Below, in pieces: positions 1 through 64,000 of a stretch of 64,000 nucleotides of DNA (its first letter is position 1; each line of letters opens with the position of its first letter). The notes beneath the pieces are model-generated. The model was given only the letters and a program-made list of their open reading frames with translations, did no database searches and had not been told where the DNA came from. The DNA is taken from contig CAXXSR010000001.1 of assembly GCA_963662615.2 (NCBI GenBank), positions 1,440,001 through 1,504,000 on the forward strand, written 5' to 3'. Position numbers and translations under genes: made by a program. This DNA comes from Dehalococcoidia bacterium (GTDB taxonomy: Bacteria > Chloroflexota > Dehalococcoidia > Bin125).

Positions 1-1
1 C

Positions 2-979
2 TTCTGGTGGGATCAGGCGGCCGGGGCTTGGATTAGTGACTTAACCATCCTGCCGGATATCCTCCGCCCCAATCTCATCCTCTCGCGCGGCATGGCGATC
101 TTCATCATCACGACGCGCGCCACCGACGTCCGCATCGACCTCGTGCCCGCCTTGCCAACGCCGGAGCCCGCCATCGCCTCACGCCTGCGTCTCGACCTCG
201 ACGGCCTCGAGCCGCTCGCCAGCGGGCACTACGAAGGCTGGGCTATCTTCGGCGACGACAAGCTCTCCACCGGCAAGTTCAACCTCGCCGACGACGGATC
301 GAAACTCACGCTGAGCGGCGAAGCGATTGACCTCTTCGAGACCGGCGTCGACCTCGCCGGCGCCGACGCGATCGTCATCACCATCGAGGCCGAGGACGAC
401 ATCGACGACGTCCCCAGCGGCATCGTCGTCCTCGCCGGCGACCTCGCCGGCGCCACCGCCTCGCTCGCCTTCCCCACCAACTTCTCAACCATCGCCGGCG
501 GCTACATCCTCGCCACCCCCACCGACGACGACTCCACCAACGACACGGCCGGCGTCTGGTTCCTGATCCCGGGCGGCACCCCGGCTCTGACGCTGCCAGC
601 GCTCCCCGACGGCTGGGTCTATGAGGGCTGGGGCGTGACCCAGGGAACGCCGCTCACCACCGGCCGCTTCCTGGAGGCCAGCGGCACCGACTTCGCCGCC
701 CCCTTCTCCGGCCCCAACTCCGGGCCGCCCTTCCCCGGCGAGGACTTCGTCACCAACCTCCCCGACGCAATCGCGCCCCCCGTCGATCTGGCCGACGGCG
801 CTTCCACCATCGTGCTCTCGGTCGAGCCTGACCTCGACGGCGCTGACCCCACCGGCGACGCCCCCTTCTCCATCAAGCCGCTGGTCGGCCCCGTCGCCGC
901 GGGCCTCGCCGACCACACCCTGGCGGACATGGACCAGAACCTCGCCACCGTTCCCACCGGCCTCGCCACCATCGAATAG
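2..979 (+). CDS. Surface/secreted protein, 5'-truncated by the window edge, with a duplicated 'YEGW...TG(K/R)F' module (family often annotated anti-sigma-factor-like)
   Basis: Frame is open from base 2 (FWWDQAAGAW...) into ORF 92..979; HYEGW..STGKF and VYEGW..TTGRF internal repeats. Confidence 0.65.
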   Translation, partial: FWWDQAAGAWISDLTILPDILRPNLILSRGMAIFIITTRATDVRIDLVPALPTPEPAIASRLRLDLDGLEPLASGHYEGWAIFGDDKLSTGKFNLADDGSKLTLSGEAIDLFETGVDLAGADAIVITIEAEDDIDDVPSGIVVLAGDLAGATASLAFPTNFSTIAGGYILATPTDDDSTNDTAGVWFLIPGGTPALTLPALPDGWVYEGWGVTQGTPLTTGRFLEASGTDFAAPFSGPNSGPPFPGEDFVTNLPDAIAPPVDLADGASTIVLSVEPDLDGADPTGDAPFSIKPLVGPVAAGLADHTLADMDQNLATVPTGLATIE

Positions 980-1025
980 GATTGGCACCATCGAATAGGA
1001 AGGCGCCCCGTCAACTCGCACGCAC

Positions 1026-1051
1026 AGAGGCCCGGCTCCCGCCGGGCCTCT
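1026..1051 (+). terminator. Hairpin after the first gene (probable intrinsic terminator), directly abutting the IS
   Basis: agaggcccggc-tccc-gccgggcctct, 11-bp stem. Confidence 0.65.
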
Positions 1052-1123
1052 TCCTTAAGGAACTATATACTTGACTCCCTCGTCATGGTAGGCTAGTATC
1101 TCCCTGAAGGCAGGGAGACGGCC

Positions 1124-2053
1124 ATGAGCCACGGTGATGTGACAGTCAGCACATTTGAACTCTTCCAGATGATCCCGGACGCCGAGGCTGCCCGGCTCTA
1201 CCTCGAAGCGCGACGTTGGCACGGTGAGCCGGCCTGCCCGCTCTGTGGTGCCTACGAGCACATCACCGCCCGCACCGGTAAGCGAGTGGGCTATTACCGA
1301 TGCCGCGACTGCGGCGGCGAGTTCACTGTCCGCACCGGCACGATCTTCGAGCGCTCGCACGTTCCGCTCAACAAGTGGGTCTACGCCATGTACCAGTTGG
1401 TCACGGCCCGTAAGGGTATCTCTTCACTTCAGCTATCCAAAGAGATCGGCGTCACGCAGAAGACGGCGTGGTTCATGCTGGGTCGCCTTCGCGAAGCGTG
1501 CGGCGACGACACTAGCTCGCTCAGCGGGATCGTCGAGGTGGACGAGACGTTCATCGGTGGCAAGGAGCACAACAAGCACGCCAACAAGAAGCTCCACGCC
1601 GGACGTGGTACTGTCGGCAAGCAGCCGGTGATCGGGATGCGTCAGCGCGGCGGCAAGTCGATCGCGAAGCCGATCGGCGGCACGGATGGGGCGACGCTCC
1701 GCTCGGCCATCGAACAGCACGTGCGCCCCGGCTCCACGGTCTACACGGACGAGCACAGCGGCTATCACGCCCTCGCGCTCTACGCGCGCGGAACCGTCAA
1801 CCATGGCGCCGGCGAGTACGTCGGCGCGGGAGACATCCACATCAACTCGGTCGAGTCGATGTGGGCCGTGCTCAAGCGCAGCATCTACGGCACTTGGCAT
1901 CAGGTCAGCGTGAAGCACCTCGCCCGGTACGTGAACGAGGCGACGTTCCGGCTCAACGAGGGCAGCGTTCAGCGCCACACACTGGATCGGCTCGCGTCCT
2001 TCGCCGAGCACGCGTTCCACCACCGGATCACGTACCGGGAGTTGACGGCATGA
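1124..2053 (+). CDS. IS1595-family (ISXO2-like DDE) transposase
   Basis: Zn ribbon CPLC...CRDC, GTIFE, VEVDET, YTDE, HINSVES, YVNE..FRLN motifs. Confidence 0.95.
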   Translation: MSHGDVTVSTFELFQMIPDAEAARLYLEARRWHGEPACPLCGAYEHITARTGKRVGYYRCRDCGGEFTVRTGTIFERSHVPLNKWVYAMYQLVTARKGISSLQLSKEIGVTQKTAWFMLGRLREACGDDTSSLSGIVEVDETFIGGKEHNKHANKKLHAGRGTVGKQPVIGMRQRGGKSIAKPIGGTDGATLRSAIEQHVRPGSTVYTDEHSGYHALALYARGTVNHGAGEYVGAGDIHINSVESMWAVLKRSIYGTWHQVSVKHLARYVNEATFRLNEGSVQRHTLDRLASFAEHAFHHRITYRELTA

Positions 2054-2994
2054 CCGAGCAGGCTCTCAACGCCATCACGGACAAGGTGTTCTCGCACCGC
2101 TACCAGCCCGGCCCGCTCAAGGTCATCGCCGGAACGTCTGACGCGCCGCTGCGCATCGGTGATATCGAGATTCCCTGCTACGTGCTGGAAGACGAGACGC
2201 GTGTCCTGAGTCAGCGCGGGGTCTTCGAGGCGCTCGGCGTGAGTCGGGGTGGAGGTTCAAACGGCGGCGCACAGACCCCCCGTTTCGCGGCCTCTAAGTC
2301 CCTGCAACCATTTGTGCGCAACGATTTAACGGCGGCGCTCAGCTCGCCCATTCTGTTCCAGCCGCCGCAAGGAGGTCGCACCGCCTACGGCTACCCGGCA
2401 GAGGTACTCGTGGACATCTGCAAGGCGGTGCTTCAAGCGCGCGACGCTGGTGCGCTGGATCGTCAGCAGGCCACCCTTGCGCGTCGCGCCGACATGCTGA
2501 TTCAAGGCTTCGCCACCGTCGGCGTGATCGCGCTCGTGGACGAAGCCACGGGCTACCAGCGCATCCGCGAAGAGCACGCGCTCGCAACTATCCTTGAGCG
2601 CTTTATCGCCGCTGAGCTCCAGTCGTGGACACGGACATTCGACTATGAGTTCTACGAACAGATATTCCGGCTCAAGGGTTGGGGCAGTCCCGATGGCGTC
2701 AAGCGACCTCGCGTGATCGGTACCTACACGAACGATATCGTCTATGAGCGGATCGCACCGGGAGTGCTCGACGAACTGCGTCAGGTCAATCCAACCCTAC
2801 CGCAAGGTTGGCGGAAGAATCGACATCACCAGTGGTTCACGCCGGAGTTCGGGCACCCCAAGCTCAAGGAGCACCTCGCCGCAGTCATCGCGCTCATGCG
2901 CGCAGCACCAAGCTGGGACGCCTTCAAGCGCAGTCTTGATCGCGCGCTCCCGAAGATTGGGAACACGATCCCACTGGCGCTGTACGACGAATAG
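2050..2994 (+). CDS. P63C-domain protein (phage Mx8 p63 C-terminal-like), IS passenger
   Basis: IPCYVLED..RVLSQRG, GVIALVDEATGYQ, FYEQIFRL, TNDIVYER, RHHQW; ATGA overlap with the transposase stop. Confidence 0.85.
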   Translation: MTEQALNAITDKVFSHRYQPGPLKVIAGTSDAPLRIGDIEIPCYVLEDETRVLSQRGVFEALGVSRGGGSNGGAQTPRFAASKSLQPFVRNDLTAALSSPILFQPPQGGRTAYGYPAEVLVDICKAVLQARDAGALDRQQATLARRADMLIQGFATVGVIALVDEATGYQRIREEHALATILERFIAAELQSWTRTFDYEFYEQIFRLKGWGSPDGVKRPRVIGTYTNDIVYERIAPGVLDELRQVNPTLPQGWRKNRHHQWFTPEFGHPKLKEHLAAVIALMRAAPSWDAFKRSLDRALPKIGNTIPLALYDE

Positions 2995-2996
2995 CC

Positions 2997-3705
2997 TTAC
3001 TCGACGAGCAGGATGCGCACGGGGTCGGTGAAACTGCTGGGCGCGTAACGGAGTTCCACCGGTCGGGCCTCGGTCGTGATCGTGAAGTACAGTGATCGAT
3101 CTACTGTGGTGTTCCCGAACAGCTGGAACGTACCCTCCTTGAACATGTTCTCTGGGCAGTCACTGCAGAACGTGTCGGCGTTATGCCCGACACCGTCAGA
3201 GTCGATCACCGTGAATGTTGACCTTCCACTGAACGTGTAGGACTCGCCCTTGAGCTTGCGCATCCTCACCACCAACCGCCAGTTGCTATCGTCGAACTGC
3301 GAGGCCGAGGTGTGCAACGCTACGGACACAGCAGTGAGTTCAAGGCTGCCGACCACTACAGGATCACCGAATGCGGGCGGCGTAGGTGCGGGCGGAGGAG
3401 GCGGAGGAGTAGGCGTGAGTTTTAAGTGTCTCCGTTGAAGCGGTCGGTTCAGGTTCGGTGGTGTCCGACGCCACAGTAGCCGTCACGACAGTCGTCGGTT
3501 TTGCAGTCGCGGCGCCGTCGTCAGTCGGTACCGCGATCCAAGCCACCAGCAGAATCACTGAGACCACGCCGACCCATGGCATCCAGGTCATGCGCAGACG
3601 CGCTGAGAACAGCAGCGGGATCGTGACGATCCAGACTCCGCTCACGACCAGCGTGACGATGCGTAGCCAGTTCGGCCAGTTGCGCGGTGCTAGCTTGTCG
3701 GGCAT
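2997..3705 (-). pseudogene. Membrane-anchored protein with Pro/Thr linker and DUF4352-like C-terminal domain, split by a frameshift near 3420
   Basis: ORF 3364..3705 (two TM helices + T-rich linker) continues in another frame as TPTPPPPPAPTPPAFGDPVVVGSLEL into ORF 2997..3356. Confidence 0.55.
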
Positions 3706-3838
3706 GGACTTGACCTTCTTACGGAGAGAGGTCTCCCGTACTATACCCTAGACGCGCGTCGGGAGTCAAGTATATAGTTCCCCTTCCTTAGCCCCATTGC
3801 GACGCGCCGTGCCGAGATCAATAAGCGACGCAGTCCCA

Positions 3839-4002
3839 ACGGTTCGTCCTGACCTGGCCTTGCCTCCTGGAAAAGAGCCAGTCGAAGGGCGAACGCCCCA
3901 AATATCGCCCAGAGCATCAAGCCTCGGCGCGAGCCGCCACCAACACCGCGCTCGCCTGGACGACCCGCGAGCGCGTGTGGAAAACGAGCGCGCGGAAAAA
4001 AA
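3839..4002 (+). repeat. Composite intergenic repeat (cgttcgtcctga...gtcgaagggcgaac module + ggcgcgagccgccacc...cgcgagcgcg module)
   Basis: Same modules recur at 5745-5990, 11267-11560, 41480-43400 and 57990-58090. Confidence 0.8.
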
Positions 4003-4008
4003 CGCGCC

Positions 4009-5607
4009 CTACGGACCGCCCGTCGCTACCTCCGCCGATACAATCGGCCGGAACGTGTCGAAGTTGTCACGGAACAACGCCGCCAGATCCCTGTAGCTGC
4101 GGTCGTACGATTTCGTATCCTGCCACTGCTCGCGCGGGTTCAGCACGCCATCGTCAAGGCCGGGGCAGGACACGGGCACGTCGAACCCAAAGATCGCATC
4201 GGCCCGATACGCGCCGGCCCCCAGCCGGTCATTCAGGATCGCATGCACCATCCGCCGCGTGTCCTGAATCGCAACCCGATGCCCCACCCCGTACGCGCCG
4301 CCAACCCACCCCGTGTTGATCAGCCAGACCTGCGCGCCCGTCATCTCCAGCCGCTGCTGCAGCATCTCGGCGTACACCGTGGGGTTCAGCGCCATGAAGG
4401 GCGCCCCAAAGCAGGCGCTGAACGTCGCTTGCGGCTCGTCGATGCCCGTCTCCGTCCCCGCCAGCTTCGACGTGTAGCCGCTCAGGAAGTGGTACAGCGC
4501 CTGCGGGTACGTCAGCCGCGCCATCGGCGGCAACACGCCAAAGGCGTCCGCCGTCAGCAGGATCACATGCGACGGATGCGGCGCCAGCCCGTCCTGATAC
4601 GCATTCGCCAGCATCGACAGCGGGTACGACCCCCGCGTGTTCTCCGTCAGCGAGTCATCGTCCAGGTCCACCCGCCGACTGTCCTCGGGAAAGACCACGT
4701 TCTCCAGGATGGTGCCAAAGTCCCGCATGGTCTCAAAGATCACCGGCTCCGCCTCTTGCGAGAGACGGATCACCTTCGCGTAGCAGCCCCCTTCAATGTT
4801 GAAGATCCCGGACTCCGACCAGGCGTGCTCGTCGTCGCCGATCAAGATGCGATCGGGATCGGTGCTCAGCGTCGTCTTGCCCGTCCCCGACAGGCCAAAG
4901 AAGAACGCCGTCTTCCCCGTCTCCGGGTCCATGTTCGCCGCCGAGTGCAGCGTCAGCACTCCGGTCAACGGCAGGTAGTAGTTCATCGCTGTAAAGACGG
5001 CCTTCTTCATCTCGCCCGCGTAGGCCGTCCCCGCAATCAGCACCACCCCCTCCTCTAGGTGCAGCGCGACCACGGCATCGCTGTTGACGCCGTCCGCGTC
5101 GCCCTCCAGCTCCAAGAAGGGGGCGTGCAGAATGGTGATGTCGGCCCGCTCCCCCTCCGGCAGCGCCGTCCCCGTTTCGTCGTTGGGGATGAACATCGTC
5201 CGGGCGAAGATGCTGTGATAGGCCTGCTCCGTGATCACCTGCACCGTCCGCCGCTGCTCACGGTCCTGGGAGACCGTGCAGTCCTGCACGTAGAGGCTCT
5301 TCCCGGCGAAGTAGTCCAGCACCCGGCCCTGCAAGTGCGCAAACGTCTCCGGCTCCATAGGCTGATTGTGCGCGCCCCACCAGACGTGCTCCGCCGTCTC
5401 CGGCGTGCGCACCACGAACTTGTCCTGCGGGCTCCGACCGGTCCGCCGCCCCGTCCGCACCGCGAAGCTGCCGCCCTCCAGCAGCTTGCCCTCCCCCGCA
5501 CGCACGGAGTGCTCGTAGAGCACCGGCGTCGTCAGATTGCGGTACACCGTCTCCGCCTTCGCGAGGACGCGCTTGCTGATCTCGCCTGAGCCCGCGGTTC
5601 GCGGCAT
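4009..5607 (-). CDS. pckA: Phosphoenolpyruvate carboxykinase (ATP)
   Basis: TGRSPQDKF, YAGEMKK, FFGLSGTGKTTLS, LIGDDEH, NIEGGCYAK, TENTR; start placed at MPRTAG. Confidence 0.97.
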   Translation of the reverse strand: MPRTAGSGEISKRVLAKAETVYRNLTTPVLYEHSVRAGEGKLLEGGSFAVRTGRRTGRSPQDKFVVRTPETAEHVWWGAHNQPMEPETFAHLQGRVLDYFAGKSLYVQDCTVSQDREQRRTVQVITEQAYHSIFARTMFIPNDETGTALPEGERADITILHAPFLELEGDADGVNSDAVVALHLEEGVVLIAGTAYAGEMKKAVFTAMNYYLPLTGVLTLHSAANMDPETGKTAFFFGLSGTGKTTLSTDPDRILIGDDEHAWSESGIFNIEGGCYAKVIRLSQEAEPVIFETMRDFGTILENVVFPEDSRRVDLDDDSLTENTRGSYPLSMLANAYQDGLAPHPSHVILLTADAFGVLPPMARLTYPQALYHFLSGYTSKLAGTETGIDEPQATFSACFGAPFMALNPTVYAEMLQQRLEMTGAQVWLINTGWVGGAYGVGHRVAIQDTRRMVHAILNDRLGAGAYRADAIFGFDVPVSCPGLDDGVLNPREQWQDTKSYDRSYRDLAALFRDNFDTFRPIVSAEVATGGP

Positions 5608-5744
5608 TCGCCCAGATTCCGTTCTTGCCACAACAGCCCATTCTTGCCAACGGCCGAAAGCGCCAGAGACGGACTCGCCCAACGTGCTCCAACAACCATC
5701 ATCCACCACCGCCACCGGCGCCGCCACCCGCCCCGCTCATCAAC

Positions 5745-6262
5745 CCTCGGCGCGAGCCGCCACCAACGCCGCGTGAGCCCGGACGACCCGCGAGCGCGCG
5801 TCGAAAAACCCGTTCGTCCTGAACCTGTCGAAGGGCGAACGAGTCCTGCACCCCCTCTCCATCGCTCACCGATGGAGAGGGGGCTGGGGGGTGAGGTCCT
5901 CCCGTCACCCTGCACCCGCCCGTCCTGACCGGTCCTTCGCGCAGCAGAAGGAGCCTGCCTGTCCTGAGCTTGCCGAAGGGCCGAACGGTCGAACGGTGAC
6001 GGGGGGCGACATCGTCCTGATCATGAAGTCCCGGCGCGAGCCGCCACCAACCCCGCGCGAGCCCGCATGACCCGCGAGCGCGCGTCAAAAAACCGCCCCG
6101 ACCATCAACCGCCGGCGCGAGCCGCCACCAACCCCGCGCGAGCCCGCATGACCCGCGAGCGCGCGTCAAAAAACCGCCCCGCTCATCAACCGCCGGCGCG
6201 AGCCGCCACCAACCCCGCGCGAGCCCGCATGACCCGCGAGCGCGCGTCAAAAACCGCCCCCG
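5745..6262 (+). repeat. Repeat cluster including an 81-bp tandem array (about 3 copies, 6031-6262) and a cccctctccatcg..cgatggagagggg hairpin
   Basis: ccggcgcgagccgccaccaacccc unit starts at 6031, 6112 and 6193. Confidence 0.9.
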
Positions 6263-6369
6263 CTTGCCGACTGCCCCCCGCGTCTGTTAGCCAGAAGGCT
6301 CGAAACGCGTTGGGCACTGGACGGGTCGCGGACTCGTCGCCAGCCCAGACGGACGGCGCCAGCGAGATC

Positions 6370-7878
6370 ATGACACGTCAAGTTCGACACCGCAGGGGGC
6401 TACTTCTTTCGATCCTCTTGATCTTCGCCGCGCTCGCTCTCGCCCTCGCCGCCGCCTGCAGCGATGACGACAATGATCCGCAGACGCAGCCGGCCGCAAC
6501 CGCCGCCCCCGCCCAGCAGCCCGCGCCGGCGCCGGAACCCGCCGCCCAGCCGGAACCCGCCGCCAGACCGGAGCCCGCGCCGCCCCCGGCGCCGGAACCG
6601 GCGCCCCAGCCCGAACCGGCACCAGAGCCGGAACCGCCCCCGGAGCCCGAACCAGCTCCAGAGCTGCAACCGCCCCCCGAGCTCGAACCGCCCCCAGAGC
6701 CGGAACTCAAGACTGGCACCGTGAAGGTTGGCTTGCCCGTCCCGCTCAGCGGCGCCGCCGCCGTCTTCGGCCAGATCTGGTCCGCCGGCGTCAATCTCGC
6801 CGTCAACGAGATCAACAGCGGCGACCTCGACGCCTGCAGCTTCTGCGAGCCCGGCGGCGGCGTCCTTGTGGGCGACACCGTCTACTCCATCGATCTGCTT
6901 GAGACCGACACCGGCACTGAGATCCAGGCTGCGCTCGCCTCGACCGTCGAACTCATCCGAGACGAAGAGGTCCAGTACTTTTTCGGCCCCATCCTCAACG
7001 ACCACGTCATCGTCGCCCAGGCGCTAACCAACCCCGAGAGGGTCATCCTCTTCGGTGCCACCACCGACATCGACGCTGTCCTCACCCCGGAGTCGGCCGG
7101 ACCCGGCGGCGAACAGCGTTACCTCTTCAAGACCCGAATCGGCGAAGCCGGCCGCCAGGTCATGATGACGCGCGTCACCCGCCAGCTCTTCCCCGAGGCC
7201 CAGAGGATGCAGCTCTTGATCAACGACGACACGCTCGGGAAGTTCATCGCGCCGCTCTTTGAGCAGGCCTACAACGCCGCTGGCTATGAGGTCCTGGAGA
7301 CCATCTTCTTCCCGACCGGGACCACGGAGTTCGGGCCCTCTCTGACCCGCATCAAGCGCCGCAACCCGGACCTCCTCCACATCTGGTGGCCCGCCGACGA
7401 AGTCTCGACCGCCCTCCAGCAATCGTTCGAGCTTGAAGTCGCGCCCGCCTACGAGGCCAACTTCGTCGACCCCGGCTTCTTCAAGGAGCTATTCCCCGAC
7501 GGCGTGGAGGCCCCGGTAGCCCTCCTCTGTGTCCCCCTCTGCTGGGGTGAACCGTCCAGCCGGCGTGCCGCCGACTTCTTCGCCCGGCTCGAGGCCGCCG
7601 GCACGGAACTGACCCCCGCAGCCGGCCTCAGCCTGCTCATCTACGACTTCGTCTTCATGCTCGCCAAAGCCTGGCAAGTGGTCGGCACCGTCACCCACAC
7701 CGGCGCCGTCGTCGCCGCGCTGGGAGCCATCCAGTACGATGGCGTCGCCGGCGCGCTCGCGTTCAATGATCGCCACGTCGCCGGCAACGGCTGGGACGTC
7801 TGCATTACCAGCGGCGACCTCCAGTTTGACTGCGAGCTCTTCCAGGCCTCGGAGGAAGAACTGACGCTGCTCGACTAG
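6370..7878 (+). CDS. Branched-chain amino-acid-type ABC substrate-binding lipoprotein with Pro/Glu-rich linker
   Basis: Lipobox LAAAC, PEP repeats, VKVGLPVPLSG, AVNEIN; the longer ORF start lies inside the repeat array. Confidence 0.85.
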   Translation: MTRQVRHRRGLLLSILLIFAALALALAAACSDDDNDPQTQPAATAAPAQQPAPAPEPAAQPEPAARPEPAPPPAPEPAPQPEPAPEPEPPPEPEPAPELQPPPELEPPPEPELKTGTVKVGLPVPLSGAAAVFGQIWSAGVNLAVNEINSGDLDACSFCEPGGGVLVGDTVYSIDLLETDTGTEIQAALASTVELIRDEEVQYFFGPILNDHVIVAQALTNPERVILFGATTDIDAVLTPESAGPGGEQRYLFKTRIGEAGRQVMMTRVTRQLFPEAQRMQLLINDDTLGKFIAPLFEQAYNAAGYEVLETIFFPTGTTEFGPSLTRIKRRNPDLLHIWWPADEVSTALQQSFELEVAPAYEANFVDPGFFKELFPDGVEAPVALLCVPLCWGEPSSRRAADFFARLEAAGTELTPAAGLSLLIYDFVFMLAKAWQVVGTVTHTGAVVAALGAIQYDGVAGALAFNDRHVAGNGWDVCITSGDLQFDCELFQASEEELTLLD

Positions 7879-7953
7879 CCACAACGCGCGACGGTACGCG
7901 GCCCGAACGCCGCGACGCGCGACACCGCTTGGACAACGGAAACGATTGGACCA

Positions 7954-8790
7954 GTGGCGACCACTGCCCAGATCTGGAGCGAGCGCACGGAGACCATCGC
8001 CGGGCTCTCGCTCCACCTCCTCCAGGGCGGCGACGGCCCGCCTGCCGTCGTTCTCCACCACTCCACCGGCAGCCTCGGCTGGCTCCCCTTCTACGACGCG
8101 CTCGCCGAGCACTTCCTCGTCCTCGCACCCGATCTTCCGGGTTGGGGAGAATCCGAACGCCCCGCCTGGGCCCGCGAGCCGCGTGACGTCGCCATCCTCA
8201 TCAACCGCTTGCTGGATGGACTGCTGCTTGAGGGCGTCACCCTCATCGGGACCGGCTTCGGCGGCTTCGTCGCCGCCGAGATGGCCACCATGACGCAGAG
8301 CCGCCTGCGCGCGCTCATCCTCGTCGGCGCGGCCGGCCTCCAGCCCCCGCAGGGCGAGATCCTGGACCAGATCATGCTCGACCACGAGGAATACGTGCGC
8401 GTCGGCTTCCGCGACGACGACGCCTACCGCGCCATCTTCGACGAGGAGGCGGCGCAGGAGCTGCGGCCGGTCTGGGATTTCGGCCGCGAAATGGCCGCCC
8501 GCCTCACCTGGCGGCCCTACATGTTCAACCCCCGCCTGCCGCACCTGCTCCCCGAAGTCCAGACGCCCTGCCTGCTCGTCTGGGGCGAAAACGACCGCGT
8601 CGTGCCGCTGAGCTGCGGCGAGCGCTACGCGCAGTCGATGCCCAACGCCCGCTTGGAGATCGTCCCCCAGGCGGGCCACCTGGTGGAGCTGGAGGAACCG
8701 CAAACCCTCGCGACGATGATCGGGGAGTACGTCAAGACCGTTCGTCCGGACGTGTCCTTCGCGCAGCAGAAGGAGCCTGTCGAAGGATGA
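7954..8790 (+). CDS. Alpha/beta fold hydrolase
   Basis: PDLPGWGES, GTGFGG nucleophile-elbow-like, LVWGENDRVVP, AGH; C-terminal ~18 aa derived from the repeat. Confidence 0.88.
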   Translation: MATTAQIWSERTETIAGLSLHLLQGGDGPPAVVLHHSTGSLGWLPFYDALAEHFLVLAPDLPGWGESERPAWAREPRDVAILINRLLDGLLLEGVTLIGTGFGGFVAAEMATMTQSRLRALILVGAAGLQPPQGEILDQIMLDHEEYVRVGFRDDDAYRAIFDEEAAQELRPVWDFGREMAARLTWRPYMFNPRLPHLLPEVQTPCLLVWGENDRVVPLSCGERYAQSMPNARLEIVPQAGHLVELEEPQTLATMIGEYVKTVRPDVSFAQQKEPVEG

Positions 8791-9386
8791 CCAACGATCA
8801 CCCCTCGCCGTCCGCCAATGCTGGCGGCACGAACGCCGGCGGGACCAAGCCGGCTTCGACGGGAACCATCGCCCAGATCAACGCCTCGGGGGGCGGCGTC
8901 CCCAAGCTGCCCGTCCCCGAGGCGCTTGTCGACGAGCGCGGCATCACCACCGACGCCTCCGCCGACAAGCTCCATCACGGCCTCCCCCACCAGGCCCTCT
9001 GCCTCTTCCCCCGCGAGCTCATCGCCCAGCTCCAGGCCGAGGGCCACCCCATCGACGCCGGCAGCATCGGCGAGAACATCACCACCGCCGGCCTCGACTG
9101 GCGCCGCGTCGTCCCTGGCGCCCGTCTGCGGCTGGGCGCAACCGTGCTCATCGAAGTCACCGACTACACCGCCCCCTGCTGGAAAAATGCGCGCTGGTTC
9201 GCCGACGGCGACTTCAACCGCATCAACCAGAAAACCCATCCCGGCGCCAGCCGCGTCTACGCTCGCGTCCTCCACGGCGGCGCCATCCGCCCCGGCGACC
9301 CCATCGAGCTGATCGACGACAGCGCCGCCGATCGCACCGACCGCCTCCGCATCCCCACCGTCCGCTGGCCCACCGACCCGCAATAG
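8787..9386 (+). CDS. MOSC domain protein (YiiM-like)
   Basis: GGVPK, HHG, GSIGENITT, APC, YARVL..G.I.PGD. Confidence 0.9.
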   Translation: MTNDHPSPSANAGGTNAGGTKPASTGTIAQINASGGGVPKLPVPEALVDERGITTDASADKLHHGLPHQALCLFPRELIAQLQAEGHPIDAGSIGENITTAGLDWRRVVPGARLRLGATVLIEVTDYTAPCWKNARWFADGDFNRINQKTHPGASRVYARVLHGGAIRPGDPIELIDDSAADRTDRLRIPTVRWPTDPQ

Positions 9387-9549
9387 CCGCTCGCCGTAAC
9401 CAACGCCGAAATCAACGTCGCGACTCGATCTGCTTCACGCGCCCGACCCGCCCGCGCTGCTGGCCGGGATCGCGCGCCAGCTCGCGATGCGCCCGAGCCT
9501 GTGTCATGGTTACTTGAGTATTGCGCTCGTCAGATCACCCGGGGACCCC

Positions 9550-9577
9550 TTGACGAATCTCGGAATCGGTCGATAAT
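9550..9577 (+). promoter_or_regulatory. Sigma70-like promoter upstream of the hairpin and NYN gene
   Basis: TTGACG-16 nt-GATAAT. Confidence 0.6.
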
Positions 9578-9590
9578 AGAGATCGATGCT

Positions 9591-9639
9591 CCCCGCCGTC
9601 CACAGGTTTCGGCCTGTGAACTGGCGGGGTTATTTATTA
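9591..9639 (+). ncRNA. Candidate structured leader/small RNA (long hairpin, UUCG loop, U-rich tail)
   Basis: ccccgcc-gtc-cacaggt-ttcg-gcctgtg-aact-ggcgggg followed by ttatttatt. Confidence 0.5.
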
Positions 9640-9646
9640 TGCGTCG

Positions 9647-10255
9647 ATGACCGATCGAGTCGTCCTCTACATCGATGCACAGAACTTGTACAAGGGAGCC
9701 CGCGAATCCTTCCTTGCGGATGTCTCGGACCTTCGGCCGAGCGACGGGAACACCAGCCCCATGGCCATCGGAGAACTGATCGGCAGTCGCCCTCCTCCGG
9801 GGTTTTCGAGAACTCTCCATGAAGTCCGAGTCTACGTTGGCCGTCCCGACGCAACGAGAAACCCTAGGGGCTACGGCGCGAACATGCGCCAATCCGCTGC
9901 TTGGGAGAAGGAAGGCGCAACGGTCATTGCGCGAAGTCTTCGTTACCCACCACAAGGCGGGAAACCACAAGAGAAAGGCATCGACGTTCAGTTGGCGATC
10001 GACTTCGTGACCGGAGCCATTGACGGACGCTACGACGTCGGAATCATCTTTTCAACGGACACAGACCTGCGTCCCGCTCTCGAGTACGTGGCCCAGAAAT
10101 TTGATGTGACGCCTCGCGCTGAAGTCGCAGCCTGGACGAGCCCTCAGAGCAATCGGCGCATCACGTTCAAAGCGCCATACAGGACGTGGTGTCATTACCT
10201 GGACAGCCAAGACTTCCAGTCGGTGCGGGATTTGACCATCTACGGGCGTCCGTAG
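9647..10255 (+). CDS. NYN domain (PIN-like) ribonuclease
   Basis: YIDAQN, QEKGIDVQLAID, FSTDTDL motifs. Confidence 0.9.
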   Translation: MTDRVVLYIDAQNLYKGARESFLADVSDLRPSDGNTSPMAIGELIGSRPPPGFSRTLHEVRVYVGRPDATRNPRGYGANMRQSAAWEKEGATVIARSLRYPPQGGKPQEKGIDVQLAIDFVTGAIDGRYDVGIIFSTDTDLRPALEYVAQKFDVTPRAEVAAWTSPQSNRRITFKAPYRTWCHYLDSQDFQSVRDLTIYGRP

Positions 10256-10320
10256 AGCTTCGCCCTCCCTCTCGACCTAGTAGATCACGCGGTAGTCGCC
10301 GGAGACCAAGCGCCCCCCGT
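10256..10320 (-). pseudogene. RelE/ParE toxin remnant
   Basis: Minus strand reads RLVSGDYRVIY*VEREG with an internal stop and no intact start. Confidence 0.4.
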
Positions 10321-10378
10321 TGCTGCTGTCCGCGCGCCAGACTTCATACTCGTGATCGCTGGGGGTCACGAGTCCCCT

Positions 10379-10795
10379 CTACGCCCACGGCCCCATCTTC
10401 GGCCCCATCCCGCCAATCCGCTCCACCCCCATCCGCACGATCAGCCGCTCCTCGTCCGCGCGACGGAACGGATAGGAGTCCACCCCCATAAACCGTTTCG
10501 CGAGCTTGTCAATATGCCCGTCGGCGCCATCCGGGCTCACCGTCGCATTGCCGTACAGCAACATGTACGCCTGCGGATCCGCGCGGCCCTGGACGGAGAT
10601 GATGATGCGCGAGTCGCGCTCCAGATTGCGCGGCTTCAACCGGCCCCGCGCTGTATTGAAGAGGACCTCGTCCCCTTCCACGTCCATCCACACCATCGTC
10701 AGTTGCGGACTGCCATCGGGATTGAACGTCAAAACGTGCCCGTACGCCTTGTCCTCCAGTACGCGCTTGACCGACTGTGGAAGTGAGATCGACAC
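10379..10795 (-). CDS. PPOX-class F420-dependent oxidoreductase
   Basis: DGSPQLTMVW, FNTARGRLK.RNL.RD.R, HIDKLAK; GTG start after ggagggagga. Confidence 0.9.
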   Translation of the reverse strand: MSISLPQSVKRVLEDKAYGHVLTFNPDGSPQLTMVWMDVEGDEVLFNTARGRLKPRNLERDSRIIISVQGRADPQAYMLLYGNATVSPDGADGHIDKLAKRFMGVDSYPFRRADEERLIVRMGVERIGGMGPKMGPWA

Positions 10796-10917
10796 GGCTC
10801 CTCCCTCCGGAATCATTGCTGCGCCTTGGGATTCGCATTCTACGCGGGCGCGCTCACCCTCGCCTCGACCGCCTCACCGCGCTACGATGCCTCCAGGTCG
10901 GCGACGGGATAACGCCG

Positions 10918-12042
10918 GTGTCTACCCCCACCGCCGACGGCGCCGTCACCGTTCGCGGCCGCCCCGCACCGTACCGCATTCGCTTCTCCGCTCGCGCCCG
11001 CCGCGCCGCGCTCCACCTCCACCCCCGTCGCGGGATCGAGGTCGTCCTCCCGGCCGGCTCCCCTCGCCGCCTCGCCTCGGAACTGCTGCAAGAGAAAGCC
11101 GCCTGGCTCGAGCGCCACGCCGCCGACGTCCATCGCGCCCGCCGCTCTCCGCCCCTGCGCACCGGCGCCCGCCTCCCCTTCCGCGGCCACTGGCTCTTCC
11201 TCGTTCTCTGCGCAGCCTCCCGCCCCCGCGTCGCCCTCGACGCCGCCCTCACCGATTCCGCCGACCCTGAACCTGCCCCGAGCTTGTCGAGGGAGCCCGT
11301 CGAAGAGCGAACGCCCCCAAGATCGCCCCGATCAGCAACCCTCGGCGCGAGCGGCCACCAACGCAGCGCTCACCCAGACAAGCTGCGAGCGCGCGCGAAC
11401 GAAGCCGCACCCCCTCTCCATCGCTCACCGATGGAGAGGGGGACGGGGGGTGAGGTTCCGACGCGCGTCGCCCTCGGCATCGACGCCGCCCTCGACCACA
11501 CCGAATCCGTTCGTCCTGACCTGTCCTTCCCTCCTGGGAAGGAGCCTGTCGTAGGGCGAGCGGCGCTGCTCATAGAGCCCTCCGCCCAAGCGCACAGCGC
11601 CCGACACGGACTCTCCGCCCTCGAACGGTCAGACGGCCTCTTCGCGCCTGCGAGAACAATTACGGTGGACGCCCCCGCGCCGGACGACGAGACGGCCGTG
11701 CGGGCACAGCTGGAGCGCTGGTACCGCGCCCGCGCCCGCGCCATCGTCCCTGCCCGCGTCGCGGCGCTCCACCGCGCAGCCGACGGCCCCATCGCCCGCG
11801 TCCACATCCGCGATCAGGAAAGCTGTTGGGGCAGCTGCTCGGACGCCGGCGCCCTCAGCTTCAACTGGCGTCTCGTCATGGCGCCGCCCCCCGTCCTCGA
11901 CGCCATCGTCGCGCACGAACTCGTGCACCTGCGCGTCCCCGATCACTCCGAACGGTTCTGGTCCGCCCTCGACGCCCGCATGCCCCGCCACCGCGCTTGC
12001 CGCCGCTGGCTCGACGCCAACGCCTACCGCCTCGGCCTGTAA
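10918..12042 (+). CDS. YgjP/DUF45-like (M48/SprT) metallopeptidase with a large in-frame repeat-derived insertion
   Basis: RFSARARR, WGSCS, FNWRL, AHELVHL, HSERFW; residues encoded by 11255-11640 translate intergenic repeat modules. Confidence 0.85.
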   Translation: MSTPTADGAVTVRGRPAPYRIRFSARARRAALHLHPRRGIEVVLPAGSPRRLASELLQEKAAWLERHAADVHRARRSPPLRTGARLPFRGHWLFLVLCAASRPRVALDAALTDSADPEPAPSLSREPVEERTPPRSPRSATLGASGHQRSAHPDKLRARANEAAPPLHRSPMERGTGGEVPTRVALGIDAALDHTESVRPDLSFPPGKEPVVGRAALLIEPSAQAHSARHGLSALERSDGLFAPARTITVDAPAPDDETAVRAQLERWYRARARAIVPARVAALHRAADGPIARVHIRDQESCWGSCSDAGALSFNWRLVMAPPPVLDAIVAHELVHLRVPDHSERFWSALDARMPRHRACRRWLDANAYRLGL

Positions 12043-12235
12043 TGGATGATGGTGCATCCTCGTAGCGCGTCGCGGGGCATACTCATCGCCCCGTGCGGGC
12101 CCGCCCCGCTTGAGCGCCCCTACCGCCCCGGCGCGCCCGCCGAAGCGCAACTCCCGCGCGACGAACTGAGACATCGACGCGGGCAACCTGCGCCCGAACA
12201 ATCCGAAGACCCCGACGCGATCGTCAAGAAAATCG

Positions 12236-15200
12236 TCAAAAAACCAGCGGCTGCTCCCAACGCACCGGCTCCTCACCCGTCACGAACAGCCACAGCGCCT
12301 GCCCCCGTTGCAGCATCGACAGCGTGTTCAGGAACGACGGCGCCGCCACAATGAAGCTGTCGTAGACCTGCCGCTCCGGATCCCAAGCGAAGACCCGGTC
12401 CACCCGCCCGGCCAGCGCATTGATCGACGCCGTCACCGGCGTCGGCGCCCCGGCCCAGCTCACGTTGTTCCAGCCCGGCTGCAACGTCAGCACCCGCGCC
12501 GTCACGTATCGGAACGCGCCCTCCAGCGTGAAGGACCGGCCCTGCGGGTTCACCACCGTCACCGACGCGGGCCCCACGGCGCCCGCCGGCGTCCGCACCT
12601 CCAGCGCCGTCGCCTCCGCCGACACCACGACCGCGTCCACCCCGTTGAAGAGCACGCGCGCATCCGCGGCGAAGCCCGTCCCTTCCAGCCTGATCGGCGT
12701 TCCGCCCCCGCTCGCGCCCGACGCCGGCGACACCGTCGAAATCAGCGGCGCCGCATCGATCTCCACATTCTGCGCGAACTCCGACGTGTTCCCGCTGCCA
12801 TCGGTTGCCAGCGCCGTCAGCGCCGTCACATCTCCCACCGCCAGATCGCTGATCGTGAAGCGGCTGCCCGTCACGACCGTCGTCGCCAGCAACCGCACCG
12901 CCCCGCCCGCGCCTCCGCTGCCGGTCGCGCCGTTCGCGATCGCCGCCGGTTCGACCACCGCGTACAGATCGACCGTCGTGCCCGGCTCTGCCGCCCCTTC
13001 CACGGTCGCTACGTCCCCCTCGAAGCTCACTCGGTCAATGCTCACTCGGTTCAGCAGGTCGTTCGGCCCGTCATCCAGGTCGGCCGTGTCGTTTGGCGTC
13101 ACCCCCGACGCGGGATCGCCCGGCGATACGAGGTCAATCGCCAGCGCACCGTTGCTGTGGATCGCATTGCCGCGGAACGTGTTGCGCAGACTCGTCGCCC
13201 CCTCCACCCGGATCCCGTTCCCCGCGTTGAAGGCGATCACGTTCGCTCCCGGCAGTTGCGGCAAGTCGTCCACCGGCGCCACCGGAGCCACCGCACTGCT
13301 GACCGCCAGCGCGACGATCGTCACGGCGCCCGGCTCGAATTCGACCACTGGATCCACGGCCACCCCGTCCACCTCGAACGTCACCGTCTCGCCCGGGCCC
13401 GAGATCGTCAGCACGAAGCCGGCGCCGCCAATCGCCTCCACCAACCCCACCACGGTCGCGCCCGCCGCAGCGCCGTCCAAAAACGCCTCCACCACCGTCC
13501 CCGCCGGCGCTGCAAGACCGTTCACCGTCGCGGTCCCTTGAATCGTGTGCACCACCTCGCCCACCTGCGAGGCCGCCAGACCGGGCGTGTCCGCCAATCC
13601 CGCACCGATGGTGTTCCCCGCAGCGCCCGCGGCGATCCGCACCCCTGCCCCGCCGTTCCCCCGCGCCACTCCTCCTTCATCCACGCCGATCAAGCTGTTC
13701 CGCACCACCACCCCGCCCGTCTCCTCGCCCGCGATCACGACCCCGTCGCCTGCGTTGCCGGCGGCGACCACGCCCCGCACCTCCCCCGGACCTACGGTGA
13801 CGTCCGTCGCGCCGTTGTCGATCAACAGTCCCGTCCCGTTGCCCTCCACTCGCGCGCCCATCAGCGTCGCGCCCGCCGCTCCGTCCAGGTGGAGGCCGCT
13901 GCCCGCGAAGTTGGACAGCGACAGATCGCCGATTAGCGCGCGCGCGCCGCTTATCGCCAGCCCATCGACGCCCTCCTCCACGAGCGCGGATCCGTCAACC
14001 ACCGACCCGGCCCCATCGATCGTCGCATCATCCGCTCTCAGCGCCGGCAACGGGGATGCCAGCGCAATCTGCAGGGCCGACTCGAACAGGATCGCGAAGC
14101 CGGCGCCGCCGTCCCCGTCACCCTCCATCGACGCGATATCGTTGGCCGCCTCGATCGCCGCGCGAAAGCTGTCCGGGCCGGCGTCCTCGTCGCTGCTCAC
14201 GCTGACGACTCGACTCAGCGCTTGCTCCACCGCCAGCACGGCATCCAGCCGGCCCGCCCCGTACGTGTTGTCCGCTCCCGCTTCCCCCAGATCGACGGCG
14301 CTCTCCGTCAGCAGCGCCCGCAGCACCGCTCGCGCCGCAATCGGATTGCCGCCGCTCGCCGCCAGCAGCGACGGCCGCGCCTCCAGCAACAGCGCCGCCA
14401 CTGCCGCCACATGGGGCGCCGCCGCGCTGGTCCCGAAGAACGTCGTGCCAAAGCCGCCGTGGCCGGTCACCGAGACCCCGTCCACGGCGGTCAGGTCCGG
14501 CTTCATCGCCCCGTTGTTCGTCGGACCCCGGCTGCTGGGCGGCTGAATCTCGTCCAGGCCGGGCTCCCCGTGGTAAATCGCGCCCACCGAGATCACCCCG
14601 CCGCCCGCGTCGCTCTGCGCCAGCATGCTGCTGCCGGCGCTATTGAAGTTCAGCGCCGTCGCTTCGCCCGGCAAGACCGGCGCGAAAAAGGCGAACAGCT
14701 CCAGCTCCCGCGCCGCTGCCCCATCTTGGAAGTTCTGCACCACGATGCGGAACCGTCCCGCCGGCCCCTCGTTCCTGAAGGTCAGACGCTCGCGCGGAAG
14801 ATCGTTCGTTACCCCTTGAACTTCTCTGCTGGCTGCTACCCGCACGTTCTGTGAGTTGAGCAGGTACAGATCGTAGTTGTTGCTGGACTCGCCCCAGGAG
14901 TCGTCCCAGAACAGCACCACGAACGCCGTATCGCCCTGGTCCAAGAAGATCTCGTTAGCGGGCGCCGGACCCTCGCCTTGGGCATCCGTGGTCCCCTGTG
15001 CGGCCCGGAACCGGTGCACCGCCCCCGCAGACTCCAGCCCCATCGTTCGGCCGTCCGGTCCCGCTTCGAACGCGCCCGTATAGTGCCGGCGCGCCCAGTT
15101 CCCTACCGCCGTCATGTAGGCCCGGATCGGCCAGGCCGCGTTGCTCAGCGCCGCCGTCGTGTTCACGGACACGGCGCTCTGCTGGTCGTCCGGAAACACG

Positions 15201-16033
15201 AACCCCAGATCATCTACAACGATGTCGTTCCGCGCCGCCAGGTAATTGACGGCCTCGATCATCTCCAGGTCCGTCGCCGCATTCGCGAACGAGATCGCTG
15301 CGTCCGGGGCCAGATCATGGACGATCTCGATCATCGCCGTGCCCTCCGACCCGGCCTCCAACCCGTCCCCGTCGAAGGCGCGCTGGTCCGCGAGAACGGG
15401 CGCGTCGCCGCTCGCCTGCGACTCCGCCAACCCCCGCACCCCATTCGAGATCACGCCGATGCGAACGCCCGCCCCCGTCAGCTCCCAGTTGCTCCGCACC
15501 GCGTCCGCCCGCAGCGCCGCGTCACCCTCGCTGAGCGTCGATCCCGTCGTCGTCCGGGCGTAGGTGGGCAGCCGCACGAATCGGACGCCGGGCAGTCGAG
15601 CCAGCGCGCCCAGCGACGTCGCCGGCGCTTGGTACTGCGCCCGCCCCAGATCCGGCCGATGACGCTCCACCACCACGCCCAGCGCCGCCAGCGCCTCGGC
15701 ATCCGGCCCCGCGCCGGCAATGGCGACGTCCACCTGCACCATGCCCCCCGCGCCGATCCGCAGCGTCCGTGCGGCAATGGCGTCCGCCAGCCACTTCGAC
15801 CCCTCAGCCAGGCTGGACGGTGTCAGCGTCGCGTCGCTCGCGCGAAGCCGCGTCGCCTGCGCGAACAGCTCGGCCAGCGGACCCTCCAGGCGCGCGCTCA
15901 CGCCGTCCGACGACGCCTGCGCCGGCGCGCCCGTCAGCAGCACCGGTGACGCCGCCAGCAGCGACGCCGTCACCGCCAGCGCGATCACCCCGAGCAGCAG
16001 GCGACGTCCGGAACTCACACCGTTGCTTCGCAT
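12236..16033 (-). CDS. Secreted S8 (subtilisin-like) peptidase with beta-helix repeats, IPT/TIG domain and C-terminal surface domain
   Basis: Signal peptide, EGTAMIEIVHDLAP, SSRGP, FFGTSAAAPHVA, GNTSEF, GGTPIRLEGTGF. Confidence 0.88.
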   Translation of the reverse strand: MRSNGVSSGRRLLLGVIALAVTASLLAASPVLLTGAPAQASSDGVSARLEGPLAELFAQATRLRASDATLTPSSLAEGSKWLADAIAARTLRIGAGGMVQVDVAIAGAGPDAEALAALGVVVERHRPDLGRAQYQAPATSLGALARLPGVRFVRLPTYARTTTGSTLSEGDAALRADAVRSNWELTGAGVRIGVISNGVRGLAESQASGDAPVLADQRAFDGDGLEAGSEGTAMIEIVHDLAPDAAISFANAATDLEMIEAVNYLAARNDIVVDDLGFVFPDDQQSAVSVNTTAALSNAAWPIRAYMTAVGNWARRHYTGAFEAGPDGRTMGLESAGAVHRFRAAQGTTDAQGEGPAPANEIFLDQGDTAFVVLFWDDSWGESSNNYDLYLLNSQNVRVAASREVQGVTNDLPRERLTFRNEGPAGRFRIVVQNFQDGAAARELELFAFFAPVLPGEATALNFNSAGSSMLAQSDAGGGVISVGAIYHGEPGLDEIQPPSSRGPTNNGAMKPDLTAVDGVSVTGHGGFGTTFFGTSAAAPHVAAVAALLLEARPSLLAASGGNPIAARAVLRALLTESAVDLGEAGADNTYGAGRLDAVLAVEQALSRVVSVSSDEDAGPDSFRAAIEAANDIASMEGDGDGGAGFAILFESALQIALASPLPALRADDATIDGAGSVVDGSALVEEGVDGLAISGARALIGDLSLSNFAGSGLHLDGAAGATLMGARVEGNGTGLLIDNGATDVTVGPGEVRGVVAAGNAGDGVVIAGEETGGVVVRNSLIGVDEGGVARGNGGAGVRIAAGAAGNTIGAGLADTPGLAASQVGEVVHTIQGTATVNGLAAPAGTVVEAFLDGAAAGATVVGLVEAIGGAGFVLTISGPGETVTFEVDGVAVDPVVEFEPGAVTIVALAVSSAVAPVAPVDDLPQLPGANVIAFNAGNGIRVEGATSLRNTFRGNAIHSNGALAIDLVSPGDPASGVTPNDTADLDDGPNDLLNRVSIDRVSFEGDVATVEGAAEPGTTVDLYAVVEPAAIANGATGSGGAGGAVRLLATTVVTGSRFTISDLAVGDVTALTALATDGSGNTSEFAQNVEIDAAPLISTVSPASGASGGGTPIRLEGTGFAADARVLFNGVDAVVVSAEATALEVRTPAGAVGPASVTVVNPQGRSFTLEGAFRYVTARVLTLQPGWNNVSWAGAPTPVTASINALAGRVDRVFAWDPERQVYDSFIVAAPSFLNTLSMLQRGQALWLFVTGEEPVRWEQPLVF

Positions 16034-16199
16034 GGAGTGTTGAGGCTACCCCGGCGCGCCCCACTCGGCCATCACCCAGCCTCCACTCACTCCCAGTGCG
16101 GATGAAAGCGCGACGGGTCGCATCGCCACCCCATCGATCCGCCCGCCCTCGCTCCCCCCAGCCCTGCCCGCTCGCGCACTCTGGACTAGACTCGCAGCA

Positions 16200-17735
16200 A
16201 TGGCCGTTCCTTCTTCGCTCCCACCTCCCCCGCCTCTCACGCATTCCCTGGCGGCCCCGCGGCCTCCCCTCCTAGGAACCACCGGCTTCCTCTGGTGGTT
16301 GCCGCTGCTGGCCGCCATCGCCGCGGGCTTTGTCGCCTTCCTCCTCAGCGAAGCCAATGATGACATCTTCGAGGCCGAGGCCCTGCTGCTCGCCCCCGCC
16401 GACTCCGCCCTGCCGCCCGAGACCTACGCCGCCCTCGCCACCGATGCCTCCATCCTCCGCGAGTCCATCCGCACGCTGCGCATTCCCGTGACGGTCGAGG
16501 AACTCCGCGCCGCCATCGACGTCACCGTCGACGGTGCCCTCATCTCCCTGCGCGTGCGCGCCACCGACCCCGACGCCGCCGAAGATCTCACCCGCCAAGT
16601 GGCCAATCGGGTGATCGCCGGCAGCTCCGACATCCTCGCCGGCGCCCCCCAACCGTCCGTCCTCCGCCCCCCCTCGACCCCCACCAGCAGCATCAATGAT
16701 CACACCGCCCGCAACACGGCCTTCGCCGTGGCGGCGGCGCTCGCCGGCGGCATCGCCCTCGCCGCCCTCGTCTCCCGACGCGAACTCCCGCCGCCCCCAC
16801 CCGCTCCCATCCCAGCGGGAGCAGGCGTCCCCGTCTTGACCCAGATCCCGCGCGAACTCCGTGCAACGACACCGGCCCTCATCGACCGGGTCGATTCCCC
16901 CGAGGCCCACGCCTACCGCCTGCTGCAGCGCACGCTTGAGAGCGAACGGGACCGGACCGGCTTCCGCACGCTTCTCGTCGCGGGACTGGAGGACGGCTTC
17001 GGCGCCAGCACCGCGGCCCTCAATCTGGCCCTCGCCTCAGCCGAGAGCGGCGTCTCCACCCTCCTCGTCGACGCCGACCTGCGGCGGCCGGCCGTGCACC
17101 GGCTCCTCCACCTCGCCAACAGCCGCGGCTTCGCCGACGCCCTCGCCGGGGAAGCCGCCGAAGCGCAGGAGCCCCACGTCCTCTCCCAAGGAACCCTCTG
17201 GGTCCTCACCAGCGGCCTCCTCCCCATTGAGCCCGCGCACCTCTTCCGCTCCGCCCGCGCCGCCACCGTCCTCGCGGAACTTGCCGTTGGGGCGGACCTC
17301 ACCATCCTCGACGGCCCCTCGCTGCAGCATCCAGAGACACCTGCCCTCGCCGCCCTCTGCGACGCCACCCTGCTGGTCGTCGAGGCGCGCCGCCTCGACG
17401 ACACCTCGCTGGCAACGACCGCAGCATGGCTGGACGCGGCCGGCGCGCACGTCCTCGGCGCCGTCGTGACCAAAGCCGCCCCGGAGGACGGCGGACGCTT
17501 CCGCGCCGGTGTCGATACCCTGCAACCCGTCTCCTCCACCGGCGTCCCCGCCACGGCGCCGCTCTCCCCGCTCGACCCCGCCCCTGAACCGAACCCGCCC
17601 GCCCGACCCCGTCCCGGACCCCCCGCCCGACCCCTAGCCACCGCGACGGCGCCCCGCCCCGCCACGATAGTCGTGCTGCGGCTGGCTCAGTTTTCGGGGG
17701 GGCAGGTCAACCGAACCGGCGCGCAAGCGGGCTAG
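16200..17735 (+). CDS. Wzz/CpsD-CapB-like polysaccharide co-polymerase / tyrosine-kinase-like protein with degenerate Walker A
   Basis: Two TM segments, EAHAYR.L, GFGAST, LLVDADLRRP, ILDGP. Confidence 0.75.
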   Translation: MAVPSSLPPPPPLTHSLAAPRPPLLGTTGFLWWLPLLAAIAAGFVAFLLSEANDDIFEAEALLLAPADSALPPETYAALATDASILRESIRTLRIPVTVEELRAAIDVTVDGALISLRVRATDPDAAEDLTRQVANRVIAGSSDILAGAPQPSVLRPPSTPTSSINDHTARNTAFAVAAALAGGIALAALVSRRELPPPPPAPIPAGAGVPVLTQIPRELRATTPALIDRVDSPEAHAYRLLQRTLESERDRTGFRTLLVAGLEDGFGASTAALNLALASAESGVSTLLVDADLRRPAVHRLLHLANSRGFADALAGEAAEAQEPHVLSQGTLWVLTSGLLPIEPAHLFRSARAATVLAELAVGADLTILDGPSLQHPETPALAALCDATLLVVEARRLDDTSLATTAAWLDAAGAHVLGAVVTKAAPEDGGRFRAGVDTLQPVSSTGVPATAPLSPLDPAPEPNPPARPRPGPPARPLATATAPRPATIVVLRLAQFSGGQVNRTGAQAG

Positions 17736-18343
17736 GGCTCTTCGTCGAGCCCTGCGAGGCCCTCCGCGAGGACGCTGAACGTGGCGTCCAGCAATTGGTC
17801 CAGGTCGTCTGCGCCGCCGCTGCTCACCCAAGCGCGTTCGGCCGCCCGCATGGCCCCGGCCACCGCACCCGCGACCAGCCGCGCCCGCAGCTCGGCGTCC
17901 GGGCCTGGGGCATGCGCGGCAACGACCTCAGCGATCGCCTCCTCGAAGTCGATGTCCAGCTCGAGCTGTCGCCCCGTCAGTGCGGGCACCGAGGCTACGA
18001 TCTGCTGAAGAGTGACCGCTTCACGCGAATCGTCGCCGATTAGGTCCGCGACCACGGCGCCCGCGGCGCGGCGCAAGAGCTTAGCCAGCGTCTCGCCCTC
18101 GCGACGACTGGCGAGCAGCTGACGGAAGGCCGCCACGTATTCATCATGCCGGCAGAAGAGCACGTCATCCTTGGTTCCGAAGTAGCGGAAGAACGTACGC
18201 GGCGAGGCCTCGGCGGCTTCCGCGATCTGCTCAACGGTCGTGGCCTCGTACCCTTGCTCGAGGAACAGCCGAGCGGCTGCGGCGAAGAGCACGTCGCGGG
18301 TCCGGCGCTTCTTCCGCTCACGGAGCGGCTCGCGTTCCTGCAT
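17732..18343 (-). CDS. TetR family transcriptional regulator
   Basis: LRERKKRRTR, TTVEQIA..A..SPRTFFRYF.TK. Confidence 0.92.
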   Translation of the reverse strand: MQEREPLRERKKRRTRDVLFAAAARLFLEQGYEATTVEQIAEAAEASPRTFFRYFGTKDDVLFCRHDEYVAAFRQLLASRREGETLAKLLRRAAGAVVADLIGDDSREAVTLQQIVASVPALTGRQLELDIDFEEAIAEVVAAHAPGPDAELRARLVAGAVAGAMRAAERAWVSSGGADDLDQLLDATFSVLAEGLAGLDEEP

Positions 18344-18354
18344 TCATGCATCTT

Positions 18355-18430
18355 ATGCCAGTAGGCGTGTAGCAGCACACACTATTTGTTGCCAAATGGC
18401 ATATAATGCCAGTAGGCTCTCTACGCCAGT
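18355..18430. promoter_or_regulatory. Divergent promoter with candidate TetR operators
   Basis: atgccagtaggc at 18355 and 18406, near-palindrome tgccaaatggca 18390-18401, TATAAT 18402-18407. Confidence 0.55.
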
Positions 18431-18448
18431 ACACGGCGGAGGTGGCAC

Positions 18449-19039
18449 ATGACTATCGAACAGGGTGAAGGTGGGCGTGACAGCTCAGGCTCTTCTTGGA
18501 TCCCTGTGCAACACCTCTGGCGACCACCCAGCGAAGGCGGGCAGCAGCGAAGCGTGTCCGAGCCAGATGCGGCGTCGGCTCACGCCCTCACCAGGCTCCT
18601 CTTGACCGCGGCAGGAGCGATGAGCCTGGCGGTCGCCCTGCTGCACCTCGCCATCATTTTCATCGGGGCGCCCGGATATCGCTACTTCGGGGCACCGGAG
18701 ACGTTCGCGCGACAGGCCGAAGCAGGGTCCATGCTCCCTGCCGTCTTGACCCTCGGCCTCACCGCTCTGTTCGCCACGTTCGGGCTCTACGGCCTCGGAG
18801 GGGCAGAGCGCTTCAGAGCACTGCCGCTCCTGCGCCCTGCGCTCGTGGCGATCGGCTGCATCTACACATTGAGGGGGCTCCCCGTTTTCCCCCAGGCGTG
18901 GTTGCTGCTCTGGTCGCCCGGTTCTCGCCCGCCGCGGGAGGTCGTCTTCTCGCTCGTCTCGCTCATCACCGGGCTTCTGTACCTCGAGGGAACGAGGCGT
19001 GGCTGGCGGCGACTGGGCTGGCTCCTGCAGGGCACGTAG
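18449..19039 (+). CDS. Integral membrane protein (start may lie further downstream)
   Basis: Four hydrophobic helices; GAPGYRYFGA and IYTLRG motifs. Confidence 0.6.
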   Translation: MTIEQGEGGRDSSGSSWIPVQHLWRPPSEGGQQRSVSEPDAASAHALTRLLLTAAGAMSLAVALLHLAIIFIGAPGYRYFGAPETFARQAEAGSMLPAVLTLGLTALFATFGLYGLGGAERFRALPLLRPALVAIGCIYTLRGLPVFPQAWLLLWSPGSRPPREVVFSLVSLITGLLYLEGTRRGWRRLGWLLQGT

Positions 19040-19084
19040 GGTGCCGAGCACTCGCGGCATCGACCCAAAAGGGAGGGATTTCCG

Positions 19085-20143
19085 ATGAGCGATGAGACCC
19101 GGCGGATAGAGAGCAGCGTCGACTACGGGTGGCACGATGTGTGGCCGCGACGACCCCGGCGGGGAGAGTCGCTGCCCCCGGGGCAGTGGGTCCTGCGGGT
19201 CTTTCCGCGCTTTGCCGACAAGCCACGGACTCCTCCACCCGCTGTGCCGGCGACCCCCACGCTCAAGATACGGGGAGCCGTCGGCGATGAGCTCTCGCTC
19301 GAGTTCGGTCGGCTCCAACAACTCCAGCGCCGTGAGCTGCTCGCGGATTTTCACTGCGTCACGACGTGGAGCGTTTTCGGTCTTCGCTGGAGCGGCTGGC
19401 GCCTCGCCGATCTGTGGCGCGAAGTCATCTGCCGGGACGCGCGACCGAGCAGCGAAGCATCGCACATCGTCGCGGTCGGCCTCGACGGGCACCGCGCGAT
19501 CCTCCACCTCGACGACGCGTTGGCAGAGGACGTCTTCGTCGTGGACACCCTCGCCGGTGCTCCGCTCGACCTGGTCCACGGGGCACCGCTTCGACTGGTC
19601 AGCCCCCAGCAGTACGCCTACAAGAGCGTCAAGCACCTGACCGCCATCGAAGTGCATACCAGTGAGCCCACCCGGCAGCTCGGCAACAAGGAGCATCCCC
19701 GAGCCCGGGTCGATCGCGAAGAACGCCACGCTACCCTCCCAGCGTGGCTCGTCCGCTGGCCGTATCGAGCCGTCGTCCCCATGACAGCCATGATGGCCCG
19801 GCATAGCGCGCGCGGTGCTCCGCGAGGGAAGCGACTCAGGACACCGTGGCGCGACGCAACGCTGAGCCCGCCGAATGTGGTAGGCCTGAAAGCAGGCAAA
19901 CGGCTCCGGGTCGTGATCGTCGGCGGTAGGTTCGGCGGACTCGCCGCCGCGCGCCCCCCGAAGCCGGGCACCGGCCGGCCCCAGTACGCCTCATCGCGGA
20001 ACGCCGCGCACTTCTCGCGGGCCACGGTCCACCGACGGCGCACCGCCGCGGAGGAATCGTCCGCGCGCTACTCCCCAACCAGTTCGCGCCCTTCCGGCAA
20101 AGAGGCAGCGCGCCTAATCACTTGCTTGGCCGCGGAAGTTTGA
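19085..20143 (+). CDS. Molybdopterin-dependent oxidoreductase (MsrP/sulfite oxidase-like); 3' end reads into a FAD-oxidoreductase fragment
   Basis: LPPGQ, DFHCVTTWS, HGAPLRLV.P..YAYKSVKHL; tail contains RVVIVGGRFGGLAAAR. Confidence 0.8.
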   Translation: MSDETRRIESSVDYGWHDVWPRRPRRGESLPPGQWVLRVFPRFADKPRTPPPAVPATPTLKIRGAVGDELSLEFGRLQQLQRRELLADFHCVTTWSVFGLRWSGWRLADLWREVICRDARPSSEASHIVAVGLDGHRAILHLDDALAEDVFVVDTLAGAPLDLVHGAPLRLVSPQQYAYKSVKHLTAIEVHTSEPTRQLGNKEHPRARVDREERHATLPAWLVRWPYRAVVPMTAMMARHSARGAPRGKRLRTPWRDATLSPPNVVGLKAGKRLRVVIVGGRFGGLAAARPPKPGTGRPQYASSRNAAHFSRATVHRRRTAAEESSARYSPTSSRPSGKEAARLITCLAAEV

Positions 20144-20230
20144 TCTCGCATCACTCCCCAACGAGTTCGTGTCCAAGTAAAAAAACGCCGCGCCATGAAG
20201 GCACGCCGCCGCGGCGGAATGGTCCGCCCG

Positions 20231-21388
20231 CTACTCCCCAACCAGCTCGCGACCAATAAGCAAACGACGGATCTCGCTGGTCCCCGCGCCGATCTCCAGC
20301 AGCTTCGCGTCGCGCAGGTAGCGCGATACCGCACTGTCGTTCATGTAGCCGTAGCCGCCGTGGATCTGCACCGCCTGGTTCGCCACCCGCGTCGCCATCT
20401 CGGCCGCGTACAGGATCGCCGCCGCCGCCTCTTTGTCCACCCGCTCCCCCTCCCCCTTCGACGCCCGCTCGGCCACGACCGCCGTCCGGTACACCAGCCA
20501 GCGCGCCGCCTCGATCTCCGTGTACATGTCGGCCAGCTTCGCCTGGATCAGCTGAAAATCGCCAATGCGCTGTCCGAACTGCCGCCGCTCTCGCGCATAG
20601 GCGATGCTCGCCTCCAGCGCCGCCTCGGCAATGCCCACCGACTCCCCCGCCAGGAACACCCGCTCCACCACCAGCCCCTGCATCATCACCGTCACGCCCC
20701 GGTCCACCTCGCCCAGCACGTTCGCCGACGGCACCTCGCAGTCTTCGAGAATCAGCTCCGCCGTCGGCGACCCCCGATGCCCCAGCTTGTCCAGCTTCTG
20801 TCCCACACTGAAGCCGGGAAAATCGCTCTCGACAATGAACGCTGTGATCCCCTCCGACCCTGCCTCCGGCGCCGTCTTCGCGTACAGCACCAGCGTGTCC
20901 GCCACCGACCCGTTGGTGATGAACATCTTGGTCCCGTTGAGGAGATAGACGTCCCCCTCCCGACGCGCCGTCATGCGAATCCCCACCGCATCCGACCCCG
21001 CCTCCGGCTCGGTCAGCGCCAGCGCCCCGATCGCCTCCCCCCGGCACAGCGGCGGCAGGTATGTGCGCTTCTGCGCCTCGTCGCCGTTGACCGCAATGTT
21101 GTTCGCGCAGAGGTTGGCGTGCGCCCCGTACGACAGCGCCACCGACGCGCTCACCTTCCCCAGCTCCTCGATCACCAGCACGCCCGAGAGCAGGTCCGCG
21201 CCCGCGCCCCCGTACTCCTCGGGGATCGTCACGCCCAGCACCCCCAGCTCGCCCAGCTTCGGCCACAGCTCCGCCGGAAAGCGGTCCTCCCGATCGATCG
21301 CCGCCGCCATCGGCGCGATCTCCCTTCGCGCGAACTCACGCACCGTGTCCTGGAGAAGACGTTGCACTTCGCTCAGTGCAAAGTCCAT
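20231..21388 (-). CDS. Acyl-CoA dehydrogenase (isovaleryl-CoA dehydrogenase-like)
   Basis: ALTEPEAGSD, LNGTKMFITNG, RRQFG, QIHGGYGY, EIGAGTSEI. Confidence 0.93.
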   Translation of the reverse strand: MDFALSEVQRLLQDTVREFARREIAPMAAAIDREDRFPAELWPKLGELGVLGVTIPEEYGGAGADLLSGVLVIEELGKVSASVALSYGAHANLCANNIAVNGDEAQKRTYLPPLCRGEAIGALALTEPEAGSDAVGIRMTARREGDVYLLNGTKMFITNGSVADTLVLYAKTAPEAGSEGITAFIVESDFPGFSVGQKLDKLGHRGSPTAELILEDCEVPSANVLGEVDRGVTVMMQGLVVERVFLAGESVGIAEAALEASIAYARERRQFGQRIGDFQLIQAKLADMYTEIEAARWLVYRTAVVAERASKGEGERVDKEAAAAILYAAEMATRVANQAVQIHGGYGYMNDSAVSRYLRDAKLLEIGAGTSEIRRLLIGRELVGE

Positions 21389-21432
21389 GGGCTCCAACCC
21401 CCGCTGGCGGCAGTCTACAGCCGCTCGACGGC

Positions 21433-22033
21433 GCCTCCGCCCTCCGCTCCCCCCAGCCTGGCTACACTCCCCAACAACCAGCGAAGGGAGCGCAAAATCC
21501 CGGGAGACACCGCTGCACCACAGTGCCTCCGCCCTCCGCTCGCGCAAACCCCGCTACACACCCAGCGCCCTGCGGAGGGTGAACAAAAAGGCGCCCTGCG
21601 GAGGGAGAGCAAAAAGCCCTCCGCTGCCCCCAGCCTTGCTACACTCCCCCGCGCCTTGCGGAGGGAGAGCAAAAAGCCCTCGCGGCACGACGGCGCCTCC
21701 GCCTTTCCCCGCCCTGCGAGTGCCACAAGACCCCCCACGGTCAGCGGAACGAATAACGAAATCCTTCACGACACCGCTGCACCACAGTGCCTCCACCCTC
21801 CGCTCACCCGAACGCCGCTCAACCTCCCAGCGCACTGCGGAGGGAGAGCAAAAAGGCGACCCGCGGAGGGAGAGCAAAATCCTTCAGGCTACCGCTGCAA
21901 CGCTGCGCCTCCGCCCTCCGCTCACCCCAACCTCGCTCAACTCTCCAACGCCCTGCGGAGGGTGCACAAAAAGCCCTCCGCTGCCACCAGCCTTGCTACA
22001 CTCCCCAGCGATCTGCGGAGGGAGAGCAAAAAG
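21433..22033 (+). repeat. Array of degenerate ~60-bp ccctccgc...gcggaggg hairpin units with A-rich tails
   Basis: gcggagggagagcaaaa / ccctccgct recur repeatedly; last unit ends at ATG 22034. Confidence 0.88.
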
Positions 22034-23008
22034 ATGGTGAATACTGCCCGCGGCCCCATCGACGCCGCCGACCTCGGCCGCACCCTCATCCACGAGCACA
22101 TCGCCATCCGCACCCCCGGCATCGCCGAGAACTGGCCCGAGTTAGCCGATGACGCCTGTCTCAGCAGCGCCGAGGAAAAGCTGCGAGCGCTGGCCCAGCG
22201 GGGCATCGGCGCCATCGTCGAGCTGACCACCGCCGACATGGGCCGCGACGCCCGCTACCTCCAGGACGTCGCCGCCCGCACCAGCATCCACATCATCGTC
22301 TGCACGGGCATCTACTGGGTCGTGCCGCGATATTGGTGGCGCCGCGACGCCGAAGAGCTGGCCGCGGTCTTCGTCAAAGACATCACCGAGGGCATCCAGG
22401 GCACCGACCTCAAGGCCGGCGTGATCAAGCTCGCCAGCGACCAGGCCCCCACCGACGCCTTCGGGCGCGCCATCGTCCATCAGGGCGACGCGGCCTTGCA
22501 GGAGATGTGCCTCCGTGCCGGCGCCCGCGCCCATCGACGCACCGGCGTCCCCATCGCCACCCACAACAACCCGCCCACCCTCGGCCGCGAGCAGCAGCGC
22601 ATCTTCGCCGATGAGGGCGTCGACCTCAGCCGCGTCGTCATCGGCCACGTCGGCGACACCACCGACACCGGCTACCTCAAGGAACTCATGGAGCGCGGCA
22701 GCTGCGTCGGCATGGACCGCTTCGGCCTTGATGCGATCCTCTCCTTCGAGGATCGCGTCGACACCGTCGCCGCCCTCTGCCGCGACGGCTACACCGACCG
22801 CGTCGTCCTCAGCCACGACGCCGCCTGCTGCCTCGACTGGCTGCCGAACCATCAGAACATCGCCGAGCATCTCCCCAACTGGCACTTCAACCACATCCCC
22901 GACGACGTCCTCCCCGCCCTCCGCCAGCGCGGCGTCTCCGACCGCCAGATCGACCAGATGCTGATCGACAACCCCCGCCGCCTCTTCGACGCCCAGGACC
23001 CCTACTGA
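22034..23008 (+). CDS. Phosphotriesterase-related amidohydrolase
   Basis: TLIHEH, VIKLA, IATH, VIGH, MDRFG, LSHD, NPRRLF. Confidence 0.92.
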   Translation: MVNTARGPIDAADLGRTLIHEHIAIRTPGIAENWPELADDACLSSAEEKLRALAQRGIGAIVELTTADMGRDARYLQDVAARTSIHIIVCTGIYWVVPRYWWRRDAEELAAVFVKDITEGIQGTDLKAGVIKLASDQAPTDAFGRAIVHQGDAALQEMCLRAGARAHRRTGVPIATHNNPPTLGREQQRIFADEGVDLSRVVIGHVGDTTDTGYLKELMERGSCVGMDRFGLDAILSFEDRVDTVAALCRDGYTDRVVLSHDAACCLDWLPNHQNIAEHLPNWHFNHIPDDVLPALRQRGVSDRQIDQMLIDNPRRLFDAQDPY

Positions 23009-23175
23009 TTTCGCTCGCCTCGCCGATCGCCATCTGCTGGGTGCGCGAATCCGAGTGCAGCGACCGCTGTGCGTGACTTGATCGAAGCGCTCTGCCCTGC
23101 AACAGCATTCCCCGTCTACTTGCCTTCACCGCCACTGGAGTGGAGCCTTGGCAGTGCGGAGTGGCGAGCTACGAC

Positions 23176-24015
23176 TTAGGCATTCGCAGTATGCCGACGG
23201 TCTGCCGCATCTACATAGACGTGCGCCGCTTCGTAGAGGGCAGCGAAGACCCTCAAGAGTGAAGCCAGTAGCACTAAGGCGCGATCAATCGCGGCGTTCA
23301 TGTCTGCCGTCGGGGCGACGTTGGAGTTGGTTGCCAAACTGCGAAAGAACGAGGCTGTTCCGCTGAGCGCCCCCAGTATGCCCTCTTCAGCAAAGGCTAA
23401 CGATTGATCCCGTAGGGATCTAGGATGTCCAGCCTCGTATCGCTCAGCCATGTTCAAAAGGAGCGCGGCAGTCTGTTTTTGCTGCCGGCACAATTCGGGC
23501 AAGCGTCGTTCAATCTGCGTGGAATATCGATTGAGATCTCTCGATGCACCGCTAACCAATCGCCGCATCTTCTTCGGTCCTGAGTTAGGATCGGACTGCA
23601 GAGCAGTAAGTTGATTTGCGTGGAAAGTGAACCGCTCGCCGATCCATCGGGTGTCCCGATTCAACTTTCTCAACTCCTTAGACATTTCACCGATGGCTGC
23701 CTCACCCTCGATCCTCAGATCGAGCCACCCTTTCCTTGCGGTCGGTGGCTCTGGTACGTAAGGATTTGCAATGCGATATGCACCTTCTAGAGCGCCCAAT
23801 CCAATCAGACCCATCAAGATCAGTGCCCACGCCCATAGCGGCATCACATCCAAAATGTCCGCGACAACAGGGATGTCTTCGTCGGGTAGGAACTGCGCCC
23901 GAAGAAGATCGAAAATGCCGATGACGCCGATTACGACCGCACCCCAGCGCATCCATGGACCGATGACGGCGCGCCAGACTGTGACCCTGCGCCGAACCAT
24001 TCGCAGCATTCCCAC
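23176..24015 (-). CDS. Hypothetical membrane-anchored helical protein (atypical composition)
   Basis: 279-aa ORF, two N-terminal TM segments, visibly lower GC. Confidence 0.55.
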   Translation of the reverse strand: MGMLRMVRRRVTVWRAVIGPWMRWGAVVIGVIGIFDLLRAQFLPDEDIPVVADILDVMPLWAWALILMGLIGLGALEGAYRIANPYVPEPPTARKGWLDLRIEGEAAIGEMSKELRKLNRDTRWIGERFTFHANQLTALQSDPNSGPKKMRRLVSGASRDLNRYSTQIERRLPELCRQQKQTAALLLNMAERYEAGHPRSLRDQSLAFAEEGILGALSGTASFFRSLATNSNVAPTADMNAAIDRALVLLASLLRVFAALYEAAHVYVDAADRRHTANA

Positions 24016-24062
24016 ATGCTACGCCAGACAATCTCGGCTGGACTGCACATGCTCGGTGGCTC

Positions 24063-24791
24063 ATGAGCCCGCGCGGCTCCACCAACGCCAGTCTCAGCAA
24101 CCGCCGCACCGCCGGCAAGACTGTGCGTTGGGGCGAGTGCTACGCCGTCTCTATACTGGACGCACAGGTGGCATCTACTGACGACGCCGAAGGCGACGCG
24201 ACCTTTTCAGAATGCACACAGTGCGGGAAGCCGGCCGTCGTGAATCACGGGGGGCATCCCCTGTGCGTGGATCATCACCTCCGTATGCAGCAGGCTGGTT
24301 ATCTTGCAGGCAGCATGATCACCGCCCAACTGAACCGGATAAGCGAGGAAATTTCACACGCAATGGGCGGCCTCGTCCGGCCGATCAAAATGGAGATCCC
24401 TCGTCCGCCGTTCGTAGGAGATACTTTTACGCTCAATAACATCAATGTCTCGAACAGCACGATCGGCGCGATCAATACGGGAACCGTTCAGAATTTGGAC
24501 GCATCGATCACGTTGCTTGAGAGCGTTGAAAAGCGTGCGCTGGCATCCGCCGTCAAGGACTTCGCGCAGGAGCTCATCGACAACCCTGAGCTTGCCGCAT
24601 CCATCAAAGATGAAGTGGCCGAGCAGTTAGAGCTCGTTCTCTCCCAGGTCCAAGCGAAAGCCGACGAGAGGCGTGCGGGCACGATCAAGAGCGTGTTGTC
24701 GGGCATACGCTCGTCCGTCGGGGCAGTGGCGTCGCTTGTCGCAACTTGGGACAAGCTCGAGCCCCTTCTTAGGAGCGAAGTCCTTGGGTAA
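24063..24791 (+). CDS. Hypothetical protein with Zn-finger-like N-terminus and helical C-terminus
   Basis: CTQCGKPA...LCVDHH; NNINVSNSTIGAINTG; true start uncertain. Confidence 0.55.
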   Translation: MSPRGSTNASLSNRRTAGKTVRWGECYAVSILDAQVASTDDAEGDATFSECTQCGKPAVVNHGGHPLCVDHHLRMQQAGYLAGSMITAQLNRISEEISHAMGGLVRPIKMEIPRPPFVGDTFTLNNINVSNSTIGAINTGTVQNLDASITLLESVEKRALASAVKDFAQELIDNPELAASIKDEVAEQLELVLSQVQAKADERRAGTIKSVLSGIRSSVGAVASLVATWDKLEPLLRSEVLG

Positions 24792-25116
24792 CAGCTTCGT
24801 AATCAACCGCCACGCCGTCCCCGCCATCTTCGCGACCCTCGCCAACCCCACCACCCAGGTCAAAGGGCTCGTCGAACCCGGGCTGAGTTCGCCGCCCTAG
24901 CCGCGCCCCCCCACCAACCCCAGCCCCGCAGCCGGCGCCCCGCCGCGCCCGCTATTCGCGCGGACGCGATGTCGGCCAGATCGATGCGAGGGAGAACCGA
25001 ACGTTGCGAGTCCCCCGGCGTCCCCGCCCCCGCACAAACGAGACATCATCGGCACACCTGAACAGCGGCCGCTCGGGGCGGCAACGAGCGTCAGTGCTCC
25101 GTACGCGATCGACTTC

Positions 25117-25611
25117 TCAGGCGACGTTCGCCAACTGGAGGTCGACATCGGTGGTGGCGATGGAGCCGGTCTCGATGTGATATTTGAGGCCGGCGAGGGC
25201 GAGTCGTATCTCCTTGCGCATCATCCGTTTGAGCATCATCGATTCCACGAGCAATCCAAGGGGTCCCAGCTTCGTGCTGAATTCCTGATGCAGTGTGACC
25301 TCGGTGCTCGCCCCCCGTTCATGCACGCTCCAACGGTTGCGGAGCGCCTGCATGGGGAACGGCAGCCCGGCGGTCACGTCGTAGCTGTACGCTTCGCCCT
25401 CAGACCAAGAAACAATGGTCTCCTCGAGCGTGCCCATTTTCACGTGCTCGCAGGTGCGTACCGCGCCGACACCTTCCTTGACATCTCCCACGATCGCCGA
25501 GTCGGTGATGGTCGGCGCCCATCTGGAGACAGTGCCGAAATCGGCGAGAACTGCCCAAACCTTATCTCTGGCTGCGTCGATCACGACGCCGCTTGTCAAC
25601 GAAGACATCAT
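25117..25611 (-). CDS. SRPBCC/polyketide cyclase family protein
   Basis: IDAARDKVWAVLADFG...W.P, GVGAVRTC, GLKYHIETG. Confidence 0.85.
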   Translation of the reverse strand: MMSSLTSGVVIDAARDKVWAVLADFGTVSRWAPTITDSAIVGDVKEGVGAVRTCEHVKMGTLEETIVSWSEGEAYSYDVTAGLPFPMQALRNRWSVHERGASTEVTLHQEFSTKLGPLGLLVESMMLKRMMRKEIRLALAGLKYHIETGSIATTDVDLQLANVA

Positions 25612-25708
25612 TGTTCTCCTTTTCAATCCAAAGCCGGCTAGCTGCCGGCCTCGAGCCGGGTGACGATGAAGTCGCTGGTCCCTTCTGCGGGGCCTCCATC
25701 CCGTCCGC

Positions 25709-26592
25709 TTAGGCCATGCCCAGCGAGCTGAACAGTTGCTGGCGGCTCTTGTCGTATTGCTCGTTGAGTTCCCGCACACCCGCGGTCACCAGGGTTCCCA
25801 CGACGGTGCGCAGCGGCCGCTGCCCTGCGGGCAGGTCGACCAGGTTGGCAATGGCGTCCGCGACCTCTTGAGGGTCGGGGGCGTCGGGCCCGCTGAAGGC
25901 CTGACCGAAGCCGTCGAACATCTCCTGGGGCTTCGTGGCCATCTCGCCATACTGGGTGGGGATCTCCTCGTCGGCGGGGAAGGCGATAGCCGAACCGCTG
26001 GCCAACCCTTCGGTGAGGAAGCCGCCCGCTTCGAGGATGATCGATTCGATCCCGAAGGGGGCCAGTTCGAACGAGAACTCTTCGGCGAAGGCTTCCAATG
26101 CGGCCTTGCCTGCCGAATACGGGCTCACGAAGGGGACGATGATCCGGCCGCCGGTGCTGGAGACATGGATCAACAGCCCGGAGCGTTGCTGGCGCATCGT
26201 CGGGAGTACCGCCTTGTCCACTCGGAGCGCCCCGAAGGCGACGGTCTCGAAGGACGCTCGTACTTCGTCGAGGCTGAAGGCTTCCAGGAGCCCGGCGGTT
26301 GCGGAGGCGGCGTTGTTGAGACTACATCGATGCGACCGGCGGATGCCAGGACGTGTCGTATGGCTTCGTCGATGGTTGCCTGGTCGGTGATGTCGAGTTC
26401 AACGACCTCCAGATGGGCGTTCTCCGTGGCGGCCCACCGCCGCATGGTTTCTGCGGCTTCGGCGTTCTTGCCATCGATGCCTCGCATCGACGCGAAGACA
26501 TGGTGACCGCGCCGGGCCAGCGTTTGAGCGGTGCGGCGTCCAAAGCCGCTGCTCGAGCCGGTGACGAGGACGGCAAGGGGTGAGCTGGTCAT
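25709..26592 (-). pseudogene. SDR oxidoreductase with a frameshift near 26320
   Basis: VTGSSSGFG in ORF 26170..26592 and YSAGK in ORF 25709..26221; frame break at IDVV/NNA. Confidence 0.8.
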
Positions 26593-27328
26593 CGGTCTGT
26601 TTCCTTTGCCTGAGGCCGCGGCGTGCGACCCGCTGAACGAATGTCGAAAGTCATCCCCTGTCTTTGGCTGCGTCGATCACACGCTACGTGTCAACGAAGA
26701 CATCGTTGTTCTCCTTTCGGATCCAAAGCCGGCACGGCTGCTGTCCTCTCGCCTCCGTCTGAAGTCCCTCTCTTCTCTTAGCTTTCCAGGAGCGGCGGCC
26801 GATCGCGCCTCCTCTTTGGGCGGTTTTGCCGCAGGCAATTGGAGAGGGAGGCGGCCCTGTCGTTTGGGAGGGGTGGCGCGGCTACGAGCCGAGGAGGCCG
26901 GCGAACTCGACCCGACGCGCGGATCGGGCAAGGGGGGCACTTTGAAGGTACGCCCTCCTGGACCCAAGACGGCGCTCGTCTCGTCATCAGAGAAGGCTAC
27001 CAGGCGGCCTCGGCATCCCGGGAGTGGATCACGATCGATAGCGCCACTGGCGCGGTGTTGCCGCCGGACGAGCCTGATCCCACGCCGCGCGTTCCCTTGG
27101 AAGGCACCGAACACGACCTCGTCGCGGGCGGTTCGCTCTTCAGCCCTACTGCTTCGCCAAACTTCGCGTTTGACGTCAGTGCGTCACCGGACGGGACCCG
27201 GGTCGCCACGATCTTGGAGAGGTGAAACGCTGCCCCGAATCGAACCCATCATCGGAGCGCGCCAACGCGGTGGCATGGGTGCCTCTCCCTGATGTTCCCG
27301 CTCCCCGCGATACAGCCTAGCTCCTGAA

Positions 27329-27805
27329 CTACCCCACCAACCCCAGCCCCCGCAGCCGACGCACCGCCGCCGCCGCCGACACGTCAAACCGGCCCGCCAT
27401 CGCCCCCGCGCTCGCCCGCCCCTCCCGACGCAGCCGCCGCCACTCCGTCCGCACCAGCAACGCCGGCATCAGCAGCTCCGCCGCGAACGCATCGCACAGC
27501 GCCTCTCGCACCGGCGCCCCGAACACAGCGCGGCCATCCAACCCCGCATCGATCAGGACCATATGCCCCAGCTCATGCGCCAGCGTGAACCGCGCCCGAC
27601 GCCGCCCATCGCCACCGTTGAGAATGATCACCCAGCGCCCGCCGATGCGCTGCAGCCCCCCGCGCAGCCCCGAGTGCAGCGCGTCCTCCAGCACTACAAC
27701 GTCGCGCGGCCCCAGCCGCTGCGCGCAGTCCAGCACCGACACCGGCGCGACTGCCCCCACCGGCGCCGCCAGCTGCGCCGCCAGCCGCCGCATCGACTGC
27801 AGCAT
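27329..27805 (-). CDS. ImmA/IrrE family metallopeptidase (anti-repressor-type)
   Basis: RARFTLAHELGH, EALCDAFAAELLMP, FDVS. Confidence 0.9.
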   Translation of the reverse strand: MLQSMRRLAAQLAAPVGAVAPVSVLDCAQRLGPRDVVVLEDALHSGLRGGLQRIGGRWVIILNGGDGRRRARFTLAHELGHMVLIDAGLDGRAVFGAPVREALCDAFAAELLMPALLVRTEWRRLRREGRASAGAMAGRFDVSAAAAVRRLRGLGLVG

Positions 27806-27854
27806 CGGCAACGCTTCCAGCTTGAACTTCCGGCTTGAAACGGTCGGCAAACGG

Positions 27855-28295
27855 TCAGGCGTCCGGCTCGGCCTCGGCCTCGCTCGACTCCAGGAGGCGG
27901 CGGGCGCCCTCGAACGCGTCGTCGATCGATGCGTGGGCGGCGGCGCGCTCCGGCTCGCCCGCATATAGCAGTTCCCAGTCCTCGCGCGTGGCTGGGCGCG
28001 GCAGCATCTCGCGACGCTTCCGCTCAAAGCCAGGGTTGGTGAAGTACTCAATGCTCCGCCCGGTCAGATCGGCAACGCGCTGGAGCGTATGGACGTCTAT
28101 GCCCCGACGCCCGCGCTCAATGTCGGACAGCCAGTTCTTCTTCCGCCCCACCTGCCCGGCCAGCTCCTCCTGCGTCAGACCGGCTCGCTGGCGTGCCTCC
28201 CGCAGCCGGCGCCCCAGCGCGGCGCGGCTCGCGGATGTCACCCGCGCATCCAGCTCCTCGCTGTCGTTCTCGGGCTCCGGCGCCGACGTCGTCAT
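27855..28295 (-). CDS. XRE-family HTH repressor (ImmR/CI-like)
   Basis: LREARQRAGLTQEELA..VG....LSDIERGRR. Confidence 0.9.
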   Translation of the reverse strand: MTTSAPEPENDSEELDARVTSASRAALGRRLREARQRAGLTQEELAGQVGRKKNWLSDIERGRRGIDVHTLQRVADLTGRSIEYFTNPGFERKRREMLPRPATREDWELLYAGEPERAAAHASIDDAFEGARRLLESSEAEAEPDA

Positions 28296-28457
28296 CGCGC
28301 TCCGTCCTCCCCGCTCTCACGGACACGGCTCGCACCTGCAACCGCACCGCGCATCCCCGTCGATCCGCGCCCGCTTGCGGTCCGGTCTCGTGAATGCTAC
28401 CATACATCCGCGATGCGCGAACTCGCAAGCGCCTCGCCCTAGCCCCTGATTCCAGCA

Positions 28458-28814
28458 TTGCCATCGACTCACGATGCGCGCAGACCGGAGCGCCTCGTGA
28501 GTCAACCGTCATTCGACCCTGCCCCTCGCCATCCCCCAGCCCGCCCAGCCGCCACCCCAGCCTCCCTCGCGGCGGCCCATCCGCGAACGACGGCGGCGAC
28601 CCCCTGCCGCCACCGCTGGCATGTCGCCGCCGAGCCCCAAGCCAACGGCTATCCCGCCGCCTGTCGCCGCTGCGGTCGCACCCGCACCTTCCCCCTCGCC
28701 GACGACCTCTACGACTTCAACGAACCGCTGCCGCGCTGGGACGAACTCCCCGGCCTCGGCTGGAGCAGCCCCGACCCCACCGACGCCCTCCACGATCACT
28801 TCGACGTCGCCTAG
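28458..28814 (+). CDS. Small Zn-ribbon protein divergent from the repressor
   Basis: CRHRWHV...ACRRCGRTRTF. Confidence 0.5.
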   Translation: MPSTHDARRPERLVSQPSFDPAPRHPPARPAATPASLAAAHPRTTAATPCRHRWHVAAEPQANGYPAACRRCGRTRTFPLADDLYDFNEPLPRWDELPGLGWSSPDPTDALHDHFDVA

Positions 28815-28878
28815 CGGCGATATCCCCGAGCGACCATGTCCCGAGCGACGATGTCCCCTAGCAACAGCCCCGCACCTG

Positions 28879-29088
28879 CTAGCCGTACGCCCAGCCCTCC
28901 TTGACCAGCAACCGACGACGGATCACGCGCAGCCGCAGATGCGCCCGGCACACCGCCACCCGCACGTCCGCCACCCCCTCACCCCGGCGCCGGCCCTCCC
29001 GCACCGCCCAGCGCCGCACCCACAGCCGCCGCTCTGCCTCCCGCTCGCAGAAATGGCAGCGCCCATCGCCGTCGATGATAAAGAACAT
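28879..29088 (-). CDS. Small basic Cys/His protein
   Basis: CHFC...VCRAH; G-ending codons like other minus-strand genes. Confidence 0.4.
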   Translation of the reverse strand: MFFIIDGDGRCHFCEREAERRLWVRRWAVREGRRRGEGVADVRVAVCRAHLRLRVIRRRLLVKEGWAYG

Positions 29089-29323
29089 CTGTTCTGCGCG
29101 TCAATCAACCAGGGGCAGCTCGTCTTGGTCGCGTCTTCTCAGCGCCATGTCGGCGAGAGCCACGACCCGTTCCGAGAGCGGAGCAAGAAGCCGGTCTGGA
29201 GTCACGTGAACTGTCCGGAAAACCGGGGCAGGCTCAAACGATTCCGACCTCGTTGAACCGATCAGGATGGTTCGAGAACGCCTCGATAAGGCAATTAGGT
29301 GTCGCCTTGCCAGCGCTCCCCCC

Positions 29324-30223
29324 TCAACCCCGCACCGATGGCCACACCTCCCGAAACACCACCTCCAACTGCCGCAAATATTCGTCCACCGCCAACTTGG
29401 CCCCCGGGTCGTAGCTCGGCATCGACACCCCCAGCCGGCTCGCCCCCGCCTCCCGATAGCCCTTGAACGTGGCGATCAGCCCTCCCACGTCCTCCCGCAG
29501 CGGCGTCGTCCACTGGATCGGAAACGCGTCGGCGTCCCGACCGTTCTTGGCGAGGTGCGCCCTGATCCGCCCGACCGACTCCCTCGCCCCCTCGGGGGAG
29601 ACGCGGCTCAGCCCAATCCAGCCGTCCCCCAGCCGCGCCGCCCGCTCCTCCGCCGCCGGCACGGCCCCGCCAAATAGGATCGGCGGCCCCCCCGGCGTCA
29701 CCGGCTTGGGCAACATGCTCATCTCCCGCACCGTCGTGTACCGACCCTCGAAGCGCACCGGCTCCTCCGACCAACACGCCCGCAACACCGCCACCGCCTC
29801 CTCCATCCGCGACGGCCGCTGCCGGAACGGCGTCCCCAACGACTCGAACTCCGCTTCCTGCCAGCCCATCCCCACCCCCAGCCGGAAGCGACCTCCGCTG
29901 AGGATGTCCAGCTCCGCCGCCTGCTTCGCCACCAGCACCGGCTGCCGCTGCGGCAGCACCAGCACGCTCGACGTTAAAATCAGCCGGCTGCTGCACGCGG
30001 CCAGATACGCCAGCGTCGTCAGCACCTCATGTTGGATCGTGGCGCCCACGTACGGCCCCGCCGCCGGCCGCTCCGCCGACTCGTACGCGTACATCACGTG
30101 GTCGGTGGCCGCGATCCAGTCGTAGCCAATCGCCTCCACACCCTGCACCCAATCGCGCAGCTCGCTCACGTCCAGATCCCAGTGCCAGGCCGGAACCTGC
30201 GCCCCCAACTCCATCGACGCCAT
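29324..30223 (-). CDS. LLM-class F420-dependent oxidoreductase
   Basis: DHV, LVLPQRQPVLVAKQAAELDILSGGRFRLGVG.GW..EF, RAARLGDGW. Confidence 0.92.
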   Translation of the reverse strand: MASMELGAQVPAWHWDLDVSELRDWVQGVEAIGYDWIAATDHVMYAYESAERPAAGPYVGATIQHEVLTTLAYLAACSSRLILTSSVLVLPQRQPVLVAKQAAELDILSGGRFRLGVGMGWQEAEFESLGTPFRQRPSRMEEAVAVLRACWSEEPVRFEGRYTTVREMSMLPKPVTPGGPPILFGGAVPAAEERAARLGDGWIGLSRVSPEGARESVGRIRAHLAKNGRDADAFPIQWTTPLREDVGGLIATFKGYREAGASRLGVSMPSYDPGAKLAVDEYLRQLEVVFREVWPSVRG

Positions 30224-30390
30224 CCGCTGCCTTCCCTCCCCTGCCATTCGGCCGCCTCCCCACGGACCGCCCGATGCTACCAGCGCCCCGCCCCGCCCGC
30301 GCCTACCCACGGCGCTGGCCCAGCCGCTATGCTCAATGCGGACCCGTCCTTTGCGGGAAGGACCGGCCACCCCATCACAACGAGGGCGTC

Positions 30391-30660
30391 ATGCAACTCG
30401 ACGAGCGACATGCTGGCGAAGAAGGTGTCATCCGCAGCGATCTCGCGGAAATGATCGACCGCGCATCGACCATGTCGGCCTACGCCTTCAACGCCTTCAA
30501 CGCCTTCAACGCCGTCGGCGACGCCGGCGGCAAAGGCGCCCGTCCCTTCCCCGACGGCCTCGCCGAACGTCTCGCCGAGCAGACCTACATCGACATCCTC
30601 CGCTACTCCCTAGACGAGTGCTCCTGCCCCTGCCATCAGGACCATCCCTCCCAGCCCTAA
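30391..30660 (+). CDS. Small hypothetical protein with C-terminal CxCxCH
   Basis: ORF with host-like codons; 9-bp gccttcaac x3 microrepeat. Confidence 0.4.
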   Translation: MQLDERHAGEEGVIRSDLAEMIDRASTMSAYAFNAFNAFNAVGDAGGKGARPFPDGLAERLAEQTYIDILRYSLDECSCPCHQDHPSQP

Positions 30661-30697
30661 CGGTTCCACCACCACCCCTCGCATCCGCCGCTCCCGC

Positions 30698-30860
30698 TCA
30701 CCCTGACCTGTCCTTCGCGCAGCAGAAGGAGCCTGTCGAAGGGCCTGAGCTTGCCTGTCCTGAGCCCCGCCGAAGGGCGAACCGCAACACCCCCTCTCCC
30801 TCCCCCCCCGATGGAGAGGGGGCCAGAGCCTGTCGTGAGCCTGCCGAACGAGGGTGAGGT
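30698..30860 (+). repeat. Nested cctgag/gtcgaagg repeat cluster plus ccctctcc...ggagaggg hairpin
   Basis: cctgacctgtccttcgcgcagcagaaggagcctgtcgaaggg and related modules. Confidence 0.85.
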
Positions 30861-31241
30861 CTTAACCCCTCACCGACCTCCTCCGTCTTCGTCGCCCGCC
30901 CCATCGCCTCCGTCACCTCCCTCCGCGAGGGCGATCGCATCCAGCCGGCCACCCCAGCACTGACTTTGGATGAAGACTTCCGGGTTTGGCCGGCGGAGGC
31001 CCGCATCGAGCGGCTCCCCGCCGGCGCCGCCTTCGCCGACCTAGTCGAGGTCGTCTACACCCCCCTCGACGACACGGACCGGCGGCGGCGCGTCCTCCTG
31101 GAGCTCGTCCGCCTCGACCTCGCTCAGAGTGGCCGCGCGGCCGAGGCCGTGGGCAGCGACTACCGCTACCGCGGCTTCAACTACACCCAGCACCGCGAAG
31201 CGCTCCTGCGCGAGGTTCGCCCCTTCCTCACCCTGGAGTAG
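30858..31241 (+). pseudogene. Phage head-tail connector-like gene, probably 5'-truncated by the repeat cluster
   Basis: Frame open from 30858 (VARPIASVTSLREG...RRRVLLELVRLDL...YTQHREALL) with no ATG; first gene of the neck block. Confidence 0.55.
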
Positions 31242-31403
31242 CCGCAATCTATCGCGCCCCTCCCCGGCCATTCGCTCTGGGGCGGGCGGGAACAACAAAG
31301 AAAGCAGCCCCGCACCCACCCGTGACGCCCGGCGCGACAGCGCCGCCGACCACCGCCGTCCCCGAGCAGCAGCTGACTGGGGCGGGTGAGCGGGACAAAG
31401 AAC

Positions 31404-31739
31404 ATGATCACCGGCTTAGTTCACCGTTGCACCATCTGGCAGCCGCAGGGCGCCGCCACCGACGCCTACGGCCAGCCGGCGCTAACGGCCTTCGCCCAGA
31501 CCGCCACCGACGTCCGTTGCCGCTTCGATGGCAAGGAGCAGGACGCGCCGCAGTTGCTGGTCACGGCCACGGCCCCAATCGCCCTCAACGATCGCATCAC
31601 CAACGTGCAGGACCGACGCGGCGCCACCATCGATGCCGGCCCCTTCGCCGTCCAGGAGATCGTCGCGCCCACCGGCCGCGCCGAAGTCGCCTACCGGCGC
31701 CTCACGCTCCGCCGCCTCATCTCCATCGATCAGACCTAA
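31404..31739 (+). CDS. Phage head-closure (stopper)-like protein
   Basis: HRCTI....TDAYGQP....DVRCRF; synteny. Confidence 0.65.
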   Translation: MITGLVHRCTIWQPQGAATDAYGQPALTAFAQTATDVRCRFDGKEQDAPQLLVTATAPIALNDRITNVQDRRGATIDAGPFAVQEIVAPTGRAEVAYRRLTLRRLISIDQT

Positions 31740-31749
31740 CGCCCCCACC

Positions 31750-32000
31750 GCGGACACTCCCGCTTCCCGATGACGACGACTACGCAAGCATCCCCTGCGG
31801 GAGCGAGATCGAAAAAGACGAAGGCCTGCCCGAACCCTCGGGGCGGACGCTCCCGCCCCCGATGACGACGACCACGCAGGCACCCCCTGCGGGAGCGAGA
31901 ACGAAAAAGACGAAGGCCTGCCCGAACCCTCGGGGCGGACGCTCCCGCCCCCGATGACGACGACTACGCAGGGACCCCCTGCGGGAGCGAGAACAAAAAA
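31750..32000 (+). repeat. 92-bp tandem array (about 2.7 copies) with cgctcccgc...gcgggagcg hairpin
   Basis: atgacgacg at 31770, 31862 and 31954; array ends at ATG 32001. Confidence 0.9.
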
Positions 32001-32345
32001 ATGACGACGCTGCGCCTCACACGCTGGCATCCCCAGCCCGCCGTCCAGCTCGTCCGTCGCCGCAGCGACGCCTGGCTCGGCGCCTCCGCCGACCTCGCCG
32101 CCGCCGACGCCCGCGACCGTGCGCCCGTGCGCACCGGCCGCCTCCGCCGCTCCATCGTCGCGCTCCCCCTGCGTCGGCCCGACGGTCGAGCGCGCAGCGG
32201 CGTCTGGGCCCGCGCCCCCTACGCCCTCTGGGTCGAGATCGGCACTCGCCGCATGCGCGCCCAGCCCTACCTCCGGCCCGCCCTCGACGCCGTCCGCGGC
32301 GCCGCCAACACCCTCGTCGCCCTCGCCCGAATCGGTGTGAACTGA
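32001..32345 (+). CDS. HK97 gp10-family phage protein
   Basis: APVRTGRLRRSI, YALWVEIGTRRMRAQPYLRPA. Confidence 0.9.
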   Translation: MTTLRLTRWHPQPAVQLVRRRSDAWLGASADLAAADARDRAPVRTGRLRRSIVALPLRRPDGRARSGVWARAPYALWVEIGTRRMRAQPYLRPALDAVRGAANTLVALARIGVN

Positions 32346-32789
32346 ATGACCCTCCCCCTCGACCCCCTCGAAGCGCTCCTCACCCACCTCCGCGCCGACG
32401 CCGACTTGGCCGCCCTCGTGGACACGCGCATCTACGGCGGCCACCGGCCCGAGATCGCCGGATCGGCCGGCAGCGGCGCCGCCCTCAGCGCCGCCCTGGC
32501 CGACGGATCCGCCCACCCCGACCTCCCCCTCGCCGATGTCCTCGTCGACGTCCGCTGCTGGGGTGGCGTCGGGCCGGACGGGCCCAACCGCGCCGTCGCC
32601 ATCTGGCGCGCCCTCCACGGCGCCCTCAACGTCAGCCACAGCGCCGTCACCGTCTCCGGCGGCAGCGCCCACCTGCTCTGGGCCCTCGAGGATCTGGGCC
32701 CCGCCCTCCTCCGTGACCCCGATACCGGCGAGGCCTTCGTGCGCAGCACCGCTCGCGTCGCCACCGCCAACGCCGCCCTGCCCGCCTAG
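32346..32789 (+). CDS. Tail terminator/completion protein (DUF3168-like)
   Basis: L.ADADLAALVDTRIY, VDVRCWG; synteny. Confidence 0.7.
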   Translation: MTLPLDPLEALLTHLRADADLAALVDTRIYGGHRPEIAGSAGSGAALSAALADGSAHPDLPLADVLVDVRCWGGVGPDGPNRAVAIWRALHGALNVSHSAVTVSGGSAHLLWALEDLGPALLRDPDTGEAFVRSTARVATANAALPA

Positions 32790-32848
32790 CCCCACGTCGG
32801 CTCCGATCACGTCGATGGACGAACGCCAAAAGAAACGAGCATGAAGCA

Positions 32849-33403
32849 ATGGTGAAACTCCTGGTCGGCTCCGGCCGCCTCTACGCCCACGCCGAGGGCA
32901 CCGCCATGCCCGCCACCAACGTCGACCCCACCACCGCCGGCTGGATCGATCTCGGCGCCATCGACGGCGGCGTCAGCGCCGAGCGTGAGCAAACGCTCGA
33001 AGAGCACTTCGTCGACCATGAGACCGGCCCCGTCGACGTCAGCCGCGCCGCCGAATCGCTCCTGATCGAAACCAACCTCGCCGAGCCCACCCTCACCAAT
33101 CTGGGCAAGGTGCTCAACAACCTCACCCCCACCACCGACGTCGGCCCCCCCGCCACCGAGACGCTCGCCGGCTATCGCGGCGCCACCGTCGCCAAGCAGG
33201 CGCTCCTCTTCCGCGGCGGCTCGCCGGAGGGCCCCGCCAAGATCGGCCAAACCTACATCCCGCGCGGCTACTTCGCCGGCGACCTCGGCCTCGCGCACCG
33301 CAAGGACGAACAGACCCTGATCCCGGTCGAGTTCCGCGCCCTCGTCGATGAAAACGCCGCCACCGACGCCGAACGCTTCGGCGTCACCGTCTACGAAACC
33401 TAA
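32849..33403 (+). CDS. Major tail tube protein
   Basis: GSGRLY, WIDLGAIDGGV, LAEPTL.NL, IPVEFRAL; position after the terminator. Confidence 0.75.
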   Translation: MVKLLVGSGRLYAHAEGTAMPATNVDPTTAGWIDLGAIDGGVSAEREQTLEEHFVDHETGPVDVSRAAESLLIETNLAEPTLTNLGKVLNNLTPTTDVGPPATETLAGYRGATVAKQALLFRGGSPEGPAKIGQTYIPRGYFAGDLGLAHRKDEQTLIPVEFRALVDENAATDAERFGVTVYET

Positions 33404-33830
33404 CGTGCGCCGCTTCCGCACCCTCCAGCCATCAATGCTCCCCGCACCCGCAGCGGAAGCGTGGTGAAAAAAACGTGCGCCGCTTCCGCACCCTCCAGCG
33501 ATCGATGCCCGCCCGCACCCGCAGCGGAAGCGTGGTGAAAAAAACGTGCGCCGCTTCCGCACCCTCCAGCGATCGATGCCCGCCCGCACCCGCAGCGGAA
33601 GCGTGGTGAAAAAAACGTGCGCCGCTTCCGCTCCCTCCAGCGATCGATGCCCGCCCGCACCCGCAGCGGAAGCGTGGTGAAAAAAACGTGCGCCGCTTCC
33701 GCACCCTCCAGCGATCGATGCTCACCCGCACCCGCAGCGGAAGCGTGGTGAAAAAAACGTGCGCCGCTTCCGCACCCTCCAGATCGATGCCCGCCCGCAC
33801 CCGCAGCGGAAGCGCGGCGAAAAAAACGCC
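33402..33830 (+). repeat. 71-bp tandem array (6 copies) with cgcttccgc...gcggaagcg hairpin and A7 tract
   Basis: aacgtgcgcc at 33402, 33472, 33543, 33614, 33685 and 33756. Confidence 0.95.
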
Positions 33831-33845
33831 TTGCTAGCAGCAGAG

Positions 33846-34448
33846 ATGAAGAGCATGCCCCAGCCCACGCGGAACGCGCACGCTTCCGGCCACCCACACG
33901 ACCGTGACGTCCCACCCGCCCCAGCGGAAGCGCCGTTGAAATACCTCCTCGACCTCGACGCCGGACGCCTCCCCCGTCTCACCGTCCGCCTCGACGACCG
34001 CGACGTGCGCCTGCGCGAGCCCGAGAGCCTCGCCCTCACCGAGGCGCTCCGCTTGGGCGAACTCCTCCGCACCCTCGCCCACGACTCCACCTCGCCGCAG
34101 CAGTTCGACGCCACCGCCGCCGAGATCGTGACCCTCATCGCGCCCCAGCTCGCGCCCCCCACGGAAGCCGCCACCAACGACCGCGCTTCCACTGTCCAAG
34201 CCGCCACGCGCACCTCCGCACCACCGGCCGACGCGATAGCAAAGAACCCGGGGATCGCCAGGCGCATCGTCGCCTTCTACGCCGAGCACCTCGCCCGCGC
34301 CGTCGAGGCCCTGAGCGACGACGGCGGTGCACCCCCTTTTTCGATGCCTCCCACGCCGGCATCGCCTGCGCCCGCGTCGCCGCCCGCTACCGCGTCGCCA
34401 TCCGCGAGCAACTCGCCATGCCAATCGCCGAATGGGCCTGCTACGTGA
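33846..34448 (+). CDS. Tail assembly chaperone (gpG-like)
   Basis: Lies between tube and TMP; contains in-frame slippery C CCT TTT at 34334-34340. Confidence 0.7.
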   Translation: MKSMPQPTRNAHASGHPHDRDVPPAPAEAPLKYLLDLDAGRLPRLTVRLDDRDVRLREPESLALTEALRLGELLRTLAHDSTSPQQFDATAAEIVTLIAPQLAPPTEAATNDRASTVQAATRTSAPPADAIAKNPGIARRIVAFYAEHLARAVEALSDDGGAPPFSMPPTPASPAPASPPATASPSASNSPCQSPNGPAT

Positions 34449-34654
34449 CCGCCCTCCCCCGCCTCGACGCCAAGCAGACCCTCCGCGATGCCGAAGCCGC
34501 CGCGCTCCCCTGGATTACCCCGCGCGACCGCCGCCGCACCGCCGCGCGCTTGCGCGCGCTCGCCGCCATTGATCACCAACCCGTCCCTGGCCCCCTCCAG
34601 GGCATGGCCGTCCGCCACGTCCCCTCGGACCGCAGCCCAAGGAGCCCAGCGTGA
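34334..34654 (+). CDS. Tail assembly chaperone gpGT extension (-1 frameshift frame)
   Basis: -1 frame is open from the slippery site (FDASHAGIACARVAARY...MPIAEW) to TGA overlapping the TMP start. Confidence 0.7.
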   Translation, partial: PFFDASHAGIACARVAARYRVAIREQLAMPIAEWACYVTALPRLDAKQTLRDAEAAALPWITPRDRRRTAARLRALAAIDHQPVPGPLQGMAVRHVPSDRSPRSPA

Positions 34655-35298
34655 CAACAGAGATCGCCGACGCCGTCCTCACCCTCCGCACCGACGACGC
34701 CCCCCTGCGCGCCGGCCTGGACCGCGCCGAGCGCCGCATCCGCGACGCGCTCCGGCGCATGGAGAGCGCCGTCAACCAGACCGCCGCCAACGTCGACGGC
34801 GACGGAGGCGCCTCCGTCAGCACCGCCGTTGCCGCCCTCACCGGCCTCAGCTTCGCCCTGGCCCTCACCACCACCACCAGCGTCATCGCCGCCGCTGCTA
34901 TGCCCGCCCTCGCCGGCGCCGTCGGCACTCTCGGCGTCACCAGCCTCAGCGCCGCCGTACAGATTCGCCTCGCCGTCTCCATCATTCGCCGCGCCGCCGA
35001 CGCCCTCATGGCGCAGGCGCGCGCGGCCGCCCTGGCCGCCGCCCTGGCCACAGCTAAAGCCACCGCGGAAGCCACGCCGCCCAGCTTTCCGATCCCGCCC
35101 CAACCACCACTCGCCGCGGCCTCCGGCCTCCCCATCGCCGCCCGATCGCCGGCCCTCCCCGCCCGCCCCAACGGACCCCTGGTCGGCGCCCTCTACGTCA
35201 CCGTGGAGCGGGAGAACCCGCGCGCCATCCAAGCCGGCGTCACTCTCGCCCTTACCGAACTCGCCCAGCGGGCCGACCTCGCCGGCGCCCTCGACTGA
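34651..35298 (+). CDS. Short tape-measure protein (215 aa)
   Basis: EIADAVLTLRTDD..LRAGLDRAE N-terminus, Ala-rich helices; position after chaperones and before Dit. Confidence 0.7.
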   Translation: MTTEIADAVLTLRTDDAPLRAGLDRAERRIRDALRRMESAVNQTAANVDGDGGASVSTAVAALTGLSFALALTTTTSVIAAAAMPALAGAVGTLGVTSLSAAVQIRLAVSIIRRAADALMAQARAAALAAALATAKATAEATPPSFPIPPQPPLAAASGLPIAARSPALPARPNGPLVGALYVTVERENPRAIQAGVTLALTELAQRADLAGALD

Positions 35299-35512
35299 CG
35301 ACCACCACCGCGCACCCCGATCCCCTGAGGGCGGGTGGGTGGGATAAAGAAAAGGGGGCGGGGCGGCGAACGCCGCCGCCATCGCCCAGATCATCAAGCC
35401 TGGGCGAGCGACGACCACCAACGCGGCGCGCACCCGGATCCACCGCGAGCGCGCGGAAGAAACCAGCTCCTCCCGCGCCCATCGACGGGCGACCGAGCAT
35501 TGAGAAAAACCC

Positions 35513-36396
35513 ATGACCGTCACCTGGACCCCGGCCGGCAGCGCCGCCACCGCCATCCACCAGGACCCACGTTGGGCGCTGCTGGGCATGGGCGGGCACG
35601 GCGCCCCCGACACCCAGATCCAGACCGTCGGCTCCCCCGACCGCGACGAGCAGCTGCCCCTGCACGCGCCCGCCCAGCCCCGCCTCATCACCCTCACCTT
35701 CCGCATCCACGGCGCCACCCTCGCCGCCCTCTTCGCCCCCTGGCGCGACACCGGCCTGCGCGCCCAACCCGGTACCCTCACCGTCACCCTCGCCGACGGC
35801 CGCACCCGCGCCCTCCGCGCCTTTCCCCGCCAGGGGCTGGCCTGGGCCGCTGGTCGCCAGCGCGGCAGCCACACCGTCGAATCTCTCCTCCTGGAAGCGC
35901 CCGACCCTTTCTGGTTCGACCCCACCGTCATCAGCGGCAGCGCTACCGTGCAGGCGCCCGGCCGCCTCCGCTTCACGCCGTGGACGAACTCGGTTTCCCC
36001 GCCGGCTTCGGCAGCGACCTCCCCAGCGCCACCGCCACCCTCAACAACCCCGGCAGCGTCCGCTCTTTTCCCGTCTTCACCGTCGCCGGCCCCGTCGTCA
36101 ATCCCAGCATGCGGCTCGGCGCCAGCGGCCACGTCGTCGCCTTCGCCCTCACCGTCCCCGCCGGCCTCACCCTTCGTGTCATCTGCGGCGCCCAGCCCGA
36201 CGGCAGCGCCGACGCCCCCACCGCCGTCCTCATCGACGACCTCGGCGGCCAGACCGCCACCCTCGGCGCTCTGCGCAGCGGCTCCCGCTTCTGGGCGCTC
36301 GGCCCCGGCGACAACACCGTCATCTTCGCCCAGGACAGCCCCGGCAGCGGCACCGTCGCCCAGCACCAGTTCTTTTCCCGTGAAGTCGCCATCTAG
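35513..36396 (+). pseudogene. Distal tail protein (Dit/Sipho_tail-like) with a single frameshift near 35975
   Basis: PRLITL..., LEAPDPFWF in the first frame; NNPG....PVFTVAGPVVNP and FWALGPGDNTV in the second frame. Confidence 0.75.
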
Positions 36397-36620
36397 CGCG
36401 ACCGCCATCGGAGTTCACATGACGCACGCGCCCTTCCCAGCCGGCCCACCCCGTCGTCCGAGCGCCCGCGATTTCGCTCCCACGAATCGCCGTCCCCTCG
36501 CGGACCCCCCGCGAAAGCGAGCACCCCTCCCAGCCGGCGCGGCACGTCTTCGAAGCGATCACGCTTCCGCTCGCCCAAGCGTCCGAGCAGTCCCACAGCC
36601 CCAACGGAAGCGAGCACAAA

Positions 36621-37967
36621 ATGGCTGAGGAATCCTTCCCCTTCCAGGAACTCGCCGAGGGCGACCGCACCGTCAGCGCCGCCATGTTCGCCAAGCACCT
36701 CGGCGGGATACGGGCGCGCGGCGTGAACTTTGGCGTCGACAATCAACTGCAGGTCACGGAGTCCAGCCCCCAAGCGATGAGCGTCGACACCGGCGCCGCG
36801 TTCGTGGGCCTCACCGAGCAACGCGCCTACCGCAACACGCTCTCGCGGACGGTGCCCATCGCCGCCGCCGACCCCACCGACCCCCGCCACGACCTCGTCG
36901 TGCTGGACATGGACACGGCCAGCGGCGTGCGGACCGTCACGGCGAAGATCGTCCAGGGCACGCCCGCCGCCTCCCCCCTCGACCCCGCCCTGACCCAGAC
37001 CGAGGTGCATTACCAGCTGGCCATCGCCCGCGTGGTCGTGCCGGCGGCGGCGGTCAACATCAAGAACGCCGACATCGCGGACCTGCGCACCTTCAGCACA
37101 CCGCGGAACTTCCCCCAAGCGGTGGAGGTCAACACCTTCCGCCACCAGATCATCCGTACCGGCACGATCGCCAACGGCGACCTCAGCGCCTGCTCCTTCG
37201 AGTTCGACCAGAACAACGGTCCCGTCGCGGATAGCGCCCGACTTTGGTACGGCTCCATCGAGACCACCGGCTGGCAGATCGGCCGCTACAAACGGGACCT
37301 GGTGACAGACGAGTGGTACTGGCCCGGCACTGCCGCCGACACCGACACCCAGACATCGGAAACGAACTGGGTGCAAGGGCAGGGCTGCTTCCAGCACATG
37401 ATCATCAGCGCGACCGAGTACGTGTTCATCTTCGCGATCCGGAACGCTACGCCGCCCTACAACATCGTGGGCCGACGCCTCGATGCCGACACCCTCAGCA
37501 ACACCCCCGTGACGTTGGGGATGACCGGGTTCAACACGCACCAGAGCGAAACATTGTATTCCTTCTTCGACGGCACCTTCCTCTGGATTTACGCTGCGGG
37601 CACGACGCGGACCGTCTACAAGTGCAGTTTCACCGCGACCTCCGTGACCGTCGTGACCAGCTTCACACCCTCCGAGGGACTGACCCTCTTCTTCACGGAT
37701 GGCAGCAACAAGGTCTGGGGCTTCGAGCCCGGAAGCCCTGGTAGCGTTTCCCAACCGCGCGAGGTCCACGAGTACGACTTCGCCGGGGTATTGCAGCAAA
37801 CGCAGCCGTGGTCGCCCGGCATTGGCGTCGATGCCGGTGCCAGCACGCAGGGGCAGATTGGGCGCTTGGGCAACCGCTACTGCATCGCTTCCGGCCTTTC
37901 CGGCTCGGCGCGAATCTCCCCCATTGGTACGGACGTGAACGACATCTTCGGAAATCTGGTGAGCTGA
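36621..37967 (+). CDS. Minor tail/fibre (putative receptor-binding) protein
   Basis: N-terminal SFPF, VDTGAAFV, ADPTDPRHDLVVL, GTPAASP.DP.L, LAIARV, DLR baseplate-anchoring-type module; beta-rich C-terminus. Confidence 0.7.
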   Translation: MAEESFPFQELAEGDRTVSAAMFAKHLGGIRARGVNFGVDNQLQVTESSPQAMSVDTGAAFVGLTEQRAYRNTLSRTVPIAAADPTDPRHDLVVLDMDTASGVRTVTAKIVQGTPAASPLDPALTQTEVHYQLAIARVVVPAAAVNIKNADIADLRTFSTPRNFPQAVEVNTFRHQIIRTGTIANGDLSACSFEFDQNNGPVADSARLWYGSIETTGWQIGRYKRDLVTDEWYWPGTAADTDTQTSETNWVQGQGCFQHMIISATEYVFIFAIRNATPPYNIVGRRLDADTLSNTPVTLGMTGFNTHQSETLYSFFDGTFLWIYAAGTTRTVYKCSFTATSVTVVTSFTPSEGLTLFFTDGSNKVWGFEPGSPGSVSQPREVHEYDFAGVLQQTQPWSPGIGVDAGASTQGQIGRLGNRYCIASGLSGSARISPIGTDVNDIFGNLVS

Positions 37968-38356
37968 TGCGCTTTTTCAAGATCGACCGATCCAAGGGCC
38001 CGAACGGCGTCTGGAGTCATGGGCCCTTCCTGAGCCGCGCCCGCGCTCACGTCCACGGCCCCATTGGCGCCCCCGACCGCGACCGACTCACCGTCGTGGC
38101 GCAGCTCGATGACGGGGATGTGCCCGTCCCTCTCCCGACGGGCCTGACGGAGCTCGCCGATCAGGCCGCCTACGACGCGGAAGCGACCGTGCTGCTGGCC
38201 GCGCGTCCGGCCCCGCCGCCGGACCTAGACGGGCAGGAGCTGGAACGCATCACTGCGATCTTGGCCAAGACGGACATCGCCGTGACGGACGCCGAGCTGA
38301 AGGAGGTCGCGCTCGCCGCCCTCCGTCGTCTCGCCACGGGCAAAGGCCTGGCCTAG
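37967..38356 (+). CDS. Small protein coupled to the fibre gene (fibre chaperone-like)
   Basis: TGATG overlap, 129 aa. Confidence 0.5.
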   Translation: MRFFKIDRSKGPNGVWSHGPFLSRARAHVHGPIGAPDRDRLTVVAQLDDGDVPVPLPTGLTELADQAAYDAEATVLLAARPAPPPDLDGQELERITAILAKTDIAVTDAELKEVALAALRRLATGKGLA

Positions 38357-38399
38357 AGCATGGTGACCGAGCATGAAGATCATTACTCCCGCCGCGGCG

Positions 38400-39200
38400 C
38401 CTCGAGCCCGCAGCCCATCCAGGGCGGGTGGGCGGGCGCACCACAGAACGCAGCGCCGCGCCATCCCCAACCCACCGCGCGACAGCGCGCCCCGTAGCCC
38501 CCGCGCAGCGACCCTCGGGCAGTGGCGCGGCCGGTGCCTAGTCGCCAACCAGCAACCTTCCGGGGTGGGTGGGCGGGAGAAACAAAGAACGCAACGCCGC
38601 GCCATCCCCCAACACCCGGCGCGACAGCGCCCACCCCACTGGCCCGGCCGGGCGGGAACAACACAGAAAGCAGCACCGCGCCATCCCCCAACACCCGGCG
38701 CGACAGCGCGTTCCGCAGCCCCCGCCCCGGCCATTCGCTCGGGGGGCGGGCGGGCAGGAACAAAACAGAAAGCAGCCCCGCCACCATCCCTCAGGCCCGG
38801 CGCGACAGCGCCCACCCCACTGGCCCGGCCGGGCGGGAACAACACAGAACGCCGCGCCATCCCCCAACCCACCGCGCGACAGCGCGTTCCGCAGCCCCCG
38901 CCCCGGCCATTCGCTCGGGGGGCGGGCGGACAGGAACAAAACAGAAAACAGCCCCGCCACCATCCCTCAGGCCCGGCGCGACAGCGCCCACCCCACTGGC
39001 CCGGCCGGGCGGGAACAACACAGAACGCCGCGCCATCCCCCAACACCCGGCGCGACAGCCTCCAACCCACCGCGCGACAGCGCCCCCCGCAGCCCCCGCG
39101 CAGCGACCCTCGGGCAGTGGCGCGGCCGGCGCCCACTCGCCAACCAGCAACCTGCCGGTGTGGGCGGGCGGGACGACAACAACGGCCCCAGCCGTGCCCC
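38400..39200 (+). repeat. Mosaic array of ~85-95-bp alternating modules (ggcgcgacagcg...gggcgggaacaacacagaa), period about 180 bp
   Basis: ggcgcgacagcgcccaccccactggcccggccgggcgggaacaacacagaa three times; related copy at 31255-31345. Confidence 0.9.
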
Positions 39201-39272
39201 CACGCCGCATCATCCTCCGACAGCGGCCCTCGCCGCCGTCGGGACGCCGGTCGCAAGCCCGCTGAGTGAGTC

Positions 39273-40400
39273 ATGGCCATCGAGAACGTCACCCTCTTTC
39301 ACCGCAACGCCCAGCAGGCGATCCTCGCCGTGCGGCCGTTCACCCTACTCGAATGGACCCGTCGCTTCGCCGCCACCGGCAGCTTCCGCGCCGAGCTCCC
39401 CTTCGAGCACGGCCTCCCCGTGCAGGCCGGCGACGTGCTCGACATTGAACTGGACGGCCGCACCGAATTCAGCGGCGTCGTCCAGCTCCGCCGCCTCACC
39501 CACCGCCCCCAGCGCCAGCCCGTCTGGCACTTCCAGGGCATGGACCTGAGCTGGTGGCTGCACCAGCGCGTCATCGTCCCGCCCTCCGGCCAGTCCCACG
39601 ACGAACAGATCGGTGTCCCCGCTGAAGACGCCATCCGCCACTACATCAATGACCACCTCCTCAACCCCACCGATCCGGCCCGCGCCATCCCCGTCCCGGC
39701 CCTCCTCGCCCCCGCCCACGTGCCGCCGCTCGGGCCGGCCGTGACCGTTCGCGCCCGCTACGGGAACTTGGCCAAAGAGATCGACCGCATCGCCGCCCGC
39801 GCCGGCCTCGGCTACCGCGCCGAACGCGACTCGCAAGATCGAATCAGCTTCGCCGTCCTCGCCCCCCGCGACCGCACCGCCACCTCGCCGCAGCCCGTCA
39901 TCTTCGCCACCAGCCTCGGCACCGCCGAAGAGCTGACCTTCACCGAAGCGACCGTGCGCAGCCGCAACGCCGTCTACGTCCTCGGCGACGGCAGCGGCGC
40001 CACCCGCCTGGTCCAGGAGGTCACCGACGCCGCCGACGTCGCCGCCCGCGCCCGCCGCGAGATCGCCCTCGACGCCCGCCAGGCCACTTCCAGCGCCGCC
40101 GCCATCGACGCCGGCGAGACCGAACTCGCCCGCCAGGCCGCCGAGCGCCTGCGCCTGGAGGCCCGGCCGCCCGCGCTCAGCCCCCTCACCTACCGCCTCG
40201 ACTGGGACGTCGGCGACATCGTCACCCTGGACCTGCCCGACCTCTCCCTCCGCCTGGACCAACGCATTGAGGCCGTTCATGGCGCCATCGACTCCGACGA
40301 GCCCTTGTCCCTCTCCTGCTCCTTCGGCGCTCCCAGCCCGGACGCCACCGACGCCCTTCGCCACCTCGACGAGCGCACCGCCCCCGGCCGCTTCGTCTAA
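39273..40400 (+). CDS. Siphovirus ReqiPepy6 Gp37-like baseplate hub (Tal-like) protein
   Basis: LEWTRRF...GSF, ARYGNL, NAVYVLGDGSG..R, RREIALDAR, YRLDWDVGDIVT. Confidence 0.85.
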   Translation: MAIENVTLFHRNAQQAILAVRPFTLLEWTRRFAATGSFRAELPFEHGLPVQAGDVLDIELDGRTEFSGVVQLRRLTHRPQRQPVWHFQGMDLSWWLHQRVIVPPSGQSHDEQIGVPAEDAIRHYINDHLLNPTDPARAIPVPALLAPAHVPPLGPAVTVRARYGNLAKEIDRIAARAGLGYRAERDSQDRISFAVLAPRDRTATSPQPVIFATSLGTAEELTFTEATVRSRNAVYVLGDGSGATRLVQEVTDAADVAARARREIALDARQATSSAAAIDAGETELARQAAERLRLEARPPALSPLTYRLDWDVGDIVTLDLPDLSLRLDQRIEAVHGAIDSDEPLSLSCSFGAPSPDATDALRHLDERTAPGRFV

Positions 40401-40929
40401 GCCGCCCCCACCCCCAGAGGGCGGGTGGGCGGGAGAAAACAAAGAACGCAACACCGCACCCATCGCCATCGCCCGGCGCGCAGCGCCCCATCGCGACGCC
40501 GATCGGAACGGACCCGCAACCCATCGCGAGACATCGCGCCACGCGTTGCATCCCGCACAGGCGGTACCGGACCCCCAACCGCGGCGGGTGGGCGGGACAA
40601 CAACAACAACGGGGTGGCGCGAGCGACCGCGAACACCGCGCTGGCCCAAACGAACCGCGAGCGCGCGCGAAAAAAACCGCTCACCCTGACCTGTCCTTCC
40701 CTCCCAGGAAGGAGCCTGCCTGTCCTGAGCTTGCCGAACGGTCGAAGGGCCGAAGGAGCGAACGGCCGCAACCATCCACACTCTCATCCCCACGACGACG
40801 AATCAGGGGACGCCACTCGAAATTAGGCACAAGGAGAATGGACGTCGCCATCATGCTCAGCCAATTTGATAGTGCCGCAATGTGGCGACGGATCTACCCC
40901 ACGTTCACCGGCAGGGAGCAGGGACGGCC

Positions 40930-41430
40930 ATGAAGCGCCCAGCCTTCCGCAGGAAGGACCGCCTCCTCGTCCTGCTGGCGCTGGCCGCCGTCCTCGGACT
41001 CGGCGTCAGCGCTCACTTTCGCGTCGACGAAGCGGGCAGGCGCCAAGGCGTCCTCCAGGAGCAAGTCAACGTCGTGACAGGCGCCCAGGCGTCCTTCGCG
41101 GGGCGTCTGGACGCGCGACTCGCCCCCCTCGACGCGCGACTCGCACCCCTGGAAGCTGCCGAGGCCTCTCCGCCTCGGCGCGCCCTCACCATCGAGACCG
41201 AGATCGGCTACCGCTTACGCACGCAAGACGTTGTGGCCTTCATCCAGAGCGCGATGCAGCGCTACGGCCAGCCGCCTTGGCCCTCCTGGACCAAACCGTC
41301 GTGCGAGGAGGTCTGGCTTCGCTTCGGCCCGCCGGCCGGTCCGGAAGAGCCGGGCGAGCAGATCGGCTGCATCGCCAACATCGTCATCGAGGCCCGCGAG
41401 CTGCTGCTGGCGAAGGAAGAGATCGGCTAG
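40930..41430 (+). CDS. Membrane-anchored coiled-coil hypothetical protein
   Basis: N-terminal TM, LDARLAP x2, two Cys. Confidence 0.55.
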   Translation: MKRPAFRRKDRLLVLLALAAVLGLGVSAHFRVDEAGRRQGVLQEQVNVVTGAQASFAGRLDARLAPLDARLAPLEAAEASPPRRALTIETEIGYRLRTQDVVAFIQSAMQRYGQPPWPSWTKPSCEEVWLRFGPPAGPEEPGEQIGCIANIVIEARELLLAKEEIG

Positions 41431-42119
41431 GTCGGCCAACGGCGCCCCCAGCCCCCAACCCTGCGCCCGCCGAAACGAACCGCGGGCGCGCAGGAAAAAG
41501 CCCGGGCGCGAGCAGCCACCAGCGCCGCCCTGGCTCAGACGCGCCGCGAGCGCGCGTGCAAAGAACCGCTCACCCTGAGCCTGCCTGCCCTGAGCTTGCC
41601 GAAGGGTCGAAGGGTCACCCTGACCTCATCCTTCCCTCCCAGGAAGCAGCTTGCCGAAGAAGCGAACGACGAGACCCATCCGCCGCCCCCATCCCTCCGG
41701 GGCGGGTGGGCGGGAAAAAGAAAGGACGCAACGCCGCCCGCATCCCCAAGGCCAGGCGCGAGCGACCGCGAACACCGCCTGATTTCTCAGGCCCGGCCCA
41801 GGCGGAAAACCGTTCGTCCTGACCTGTCCTTCCCTCCCAGGAAGGAGCTTGCCTGTCCTGAGCCTGTCGAAGGGCCGAAGGAGCGAACGGCGCCGCCATC
41901 GCCCAGCGCATCAACCCTCCGCGCGAGCAGCCACCCACCCCGCGCCCGTCCGGACCAATAGCGAGCGCGCGTGGAAAAACCTCCAACGCCCACCCGCTGC
42001 CAGACCCCGGCGGAAGCGAGCACAAAAACGGCCGCGCTTCCGCTCCCTCCAACACCCGCCCGCTTCCGCTCCCTCCAACACCCGCCCGGCGCCAGACCCC
42101 GGCGGAAGCGAGCACAAAA

Positions 42120-42419
42120 ATGGACATCGCCGCCATCGCCACCGCCCTCGCCGGCCTGCTCGCTGCCCTCGCCCAATGGGCCTGGCTCGTGGGCCCGCGC
42201 CGCAACGGACAGCGCGCCCGGCTGCACACCATTGAGGCCCGCCTCAGTGAGACCGAGAACGCCCTCCACCATTGCCTCCGCAGCCTCCACCGAGTCCGCC
42301 GCCGCGAGCAGCGACGGTGGCAACAGCTCAGACAAAGCGGGCGCCTCTCGCCCCATGACCCCATCCCAGAGCCGTCCTCCTCATCGCTCGACTCTGGAAG
42401 CGGCCGGGCCGCGTCGTGA
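42120..42419 (+). CDS. Small TM + coiled-coil lysis-cassette protein (holin-like)
   Basis: N-terminal TM, RLHTIEARLSETE; upstream of the amidase. Confidence 0.5.
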   Translation: MDIAAIATALAGLLAALAQWAWLVGPRRNGQRARLHTIEARLSETENALHHCLRSLHRVRRREQRRWQQLRQSGRLSPHDPIPEPSSSSLDSGSGRAAS

Positions 42420-42694
42420 GCGTGCCCAACGGGGCTGAGCGCCTCCACCCACCCCCAAGACCGCCGCGCCCAGCAAGCCCGCCGCGAGCGCGCGCTGAAT
42501 AAACCCGCTCACGCTGAGCCTGTCGAAGGGTCGCCCCGCCCTGTCCTTCCCTCCCAGGAAGGAGCCAGTCGAAGGACAAACGGTACCCCCTCCCACGCGC
42601 CCGGCGCGAGCGCCCATCAACCCCGCGCCCGTCCGGACCAACCGCGAGCGCGCGTGGAAAAACCGCGAGCCCGCGCGAAAAAGGAGCCCAGCCC

Positions 42695-42928
42695 ATGAAC
42701 CCCTTCGCCAAATGGAACAGCCGCCTCGTCGCCGTGACTCTGAGTGGCATCTCCACCCTCGCGGCGCTGCCGGACCTGCCCCCCGACCTCCGTGCCGTCG
42801 GCATCGTCGTCATCGCCAGCGTCGGCATCATCATGATCGGCCTGCGCGACGTCCTCGGCCGCCGCGAAGCCCTCCACGACCTCGGCCTCGACCACCCCCT
42901 CCCGCAATCCGACATCCCGGAAGCATGA
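42695..42928 (+). CDS. Putative holin (2 TM, 77 aa)
   Basis: KWNSRL, two hydrophobic helices, IGLRD; RBS aaggag. Confidence 0.6.
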   Translation: MNPFAKWNSRLVAVTLSGISTLAALPDLPPDLRAVGIVVIASVGIIMIGLRDVLGRREALHDLGLDHPLPQSDIPEA

Positions 42929-43437
42929 TCGACACATTGAACACGCATCACCCGACCATGAAGCCCCGGCGCGAGCCGCAAAAACCGCTCACCCAGAGCC
43001 TGCCTGTCCTGATCCTTCCCGGCGGGAAGGACGAAGGGTCGAAGGACGAACGGCCGCAACTATCCATACCCCCATCCCTCCGGGGCGGGTGGGCGGGACA
43101 AACAAAAGACGCAACGCCGCCCGCCTCCCCAAGGCCCGGCGCGAGCGGCCACAACCGTTCGCCCTGAGCCAGTCGAATGGGCGAACGACGCACCCAGCCA
43201 CCAACGCCGCGTCCGACCATGAAGCCCGGGCGCGAGCAACCACCAACCCCGCGCCCATCCGGACCCGCCGCGAGCGCGCGTGGAAAGAACCGTTCGCCCT
43301 GAGCCAGTCGAATGGGCGAACGGCGCACCCGGCCACCAACGCCGCGCCCGACCATGAAGCCCGGGCGCGAGCGGCCACCAGCGCCGCCTACGACCGGACC
43401 TACTGCGAGCGCGGGCAAAAAACGCACGCAAACAAAC

Positions 43438-44151
43438 ATGAACCCAAACGACGTCACCCGCCCCAGCCCCAACTTCTACGCCGGCCGCCTCGGCGCACAG
43501 ATCATCGGCGTCACCCTCCATTCCACCCGCGGCGGCACCTCTGATCCCGCCGTCGAGTTCAGCGCCGCCCTCAACTGGCTCAGCGGCCACACCTACAAGG
43601 GCCGCGACGGCCGCAGCCATCGCAACCCCTCCATCCATTACATCGTTGGCCACGACGGCCGCCTCGCCACCGTCGTGCCCGAGCGCCACGGCGCCTGGCA
43701 CGCGGGCACCGGCAGCCGCCGCGACGGCGCCAACCTCAACGCCATCGGCATCGAGCTCGTCCAGCCCACGCCCCAGGACGCCTACCCGGAGCCACTGCTC
43801 GCCCGCACCGTCGACCTCGTCGCCGCCATCTGCCGCCGCCACGCCATCCCCGCCCTCCGCGTCCACACCGACACCCAACCCGGCATCCACCACCACAGCG
43901 ACCTCAACCCACGCAAGTCCGACCCCGGACCCCGCTGGCCCGACGCCGACTTTCTCGCCCGCATCGACGCCCGCCTCGCATCGGCGCGCGACCGCCCGCC
44001 GGCCGCGGCGGACCCGTCCATCCTTCGCCGTCTCCTCCAACTCCAGCGCACCCAGACCGGCCACGCGGCCGACATCGACGCCCTCCGCCAAGGGCTCGCC
44101 CAGACACGAACGCGCCTCCACGCGATTGGCAAAGCCGCCCTCGCCGATTGA
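43438..44151 (+). CDS. N-acetylmuramoyl-L-alanine amidase (endolysin, Amidase_2-like)
   Basis: SPNF, LHST, SIHY, AWHAG, N.NAIGIE, HSDL..RKSDPG. Confidence 0.92.
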   Translation: MNPNDVTRPSPNFYAGRLGAQIIGVTLHSTRGGTSDPAVEFSAALNWLSGHTYKGRDGRSHRNPSIHYIVGHDGRLATVVPERHGAWHAGTGSRRDGANLNAIGIELVQPTPQDAYPEPLLARTVDLVAAICRRHAIPALRVHTDTQPGIHHHSDLNPRKSDPGPRWPDADFLARIDARLASARDRPPAAADPSILRRLLQLQRTQTGHAADIDALRQGLAQTRTRLHAIGKAALAD

Positions 44152-44172
44152 TTCATCCTGGAAAGATCGAGC

Positions 44173-44751
44173 ATGGTCCACCAGCGCAGACATGCGGTCA
44201 TCCGCGCCCCCGTGGCGCAAGCGTGGCAGCGCGCCCCCTCCTCCCCTCGGAACGACACAGCCGCGCACGCCACCACGCACGCCACCGCGCACGCAAACGC
44301 CACCGCCACCGCCGCAGCGCTCGCCATAGCTCATCGCCATCACTGCCCCCTCTGCCACCGCACCTTCGACCCCGCCGCCTTCGTCGCCCACGCCTCCACC
44401 TGCATCGACCGCCACGCGCCCCGACAACCCCAGCGCGCGAAAAGCCCCGGCGCGAGCGCTCACCAACGACTCGCCCAGCAAGCCCGGCGACCGACGGCAA
44501 CCATTGACCACCCCGATCTCCCAGGGCGGGTGGGTGGGAAAAACAAAGAACGCAACCTCGCACCCATCGCCATGACCCTGCGCGAAGCGCCCCCGTCCCC
44601 ACGCCGATTGGCGCAGACCCGCAACTCCACGCGAACCGCAGCGCCACGCATCGCGTCCCGCGCTCCCGTTGCTCCCCGCCCCGCCAGGGCGGCGGGCGGG
44701 ACACAATTCAACCCTGAATATCGTGACTCCGGTCGTCACCGATCGCCCTAA
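44173..44751 (+). CDS. Small C2HC zinc-finger protein whose 3' end reads into repeats
   Basis: CPLCHRTF......HASTC. Confidence 0.4.
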   Translation: MVHQRRHAVIRAPVAQAWQRAPSSPRNDTAAHATTHATAHANATATAAALAIAHRHHCPLCHRTFDPAAFVAHASTCIDRHAPRQPQRAKSPGASAHQRLAQQARRPTATIDHPDLPGRVGGKNKERNLAPIAMTLREAPPSPRRLAQTRNSTRTAAPRIASRAPVAPRPARAAGGTQFNPEYRDSGRHRSP

Positions 44752-45467
44752 CCTGTCCTTCGCGCAGCAGAAGGACCTTGTCGAAGTGCCTGTCCTGACC
44801 TGTCATTCCCTCCCCAGGAAGGAGCTTGCCTGTCCTGAGCCTGCCAAAGGGGCAACCGACCACCATCATCAGCCCCTCCGATCCTCTGAGGGTGGGTGGG
44901 CGGGAAAAAGAAAAGGGGCGGGGCGGGGGGACGCAGCGAACAGCGCCCATCTCCTCAACCTTGGCGCGAGCGCGGATGACCGTTCGTCCTGAGCCTGTCG
45001 AAGGGCGAACGGCGCCCCCCACCACTAGCCCGCGCCCTTCCGGACAACCCGCGAGCGCGAGCTAAAGGAACCGAAAGGAGAACCAAAGCCCGGCAACTGA
45101 CCACCCCCAACGATCGCCTTGCCGCTCCCGGAACGGCGAGCGCGCGAAAAGGCCCGGCGCGAGCGGCTACCAGCCCCGCCCTCACCCCAACAAACCGCCA
45201 GCGCGAGTTAAAAAAACGGAAAGGAGCGCCAAAGCCCTAGCAGCCAACTCTCCCTCATGCCCGCCTTGCCGCTCGCGGAACGGCGAGCGCGCAAAAACGC
45301 CCGGCGCGAGCTGCCACTAGCCCCGCCCCCACCCCAACAAACCGCGAGCGCAAGTCAAAAAAACGGAACGCGGATCCGAAAGCTAGCAACCGACCATCCC
45401 CCAACGCTCGCCTTTCCGCTCTCGGAATGGCGAGTGAGCCCAAGCCCCCAGCGGAAAGGAGAACAAA
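44745..45467 (+). repeat. Composite repeats plus a degenerate ~150-bp tandem array ending at ATG 45468
   Basis: cgccttgccgctc.cggaacggcgagcgcgc.aaaa..cccggcgcgagc recurs; final cctttccgct...agcggaaagg hairpin. Confidence 0.8.
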
Positions 45468-45923
45468 ATGCCAGTCACCGCGTATTGGTACGCCAAAGCG
45501 TTCGTCAACGTCTTCACCCGACTCAAGAACATCGACTACGACACCAACGCCGTCAAACTAATGCTCACCACCAGCGCCTACGTCCCCAACCAGGACACCC
45601 AGGAGGACAAGGCGGATGTGACCAACGAGGTCACCGGTACCGGCTACACGGCCGGCGGCGAGACCCTCGCCTCCAAAACTCTCTCCAACACCAACAACGT
45701 CGTCACCCTCGACGCCGCCGACGTCACCTGGAGCAACAGCACCATCACCGCCCGCCGCGCCGTCCTCTACGACGACAGCGGCGCCACCGACGCCGACAAA
45801 GCCGTCCTCCTCTGGATTGACTTCGGCCAGGACGAATCCAGCAGCAACGGCGACTTCACCGTCCAGTGGAACGCCTCCGGCATCGCCACGGTGACCCCCA
45901 CCGACGCCGCCGGCTTCCCCTAG
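45468..45923 (+). CDS. Phage minor tail/virion protein
   Basis: IDYDT..VKLML, NEVTGTGYTAGG, LDAADVTW, DFG....SNGDFTVQW. Confidence 0.75.
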   Translation: MPVTAYWYAKAFVNVFTRLKNIDYDTNAVKLMLTTSAYVPNQDTQEDKADVTNEVTGTGYTAGGETLASKTLSNTNNVVTLDAADVTWSNSTITARRAVLYDDSGATDADKAVLLWIDFGQDESSSNGDFTVQWNASGIATVTPTDAAGFP

Positions 45924-45930
45924 CCCGGCC

Positions 45931-46401
45931 ATGCCCCCGTCAGGCTTTCGCTGGGCCGTTCAGTACTGGCACGGCCCTTCCCCCCAAGGGCCGCTGCCCA
46001 CCTTCACATCGCGTGACGGCCCCTGGGCCAACGCGCCCGCGCAAAACGTCATCCGTGTCCTCCTCCAACGGCACGGCATTCGCCCCCATGGAAACCCGGA
46101 CGTGCTCTACACCCAGACCAAAGAGGGGCCCGACCACTACTACCTGATCGTCGCCTCCGACGCCGTCCGTCTCGGCGGCTGGAACGACGACGGCCGCCCT
46201 TCCCACGAGGTCACCTGGCGCGCCGACGGGCGAATCTTCAACGTCCGCCGCCACGCGCCCCCCGCCCTCGACCCTGCGCAGCTGAAGCATGGCGTCTGGG
46301 TCGACGAGCCCTGGGCCACCCGCCTCGGCCTCTCCGGCGGCATCAGCCGTCAGGAGTGGCAAAGCGCTTCAGCGCGGGAAGGCGCCCTGAACGATGGCTA
46401 A
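45931..46401 (+). CDS. Hypothetical phage protein
   Basis: 156-aa ORF coupled to neighbours; GVWVDEPWA. Confidence 0.55.
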   Translation: MPPSGFRWAVQYWHGPSPQGPLPTFTSRDGPWANAPAQNVIRVLLQRHGIRPHGNPDVLYTQTKEGPDHYYLIVASDAVRLGGWNDDGRPSHEVTWRADGRIFNVRRHAPPALDPAQLKHGVWVDEPWATRLGLSGGISRQEWQSASAREGALNDG

Positions 46402-47404
46402 GCTCTTCCTCCGCGACACCTCCGTCGAGAGCTGCGCCGACGGCAGCTCCGGCTTCGACATGGACCCCACCCAGGGCTCCCCCACCGCCGACGTTTCCGC
46501 CTCCGTCAACTCGGCCACGTTCACCGAAGTCCTCACCTGGGACGAGACCGTCGGCACGAACGGAAAGAGCGGCGACTACGACCTCAGCGTCGACGTCTCC
46601 ACCCTCAGCACCGACGCCGAGTTCCGCTTCCGCCTCCAACGCCTCAACGCCGCCTGTGCGGTCCAGGAGAGCAGCGCCTACGGCCCCACCTTCAACACCG
46701 TTGGCATCGAGACCGCCACCATCACCTTCAGCCCCGCCTGGGCCGCCAACGACGTCCTCCGCCTCTCACTTGAGCTGCGCCGGAGCGGCGGCCACGGCTC
46801 CCGCTCCATCAGCGTCAGCACCCAGGACCCAGACAGCTTCACGGACGAGCCCGCCGACCCCAACGTCACCATCCTTGCCGTCGCCGCCCAGGCCACCGCC
46901 GACGTCCTCGCCCCTGCAATCAAGGCTGGCGCGACGGTCGCCGCCGCGCTCGCCGCCGCCGCCGCCCAAGCCCTCCTCCCCACCATCAAGATCGCCAAAA
47001 CCGTCGCGCCACCCGCCGCCTCCGCGACTGCGCACGCCCCCTCCCCCACCATCGCGGCGATCCAGAACGTCACCGTCGCCGCGCAACCGGCGCAAGCGGC
47101 CGCGGACACCCTCCTCCCCACGATCGCCGCCGGCATCGCCATCGTTGCCGCCCTTGCGCAGGCCGCCGCCGGCGCCCCCCCGCCGGCCGTCCTCGCCCAG
47201 AGCGGCGGCATCGTCATCCTCGCGGCGCTGGCCACCGCCACTGCCACCGGGCACGAACCCGCCATCGGCGGCTACCTCGATCTCACCGCCACGCTCACCC
47301 TCGTCGCCTCCCTGTCCGCCGCCCTCACCGCCACCGCCACCGCCTCGCCCTCCGCGACCCTCGCCGCCGCCGACGCTCCCAGCGCCACCATCGAGAGGAT
47401 CTAG
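46394..47404 (+). CDS. Putative virion fibre/structural protein with Ala-rich repeats
   Basis: Beta-rich N-domain followed by A..A.A..LLPTI-type repeats. Confidence 0.55.
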   Translation: MAKLFLRDTSVESCADGSSGFDMDPTQGSPTADVSASVNSATFTEVLTWDETVGTNGKSGDYDLSVDVSTLSTDAEFRFRLQRLNAACAVQESSAYGPTFNTVGIETATITFSPAWAANDVLRLSLELRRSGGHGSRSISVSTQDPDSFTDEPADPNVTILAVAAQATADVLAPAIKAGATVAAALAAAAAQALLPTIKIAKTVAPPAASATAHAPSPTIAAIQNVTVAAQPAQAAADTLLPTIAAGIAIVAALAQAAAGAPPPAVLAQSGGIVILAALATATATGHEPAIGGYLDLTATLTLVASLSAALTATATASPSATLAAADAPSATIERI

Positions 47405-47407
47405 CCC

Positions 47408-47758
47408 ATGGCCACCGCCACGGTCGATCTCGCCACCCCCTTCCAGCAGTACGACAACGCCCAGCTTCTCCTCACCGTCCAGGACGGCAGCGGCGCCGCC
47501 CGCGACATCACCAACGACCGCGTCATCTTCCACATCGACGGCCTCAACCTGACCAAGGACTCCGCCAACGGCGCCGCCGAAGTCGACAAGACCGACCCGG
47601 TCAACGGCCAGGCCACCATCAAGATCGACCCCGGCGACCTCGCCCTAGACGCCCCCGGCGCCTACCAATACGAAGTCGTCATCATCGCCGTCGGCGTCCG
47701 CGCCACCGTCGTCCAAGGCGCCCTCACCACCGACCCCTCCCTCATCACCACCACCTGA
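47408..47758 (+). CDS. BppU N-terminal-like baseplate protein
   Basis: DPVNGQATIKIDPGD...PGAYQYEV......TVVQG. Confidence 0.6.
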   Translation: MATATVDLATPFQQYDNAQLLLTVQDGSGAARDITNDRVIFHIDGLNLTKDSANGAAEVDKTDPVNGQATIKIDPGDLALDAPGAYQYEVVIIAVGVRATVVQGALTTDPSLITTT

Positions 47759-48006
47759 TCGCAGGAGAGCGACACGCAGCGCTGAGCGCCTCCCTCATCA
47801 CTAGCCCACGAGGCATCTACCCCTCACGGCGGTCCTCGTCCTAGAGATTGAACCGTGACTATCTCGGCATGGCACGTGTTCGGTGAGGTCGCGAGTACGC
47901 GGAGGGCGGACGCGAAGCTGATCTGAGAGCGAACAGGTGTCCTTGAATATAGGAGGCAAGACAAAGCCGCCCCGACAGCCCGCGCAAAAATGGGCGTCAC
48001 ACCGCC

Positions 48007-48117
48007 TTGACGAATCCCGTCTATTTACCGATGATGCGTTGGCAAGCGGTTGAGCTAGCTGCGGAACGTGTTTATGCGCCCGCTGTCGTGTCCTTCGGGG
48101 CGCCACGGCGGGCTTTT
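48007..48117 (+). ncRNA. Candidate promoter plus ~75-80-nt small RNA ending in a C(UUCG)G hairpin and U-tract
   Basis: TTGACG-17-GATGAT; gcccgctgtcgtgtcc-ttcg-gggcgccacggcgggc-tttt at 48078-48117. Confidence 0.5.
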
Positions 48118-48358
48118 AGGTTCCCCGCTTAAACCGGCCTAGTAGGTCCGCGCGGAGTCGCACGACGGCATCTGCTTCATCTGCTAGATCCGCGCTCAAG
48201 GAGCGCGGGCAACTCGCCACTTCGAACCGCTTCCCGAACCGCTTGACGACCACCCCGACCCGAGCGAGATCGCCATCTTCACTGACGACCATGCACGTTT
48301 CCCATCTGTCGTCTATTCCTCCCAAGACCGCATCGAGCGCGACCCAGAGACGGCGCAC
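48116..48358 (-). pseudogene. C-terminal half of an NYN-domain nuclease
   Basis: VALDAV.GGIDDRWE..VVSEDGDL...KRFGKRFEVAS..SLSADLADEAD resembles the NYN C-terminus; N-terminal DxxN absent. Confidence 0.6.
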
Positions 48359-48362
48359 TCGC

Positions 48363-48785
48363 TCACGTCCCCGTCGGTCGCTTCTCTAGCGCCTCGAAAT
48401 CAATCCTCTTCATCTCCGTCCCGTCGATGCTGATCACGACATGGTAGATTCCAGGCTTTGGGAGCTTCACAGTCTGTTCGCCGCTTAGCGCTACCAGCTG
48501 GCTCGCTCCCTGCGTCAGATCTACCGGTTTTCCGACTTTGAAGCCGCCCTTTACCAGCTCAGCTATGGGCTGCTCATCGTCGTCACGCGTGCTGAGTTCA
48601 AACGTGTGGTCCTGGTTTGTCTCGTTCCAACCCACGCGGATCAGCACCGAAGTTGATAGGGACTTTTCGAACGGATATTCAACTCCAGGGAGCGCCCAAG
48701 TCCGCGTCCAGCCGCCTCCAAGGACGTAGAGCAAGCCCCGTTGCACTTCCGTGGAATTTGCAAGAAAGATTGCGTCGATTTCCAT
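48363..48785 (-). CDS. DUF6941-like protein
   Basis: IFLAN......LLYVLGGGW, PKPGIY.V.ISIDG. Confidence 0.65.
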   Translation of the reverse strand: MEIDAIFLANSTEVQRGLLYVLGGGWTRTWALPGVEYPFEKSLSTSVLIRVGWNETNQDHTFELSTRDDDEQPIAELVKGGFKVGKPVDLTQGASQLVALSGEQTVKLPKPGIYHVVISIDGTEMKRIDFEALEKRPTGT

Positions 48786-48806
48786 AGTCGTCACCGTCGT
48801 GATGTT

Positions 48807-48832
48807 TGTATTACAATTATCATTGTCATACA
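48807..48832. promoter_or_regulatory. AT-rich imperfect palindrome, candidate TA operator
   Basis: tgtattacaat-tatc-attgtcataca (10/11 match). Confidence 0.55.
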
Positions 48833-48862
48833 CATCTGTCAACCCTCTGAGGTTAGACCGCG

Positions 48863-49153
48863 GTGGCGCCGTTCATTAACGAGCTCGTATTTGACGACCA
48901 TTCTGACGACGCGCTGGCCAACCATGGATTGACTGTCGAGCACGTATTCCAACTCCTTGAGGAGGAGCCCAAATTCTTTCGCCAGAAAAATGGAAGGATT
49001 AGGACGGTCGGCCCTGACCGTGGTGGCCGGATGGTTACGGCAATCCTCGAATACCCAAACGATCGTGGTTCAGCATATGTTGTGACAGCATGGCCATCGG
49101 ACAAAGATGAGATTGCACGATACGGGCATCCGGGAGGTCGGGGAAATGTCTAA
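48863..49153 (+). CDS. BrnT/RelE-like type II toxin
   Basis: FDD......HGL...V, GPDRGGR.V...., YVVTAW. Confidence 0.7.
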   Translation: MAPFINELVFDDHSDDALANHGLTVEHVFQLLEEEPKFFRQKNGRIRTVGPDRGGRMVTAILEYPNDRGSAYVVTAWPSDKDEIARYGHPGGRGNV

Positions 49154-49493
49154 CGTAGAAAGCGAGAACATCGAGGAGGAAGAGGAGATCACCGTCGAGG
49201 TACGGAAGCCACTAAGCACTGTTTTTTCCGTCCGCTTCACTCCCAAAGAGCTTGCGCTGATACGCGCAGAGGCCGATCGAACCGGCATAAAGATGGGTGC
49301 CTTAATCAAGGAATCCGTTCGGCAGTACGTTGCCTCCCGTGTTGCATCTCGCCGGCTCGCCAAGCGCATGGTCGGTCTCCAACAGGGGCTCGGGTACTAC
49401 GGATTTGACCCGAAGTACGAGGACACGACTGGCTACCTCTCCGACCTCGTGTTGCGCCACGAGGTACCTTGGCACGAGGCGCTAACTGCCTAG
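49146..49493 (+). CDS. Ribbon-helix-helix antitoxin
   Basis: VFSVRFTPKEL.LI...A...G....ALIKE; overlaps the toxin stop. Confidence 0.7.
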   Translation: MSNVESENIEEEEEITVEVRKPLSTVFSVRFTPKELALIRAEADRTGIKMGALIKESVRQYVASRVASRRLAKRMVGLQQGLGYYGFDPKYEDTTGYLSDLVLRHEVPWHEALTA

Positions 49494-49679
49494 CAGGCCC
49501 GGATCAGTGCTCCTTTCTGGCACCCGGCTCAATCGCCACCCCACGAAAACGTACTCCCTTCCCGATCTCGTGTGCTTTGATATTCACACGTCGCCGCGCG
49601 TGCCTCTCAAATTCCGGCGTCGAGGAGCGCCGCCGGCCTCCGCCCGGATCTTCCCCGTCCCCGAACCGAGTCGTCGAAG

Positions 49680-50312
49680 GCCTCTTAGCGGGGCCCCCAC
49701 CCCCTACTCCCCCACCCCATACAGCTCCCCCGCCCCCCGATCATCGGCCGACAGCTCCGTATTGCAGTTGCACTTCGCCGGATTCATCGCCGCCTCCCCG
49801 TCGAGTGCTCAGGCACGTGCCCCACGTGCCGCCACCGACTGCACGTCCCACTCGAAACCGTGTTCATCCGCACATCCGCCTCCTCGATCCAGCGATCGTC
49901 CAGCCGCCAGAACGTCTCGCTCGTCGGGCTGCGCCGCCGGCCCCCACCCCACCGTGTTGACCCCGTCGTCGTTGTTGGCTACCCCGCTGGAGCACGTCCC
50001 CACGTACGCAAACGCGACCGCCGAATCGACCGCCGAATCGACCGCCGCAGCGACCGCGGAAGCGACCGCCTCCTCCCACTCTTGGAACGCCAACCGCACC
50101 AGCTCCACGAACCGCTCCTCGCTGACCACGGCCGCCCCCTCCGCTGTCCTGCCTATCTCGGACGTGTTCACGCAGTAGCGAACCGGCACGTCTTGCGCCC
50201 GCCAGCCCCGTGGGCTCACCGACCCGTCCCCGCCCAGCAGCCCGCCAAAGAAGGCGCCCAACAGCACGGTTGCCACCGCCACCGCCGCCAGAAAGGAAAA
50301 GAAGCGAATCAC
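49680..50312 (-). pseudogene. Matrixin (M10-like) metalloprotease remnant
   Basis: AF.EW, DGVNTVGWG, WDVQSVAA, then a disrupted HExGH region; downstream AAMNP...ELSADDR...LYG. Confidence 0.55.
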
Positions 50313-50369
50313 GTCTCAATCCTCGTCGACCCGCGCGCCGCCTTGACGGACGCGGCCCGCCCGCGACGC

Positions 50370-51425
50370 CTACTGCCCCAGCGTCTCGTTCACCGCCGCC
50401 CGCAACTCCTCCTGCGTGATCGTCCCCTCGAACCGCGCCGCGATCCGCCCCTCCGCGTCCACCACGAACACCCACGGCTCACTGGGAAGATGCCAGTCGC
50501 GGAACACCTGCGACTCGCGCAGCGCCTCGGGCTCCTGCGGATTCTCGAACACCTCCACGTGGATCCCATCCAACCGTCCCGCGAACTCGCGCCACACCAC
50601 CTTCACGACCTCCAGCGTGGGCCCGCAGGTCCGCGAGTGACAGTACGCCGGCGTGGCGAACGCCACAATGAACGGCCGCGCCCGCTCCAGCGCCTCCCCG
50701 ATGCCGACCTGGTACAGCCCCGGCTCCGGATTCCGGTCCGACGTCAGCTCGCGCACCTCCTCCACGTCCAGCAACGTGCGAGATCGCGTCGGCGGCGCGG
50801 CCTCCCCCACCCCCGGTGCCTGCGGCTGTTCGCGCACCTGCAGGCGGAAGAGGACGATGGCCGCCACTTCCTCCCCCTCCTCCCCCGCGATTGCCAGCTC
50901 CAGCCCCCACAACCCCGCACGCTCGAAGAACGCCGGCACCACGTAGACCCCGGCCCCAACGTTGCGCGCGTTGTCCGACAGGCTCGCCCCCTCCGCATGG
51001 CTGTGCGCCGACGGCAGCGGCGCCTCCTCACCGTACGCAATGAACCGTGCGAACTGCCGCCTGACGGGCCGCTCGCGGTCGCGTTCCAGGTCATACAGGC
51101 TCGCCTGCACCGACAGGTCGCCCCGAATGACCCCCCTCGCGTCCTGCACCGTAAAGCTGAGCCGATTCGCCCCCACCGCCACATCCTGGTTCGCCAGCGT
51201 CGGCCGATAGGGAGCGTTCGCATCGACCGCCGCCACCGCCCAGCGATCTGCCGGCGTCACCGCGCCCGGCGCCACCCCGCTGGACGGGCTATCGTCGTTG
51301 AGCAGCAAAAAAGCGCCGAGCGTGGCGCCAACCGTCACCGCCACGGCCACGATCCCCGCCACCGCGACCGATCGCGAAACCTGCCGCCGGATCGAAAACC
51401 CCCCGTAGCGCATATTGGACGCCAC
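50370..51425 (-). CDS. Membrane-anchored protein with C-terminal thioredoxin-like domain
   Basis: FATPAYCHSRTCGP, IHVEVF, W.LPSEPWVFVVDAEG. Confidence 0.75.
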   Translation of the reverse strand: MASNMRYGGFSIRRQVSRSVAVAGIVAVAVTVGATLGAFLLLNDDSPSSGVAPGAVTPADRWAVAAVDANAPYRPTLANQDVAVGANRLSFTVQDARGVIRGDLSVQASLYDLERDRERPVRRQFARFIAYGEEAPLPSAHSHAEGASLSDNARNVGAGVYVVPAFFERAGLWGLELAIAGEEGEEVAAIVLFRLQVREQPQAPGVGEAAPPTRSRTLLDVEEVRELTSDRNPEPGLYQVGIGEALERARPFIVAFATPAYCHSRTCGPTLEVVKVVWREFAGRLDGIHVEVFENPQEPEALRESQVFRDWHLPSEPWVFVVDAEGRIAARFEGTITQEELRAAVNETLGQ

Positions 51426-51620
51426 CCCGGCTCACGCCGGTTCCGAGGATCGGCATCGCGAGCGTACCGGCCCCGCAGTGTTTGCGGCACCACAGCGTTT
51501 GCGGCACCACAGCGTTCGCGGCATCGCTGCATCTCCCCATCGGCCCGGAACATTCGTTGCCCCGCACCGTCTAGCTAGACTGACAGCCACAGCCCGGCCT
51601 CGCACCCTTGGGAGCGCTTC

Positions 51621-53259
51621 ATGCTGAGCCCCCACTGCCCGGGGAGAACCGCGGTTCTCTCGCTCGCGGTCCTCGTCGCAGCCGCCTGCGGCGGGTCGTC
51701 GGATCCGGACACGTCAAGCGATGCTCCATCTCCCAGCCCTCCCGCGGCTGGCTCCGCGGCGGAAGCGGTACGCACCCTCGACGTGCTGGAAGAAACCCCT
51801 GCCGCGCCCAGTGACGAGCCGATCGCTCGTCGCCCCGGTTCAGGCGTCGGAGCCCGTGCCGGCACGAGCTCCGCCTCTGACCCAGCCGCCTCCAAGGCCG
51901 GAACCGGCCCCGACGCCCGACGCTGAGAGGCCCGATTCACCAATCGTCGCGAGTCCAGATACCGCTGATCCGGAAACCCTCGTCGCGCCGGGCTACGTGT
52001 TGGACGAAGTCATCGTTCTAGCACTCGATGCCGTCGATCCGCCCGAGATCCTGGTAATCAGCCATACTGCGCGGGCGGTCCTGGAAAGCGGCGATCCGTC
52101 GGCGGCTCCCGTGCCCAAGCGTGAAGACTGCACCCGAGATCCCCAATTGGAGTTCCATCCGTCGGCGTGCCACTACCGCGCCGAAATCTTCGCCTGGGAT
52201 TCGCGCGGGGCGGGAGGCAGCGCCTGGCTCTGGGACACCTTCCAGGGCGGTGTCCAATCTGGCATCAATGCGCTCACCTTCCGCTTCGATAGCGCCGGCC
52301 GCGAGGCGGCGATCATCACTGCCCACACGTGCACGGGGGTCGGGTCCGGTTGTGGCGACAGCCGTGCAGTTCTGACGATGATCGACGGCGTCGTGAAGAG
52401 CGTTTACGGATCGTGGAAGGGCAGCTTACAAGTCGGACCGACAACTGCCAGAATTTCTGTTCCACGGTGGTTCGGACCCGACCCCTTCTGCTGCAACAGT
52501 GGATTCAACATCGACATACTCGGATTGGATCCCACGACGGGTGTGCTGGGGGTGATCGCGTCCGATCTGAGCGTCTGCACGCAAGGCAGAGTTCATTTCC
52601 CTGAATTTCCGCCAGACGTGATCTCGGTAGGCTGCACCCAGTACCGCACGACGACGGATACGGAGGTCGTGCCTGCAACCGTTGGGGGCCTCGGCCGACT
52701 TGAAGACGGCGAATTCGTCAGGGTGGAGTTTACGATCGAAGAATGCCCGGACCTGGATCCGCTGTGCATGTGGCCGACTGCCGTCGTCGCAACGAGGATT
52801 ACGGTGGGAGCGCCGACCTTCCGCGCCCTCTCGGACGTCGAGATCGACCTCCACGTCCGTCCCTTCTTGCGGGACGGGGACCAGATCGCCCACGCCGTCT
52901 TCGAGGGCCCCTTCGGGCTACTGCCCGACACCGTCCTCGCCATTCTCGACCGCGGTGTCGATGGCTACGCGGCGGTGGTGGTCAGCGACGGTCGCGCGGT
53001 GCGTCTCGATCGCCTAAGGCCCGCCTGGGCGGCCTGGGACATTCCCGCCATCCTCTTCGAGGACGTCGATGGCGACGGCACTCTCGAAGCGATCATCCTG
53101 GCCCAATACATCACGGGCGCGGGCCCCACGGGCGCCGTTCCCTTCTTCGCCAACTCCGTACTGGAGTGGACGGGCGCAGCGTTGGTCACCCTTCCGGACG
53201 TGGAGGAGCGGATCCTGCAGGCGGAAACGTCGGCGCAAGCGCGGGCCCTCCTGCCCTAG
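51621..53259 (+). pseudogene. Cys-rich lipoprotein, frameshifted between the lipobox and the main ORF
   Basis: VAAACGG lipobox in ORF 51621..51926; body in ORF 51721..53259 with DPFCC and DVDGDG motifs. Confidence 0.55.
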
Positions 53260-53391
53260 CTGCGGTGGCGCCTCATGGCTCCGCGGGAGGAGACGCTACA
53301 CCTTCCTGCCGTGTGCCTCGACAGTCCCGCGGCATCGCTGCGGGCGGCGCCCGCCCATTCAGTCGTCGCAGAGGAGCAGCCGGCGACGCCC

Positions 53392-54672
53392 CTACACGAA
53401 GCCGCGAATCTCAATCGCCTCCGCCACCCGCTCACCGCCAATCATGAACGCCGCCGTCCGCAGCGAGGCGTCCTCCACCTCGGCGCGCTGCCGGACGCCC
53501 TGGAAGGCGTCGCAGAGCATGGTTTCCAGTTCCCGGTTCACGTGCTCTTCGCTCCAGCGATACTGCTGAATGTTCTGCGCCCACTCGAAGTACGACACCA
53601 GCACCCCGCCGGCGTTGGCGATGATGTCCGGCACAATCGTCACCCCGCCCTCCCGCAAATGGTGGTCCGCATAGGGCGTCACGGGACCGTTCGCCCCCTC
53701 CACGATCACGCGCGCCTGGACCCGCGCCCAGTTGTCGGCGTGGATCACCCCGCCCACCGCGGCCGGCACCAGGACGTCACACTCGCTGGTGAACACCTCG
53801 TCTCGCTCCCGCTCCCAGGTCCCCGCCATCCCCACGACGCTGCCCGTCGCCGCGACGTGCTCCTGCAGCAACCCCGGGTCGATCCCGTCTGGACGCACCA
53901 CGCAGCCGCCCACGTCGGCCACCGCCACGATCTTGCAGCCCATCTCATGGAGGAATTGCGCCGCAAAGCGGCCCACGTTGCCGTAGCCGTGGATCGCCAC
54001 ACGCGTCTGCTCGGCGCTCATCCCCAGCGAGGCCAGCGTATCCCTCGTCACCAGGGCCACCCCGCGGCCGGTGGCCTCCCGACGCCCCGCCGAGCCGCCC
54101 AGCGAGATCGGCTTCCCCGTCACAATGCCGGGCGTGTAGCCGTGGGCCGAGCCGTAGGCGTCCATCATCCAGGCCATGGTCTGCTTGTCGGTCCCCATGT
54201 CGGGAGCCGCAATGTCTCGCTGCACCCCCAGCAGGTGCGAGATGTTCACCATGTAGGTCCGGGTCAGGCGCCGATTCTCTTCCTTCGACAGCGCCGTGGG
54301 GTCACATTGGACCCCGCCCTTCGCCCCTCCGAACGGGATGTTGACAATGGCCGTCTTCCAGGTCATCAGCGCCGCCAGCGCACGCACCTCATCCAGGTCC
54401 ACCTCGGGGTGAAAGCGGACCCCGCCCTTGTAAGGACCCCGCGCCGCGCTGTGCTGCACCCGGAAGCCGCTGAACACCGCCAGCCGCCCGTCGTCCATCC
54501 GCACCGGCACTTCCACATGAAGCTCCCGGTACGGCCGGCGCAGCAACTCCACGATCTCCGGATCGATGCCGACTCGTTCGGCCGCCGTCTCAAAGAAAAA
54601 GTTGGCCGCCTCCCAATGCGACATCTGCCGCGGCGGCTCCGCCCGCTCGCTTCGGCCCGACTCTGCGCTCAT
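53392..54672 (-). CDS. gdhA: Glu/Leu/Phe/Val dehydrogenase (glutamate dehydrogenase)
   Basis: RGPYKGGVRFHP, MTWK, GGAKGG, APDMGT, VTGKP, GANGP, NAGGV.VSYFEW. Confidence 0.92.
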   Translation of the reverse strand: MSAESGRSERAEPPRQMSHWEAANFFFETAAERVGIDPEIVELLRRPYRELHVEVPVRMDDGRLAVFSGFRVQHSAARGPYKGGVRFHPEVDLDEVRALAALMTWKTAIVNIPFGGAKGGVQCDPTALSKEENRRLTRTYMVNISHLLGVQRDIAAPDMGTDKQTMAWMMDAYGSAHGYTPGIVTGKPISLGGSAGRREATGRGVALVTRDTLASLGMSAEQTRVAIHGYGNVGRFAAQFLHEMGCKIVAVADVGGCVVRPDGIDPGLLQEHVAATGSVVGMAGTWERERDEVFTSECDVLVPAAVGGVIHADNWARVQARVIVEGANGPVTPYADHHLREGGVTIVPDIIANAGGVLVSYFEWAQNIQQYRWSEEHVNRELETMLCDAFQGVRQRAEVEDASLRTAAFMIGGERVAEAIEIRGFV

Positions 54673-54802
54673 CCCTTCCGGCTCCGGCGGGATTCGCTGT
54701 GCTCCGGCCTCTGCCACCACGCTCCACCTCCCGGATCGCAAGCACCGCCGTCCCTCGACAGCCGCAGCCCCATCATCGCCGCCCCCACGTGCATCGCATA
54801 TC

Positions 54803-55122
54803 GGGGTTCCTCCTCATGGCGCCACGACCCCCCGTCGCGGCATCCCCAGCCCCGCGGCACGTCCCGGCCCGTGCGCGCTGCACAAAAAGGGAATCCTCCT
54901 CATGGCGCCACGACCCCCCGTCGCGGCATCCCCAGCCCCGCGCCACCTCCCGGCCCGTGCGCGCAGCACAAAAAGGGGTTCCCCCTCGTGGCGCCACGAC
55001 CGCGCGTCGCGGCATCCCCGGCCGCGCGCCACCTCCCGGCCCGTGCGCGCTGCATAAAAAGGGGTTCCCCCTCGTGGCGCCACGACCGCGCGTCGCGGCA
55101 TCCCCGGCCGCGCGCCACCTCC
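54803..55122 (+). repeat. 86-bp tandem array (about 3.7 copies)
   Basis: (a/g)tggcgccacgacc at 54816, 54902, 54988 and 55074. Confidence 0.92.
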
Positions 55123-55453
55123 TGGGGCCGCCTGCCGGAGGCGAAACGGATTCCCTCTCGCGGCATCCCATCGCCATCCCAGCGACGCTGGCAGCGAGGC
55201 TGACAGCGAGGTTGGCAGCGAGGCTGGCATCGATGCCGCGGCCCTCTCGCTGACGGTTATCCCCGCCACCGGCGCCGGAGGAGGGCGTCGGTCCTTGTCC
55301 GAAGGCCCCTCGATCGTATATCATTATATCGCGCCTAGTCTGGCTGCGGCGTCGAATCTGCTTGACGCACCGCCGCGAGCAGGATTCAATGCGGCGTAGA
55401 AGTCATTGTGTAAGCGCCTAGGCACGTACGCAATAGAGAGCGCAGGGGGCCAA

Positions 55454-55669
55454 ATGACGTACACCATTTCCAACTCGCGCGGCCAAACGTACTACCTCCA
55501 TGGCAAGAACGTAATCCTCAAGAACGGCCGCGAACAGCGTATCTACTTCTTCGCCAAAACCGTCAAAGACGACGCCCTGGACGCCCTCCCAGATGGCTAT
55601 ATGGTCTCTGAGAACAGTCAGACCGGACTCCCGGTGCTCAAAAAGATCAGAACGCCCGCCTCCGCCTGA
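55454..55669 (+). CDS. Small hypothetical protein (71 aa)
   Basis: NSRGQTYYLH....IYFFAK....LPDGY.V.EN..TGLPVLKK; TTGACG upstream near 55362. Confidence 0.7.
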   Translation: MTYTISNSRGQTYYLHGKNVILKNGREQRIYFFAKTVKDDALDALPDGYMVSENSQTGLPVLKKIRTPASA

Positions 55670-55737
55670 CACCTCGTTCCCGCGCGCGCTCGCCGGCTCT
55701 CCTCTCCTGAGCCCCCGTCAGTTCGCCGCCACCCCAC

Positions 55738-56577
55738 CTACGCGCCCCGGCTGTCGCGCTCCCCACCCCCTCCGGCGAGGACGAGGAGCGAGGCCGAATG
55801 GACCTCCGGGTCCCCGGCCGCGACCACCCGGCCGTCCGATTCCAGGCCCAGGGGGCGTCCGCCCCAATCCGTGATCACGCCGCCCGCCCCCTCCACCACG
55901 GGGACCAGCGCGCAGAAGTCGTGCGCGGCCAGCGACGCTTCCACCACCAAGTCCACCAAGCCTGATGCCAGCAGCCCGTAGGCATAGCAGTCCAGCCCGT
56001 AGCGATTGAACGCCACCCGCTGCCGCAACGCCTCGAAGGCCGCAGCGTCCTCATCCTCAAACATCTGCGGGGTCGTGGCGTACAGCGCCGCCTGCGACAG
56101 CGACGGACAGGCCCGCACTCGCGCCGGCTCCGCCGTGGCCCCCGATGGCAGCGCCACAGCGCTCCGAAACGTCGTGCCCGCGCCCACCACACCCGTCCAC
56201 CGCTCGCCACTCACCACCTGGTCCACCACCCCCACCACCGGCCGCCCCCGGTGGAGCAGCGCCACCAGTGTCCCGAACGTGGGCTGGCCCGAGATGAACG
56301 CTCCCGTCCCGTCAATGGGGTCCAGGACCCAGACGTACTCCGCCTCTACCCGCTCGCTCCCCCACTCCTCGCCCACCACCCCGTGCCTGGGATGCCGGAC
56401 GCGCAGCAGCTCCCGCATCGCCGCCTCGGCCTCACGGTCGACGGCGGTCACGGCGCTTCCGTCCCGCTTCCGATCGACTTCCACCCCTTGGCGGAAGGAC
56501 GGGCCGATCACCGCTCCAGCCCTGTCCGCAAGTTCGTGCGCCAGTGGACAAAACGAGCTGTAGTCCGGTGCGCTCAT
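55738..56577 (-). CDS. hisN: Histidinol-phosphatase / inositol monophosphatase family protein
   Basis: [38 protein letters not shown]. Confidence 0.8.
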
Positions 56578-56813
56578 CGCTCCGCATTCTCCTTCGCCGC
56601 CTCTCGCGGAGCCACCGGCGGCGACGAGCCGCGCCCCGCCACTCCATAACAGCTAGTCGCCTCCATAACAGCCATTCAGACTGTCAATTGTCGCCAAGGA
56701 AACCAGCCCGTATATTGACTACTCGCTTCTCCCGCCGGCTTCCACTTGGGCACGGCAGCGGCAGCGCCACTACGGCCCTGCGGGAGCCACGACGGAAAGA
56801 GGTCCGGCCGACC

Positions 56814-57902
56814 ATGGGCAAGATCAACGTGGCGATCATTGGGGTGGGCAACTGCGCCTCCTCCCTCGTCCAGGGCGTCCAGCTCTACCGGGACGCTCAA
56901 GAGGGCGTGGAGATCCCCGGCATCATGCACGTCACCCTGGGCGACTACCACATCTCCGACATCAACTTTGTCGCCGCCTTCGACATCGACGTGAACAAGG
57001 TCGGCAAGGACGTCTCGGAAGCCATCTTGGTCGCCCCCAACAACACCTTCAAGTTCACCGACGTCCCTCACCTCGGCGTCCCCGTCGAGCGCGGTATGAC
57101 CCATGACGGCTTGGGCAAATACCTCAGCGAAATCATCACCAGGGCCCCGGGGCCCACCGCCGACATCGTCGGCATCCTCAAGGAGCGCGACGTCGACGTC
57201 GTCATCAACTACCTGCCCGTCGGCAGTGAAGAGGCCACCAAGTGGTACGTGGAGCAGGTCTTGGAGGCCGGCTGCGCCCTCATCAACTGCATCCCCGTCT
57301 TCATCGCCCGCGAGGAGTATTGGGGCAACCGCTTTCGGCGCGCCAATCTGCCCATCGTCGGCGACGACATCAAGAGCCAGGTCGGCGCCACCATCGTCCA
57401 TCGCGTCCTCAGCCGCCTCTTCCGCGACCGCGGCGTCCGCATCGACCGCACCTACCAACTCAACTTCGGTGGCAACACCGACTTCCTCAACATGCTCGAA
57501 CGCGAGCGCCTGGTCTCCAAGAAGATCTCCAAGACCAACTCCGTCGCCTCCCAGATCGACTACGAGATGCCCCGCGACGCCATTCACATCGGCCCCAGCG
57601 ACCACGTCCCCTGGCTGGATGATCGCAAGTGGTGTTACATCCGCATTGAAGGCACCACCTTCGGCAATGTCCCCCTCAACCTGGAGCTCAAGCTGGAGGT
57701 CTGGGACAGCCCCAATTCCGCCGGTGTCGTCGTGGACGCCGTCCGCTGCGCCAAGATCGGCTTGGACCGCGGCATCTCCGGGCCCCTCCTCGCCCCCTGC
57801 GCCTACTTCATGAAATCGCCGCCGGAGCAGTGGACCGACGACAAGGCCCGTGACGCCGTCGTCGCCTTCGCCGAGGGCGACACGCCCCCCCGCTCCACAT
57901 GA
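56814..57902 (+). CDS. ino1: Myo-inositol-1-phosphate synthase
   Basis: [49 protein letters not shown]. Confidence 0.95.
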
Positions 57903-57914
57903 CCCCGCCTGCCC

Positions 57915-58104
57915 TGACCTGTCCTTCCCTCCGAAGAGTAGGAAGGAGCATGCCGAAGGAGCAATGGGAAGGGCCACCACCCCACTCATCAACCGCCGGC
58001 GCGAGCCGCCACCAGCGCCGCGCGAGCCCGCATGACCCGCGAGCGCGCGTCAAAAAAACCGTTCGTCCTGAGCCTGTCGAAGGGCGAACCGCCAAAGGCG
58101 AACG
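57915..58104 (+). repeat. Composite repeat ending in cgttcgtcctgagcctgtcgaagggcgaac
   Basis: Near-identical to the modules at 5745-5840 and 6031-6260. Confidence 0.85.
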
Positions 58105-58290
58105 ATGAGTTTCTTCGTTTCCAGGATCCGCTGTGCAGACGGGTCGTATTACACCGGCCACTCCGACGACTTTGAGGTCCGCATCGCAGCACACCATGGC
58201 GGCGACATCCCCTACCGCGGATTCCGCGTTATTGGATCCGACCCTCACCGGTTCGACGCCGATGGGGACGGCGTCGGTTGCGAGTCGTGA
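58105..58290 (+). pseudogene. Chimeric mini-ORF: GIY-YIG nuclease N-terminus fused to an Excalibur-like C-terminus
   Basis: RCADGSYYTGHSDDFEVRIAAH followed by DPHRFDADGDGVGCE. Confidence 0.65.
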
Positions 58291-59285
58291 ACCGCAACGC
58301 ACTCCTCTACCCCGCCTCGCGGCTCCTCGGCCCGCCCGCTCGCTCCCTCCCCTACCCCGCTGCCTACGCCGCCAGCAACGTCTTCATGGACGCCGTCTAC
58401 CTCGGCTGGCCCGCGGGCCGCACCGCCGTCCAGGCCAATCTCCGCCCCGTCCTCGCGACCCACGACTCCCAGCTCCTCCACTACTGGGCCCAGCGCCAGT
58501 TCCGACGCTACGGCGAGTACGTCGTCGACGCCTTGCGACTGGACCGGCTCTCGCCCCAGGACTGCTTCGATGCCCTGGAAACGGAGCCCGACGTCTGGCC
58601 CCGGTTGCGCGCGCTCTACGGGCGCCGGCCGGTCCTCTTCGCCCTTCTGCACTTTGGCAATTGGGACGTGGGCGGCGGCGCCTTCACCGCCGGCTGCGGC
58701 CGCTCCTCCGTCCTGATCGAGCCGCTGGGACACCCGCGCCTGGACGACGCCATTCAGCGCGGCCGCGACCGCCTGGGCATGACCCCGCTCGACGTCACCG
58801 CGGGGCTGCGGCCCGCTCTCCGCGCCCTCCACGCCGGCGCCACCATTGCCGTCCTGGTCGATCGCCCCCTGCGACCGCACGAGCCGGGCGTTGACCTCAC
58901 CTTTTGCGGCCGGCCCTGCCGCCTGCCCACCGGCTTCGCCCGCCTCGCCCTCGCCACCGACGCCTGCGTCATCCCCCTCGCCGTCCACCGCCGCTCCAGC
59001 CGCCGCTTTCGCTTTCGCGCCCTCCTCGACCTCGACTTCACCTCCCCGCGCAGCGGCCGCCGTGACGACGATGTGCGCGCCCTGATGCAAGGCGTGTTGG
59101 ACGTCCACGAGCGCTGGGTGCGCCGCCACCCCGACCAGTGGTACCAGTTCCGCCCATTCTTCACGGGCGCCCGGCGTGGCGCTGATCGTGCGACGGAGCT
59201 ATCCGCTCCCGCTCACACCTCGACTGTCTCGAACCTCGGCCCGGCCGGCACCGGCTCGCCGCTGGCTTCAAGGTCATCGAGGTAG
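58287..59285 (+). CDS. Lysophospholipid/lipid A lauroyl-type (PatA-like) acyltransferase
   Basis: HFGNWD, LVDR, FCG....PTG.ARLA, PDQW; C-terminal tail overlaps the convergent hicB. Confidence 0.85.
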   Translation: MNRNALLYPASRLLGPPARSLPYPAAYAASNVFMDAVYLGWPAGRTAVQANLRPVLATHDSQLLHYWAQRQFRRYGEYVVDALRLDRLSPQDCFDALETEPDVWPRLRALYGRRPVLFALLHFGNWDVGGGAFTAGCGRSSVLIEPLGHPRLDDAIQRGRDRLGMTPLDVTAGLRPALRALHAGATIAVLVDRPLRPHEPGVDLTFCGRPCRLPTGFARLALATDACVIPLAVHRRSSRRFRFRALLDLDFTSPRSGRRDDDVRALMQGVLDVHERWVRRHPDQWYQFRPFFTGARRGADRATELSAPAHTSTVSNLGPAGTGSPLASRSSR

Positions 59286-59425
59286 AGCCGGATCGCGTCC
59301 CCTGCATTGGCGAGCGCCTCCGTGAAATCGTCGCCCTCGGTGACACAGCCGGGCAACGCGGGGACGGAGACGGTGTAGCCGCCCTCATCCGCGTCAGCGT
59401 GGAGCAATACGGTGAAGCGCTTCAC
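59213..59425 (-). CDS. HicB-like antitoxin
   Basis: EGGYTVSVPALPGCVTEGD..EAL.N..DAI.LYL. Confidence 0.85.
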   Translation of the reverse strand: MKRFTVLLHADADEGGYTVSVPALPGCVTEGDDFTEALANAGDAIRLYLDDLEASGEPVPAGPRFETVEV

Positions 59426-59666
59426 AGCCGTCGTCGAAACTCCTCCGCGGAGAGATCCGCCCGCTCGTCATACTCAAGCTCGGCCGTGCGCAGATCCGGT
59501 TCCCAATCCTCCTAATCGGCTTCAGCAGCCAGCAAATTGCCATGGCTGCGCGCACCGACAACGGCGAAACGGCGGCGACGGTGACGTATACCAAAGGAGC
59601 CAGAAAGGCAGTTTTCACTCTCGTGAGCATGGCGCCCCCACCCGTCTAGACCCCCAGGCGCCGACA

Positions 59667-59883
59667 TCAGAGATCCAGAAATTCGTCCACGCGAAGGCCT
59701 GCCTGTCTCACAATGGCTCGGACCGTGCCCTCCGGCAGTGCGCCGGGGTGGTTCGGAACCGTCGTCCGAACGCCCGTGTCCGGGTTCCGCCAGATCTCGT
59801 GGCTGCCCTTCGCTTGACGATCGAACACGAAGCCCGCCCGCCGCAGCTTTCAGATCACTTCCGCGGCTGTGAGGCCGGCCCAC
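59667..59883 (-). pseudogene. hicA: HicA toxin pseudogene
   Basis: AGLTAAEVI*KLRRAGFVFDRQAKGSHEIW...VPNHPG..GTVRAI; internal TGA and out-of-frame GTG start. Confidence 0.8.
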
Positions 59884-60158
59884 TAGGCAACGCTCACCGG
59901 TATGCGCAGCTCCGTTCCTGCCACGAGTTCCCCTCGGAGGGCACGAGGAAGCTCGTCCCCGTCTTCGACGAACGACTCGACCAACTTGCGGGCAACGTCC
60001 TGCGCGATCTCGAGCGTCTCCGCTACGGTCCTCCCTTGGGCCACCAGTCCTGGCAATTCCTCACTCGTCGCGAGGTAGCCGCCTTCCGGCAGTGCCTCGA
60101 GTCGGACGGCAACGAGCACTTCTTTCACTGTCGCACCTCCGGCACCCATAGCGGCCAC
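59883..60158 (-). CDS. HicB-like antitoxin
   Basis: LPEGGYLATSEELPGLVAQGRTVAETLEIAQDVA. Confidence 0.8.
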   Translation of the reverse strand: MAAMGAGGATVKEVLVAVRLEALPEGGYLATSEELPGLVAQGRTVAETLEIAQDVARKLVESFVEDGDELPRALRGELVAGTELRIPVSVA

Positions 60159-60256
60159 CGCTCAGTCGGCGATCGCAGGGTTCTCTGTGCCCGAGTCTAA
60201 CCGGGCACGCTGATCGCCGGCAGCGCGCCGCCGCCCCCTTGTACCATCGTCCCGCC

Positions 60257-61213
60257 ATGCTGATCGCCCTCTCCCTCTGGCTCCTCGACCGCCTGGCCGA
60301 CTTCCTCCCACCCGCCTGGCTCTACCGCCTCGCCCGCTGCGCCGGCACCCTTCTGCTCCCCGTCTTCGAACGGCAGCGACAGACGGTGCGCTCCAACGTC
60401 CTCCGCCTGCACCCCGATTGGACCCCGCCCCAACTGGACACCGCCGCCAAGCGCGTGTTCCAGGAGCGCGCCGCCTACTACGTCGACACCGTCCTCCTCC
60501 CGCGCCGCAGGCCGCAGGAGACCATGGAGAAAAACGTGACTGTAGAAGGCTTGGATCTCCTCCAGGACGCGGTCGCTGCCGGCCGCGGCGTGGTGCTCGC
60601 GGGCGCCCACTTGAGCAACTCAGAGGTGCCCTTCCAGACCCTCGCTGCCCTCGACATCGAAGCGGTAGCGCTCGTCGAGCCGATGCAGAGCAAGCGCCAG
60701 ATGACCGGCATGCAGGCGCGCCGCGGCGCCGCCGGCATGCGCTTCGCCCCCGCCAACATGGACGGCATCCGCCGGGCCCTCACTCTGCTGCGTCGCGGCG
60801 GCGTCGTCGCCGTCCTCACCGACCGCGCCCTCCACGACAGCGGCATCTGCCTGCCCTTCGCCGGGCGCTTGGCCCGCTTCCCGACCGGCGCCGTTGACTT
60901 GGCCATGCGCACCGACGCCGCCCTCCTCATCGGCCTCGCCGTCCGCGAAGGCGACGACCATTTCCGCGTCCTCTTCCTCCCCACCGACCCCCTGATCCGC
61001 TCCGACGATCGCGCCCGCGACGTCCACTCCAATCTCGCCAACCTGATCCAACGCATGGAGCCGTTCATCGTCCAGCACACCCAGCAGTGGCGCATGTTCG
61101 AATCACCCTGGAAGCCCTGCCACGACACCAGGTATCAGGACCTCAGCGGCCGCGCCCGCCCGCCGCCTTCCGCGCGGGCGGCGAGCGCGCGGAAGGCGAC
61201 GGATCGTGTCTGA
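60257..61213 (+). CDS. Second PatA-like acyltransferase
   Basis: GRGVVL.GAHLSN, LTDR, PFAG..ARFPTGAV.LA, QQW. Confidence 0.85.
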   Translation: MLIALSLWLLDRLADFLPPAWLYRLARCAGTLLLPVFERQRQTVRSNVLRLHPDWTPPQLDTAAKRVFQERAAYYVDTVLLPRRRPQETMEKNVTVEGLDLLQDAVAAGRGVVLAGAHLSNSEVPFQTLAALDIEAVALVEPMQSKRQMTGMQARRGAAGMRFAPANMDGIRRALTLLRRGGVVAVLTDRALHDSGICLPFAGRLARFPTGAVDLAMRTDAALLIGLAVREGDDHFRVLFLPTDPLIRSDDRARDVHSNLANLIQRMEPFIVQHTQQWRMFESPWKPCHDTRYQDLSGRARPPPSARAASARKATDRV

Positions 61214-62033
61214 GGACCGCGGACGCCTGGCGCGCCCCCGCACCGCCGGAATCCTGGGCACGGCGGACCTCCAGGTCCATACCGCCCTCAGCGACGGCAT
61301 GGCCTCGCCCGCGCAGGTGGTCGCCTGGGCCGACGCGCACACCGACCTCGACCTCCTTGCCGTCACCGATCACGATGACCTGCGCGGGGCCCTGGAGGCC
61401 CAAGAGGCTGCCGCTCGCATGGGCGCGCGCCTGCAGGTGGTGCTAGGGATGGAGGTGACCACCCTGCGCGGCCATCTGCTGGCGCTGTTCCTGGAGCGGC
61501 CCGTGCCGTCGTTCCGCTCCCTTGCCTACACCATCAACGCCGTCCATGCTCAGGGCGGAGTGTGCGTGATCCCCCACCCCTTGAGCCCGCTCACCGCCAG
61601 CATCGGCGCACGGTCGATCGACCGGCTGCAGGCAGCAGCGAGCACCACCACACCGCCGCGCCCCGCCTTCGACGGGATCGAGCTGGCCAACCCCACCCCA
61701 GCCGCCCGCCTGCGTCAGACCACCGCGCGCCGCCTCAACCGTGACCGTTGGCGCCTGCCCGAGACGGGCGGCAGCGACGCCCATTTCCCCGAAGCGATCG
61801 CCTCCGCCGTCACCCGCTTCCCCGGACGAAGCGCCGCCGACTTCCGCGCCGCGCTCGCCGCGGGTCTGACCGTCGCCGAGAGCCGGAGTGCGCCGGGGCT
61901 CCGCCAGATCGGCCTGCGGCGCTTGGCCTGGCAGCAGCTGCGCGGCCTCACCGCCACCCCGCGAGCCGCGTACCGGCAGGTGCGCCCTGACCGACTCCCT
62001 CCGCGCTCCGACACAGCGGGGAGATCGCCGTGA
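61206..62033 (+). CDS. PHP-domain phosphoesterase
   Basis: DLQVHT.LSDG, TDHD, GMEVTT..GH, PHP, GGSDAH. Confidence 0.88.
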   Translation: MSEDRGRLARPRTAGILGTADLQVHTALSDGMASPAQVVAWADAHTDLDLLAVTDHDDLRGALEAQEAAARMGARLQVVLGMEVTTLRGHLLALFLERPVPSFRSLAYTINAVHAQGGVCVIPHPLSPLTASIGARSIDRLQAAASTTTPPRPAFDGIELANPTPAARLRQTTARRLNRDRWRLPETGGSDAHFPEAIASAVTRFPGRSAADFRAALAAGLTVAESRSAPGLRQIGLRRLAWQQLRGLTATPRAAYRQVRPDRLPPRSDTAGRSP

Positions 62034-62121
62034 CCGGCGGTTGCCGACCACCTCGCGGCCGCCGTTCCGCTACTTCGAACGCCGTCTACCGCCGCACCCC
62101 CGGCGGAACGGAGCACAAGAA

Positions 62122-63273
62122 ATGAAGATCGCGGTCGTGTCGCCGTACGACTTCTCGATCCCCGGTGGCGTCAACTCCTACGCGCTCTCCTTGGCGCGTT
62201 GGCAGCGACGGCAGGGCCACGACGTGCGGGTGATCGGACCCGCCTCATCCCGCAACGGCCTCACCCCCCCCGACGTCACCGTCGTGGGGCGGCCGCTGCC
62301 GGTGCCCGCGGGTGGCACCGTGGCGACCATCGCCATGTCGCCCCTCGTGCCGCGGGCGCTCCGCTCGCTCTTGGAGGAGGAGCAGTTCGACATCGTCCAC
62401 CTGCATGAGCCCCTGATGCCGCTCCTCCCCCTGCACGCGCTCCGCGTCTCAACCGCGCTGCGCGTCGGCACCTTTCACACCGCGGAGCCGCTGGGCCGGC
62501 GCCTCTACCGGCTCGCGGGGCCTGCCTTGGCGCGCTGGGCCACCCGCTTGCACGCCCACACGGCCATCTCCGCGACGGCGCGGGACGTGGCCGCCCCGTT
62601 CATCCGCGGCCCCTGCGAGATCATCCCCGGCTGCATTGACATTGACCGCTTCGCCCGGCCCGCGCCGCCACTGCCGGCCCTGCTCGACGGCCGCCGCAAC
62701 ATCCTCTTCGTGGGCCGCATTGAGCCCCGCAAGGGCCTGGCCGTCCTCCTCCAGGCGTACGGGCGCGTCCGCGCCTCCCACCACGACACCCGCCTGGTGG
62801 TCGTGGGACCCAAGGGGTGGCTCGGCTGTCGCTTGGAGCGTCGGGTCCGGGCCCTGGCCTGGGACGACGTCGTCTTCACCGGCGCCGTTGCGGCTGCCGA
62901 CCTGCCGCGCTACTACCAGGCCGCCAGCGTCTTCTGTGCGCCCGCCGGCGGCGGCGAAGCGTTCGGGATCGTCCTGGCGGAAGCGATGGCGGCCGGCGTC
63001 CCCATCGTCGCCAGCGAGATCCCGGGCTATCGCCACGTCATCCAGTCGCAGCGCCAGGGCCTCATGCCCCCTCCCCATGACCCCGCCCGCCTTGCCGACG
63101 CCATCGAGCGGCTTCTCGACGATGCCCCCTTGCGCGCCGACCTGCGCGCCCGCGGGCGCGAGCGCGTCCGCAGCTTCAGCGTCGAATCAGTAGGGCAACG
63201 CATGCTGGACCTGTATGATCGGCGCTTGAGCGAGCAGAGATCTCAGCCGACAGCCATGGCGGGCCGGCCCTAG
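62122..63273 (+). CDS. GT4 glycosyltransferase (PimA-like)
   Basis: VSPYD...PGGV, HLHEP, GTFH, GRIEPRKG, EAFGIVLAEAMAAG. Confidence 0.88.
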   Translation: MKIAVVSPYDFSIPGGVNSYALSLARWQRRQGHDVRVIGPASSRNGLTPPDVTVVGRPLPVPAGGTVATIAMSPLVPRALRSLLEEEQFDIVHLHEPLMPLLPLHALRVSTALRVGTFHTAEPLGRRLYRLAGPALARWATRLHAHTAISATARDVAAPFIRGPCEIIPGCIDIDRFARPAPPLPALLDGRRNILFVGRIEPRKGLAVLLQAYGRVRASHHDTRLVVVGPKGWLGCRLERRVRALAWDDVVFTGAVAAADLPRYYQAASVFCAPAGGGEAFGIVLAEAMAAGVPIVASEIPGYRHVIQSQRQGLMPPPHDPARLADAIERLLDDAPLRADLRARGRERVRSFSVESVGQRMLDLYDRRLSEQRSQPTAMAGRP

Positions 63274-63326
63274 CTCGCCGGCCCGCGCGCGCCGTCCCAC
63301 CCGGAACCGCCGGAGAGGCCCTGTCC

Positions 63327-63962
63327 GTGTCGCTGCTCCCCCACGGCCTGCCGGACGATTTCACCCGCCGCTTGGGCGAAACCGTCGCCCGCAGCCGGCT
63401 CTCCCCCAATGCGCTCACGGCGCTCGGCTTGGGCACCGCCGCCGCCGCGGCCACCCTCGCGGCCCACGGCCGCTTCTGGGAGGCGGGGCTCGTCATGCTC
63501 ACCGCCGCCGCCTTCGACGTCCTCGACGGCGCCGTCGCCCTCGCCACCAACAAGGCCTCGCAGTTCGGCGCCATCTTCGACGCCATCGCCGACCGCCTCA
63601 GCGAATTCGCGATGCTCCTCGCGCTTTTGGTCTGGTTCAGCGCCCCCGAGCGGGCGGACCGGGAGGCGATCATCCTCATTGCCGTGACGATCGCCGGCTC
63701 CATGCTCGTGCCCTACACCCGCTCCAAGGCGGGCGAGTTCGGCGTCCATATCCGGCACGGGCTGGGCACCCGTTTTGAACGGGTTGTGATCCTGGCCATC
63801 GGGCTCTTCGCCGATCAGGTGGTTGCCGTCTTGTGGATCCTCGCCCTCCTCACCAATCTCACCGCCTTGCAACGCCTGGCCGTGACCTGGTGGGCCCTCC
63901 GCACCGCTCCGCCTGACAACGCCGACGACCAGCTGCTCTCGGACCTGCACTCGGACGACTAG
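63327..63962 (+). CDS. CDP-alcohol phosphatidyltransferase (PI/PIP synthase-like)
   Basis: PNALT, DVLDGAVA....FGAIFD.IADR, TALQR. Confidence 0.88.
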   Translation: MSLLPHGLPDDFTRRLGETVARSRLSPNALTALGLGTAAAAATLAAHGRFWEAGLVMLTAAAFDVLDGAVALATNKASQFGAIFDAIADRLSEFAMLLALLVWFSAPERADREAIILIAVTIAGSMLVPYTRSKAGEFGVHIRHGLGTRFERVVILAIGLFADQVVAVLWILALLTNLTALQRLAVTWWALRTAPPDNADDQLLSDLHSDD

Positions 63963-64000
63963 ACCCGCCGCCGACTCTGCTCCGCCCCGGGCGCACCCTG

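What the first reader, a model, noticed from the sequence alone, without database searches (positions are those of the whole stretch)
27329..47758. Headless, host-adapted siphophage tail locus with repressor/ImmA switch and lysis genes: candidate new tailocin- or GTA-like system
Seen: XRE repressor + ImmA metalloprotease, then neck, tube, chaperones, TMP, Dit, fibre, Tal, holins, amidase and further virion genes. No integrase, replication, terminase, portal or capsid gene is recognisable, and a host F420 LLM gene sits where the head module would be. Most tail genes show the same C-ending codon bias as housekeeping + strand genes. Host repeats fill most of the longer intergenic gaps while most ORFs stay open. 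Known: a CI-like repressor + ImmA-like protease + headless non-contractile tail + holin/lysin is the layout of the Listeria monocin (F-type tailocin). Inference: a long-resident, possibly domesticated particle in a probable Chloroflexota host. Counter-evidence: truncated connector and frameshifted Dit.
Basis: partly seen in the sequence, partly recalled or inferred. Interest (0 to 1): 0.85.

Follow-up and report, generated by a model that had tools for sequence, protein, structure and literature searches.

The report
Head-deleted relic of inherited phage-like cluster
This locus is the decaying, head-less remnant of a phage-derived head, tail and lysis gene cluster that related uncultured Chloroflexota have inherited intact from a common ancestor, which makes the intact relatives, more than this copy, candidates for a new domesticated phage-like particle.

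Summary
Window 27.3-47.8 kb carries XRE + M78/ImmA genes, neck, tube, chaperone, tape measure, Dit, fibre, Tal-like, holin-like and amidase genes. No terminase, portal, capsid or nearby integrase was found in the 2.66 Mb genome.

The headless state is derived. Eight related genomes of three other genera carry the same block at the same chromosomal place. There it includes TerS, TerL, portal, prohead protease and HK97-type capsid, between the conserved left flank and the connector gene. This genome lost about 12 kb. The breakpoint removed the first ~48 codons of the connector and now sits beside a dispersed host repeat.

The element tree and the flank tree have the same topology. Within one genus, dS matches the flanks and dN/dS is mostly 0.06-0.5. 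No integrase lies within 140 kb. The clade-wide element is therefore vertically inherited and under purifying selection, resembling a GTA or PBSX.

In this genome Dit has a 1-nt frameshift, confirmed in contigs of four runs, and a 30-nt deletion. Strain polymorphism looks neutral (14 nonsynonymous: 6 synonymous, one nonsense). A working tailocin here is unlikely, about 0.1.

The parts
27329..27805 (-). ImmA/IrrE-like M78 metallopeptidase; the listed ORF runs to 28051 but its first ~80 codons overlap the XRE gene out of frame
   Evidence: Pfam PF06114 1.1e-13. Orthologues of 49-62% identity beside the element in G004 and in g9 7 of 7.
27855..28295 (-). XRE-family HTH regulator
   Evidence: Pfam HTH_31 6.7e-16 and HTH_3 1.7e-11. 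64-77% identical in 7 relatives at the same place.
28879..29088 (-). small conserved ORF of the left block
   Evidence: tblastn 58-68% identity in 6 relatives. No family assigned.
29324..30370 (-). luciferase-like monooxygenase, the conserved left neighbour
   Evidence: Pfam Bac_luciferase 6.3e-52. 50-57% identical at the same place in all 8 relatives.
30274..30660 (+). conserved small ORF that precedes Trx9-TerS in relatives; last gene before the deletion
   Evidence: tblastn 52-70% identity in 8 relatives. No Pfam family.
30686..30828 (.). copy of the genome-wide dispersed ~150-nt repeat, lying at the deletion junction
   Evidence: Up to 40 outside HSPs cover it. Read depth peaks here in all 4 runs (bin 30702-30935).
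30858..31241 (+). 5'-truncated head-tail connector gene (n1); lacks the first ~48 codons and the ATG
   Evidence: Alignment with 7 relatives that start MPLLT...; homology in G000 begins at about 30858-30882 and the only start left is a TTG at codon 36.
31386..31739 (+). neck/head-closure-position gene (n2), function unassigned
   Evidence: 45-55% identical and syntenic in all 8 relatives. No Pfam or PHROG family.
31766..32041 (.). 92-bp tandem repeat x3, running into the start of the gp10-like gene
   Evidence: the repeat finder family D11. Locus-specific by blastn.
32001..32345 (+). HK97 gp10-like / Neck1 protein
   Evidence: Pfam PF04883 1.6e-8 and phrog_5 1.2e-19. Present in G009 and G004; not found in the six g9 loci.
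32346..32789 (+). tail completion protein
   Evidence: Weak PF11367 match (0.0024) in G000; the G020 orthologue passes the cut-off (29.7 bits). One strain (run X7) carries W->stop at 32605.
32849..33403 (+). tail tube protein
   Evidence: phrog_2175 3.6e-15 and weak PF25681. 70-78% identical in relatives.
33370..33866 (.). 71-bp tandem repeat array (6 copies) between tube and chaperone genes
   Evidence: the repeat finder D1/D12. Locus-specific. In G020 and G004 this gap is only 37-58 bp.
33897..34654 (+). tail assembly chaperone G/GT: G ends at 34448; slippery CCCTTTT at 34334; the -1 frame stays open to 34654
   Evidence: Conserved heptamer CCCTTT[CT] with a 104-107-codon -1 extension ending at the tape-measure start in 8 of the 9 genomes; in G004 the heptamer is present but the -1 frame runs 180 codons, past the tape-measure start. 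Frame switch seen in the codon plot.
34651..35298 (+). short tape measure protein (215 aa), named by position
   Evidence: Lies between chaperone and Dit. 43-45% identical over its full length in G009 and G004; g9 genomes have a ~104-aa version that keeps both ends.
35510..36396 (+). distal tail protein (Dit), broken: 30-nt deletion after 35729 and 1-nt deletion at about 35974-35975
   Evidence: DNA alignments. No indel at the frameshift site in contigs of 4 runs from 4 studies. A fold model of the intact G020 orthologue matches SPP1 Dit, mycobacteriophage baseplates and the monocin tip.
36621..37967 (+). fibre / receptor-binding-type protein with a conserved N-terminal anchor and a divergent C-terminus
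   Evidence: phrog_9534/1220 5e-28 over residues 66-222 of the stop-to-stop ORF. Only the first ~165 aa (64-71% identical) are shared with relatives.
38357..39272 (.). non-coding repeat field: 176-bp tandem x3 and ~80-nt G-rich units
   Evidence: the repeat finder D2, D6, D7, D8. No coding signal. Locus-specific.
39273..40400 (+). Tal-like minor tail protein (Sipho_Gp37)
   Evidence: Pfam PF14594 4.4e-45 and phrog_538 5e-50. 56-68% identical in 7 family genomes.
42120..42419 (+). holin-like small membrane protein 1
   Evidence: One hydrophobic stretch read from the translation (my reading, no tool). Homologues in G009 and G004 right after Tal.
42695..42928 (+). holin-like small membrane protein 2
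   Evidence: Two hydrophobic stretches read from the translation (my reading). 58-63% identical just upstream of the amidase in 6 relatives.
43438..44151 (+). N-acetylmuramoyl-L-alanine amidase (endolysin)
   Evidence: Pfam Amidase_2 3e-23; 16 PHROG families, 15 of them in the lysis category. 58-61% identical in 6 relatives.
45468..47758 (+). phage-derived block specific to this genome (phrog_644 protein, 156-aa, 336-aa and 116-aa ORFs); not part of the conserved element
   Evidence: phrog_644 3.7e-31 and phrog_1084 1.5e-5. No homologue in relatives' loci or in 64 family genomes. 52-54% identical to actinophage and caulophage proteins; in a satellite phage record the homologue follows the capsid gene.

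Best explanation
The locus is a head-deleted, decaying copy of a phage-derived head-tail-lysis cluster that entered the chromosome in an ancestor of several genera of a high-GC family. Related records are titled 'Dehalococcoidia bacterium' (Chloroflexota). The cluster has been inherited vertically since then.

In the better-preserved relatives the order is: XRE, ImmA, a small ORF, monooxygenase (leftward); then a small ORF, thioredoxin-like gene, TerS, TerL, variable cargo, portal, prohead protease, HK97-type capsid, connectors, tail completion, tube, G/GT chaperone, very short tape measure, Dit, fibre, Tal-like, holin, amidase (rightward). There is no integrase or replication module.

That ancestral element was most likely kept by selection as a host-controlled particle producer of the GTA or PBSX kind. 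This step is inferred.

In this genome's lineage a deletion of about 12 kb removed everything from the thioredoxin-like gene to codon ~48 of the connector. The junction now lies beside a dispersed host repeat. Dit then acquired a 1-nt frameshift and, in part of the population, a 30-nt deletion of invariant residues. Intergenic gaps filled with repeats, and a foreign phage fragment was added downstream of the amidase.

The remaining tail and lysis ORFs are still open because the loss is recent relative to the lineage's branch. They are probably no longer under selection.
For: Shown.

(1) Synteny. Tal-like homologues occur in 7 of 24 same-family genomes and in 0 of 16 genomes of other families of the class. 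The capsid occurs in 9 of 64 other family genomes: g9 6/7, g10 1/1, g5 1/1, g2 1/3, and 0 of 52 in g6, g7, g3, g8 and g4. In 8 fetched loci the same gene order lies between the same flanks. On the left these are acyl-CoA dehydrogenase (76-81% identical) and the monooxygenase. On the right they are a 350-aa ORF (55-62%) and inositol-phosphate synthase (83-87%).

(2) Relatives have TerS, TerL (PF17289), portal (PF04860, 6e-69), protease (PF04586, 1e-25) and capsid (PF05065, 6e-65) exactly where this genome has a 200-bp gap with a repeat. This genome has none of them anywhere.

(3) Vertical descent. Concatenated tail proteins (1189 columns) and flank proteins (1492 columns) give the same topology, with deep nodes at 100% support and the within-g9 nodes of the flank tree at 84-98%. 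In 5 pairs within genus g9, element dS values (0.06-0.53) overlap flank dS values (0.07-0.36).

(4) Purifying selection in relatives. dN/dS: capsid 0.06-0.21, portal 0.19-0.28, TerL 0.19-0.43, tube 0.09-0.30, Tal 0.14-0.27, against flanks 0.03-0.42. The -1 slippery site in the chaperone gene is conserved in all 9 genomes.

(5) No tyrosine integrase within 140 kb of the element in 5 relatives (37 hits examined) or in this genome (18 hits).

(6) Decay here. The connector is truncated. The Dit frameshift is present in contigs of 4 runs from 4 studies. A 30-nt deletion removes invariant Dit residues. Strain variants are 14 nonsynonymous: 6 synonymous, including a stop in the tail-completion gene. 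That gives pN/pS 0.87, compatible with neutrality (P 0.47) and not with omega 0.25 (P 0.007).

(7) The sister genome G009 is also eroded: a capsid TAA stop, a tail-completion frameshift and no amidase.
Against: The terminal branch of this genome is not lengthened in the tail-protein tree (0.208 against 0.297 for flanks). Apart from the connector and Dit, all tail and lysis ORFs are open with strong host-like codon bias. Selection therefore acted until recently and might still act on some genes.

The polymorphism test rests on 20 variants from low-depth metagenome contigs. It has no host-gene control, and within-population pN/pS is inflated even in functional genes.

The fetched relatives are mostly metagenome-assembled genomes (by record title where a title was seen). 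I suspect, but did not verify, that some are long-read assemblies, in which case single frameshifts (G015 Dit, G020 monooxygenase, G009 tail completion) could be assembly errors.

The function of the ancestral element as a particle producer is inferred from conservation alone. No expression, particle or packaging data exist. Contigs of two runs (X7, X8) diverge from this genome just upstream of 30877. I could not see whether those strains keep the head module.
Confidence: 0.72

Rival explanations
1. The headless locus is a working F-type tailocin (monocin-like). After head loss the tail, XRE/ImmA switch, holins and amidase were retained to make killing particles.
For: The layout has a regulator pair, a non-contractile tail module and a lysis cassette without head genes. 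Most ORFs are open with host codon bias. The G/GT slippery site is intact. The branch is not accelerated. The Dit fold model also matches the monocin tip protein (9j1k_K, E 1e-5).
Against: Dit, the hub of siphovirus-type tail tips, has a 1-nt frameshift seen in contigs of 4 runs from 4 studies. No X XXY YYZ heptamer appears in the sequence around the break as I read it (my reading, no scan). Dit also has a 10-residue deletion of invariant positions. One strain has a stop in the tail-completion gene, and pN/pS is 0.87. Repeat arrays of 0.3-0.9 kb separate genes that abut in relatives. Headlessness is a recent derived deletion, not a conserved state: 0 of the 8 fetched relatives' loci is headless.
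Confidence: 0.1
2. The blocks in the different genera are ordinary temperate prophages that integrated independently into the same hot spot, and this copy is a routine cryptic remnant of one of them.
For: Gene content is that of a siphovirus late region, and variable cargo sits between TerL and portal. Prophage hot spots are common (general knowledge).
Against: The element tree equals the flank tree, and element dS equals flank dS. No integrase lies within 140 kb in 5 relatives. No replication or lysogeny module lies between the conserved flanks. IMG/VR holds only one close capsid relative (75%, a 9.5 kb contig) and the next is 33% identical; the Tal alignment found none.
Confidence: 0.05
3. 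The clade-wide element is an old fixed defective prophage with no present function, eroding slowly everywhere. Its conservation reflects slow decay in very GC-rich genomes rather than domestication.
For: Lesions exist in several relatives: G009 capsid stop, tail-completion frameshift and lost amidase; G015 Dit frameshift. Stop codons are rare in DNA with 95% GC3, so ORFs stay open by chance.
Against: Amino-acid sequences, not just open frames, are conserved. dN/dS is 0.06-0.5 for 13 of 15 element genes in 5 pairs, and identity is 60-80% across genera, like the flanks. No disruption was detected among the element genes in G004, G020, G080, G023 and G008, that is 5 of the 7 full-length loci.
Confidence: 0.13

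Closest known systems
RcGTA-type gene transfer agents of Alphaproteobacteria
   Same: For the relatives' element: a compact head-tail cluster (14.4 kb from TerS to amidase in G080) with no integrase nearby and no replication genes between the flanks. It is vertically inherited and conserved across genera. [quoted passage not shown]
   Different: The phylum and the structural gene lineage differ: the nearest IMG/VR capsid outside the clade is 33% identical. Lysis genes and an XRE/ImmA pair lie in or beside the cluster. Random packaging and small head capacity are untested. The copy in this window has no head genes at all.
PBSX-type defective prophage of Bacillus subtilis (recalled, no call)
   Same: A chromosomally fixed phage-like element with an Xre-family repressor, terminase, head, tail, holin and amidase, and no ability to propagate. 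This is the nearest analogy for the gene layout of the relatives' element.
   Different: As I recall, PBSX has a contractile tail and a much larger cluster. No sequence relationship was tested here.
Listeria monocin, an F-type tailocin
   Same: The Dit model of the relatives matches the monocin tip chain 9j1k_K (E 1e-5).
   Different: A monocin is a complete, conserved tail machine. Here Dit is broken, the connector is truncated, and headlessness is a recent deletion not shared by any relative.
Vertically inherited defective prophages under purifying selection in enterobacteria (recalled: Bobay, Touchon and Rocha 2014; not read here)
   Same: Prophage remnants kept at orthologous sites with dN/dS below 1.
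   Different: Here conservation spans several genera and a whole head-tail-lysis set rather than scattered genes.

Membership tests
F-type tailocin (this window's copy) | Complete non-contractile tail set: tube, chaperones, tape measure, Dit, Tal, terminator/completion | tested here: not met
   Dit is split by a 1-nt deletion and lacks 10 invariant residues. The break stands in contigs of 4 runs. The other tail genes are open.
F-type tailocin (this window's copy) | No head or packaging genes | tested here: met
   0 matches for 6 Pfam families genome-wide. tblastn with relatives' head proteins found no orthologue.
F-type tailocin (this window's copy) | Own lysis cassette and regulator | tested here: met
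   Amidase_2 3e-23 and two holin-like ORFs. XRE and M78 genes are intact. A functional link between them and the tail genes was not tested.
F-type tailocin (this window's copy) | Headless state maintained by selection (conserved in relatives, dN/dS well below 1) | tested here: not met
   All 8 fetched relatives' loci keep head genes. pN/pS among strains is 0.82-0.87.
F-type tailocin (this window's copy) | Particles that kill related strains | not testable with these tools
   Needs culture, induction, EM and a killing assay.
Gene transfer agent (clade-wide element in relatives) | Head, tail and packaging genes in a chromosomal cluster | tested here: met
   TerS, TerL, portal, protease, capsid, connectors, tube, Dit and Tal in G020 and 7 others. 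Not met in this window.
Gene transfer agent (clade-wide element in relatives) | No means of self-propagation (no integrase, excision or replication genes) | tested here: met
   No PF00589 hit within 140 kb in 5 relatives. Only structural, lysis and cargo genes lie between the conserved flanks. Serine recombinases and transposases were not searched genome-wide.
Gene transfer agent (clade-wide element in relatives) | Vertical inheritance with the host and purifying selection | tested here: met
   Identical tree topology for element and flanks. dS equals the flanks and dN/dS is mostly 0.06-0.5.
Gene transfer agent (clade-wide element in relatives) | Particles package mostly random host DNA, in pieces too short to carry the cluster | not testable with these tools
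   Needs particle purification and sequencing. Head capacity cannot be read from the sequence.
Cryptic (decaying) prophage remnant (this window's copy) | Loss of essential modules, disrupted genes, relaxed selection | tested here: met
   A ~12 kb head deletion, a truncated connector, a broken Dit, a nonsense allele in one strain and pN/pS about 0.87.

The most novel reading that the evidence does not exclude
The conserved, integrase-less TerS-to-amidase cluster, with its neighbouring XRE/ImmA pair, in at least four other genera (g2, g5, g9, g10) is an independently domesticated, host-controlled siphovirus-type particle system. That would make it a GTA- or PBSX-like agent and, as far as my searches show, the first proposed in Chloroflexota. 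It has an unusually short tape measure (about 104-215 aa). The locus in this window would be a natural loss-of-head derivative that shows how such systems die.
Probability: 0.45. Interest if true: 0.8.

Novelty: new member of a known kind. Interest (0 to 1): 0.6.

Why it matters
Every known gene transfer agent is an independent domestication of a phage, and few lineages are known to have one. Here a vertically inherited head-tail-lysis cluster is under purifying selection, has no integrase nearby, and sits in uncultured high-GC Dehalococcoidia-labelled genomes. That gives a concrete, testable candidate in a phylum where my text searches found none described.

The copy in this window matters mainly as a natural experiment. 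It dates the loss of the head module, shows erosion of the tail genes after that loss, and shows repeat invasion of an operon once it is released from selection.

For annotation, it warns that a 'headless tail locus' can be a recent deletion product rather than a tailocin.

Tried and rejected

Rfam at gathering threshold found nothing in the window. ARAGORN found no tRNA that could mark an att site.

A profile of six Dit orthologues found no solved relative by sequence. The AlphaFold model was of low confidence (pLDDT 52.8), so the fold matches are supportive only.

The ~80-nt G-rich repeat gave no convincing conserved secondary structure: -5.3 kcal/mol, and 1 of 8 pairs with compensatory change.

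An 'empty site' test failed. In genera without the element the two conserved outer flank genes lie at least 84 kb apart, or the left one has no orthologue. I therefore could not define the insertion boundaries, or decide whether XRE, ImmA, the monooxygenase and the thioredoxin-like gene belong to the element.

No RNA holder was listed among the sequencing runs. This says nothing about expression.

No contig listed bridges the deletion junction, because contigs break at the dispersed repeat. Contigs of X7 and X8 have 200 unmatched letters upstream of 30877 that I could not read.

I first mistook a conserved out-of-frame stretch between portal and capsid in G020 for a gene ('gapP'). The real gene there is the prohead protease in another frame.

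I considered that the 336-aa ORF at 46394-47404 might be an unrecognised capsid protein. Its translation (an N-terminal domain followed by Ala-rich repeats) and its lack of any homologue in relatives argue against that, but I did not fold it.

Paper supplements were not consulted. For PMC10883770 I saw passages only. For PMC11841831 I saw only reference-list passages and the start of the abstract. Other papers were seen as search listings only.

Full report
WHAT IS IN THE WINDOW. The window is G000:C1:1440001-1504000 of a 2.66 Mb, 68% GC genome in two contigs, 93.6% complete. Because of the high GC there are 193 mechanical ORFs in 24-52 kb. I therefore called genes by position-specific GC and a codon model trained on 697 long ORFs of the genome.

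Family scans give, on the - strand:
- an M78/ImmA-like peptidase (27329-27805);
- an XRE regulator (27855-28295);
- a small ORF (28879-29088);
- a luciferase-like monooxygenase (29324-30370).

On the + strand they give:
- two neck-position genes without family (30858-31241, 31386-31739);
- HK97 gp10-like/Neck1 (32001-32345);
- tail completion (32346-32789);
- tube (32849-33403);
- chaperone (33897-34448, with a -1 extension to 34654);
- a 215-aa tape measure by position (34651-35298);
- Dit in two frames (35510-36396);
- a fibre-type protein (36621-37967);
- a Sipho_Gp37/Tal-like protein (39273-40400);
- small membrane proteins (40930-41430, 42120-42419, 42695-42928);
- an Amidase_2 endolysin (43438-44151).

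The Dit assignment rests on a fold model of the intact orthologue of a relative. The model is of low confidence (pLDDT 52.8). Even so, all 11 Foldseek matches at E <= 0.001 are siphophage baseplate or Dit chains: Douge, Bxb1, TP901-1, SPP1 Dit, the monocin tip, NF5 and 80alpha.

HEADLESS, GENOME-WIDE. Six Pfam families for capsid, portal and large terminase give 0 matches in the genome. tblastn with a relative's TerS, TerL, portal, capsid and the gene after the capsid found no orthologue at E 1e-3 (only a 27%-identity TerS hit far outside the window). The nearest of 18 tyrosine-integrase matches is about 140 kb from the window.

RELATIVES CHANGE THE READING. The Tal-like protein has 56-68% identical homologues in 7 of 24 same-family genomes and in none of 16 genomes from other families of the class. 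I fetched 40-70 kb around six of them and two more later.

In all eight (G004 of genus g5; G008, G015, G020, G023, G079, G080 of g9; G009 of g10) the neck-to-lysis genes occur in the same order. They lie between the same chromosomal neighbours: acyl-CoA dehydrogenase and monooxygenase on the left, and a 350-aa ORF and inositol-phosphate synthase on the right. G079 is cut by its contig end. In G009 the left flank has been moved about 300 kb away.

Between the small ORF that follows the monooxygenase and the connector gene, the relatives carry what this genome lacks:
- a thioredoxin-like gene;
- TerS;
- TerL (Terminase_6C);
- variable cargo, which in G020 is a HigB/HigA-like pair, an exonuclease and two Fic genes;
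- portal (6e-69);
- prohead protease S78 (1e-25);
- an HK97-type capsid protein (6e-65);
- one more head-tail gene.

In G080 the stretch from TerS to the amidase is 14.4 kb. Across the 64 other family genomes the capsid is found in 9: g9 6/7, g10 1/1, g5 1/1, g2 1/3, and none of 52 in five other genera. The three clade genomes without a hit are 84-94% complete.

The headless state here is therefore a derived deletion of about 12 kb. Its right breakpoint lies inside the connector gene. Relatives start with MPLLT..., whereas this copy begins about 48 codons later with no ATG. A copy of a dispersed ~150-nt host repeat lies at the junction.

VERTICAL DESCENT AND SELECTION IN THE CLADE. Maximum-likelihood trees of six concatenated tail proteins (1189 columns) and six concatenated flank proteins (1492 columns) have the same topology: ((G000,G009),(G004,((G020,G080),((G015,G008),G023)))). 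Support is 100% at the deep nodes of both trees and 84-98% at the within-g9 nodes of the flank tree.

In five pairs within g9, element dS values overlap those of the flanks. dN/dS is 0.06-0.21 for the capsid, 0.19-0.28 for portal, 0.19-0.43 for TerL, 0.09-0.30 for tube and 0.14-0.27 for Tal. Flank genes give 0.03-0.42. The exceptions are the chaperone (about 1, a gene with overlapping frames) and the fibre (0.46-0.68).

A slippery heptamer CCCTTT[CT] is conserved in all nine genomes; in eight of them its -1 frame stays open for 104-107 codons and ends at the tape-measure start, while in G004 it runs 180 codons past that start. No tyrosine integrase lies within 140 kb of the block in five relatives. 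IMG/VR holds only one close capsid relative (75%, a 9.5 kb contig) and the next is 33% identical; the Tal alignment found none.

ImmA orthologues above 50% identity occur only in the element-bearing clade: G004, g9 7/7, and partial copies in G009 and G010. Other genera have only 35-39% identical domains inside ~400-aa proteins.

Together this describes a phage-derived cluster that has stayed in place and in working order over genus-level divergence. That is the signature reported for GTA head-tail clusters (PMC10883770, passages). Whether it makes particles, and what they carry, is not shown.

DECAY IN THIS GENOME. Besides the head deletion and the cut connector, Dit has a 1-nt deletion at about 35974-35975. 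Contigs of four runs from four studies cover the site with no indel reported there, so it is not an assembly error. One of those runs may be the source sample.

Dit also lacks 30 nt after 35729. These encode ten residues, eight of them invariant in the six intact orthologues. Two of the four runs (X7, X8) still carry a 30-nt insertion at that place.

Of the 20 single-base strain variants that fall in the called tail frames, 14 are nonsynonymous and 6 synonymous. One is a W-to-stop change in the tail-completion gene in run X7. With 3294 nonsynonymous and 1224 synonymous sites, pN/pS is 0.87. That is compatible with neutrality (P 0.47) and not with omega 0.25 (P 0.007). Without four low-quality calls the figures are 11:5, 0.82 and P 0.02. 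I had no host-gene control for this test.

Against long-standing decay, the terminal branch of this genome is not lengthened in the tail tree (0.208 against 0.297 for flanks). The loss of constraint is therefore recent. The sister genome G009 is also eroded (capsid stop, tail-completion frameshift, no holin-2 or amidase). G004, G020, G080, G023 and G008 show no disruption among the element genes I compared.

REPEATS. From connector to amidase the block is 13.2 kb here and 7.5 kb in G020. The excess is a longer fibre, two ORFs specific to this genome, and repeats. The repeats are:
- 71 bp x6 between the tube and chaperone genes;
- 92 bp x3 at the gp10-like start;
- 176 bp x3 and an ~80-nt unit before the Tal-like gene;
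- copies of the dispersed ~150-nt repeat after the Tal-like gene and around the holin genes.

Only the last kind is a genome-wide host repeat.

VERDICT. The specific idea of a working headless tailocin or GTA in this genome is not supported. The locus is a recently disabled derivative of a clade-wide, vertically inherited, probably domesticated head-tail-lysis element. The novelty lies in that clade-wide element. Text searches for 'gene transfer agent' with Chloroflexota (15 papers hold both terms, 10 listed) or Dehalococcoidia (2 hold both, 1 listed), and for tailocin with Chloroflexi (4), returned no listed paper whose title or abstract start describes such an element.

Noticed in passing
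window 35329, 38422, 38563, 40419, 41700, 43083, 44524, 44890 (+ strand): Tight G-quadruplex-type motifs (G3N1G3N1G3N1G3). The whole 2.66 Mb genome has only 24 on both strands. Eight sit in this 10 kb, all on the sense strand, in intergenic gaps, inside a locus-specific ~80-nt repeat (C-rich run, G-rich core, A-rich run). The relatives' regions have almost none; G004 has one just upstream of its amidase. No conserved hairpin was found.
   Followed up: partly
window 30686-30828, 40615-40766, 41498-41671, 41802-41984, 43152-43311: A ~150-nt dispersed repeat with short hairpin-like cores recurs in 48 clusters outside the locus across both contigs. It is densest at C1:361-380 kb and C1:1887-1901 kb. 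It has no Rfam match in the window.
   Followed up: partly
window 45468-47758: A block of four ORFs found only in this genome among 65 family genomes. The first ORF is 52-54% identical to proteins of Gordonia, Caulobacter and other phages. In the satellite phage MiniFlayer record its homologue lies directly after the major capsid gene. It is probably a fragment of a second phage or satellite.
   Followed up: partly
window 47759-50370 and 22000-27300: Two lower-GC stretches (0.60-0.64) flank the region. The right one holds a DUF6941 ORF (48363-48839, -) and a weak NikA-like ORF (49107-49490). The left one has weak coding signal and an SDR-like ORF. They may be separate islands.
   Followed up: no
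L014 (G020) 6308-10814: Variable cargo between TerL and portal in relatives. G020 has a HigB/HigA-like pair, an RNase_T exonuclease and two Fic-domain genes. G080 has less than 1 kb there. The site behaves as an insertion hot spot inside the conserved cluster.
   Followed up: no
G004 locus (oriented 60 kb, 41466-42820): The holin-like gene 2 is present in three tandem copies with a period of about 562 bp. This is a second genome in which this operon has expanded by tandem duplication.
   Followed up: no
tape-measure gene: window 34651-35298; L014 17312-17623: The tape measure is very short: 215 aa here and in G009 and G004, and about 104 aa in genus g9, where the middle is missing but both ends are kept. 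Using the usual rule of about 0.15 nm per residue (recalled), the tails would be only about 15-30 nm long.
   Followed up: no
window 30877 in runs X7 and X8: Contigs of two runs match the window only from 30877 rightward and carry 200 unmatched letters upstream. That is exactly the deletion breakpoint (records 17 and 25). Some strains may have a different junction or may still have the head module.
   Followed up: no
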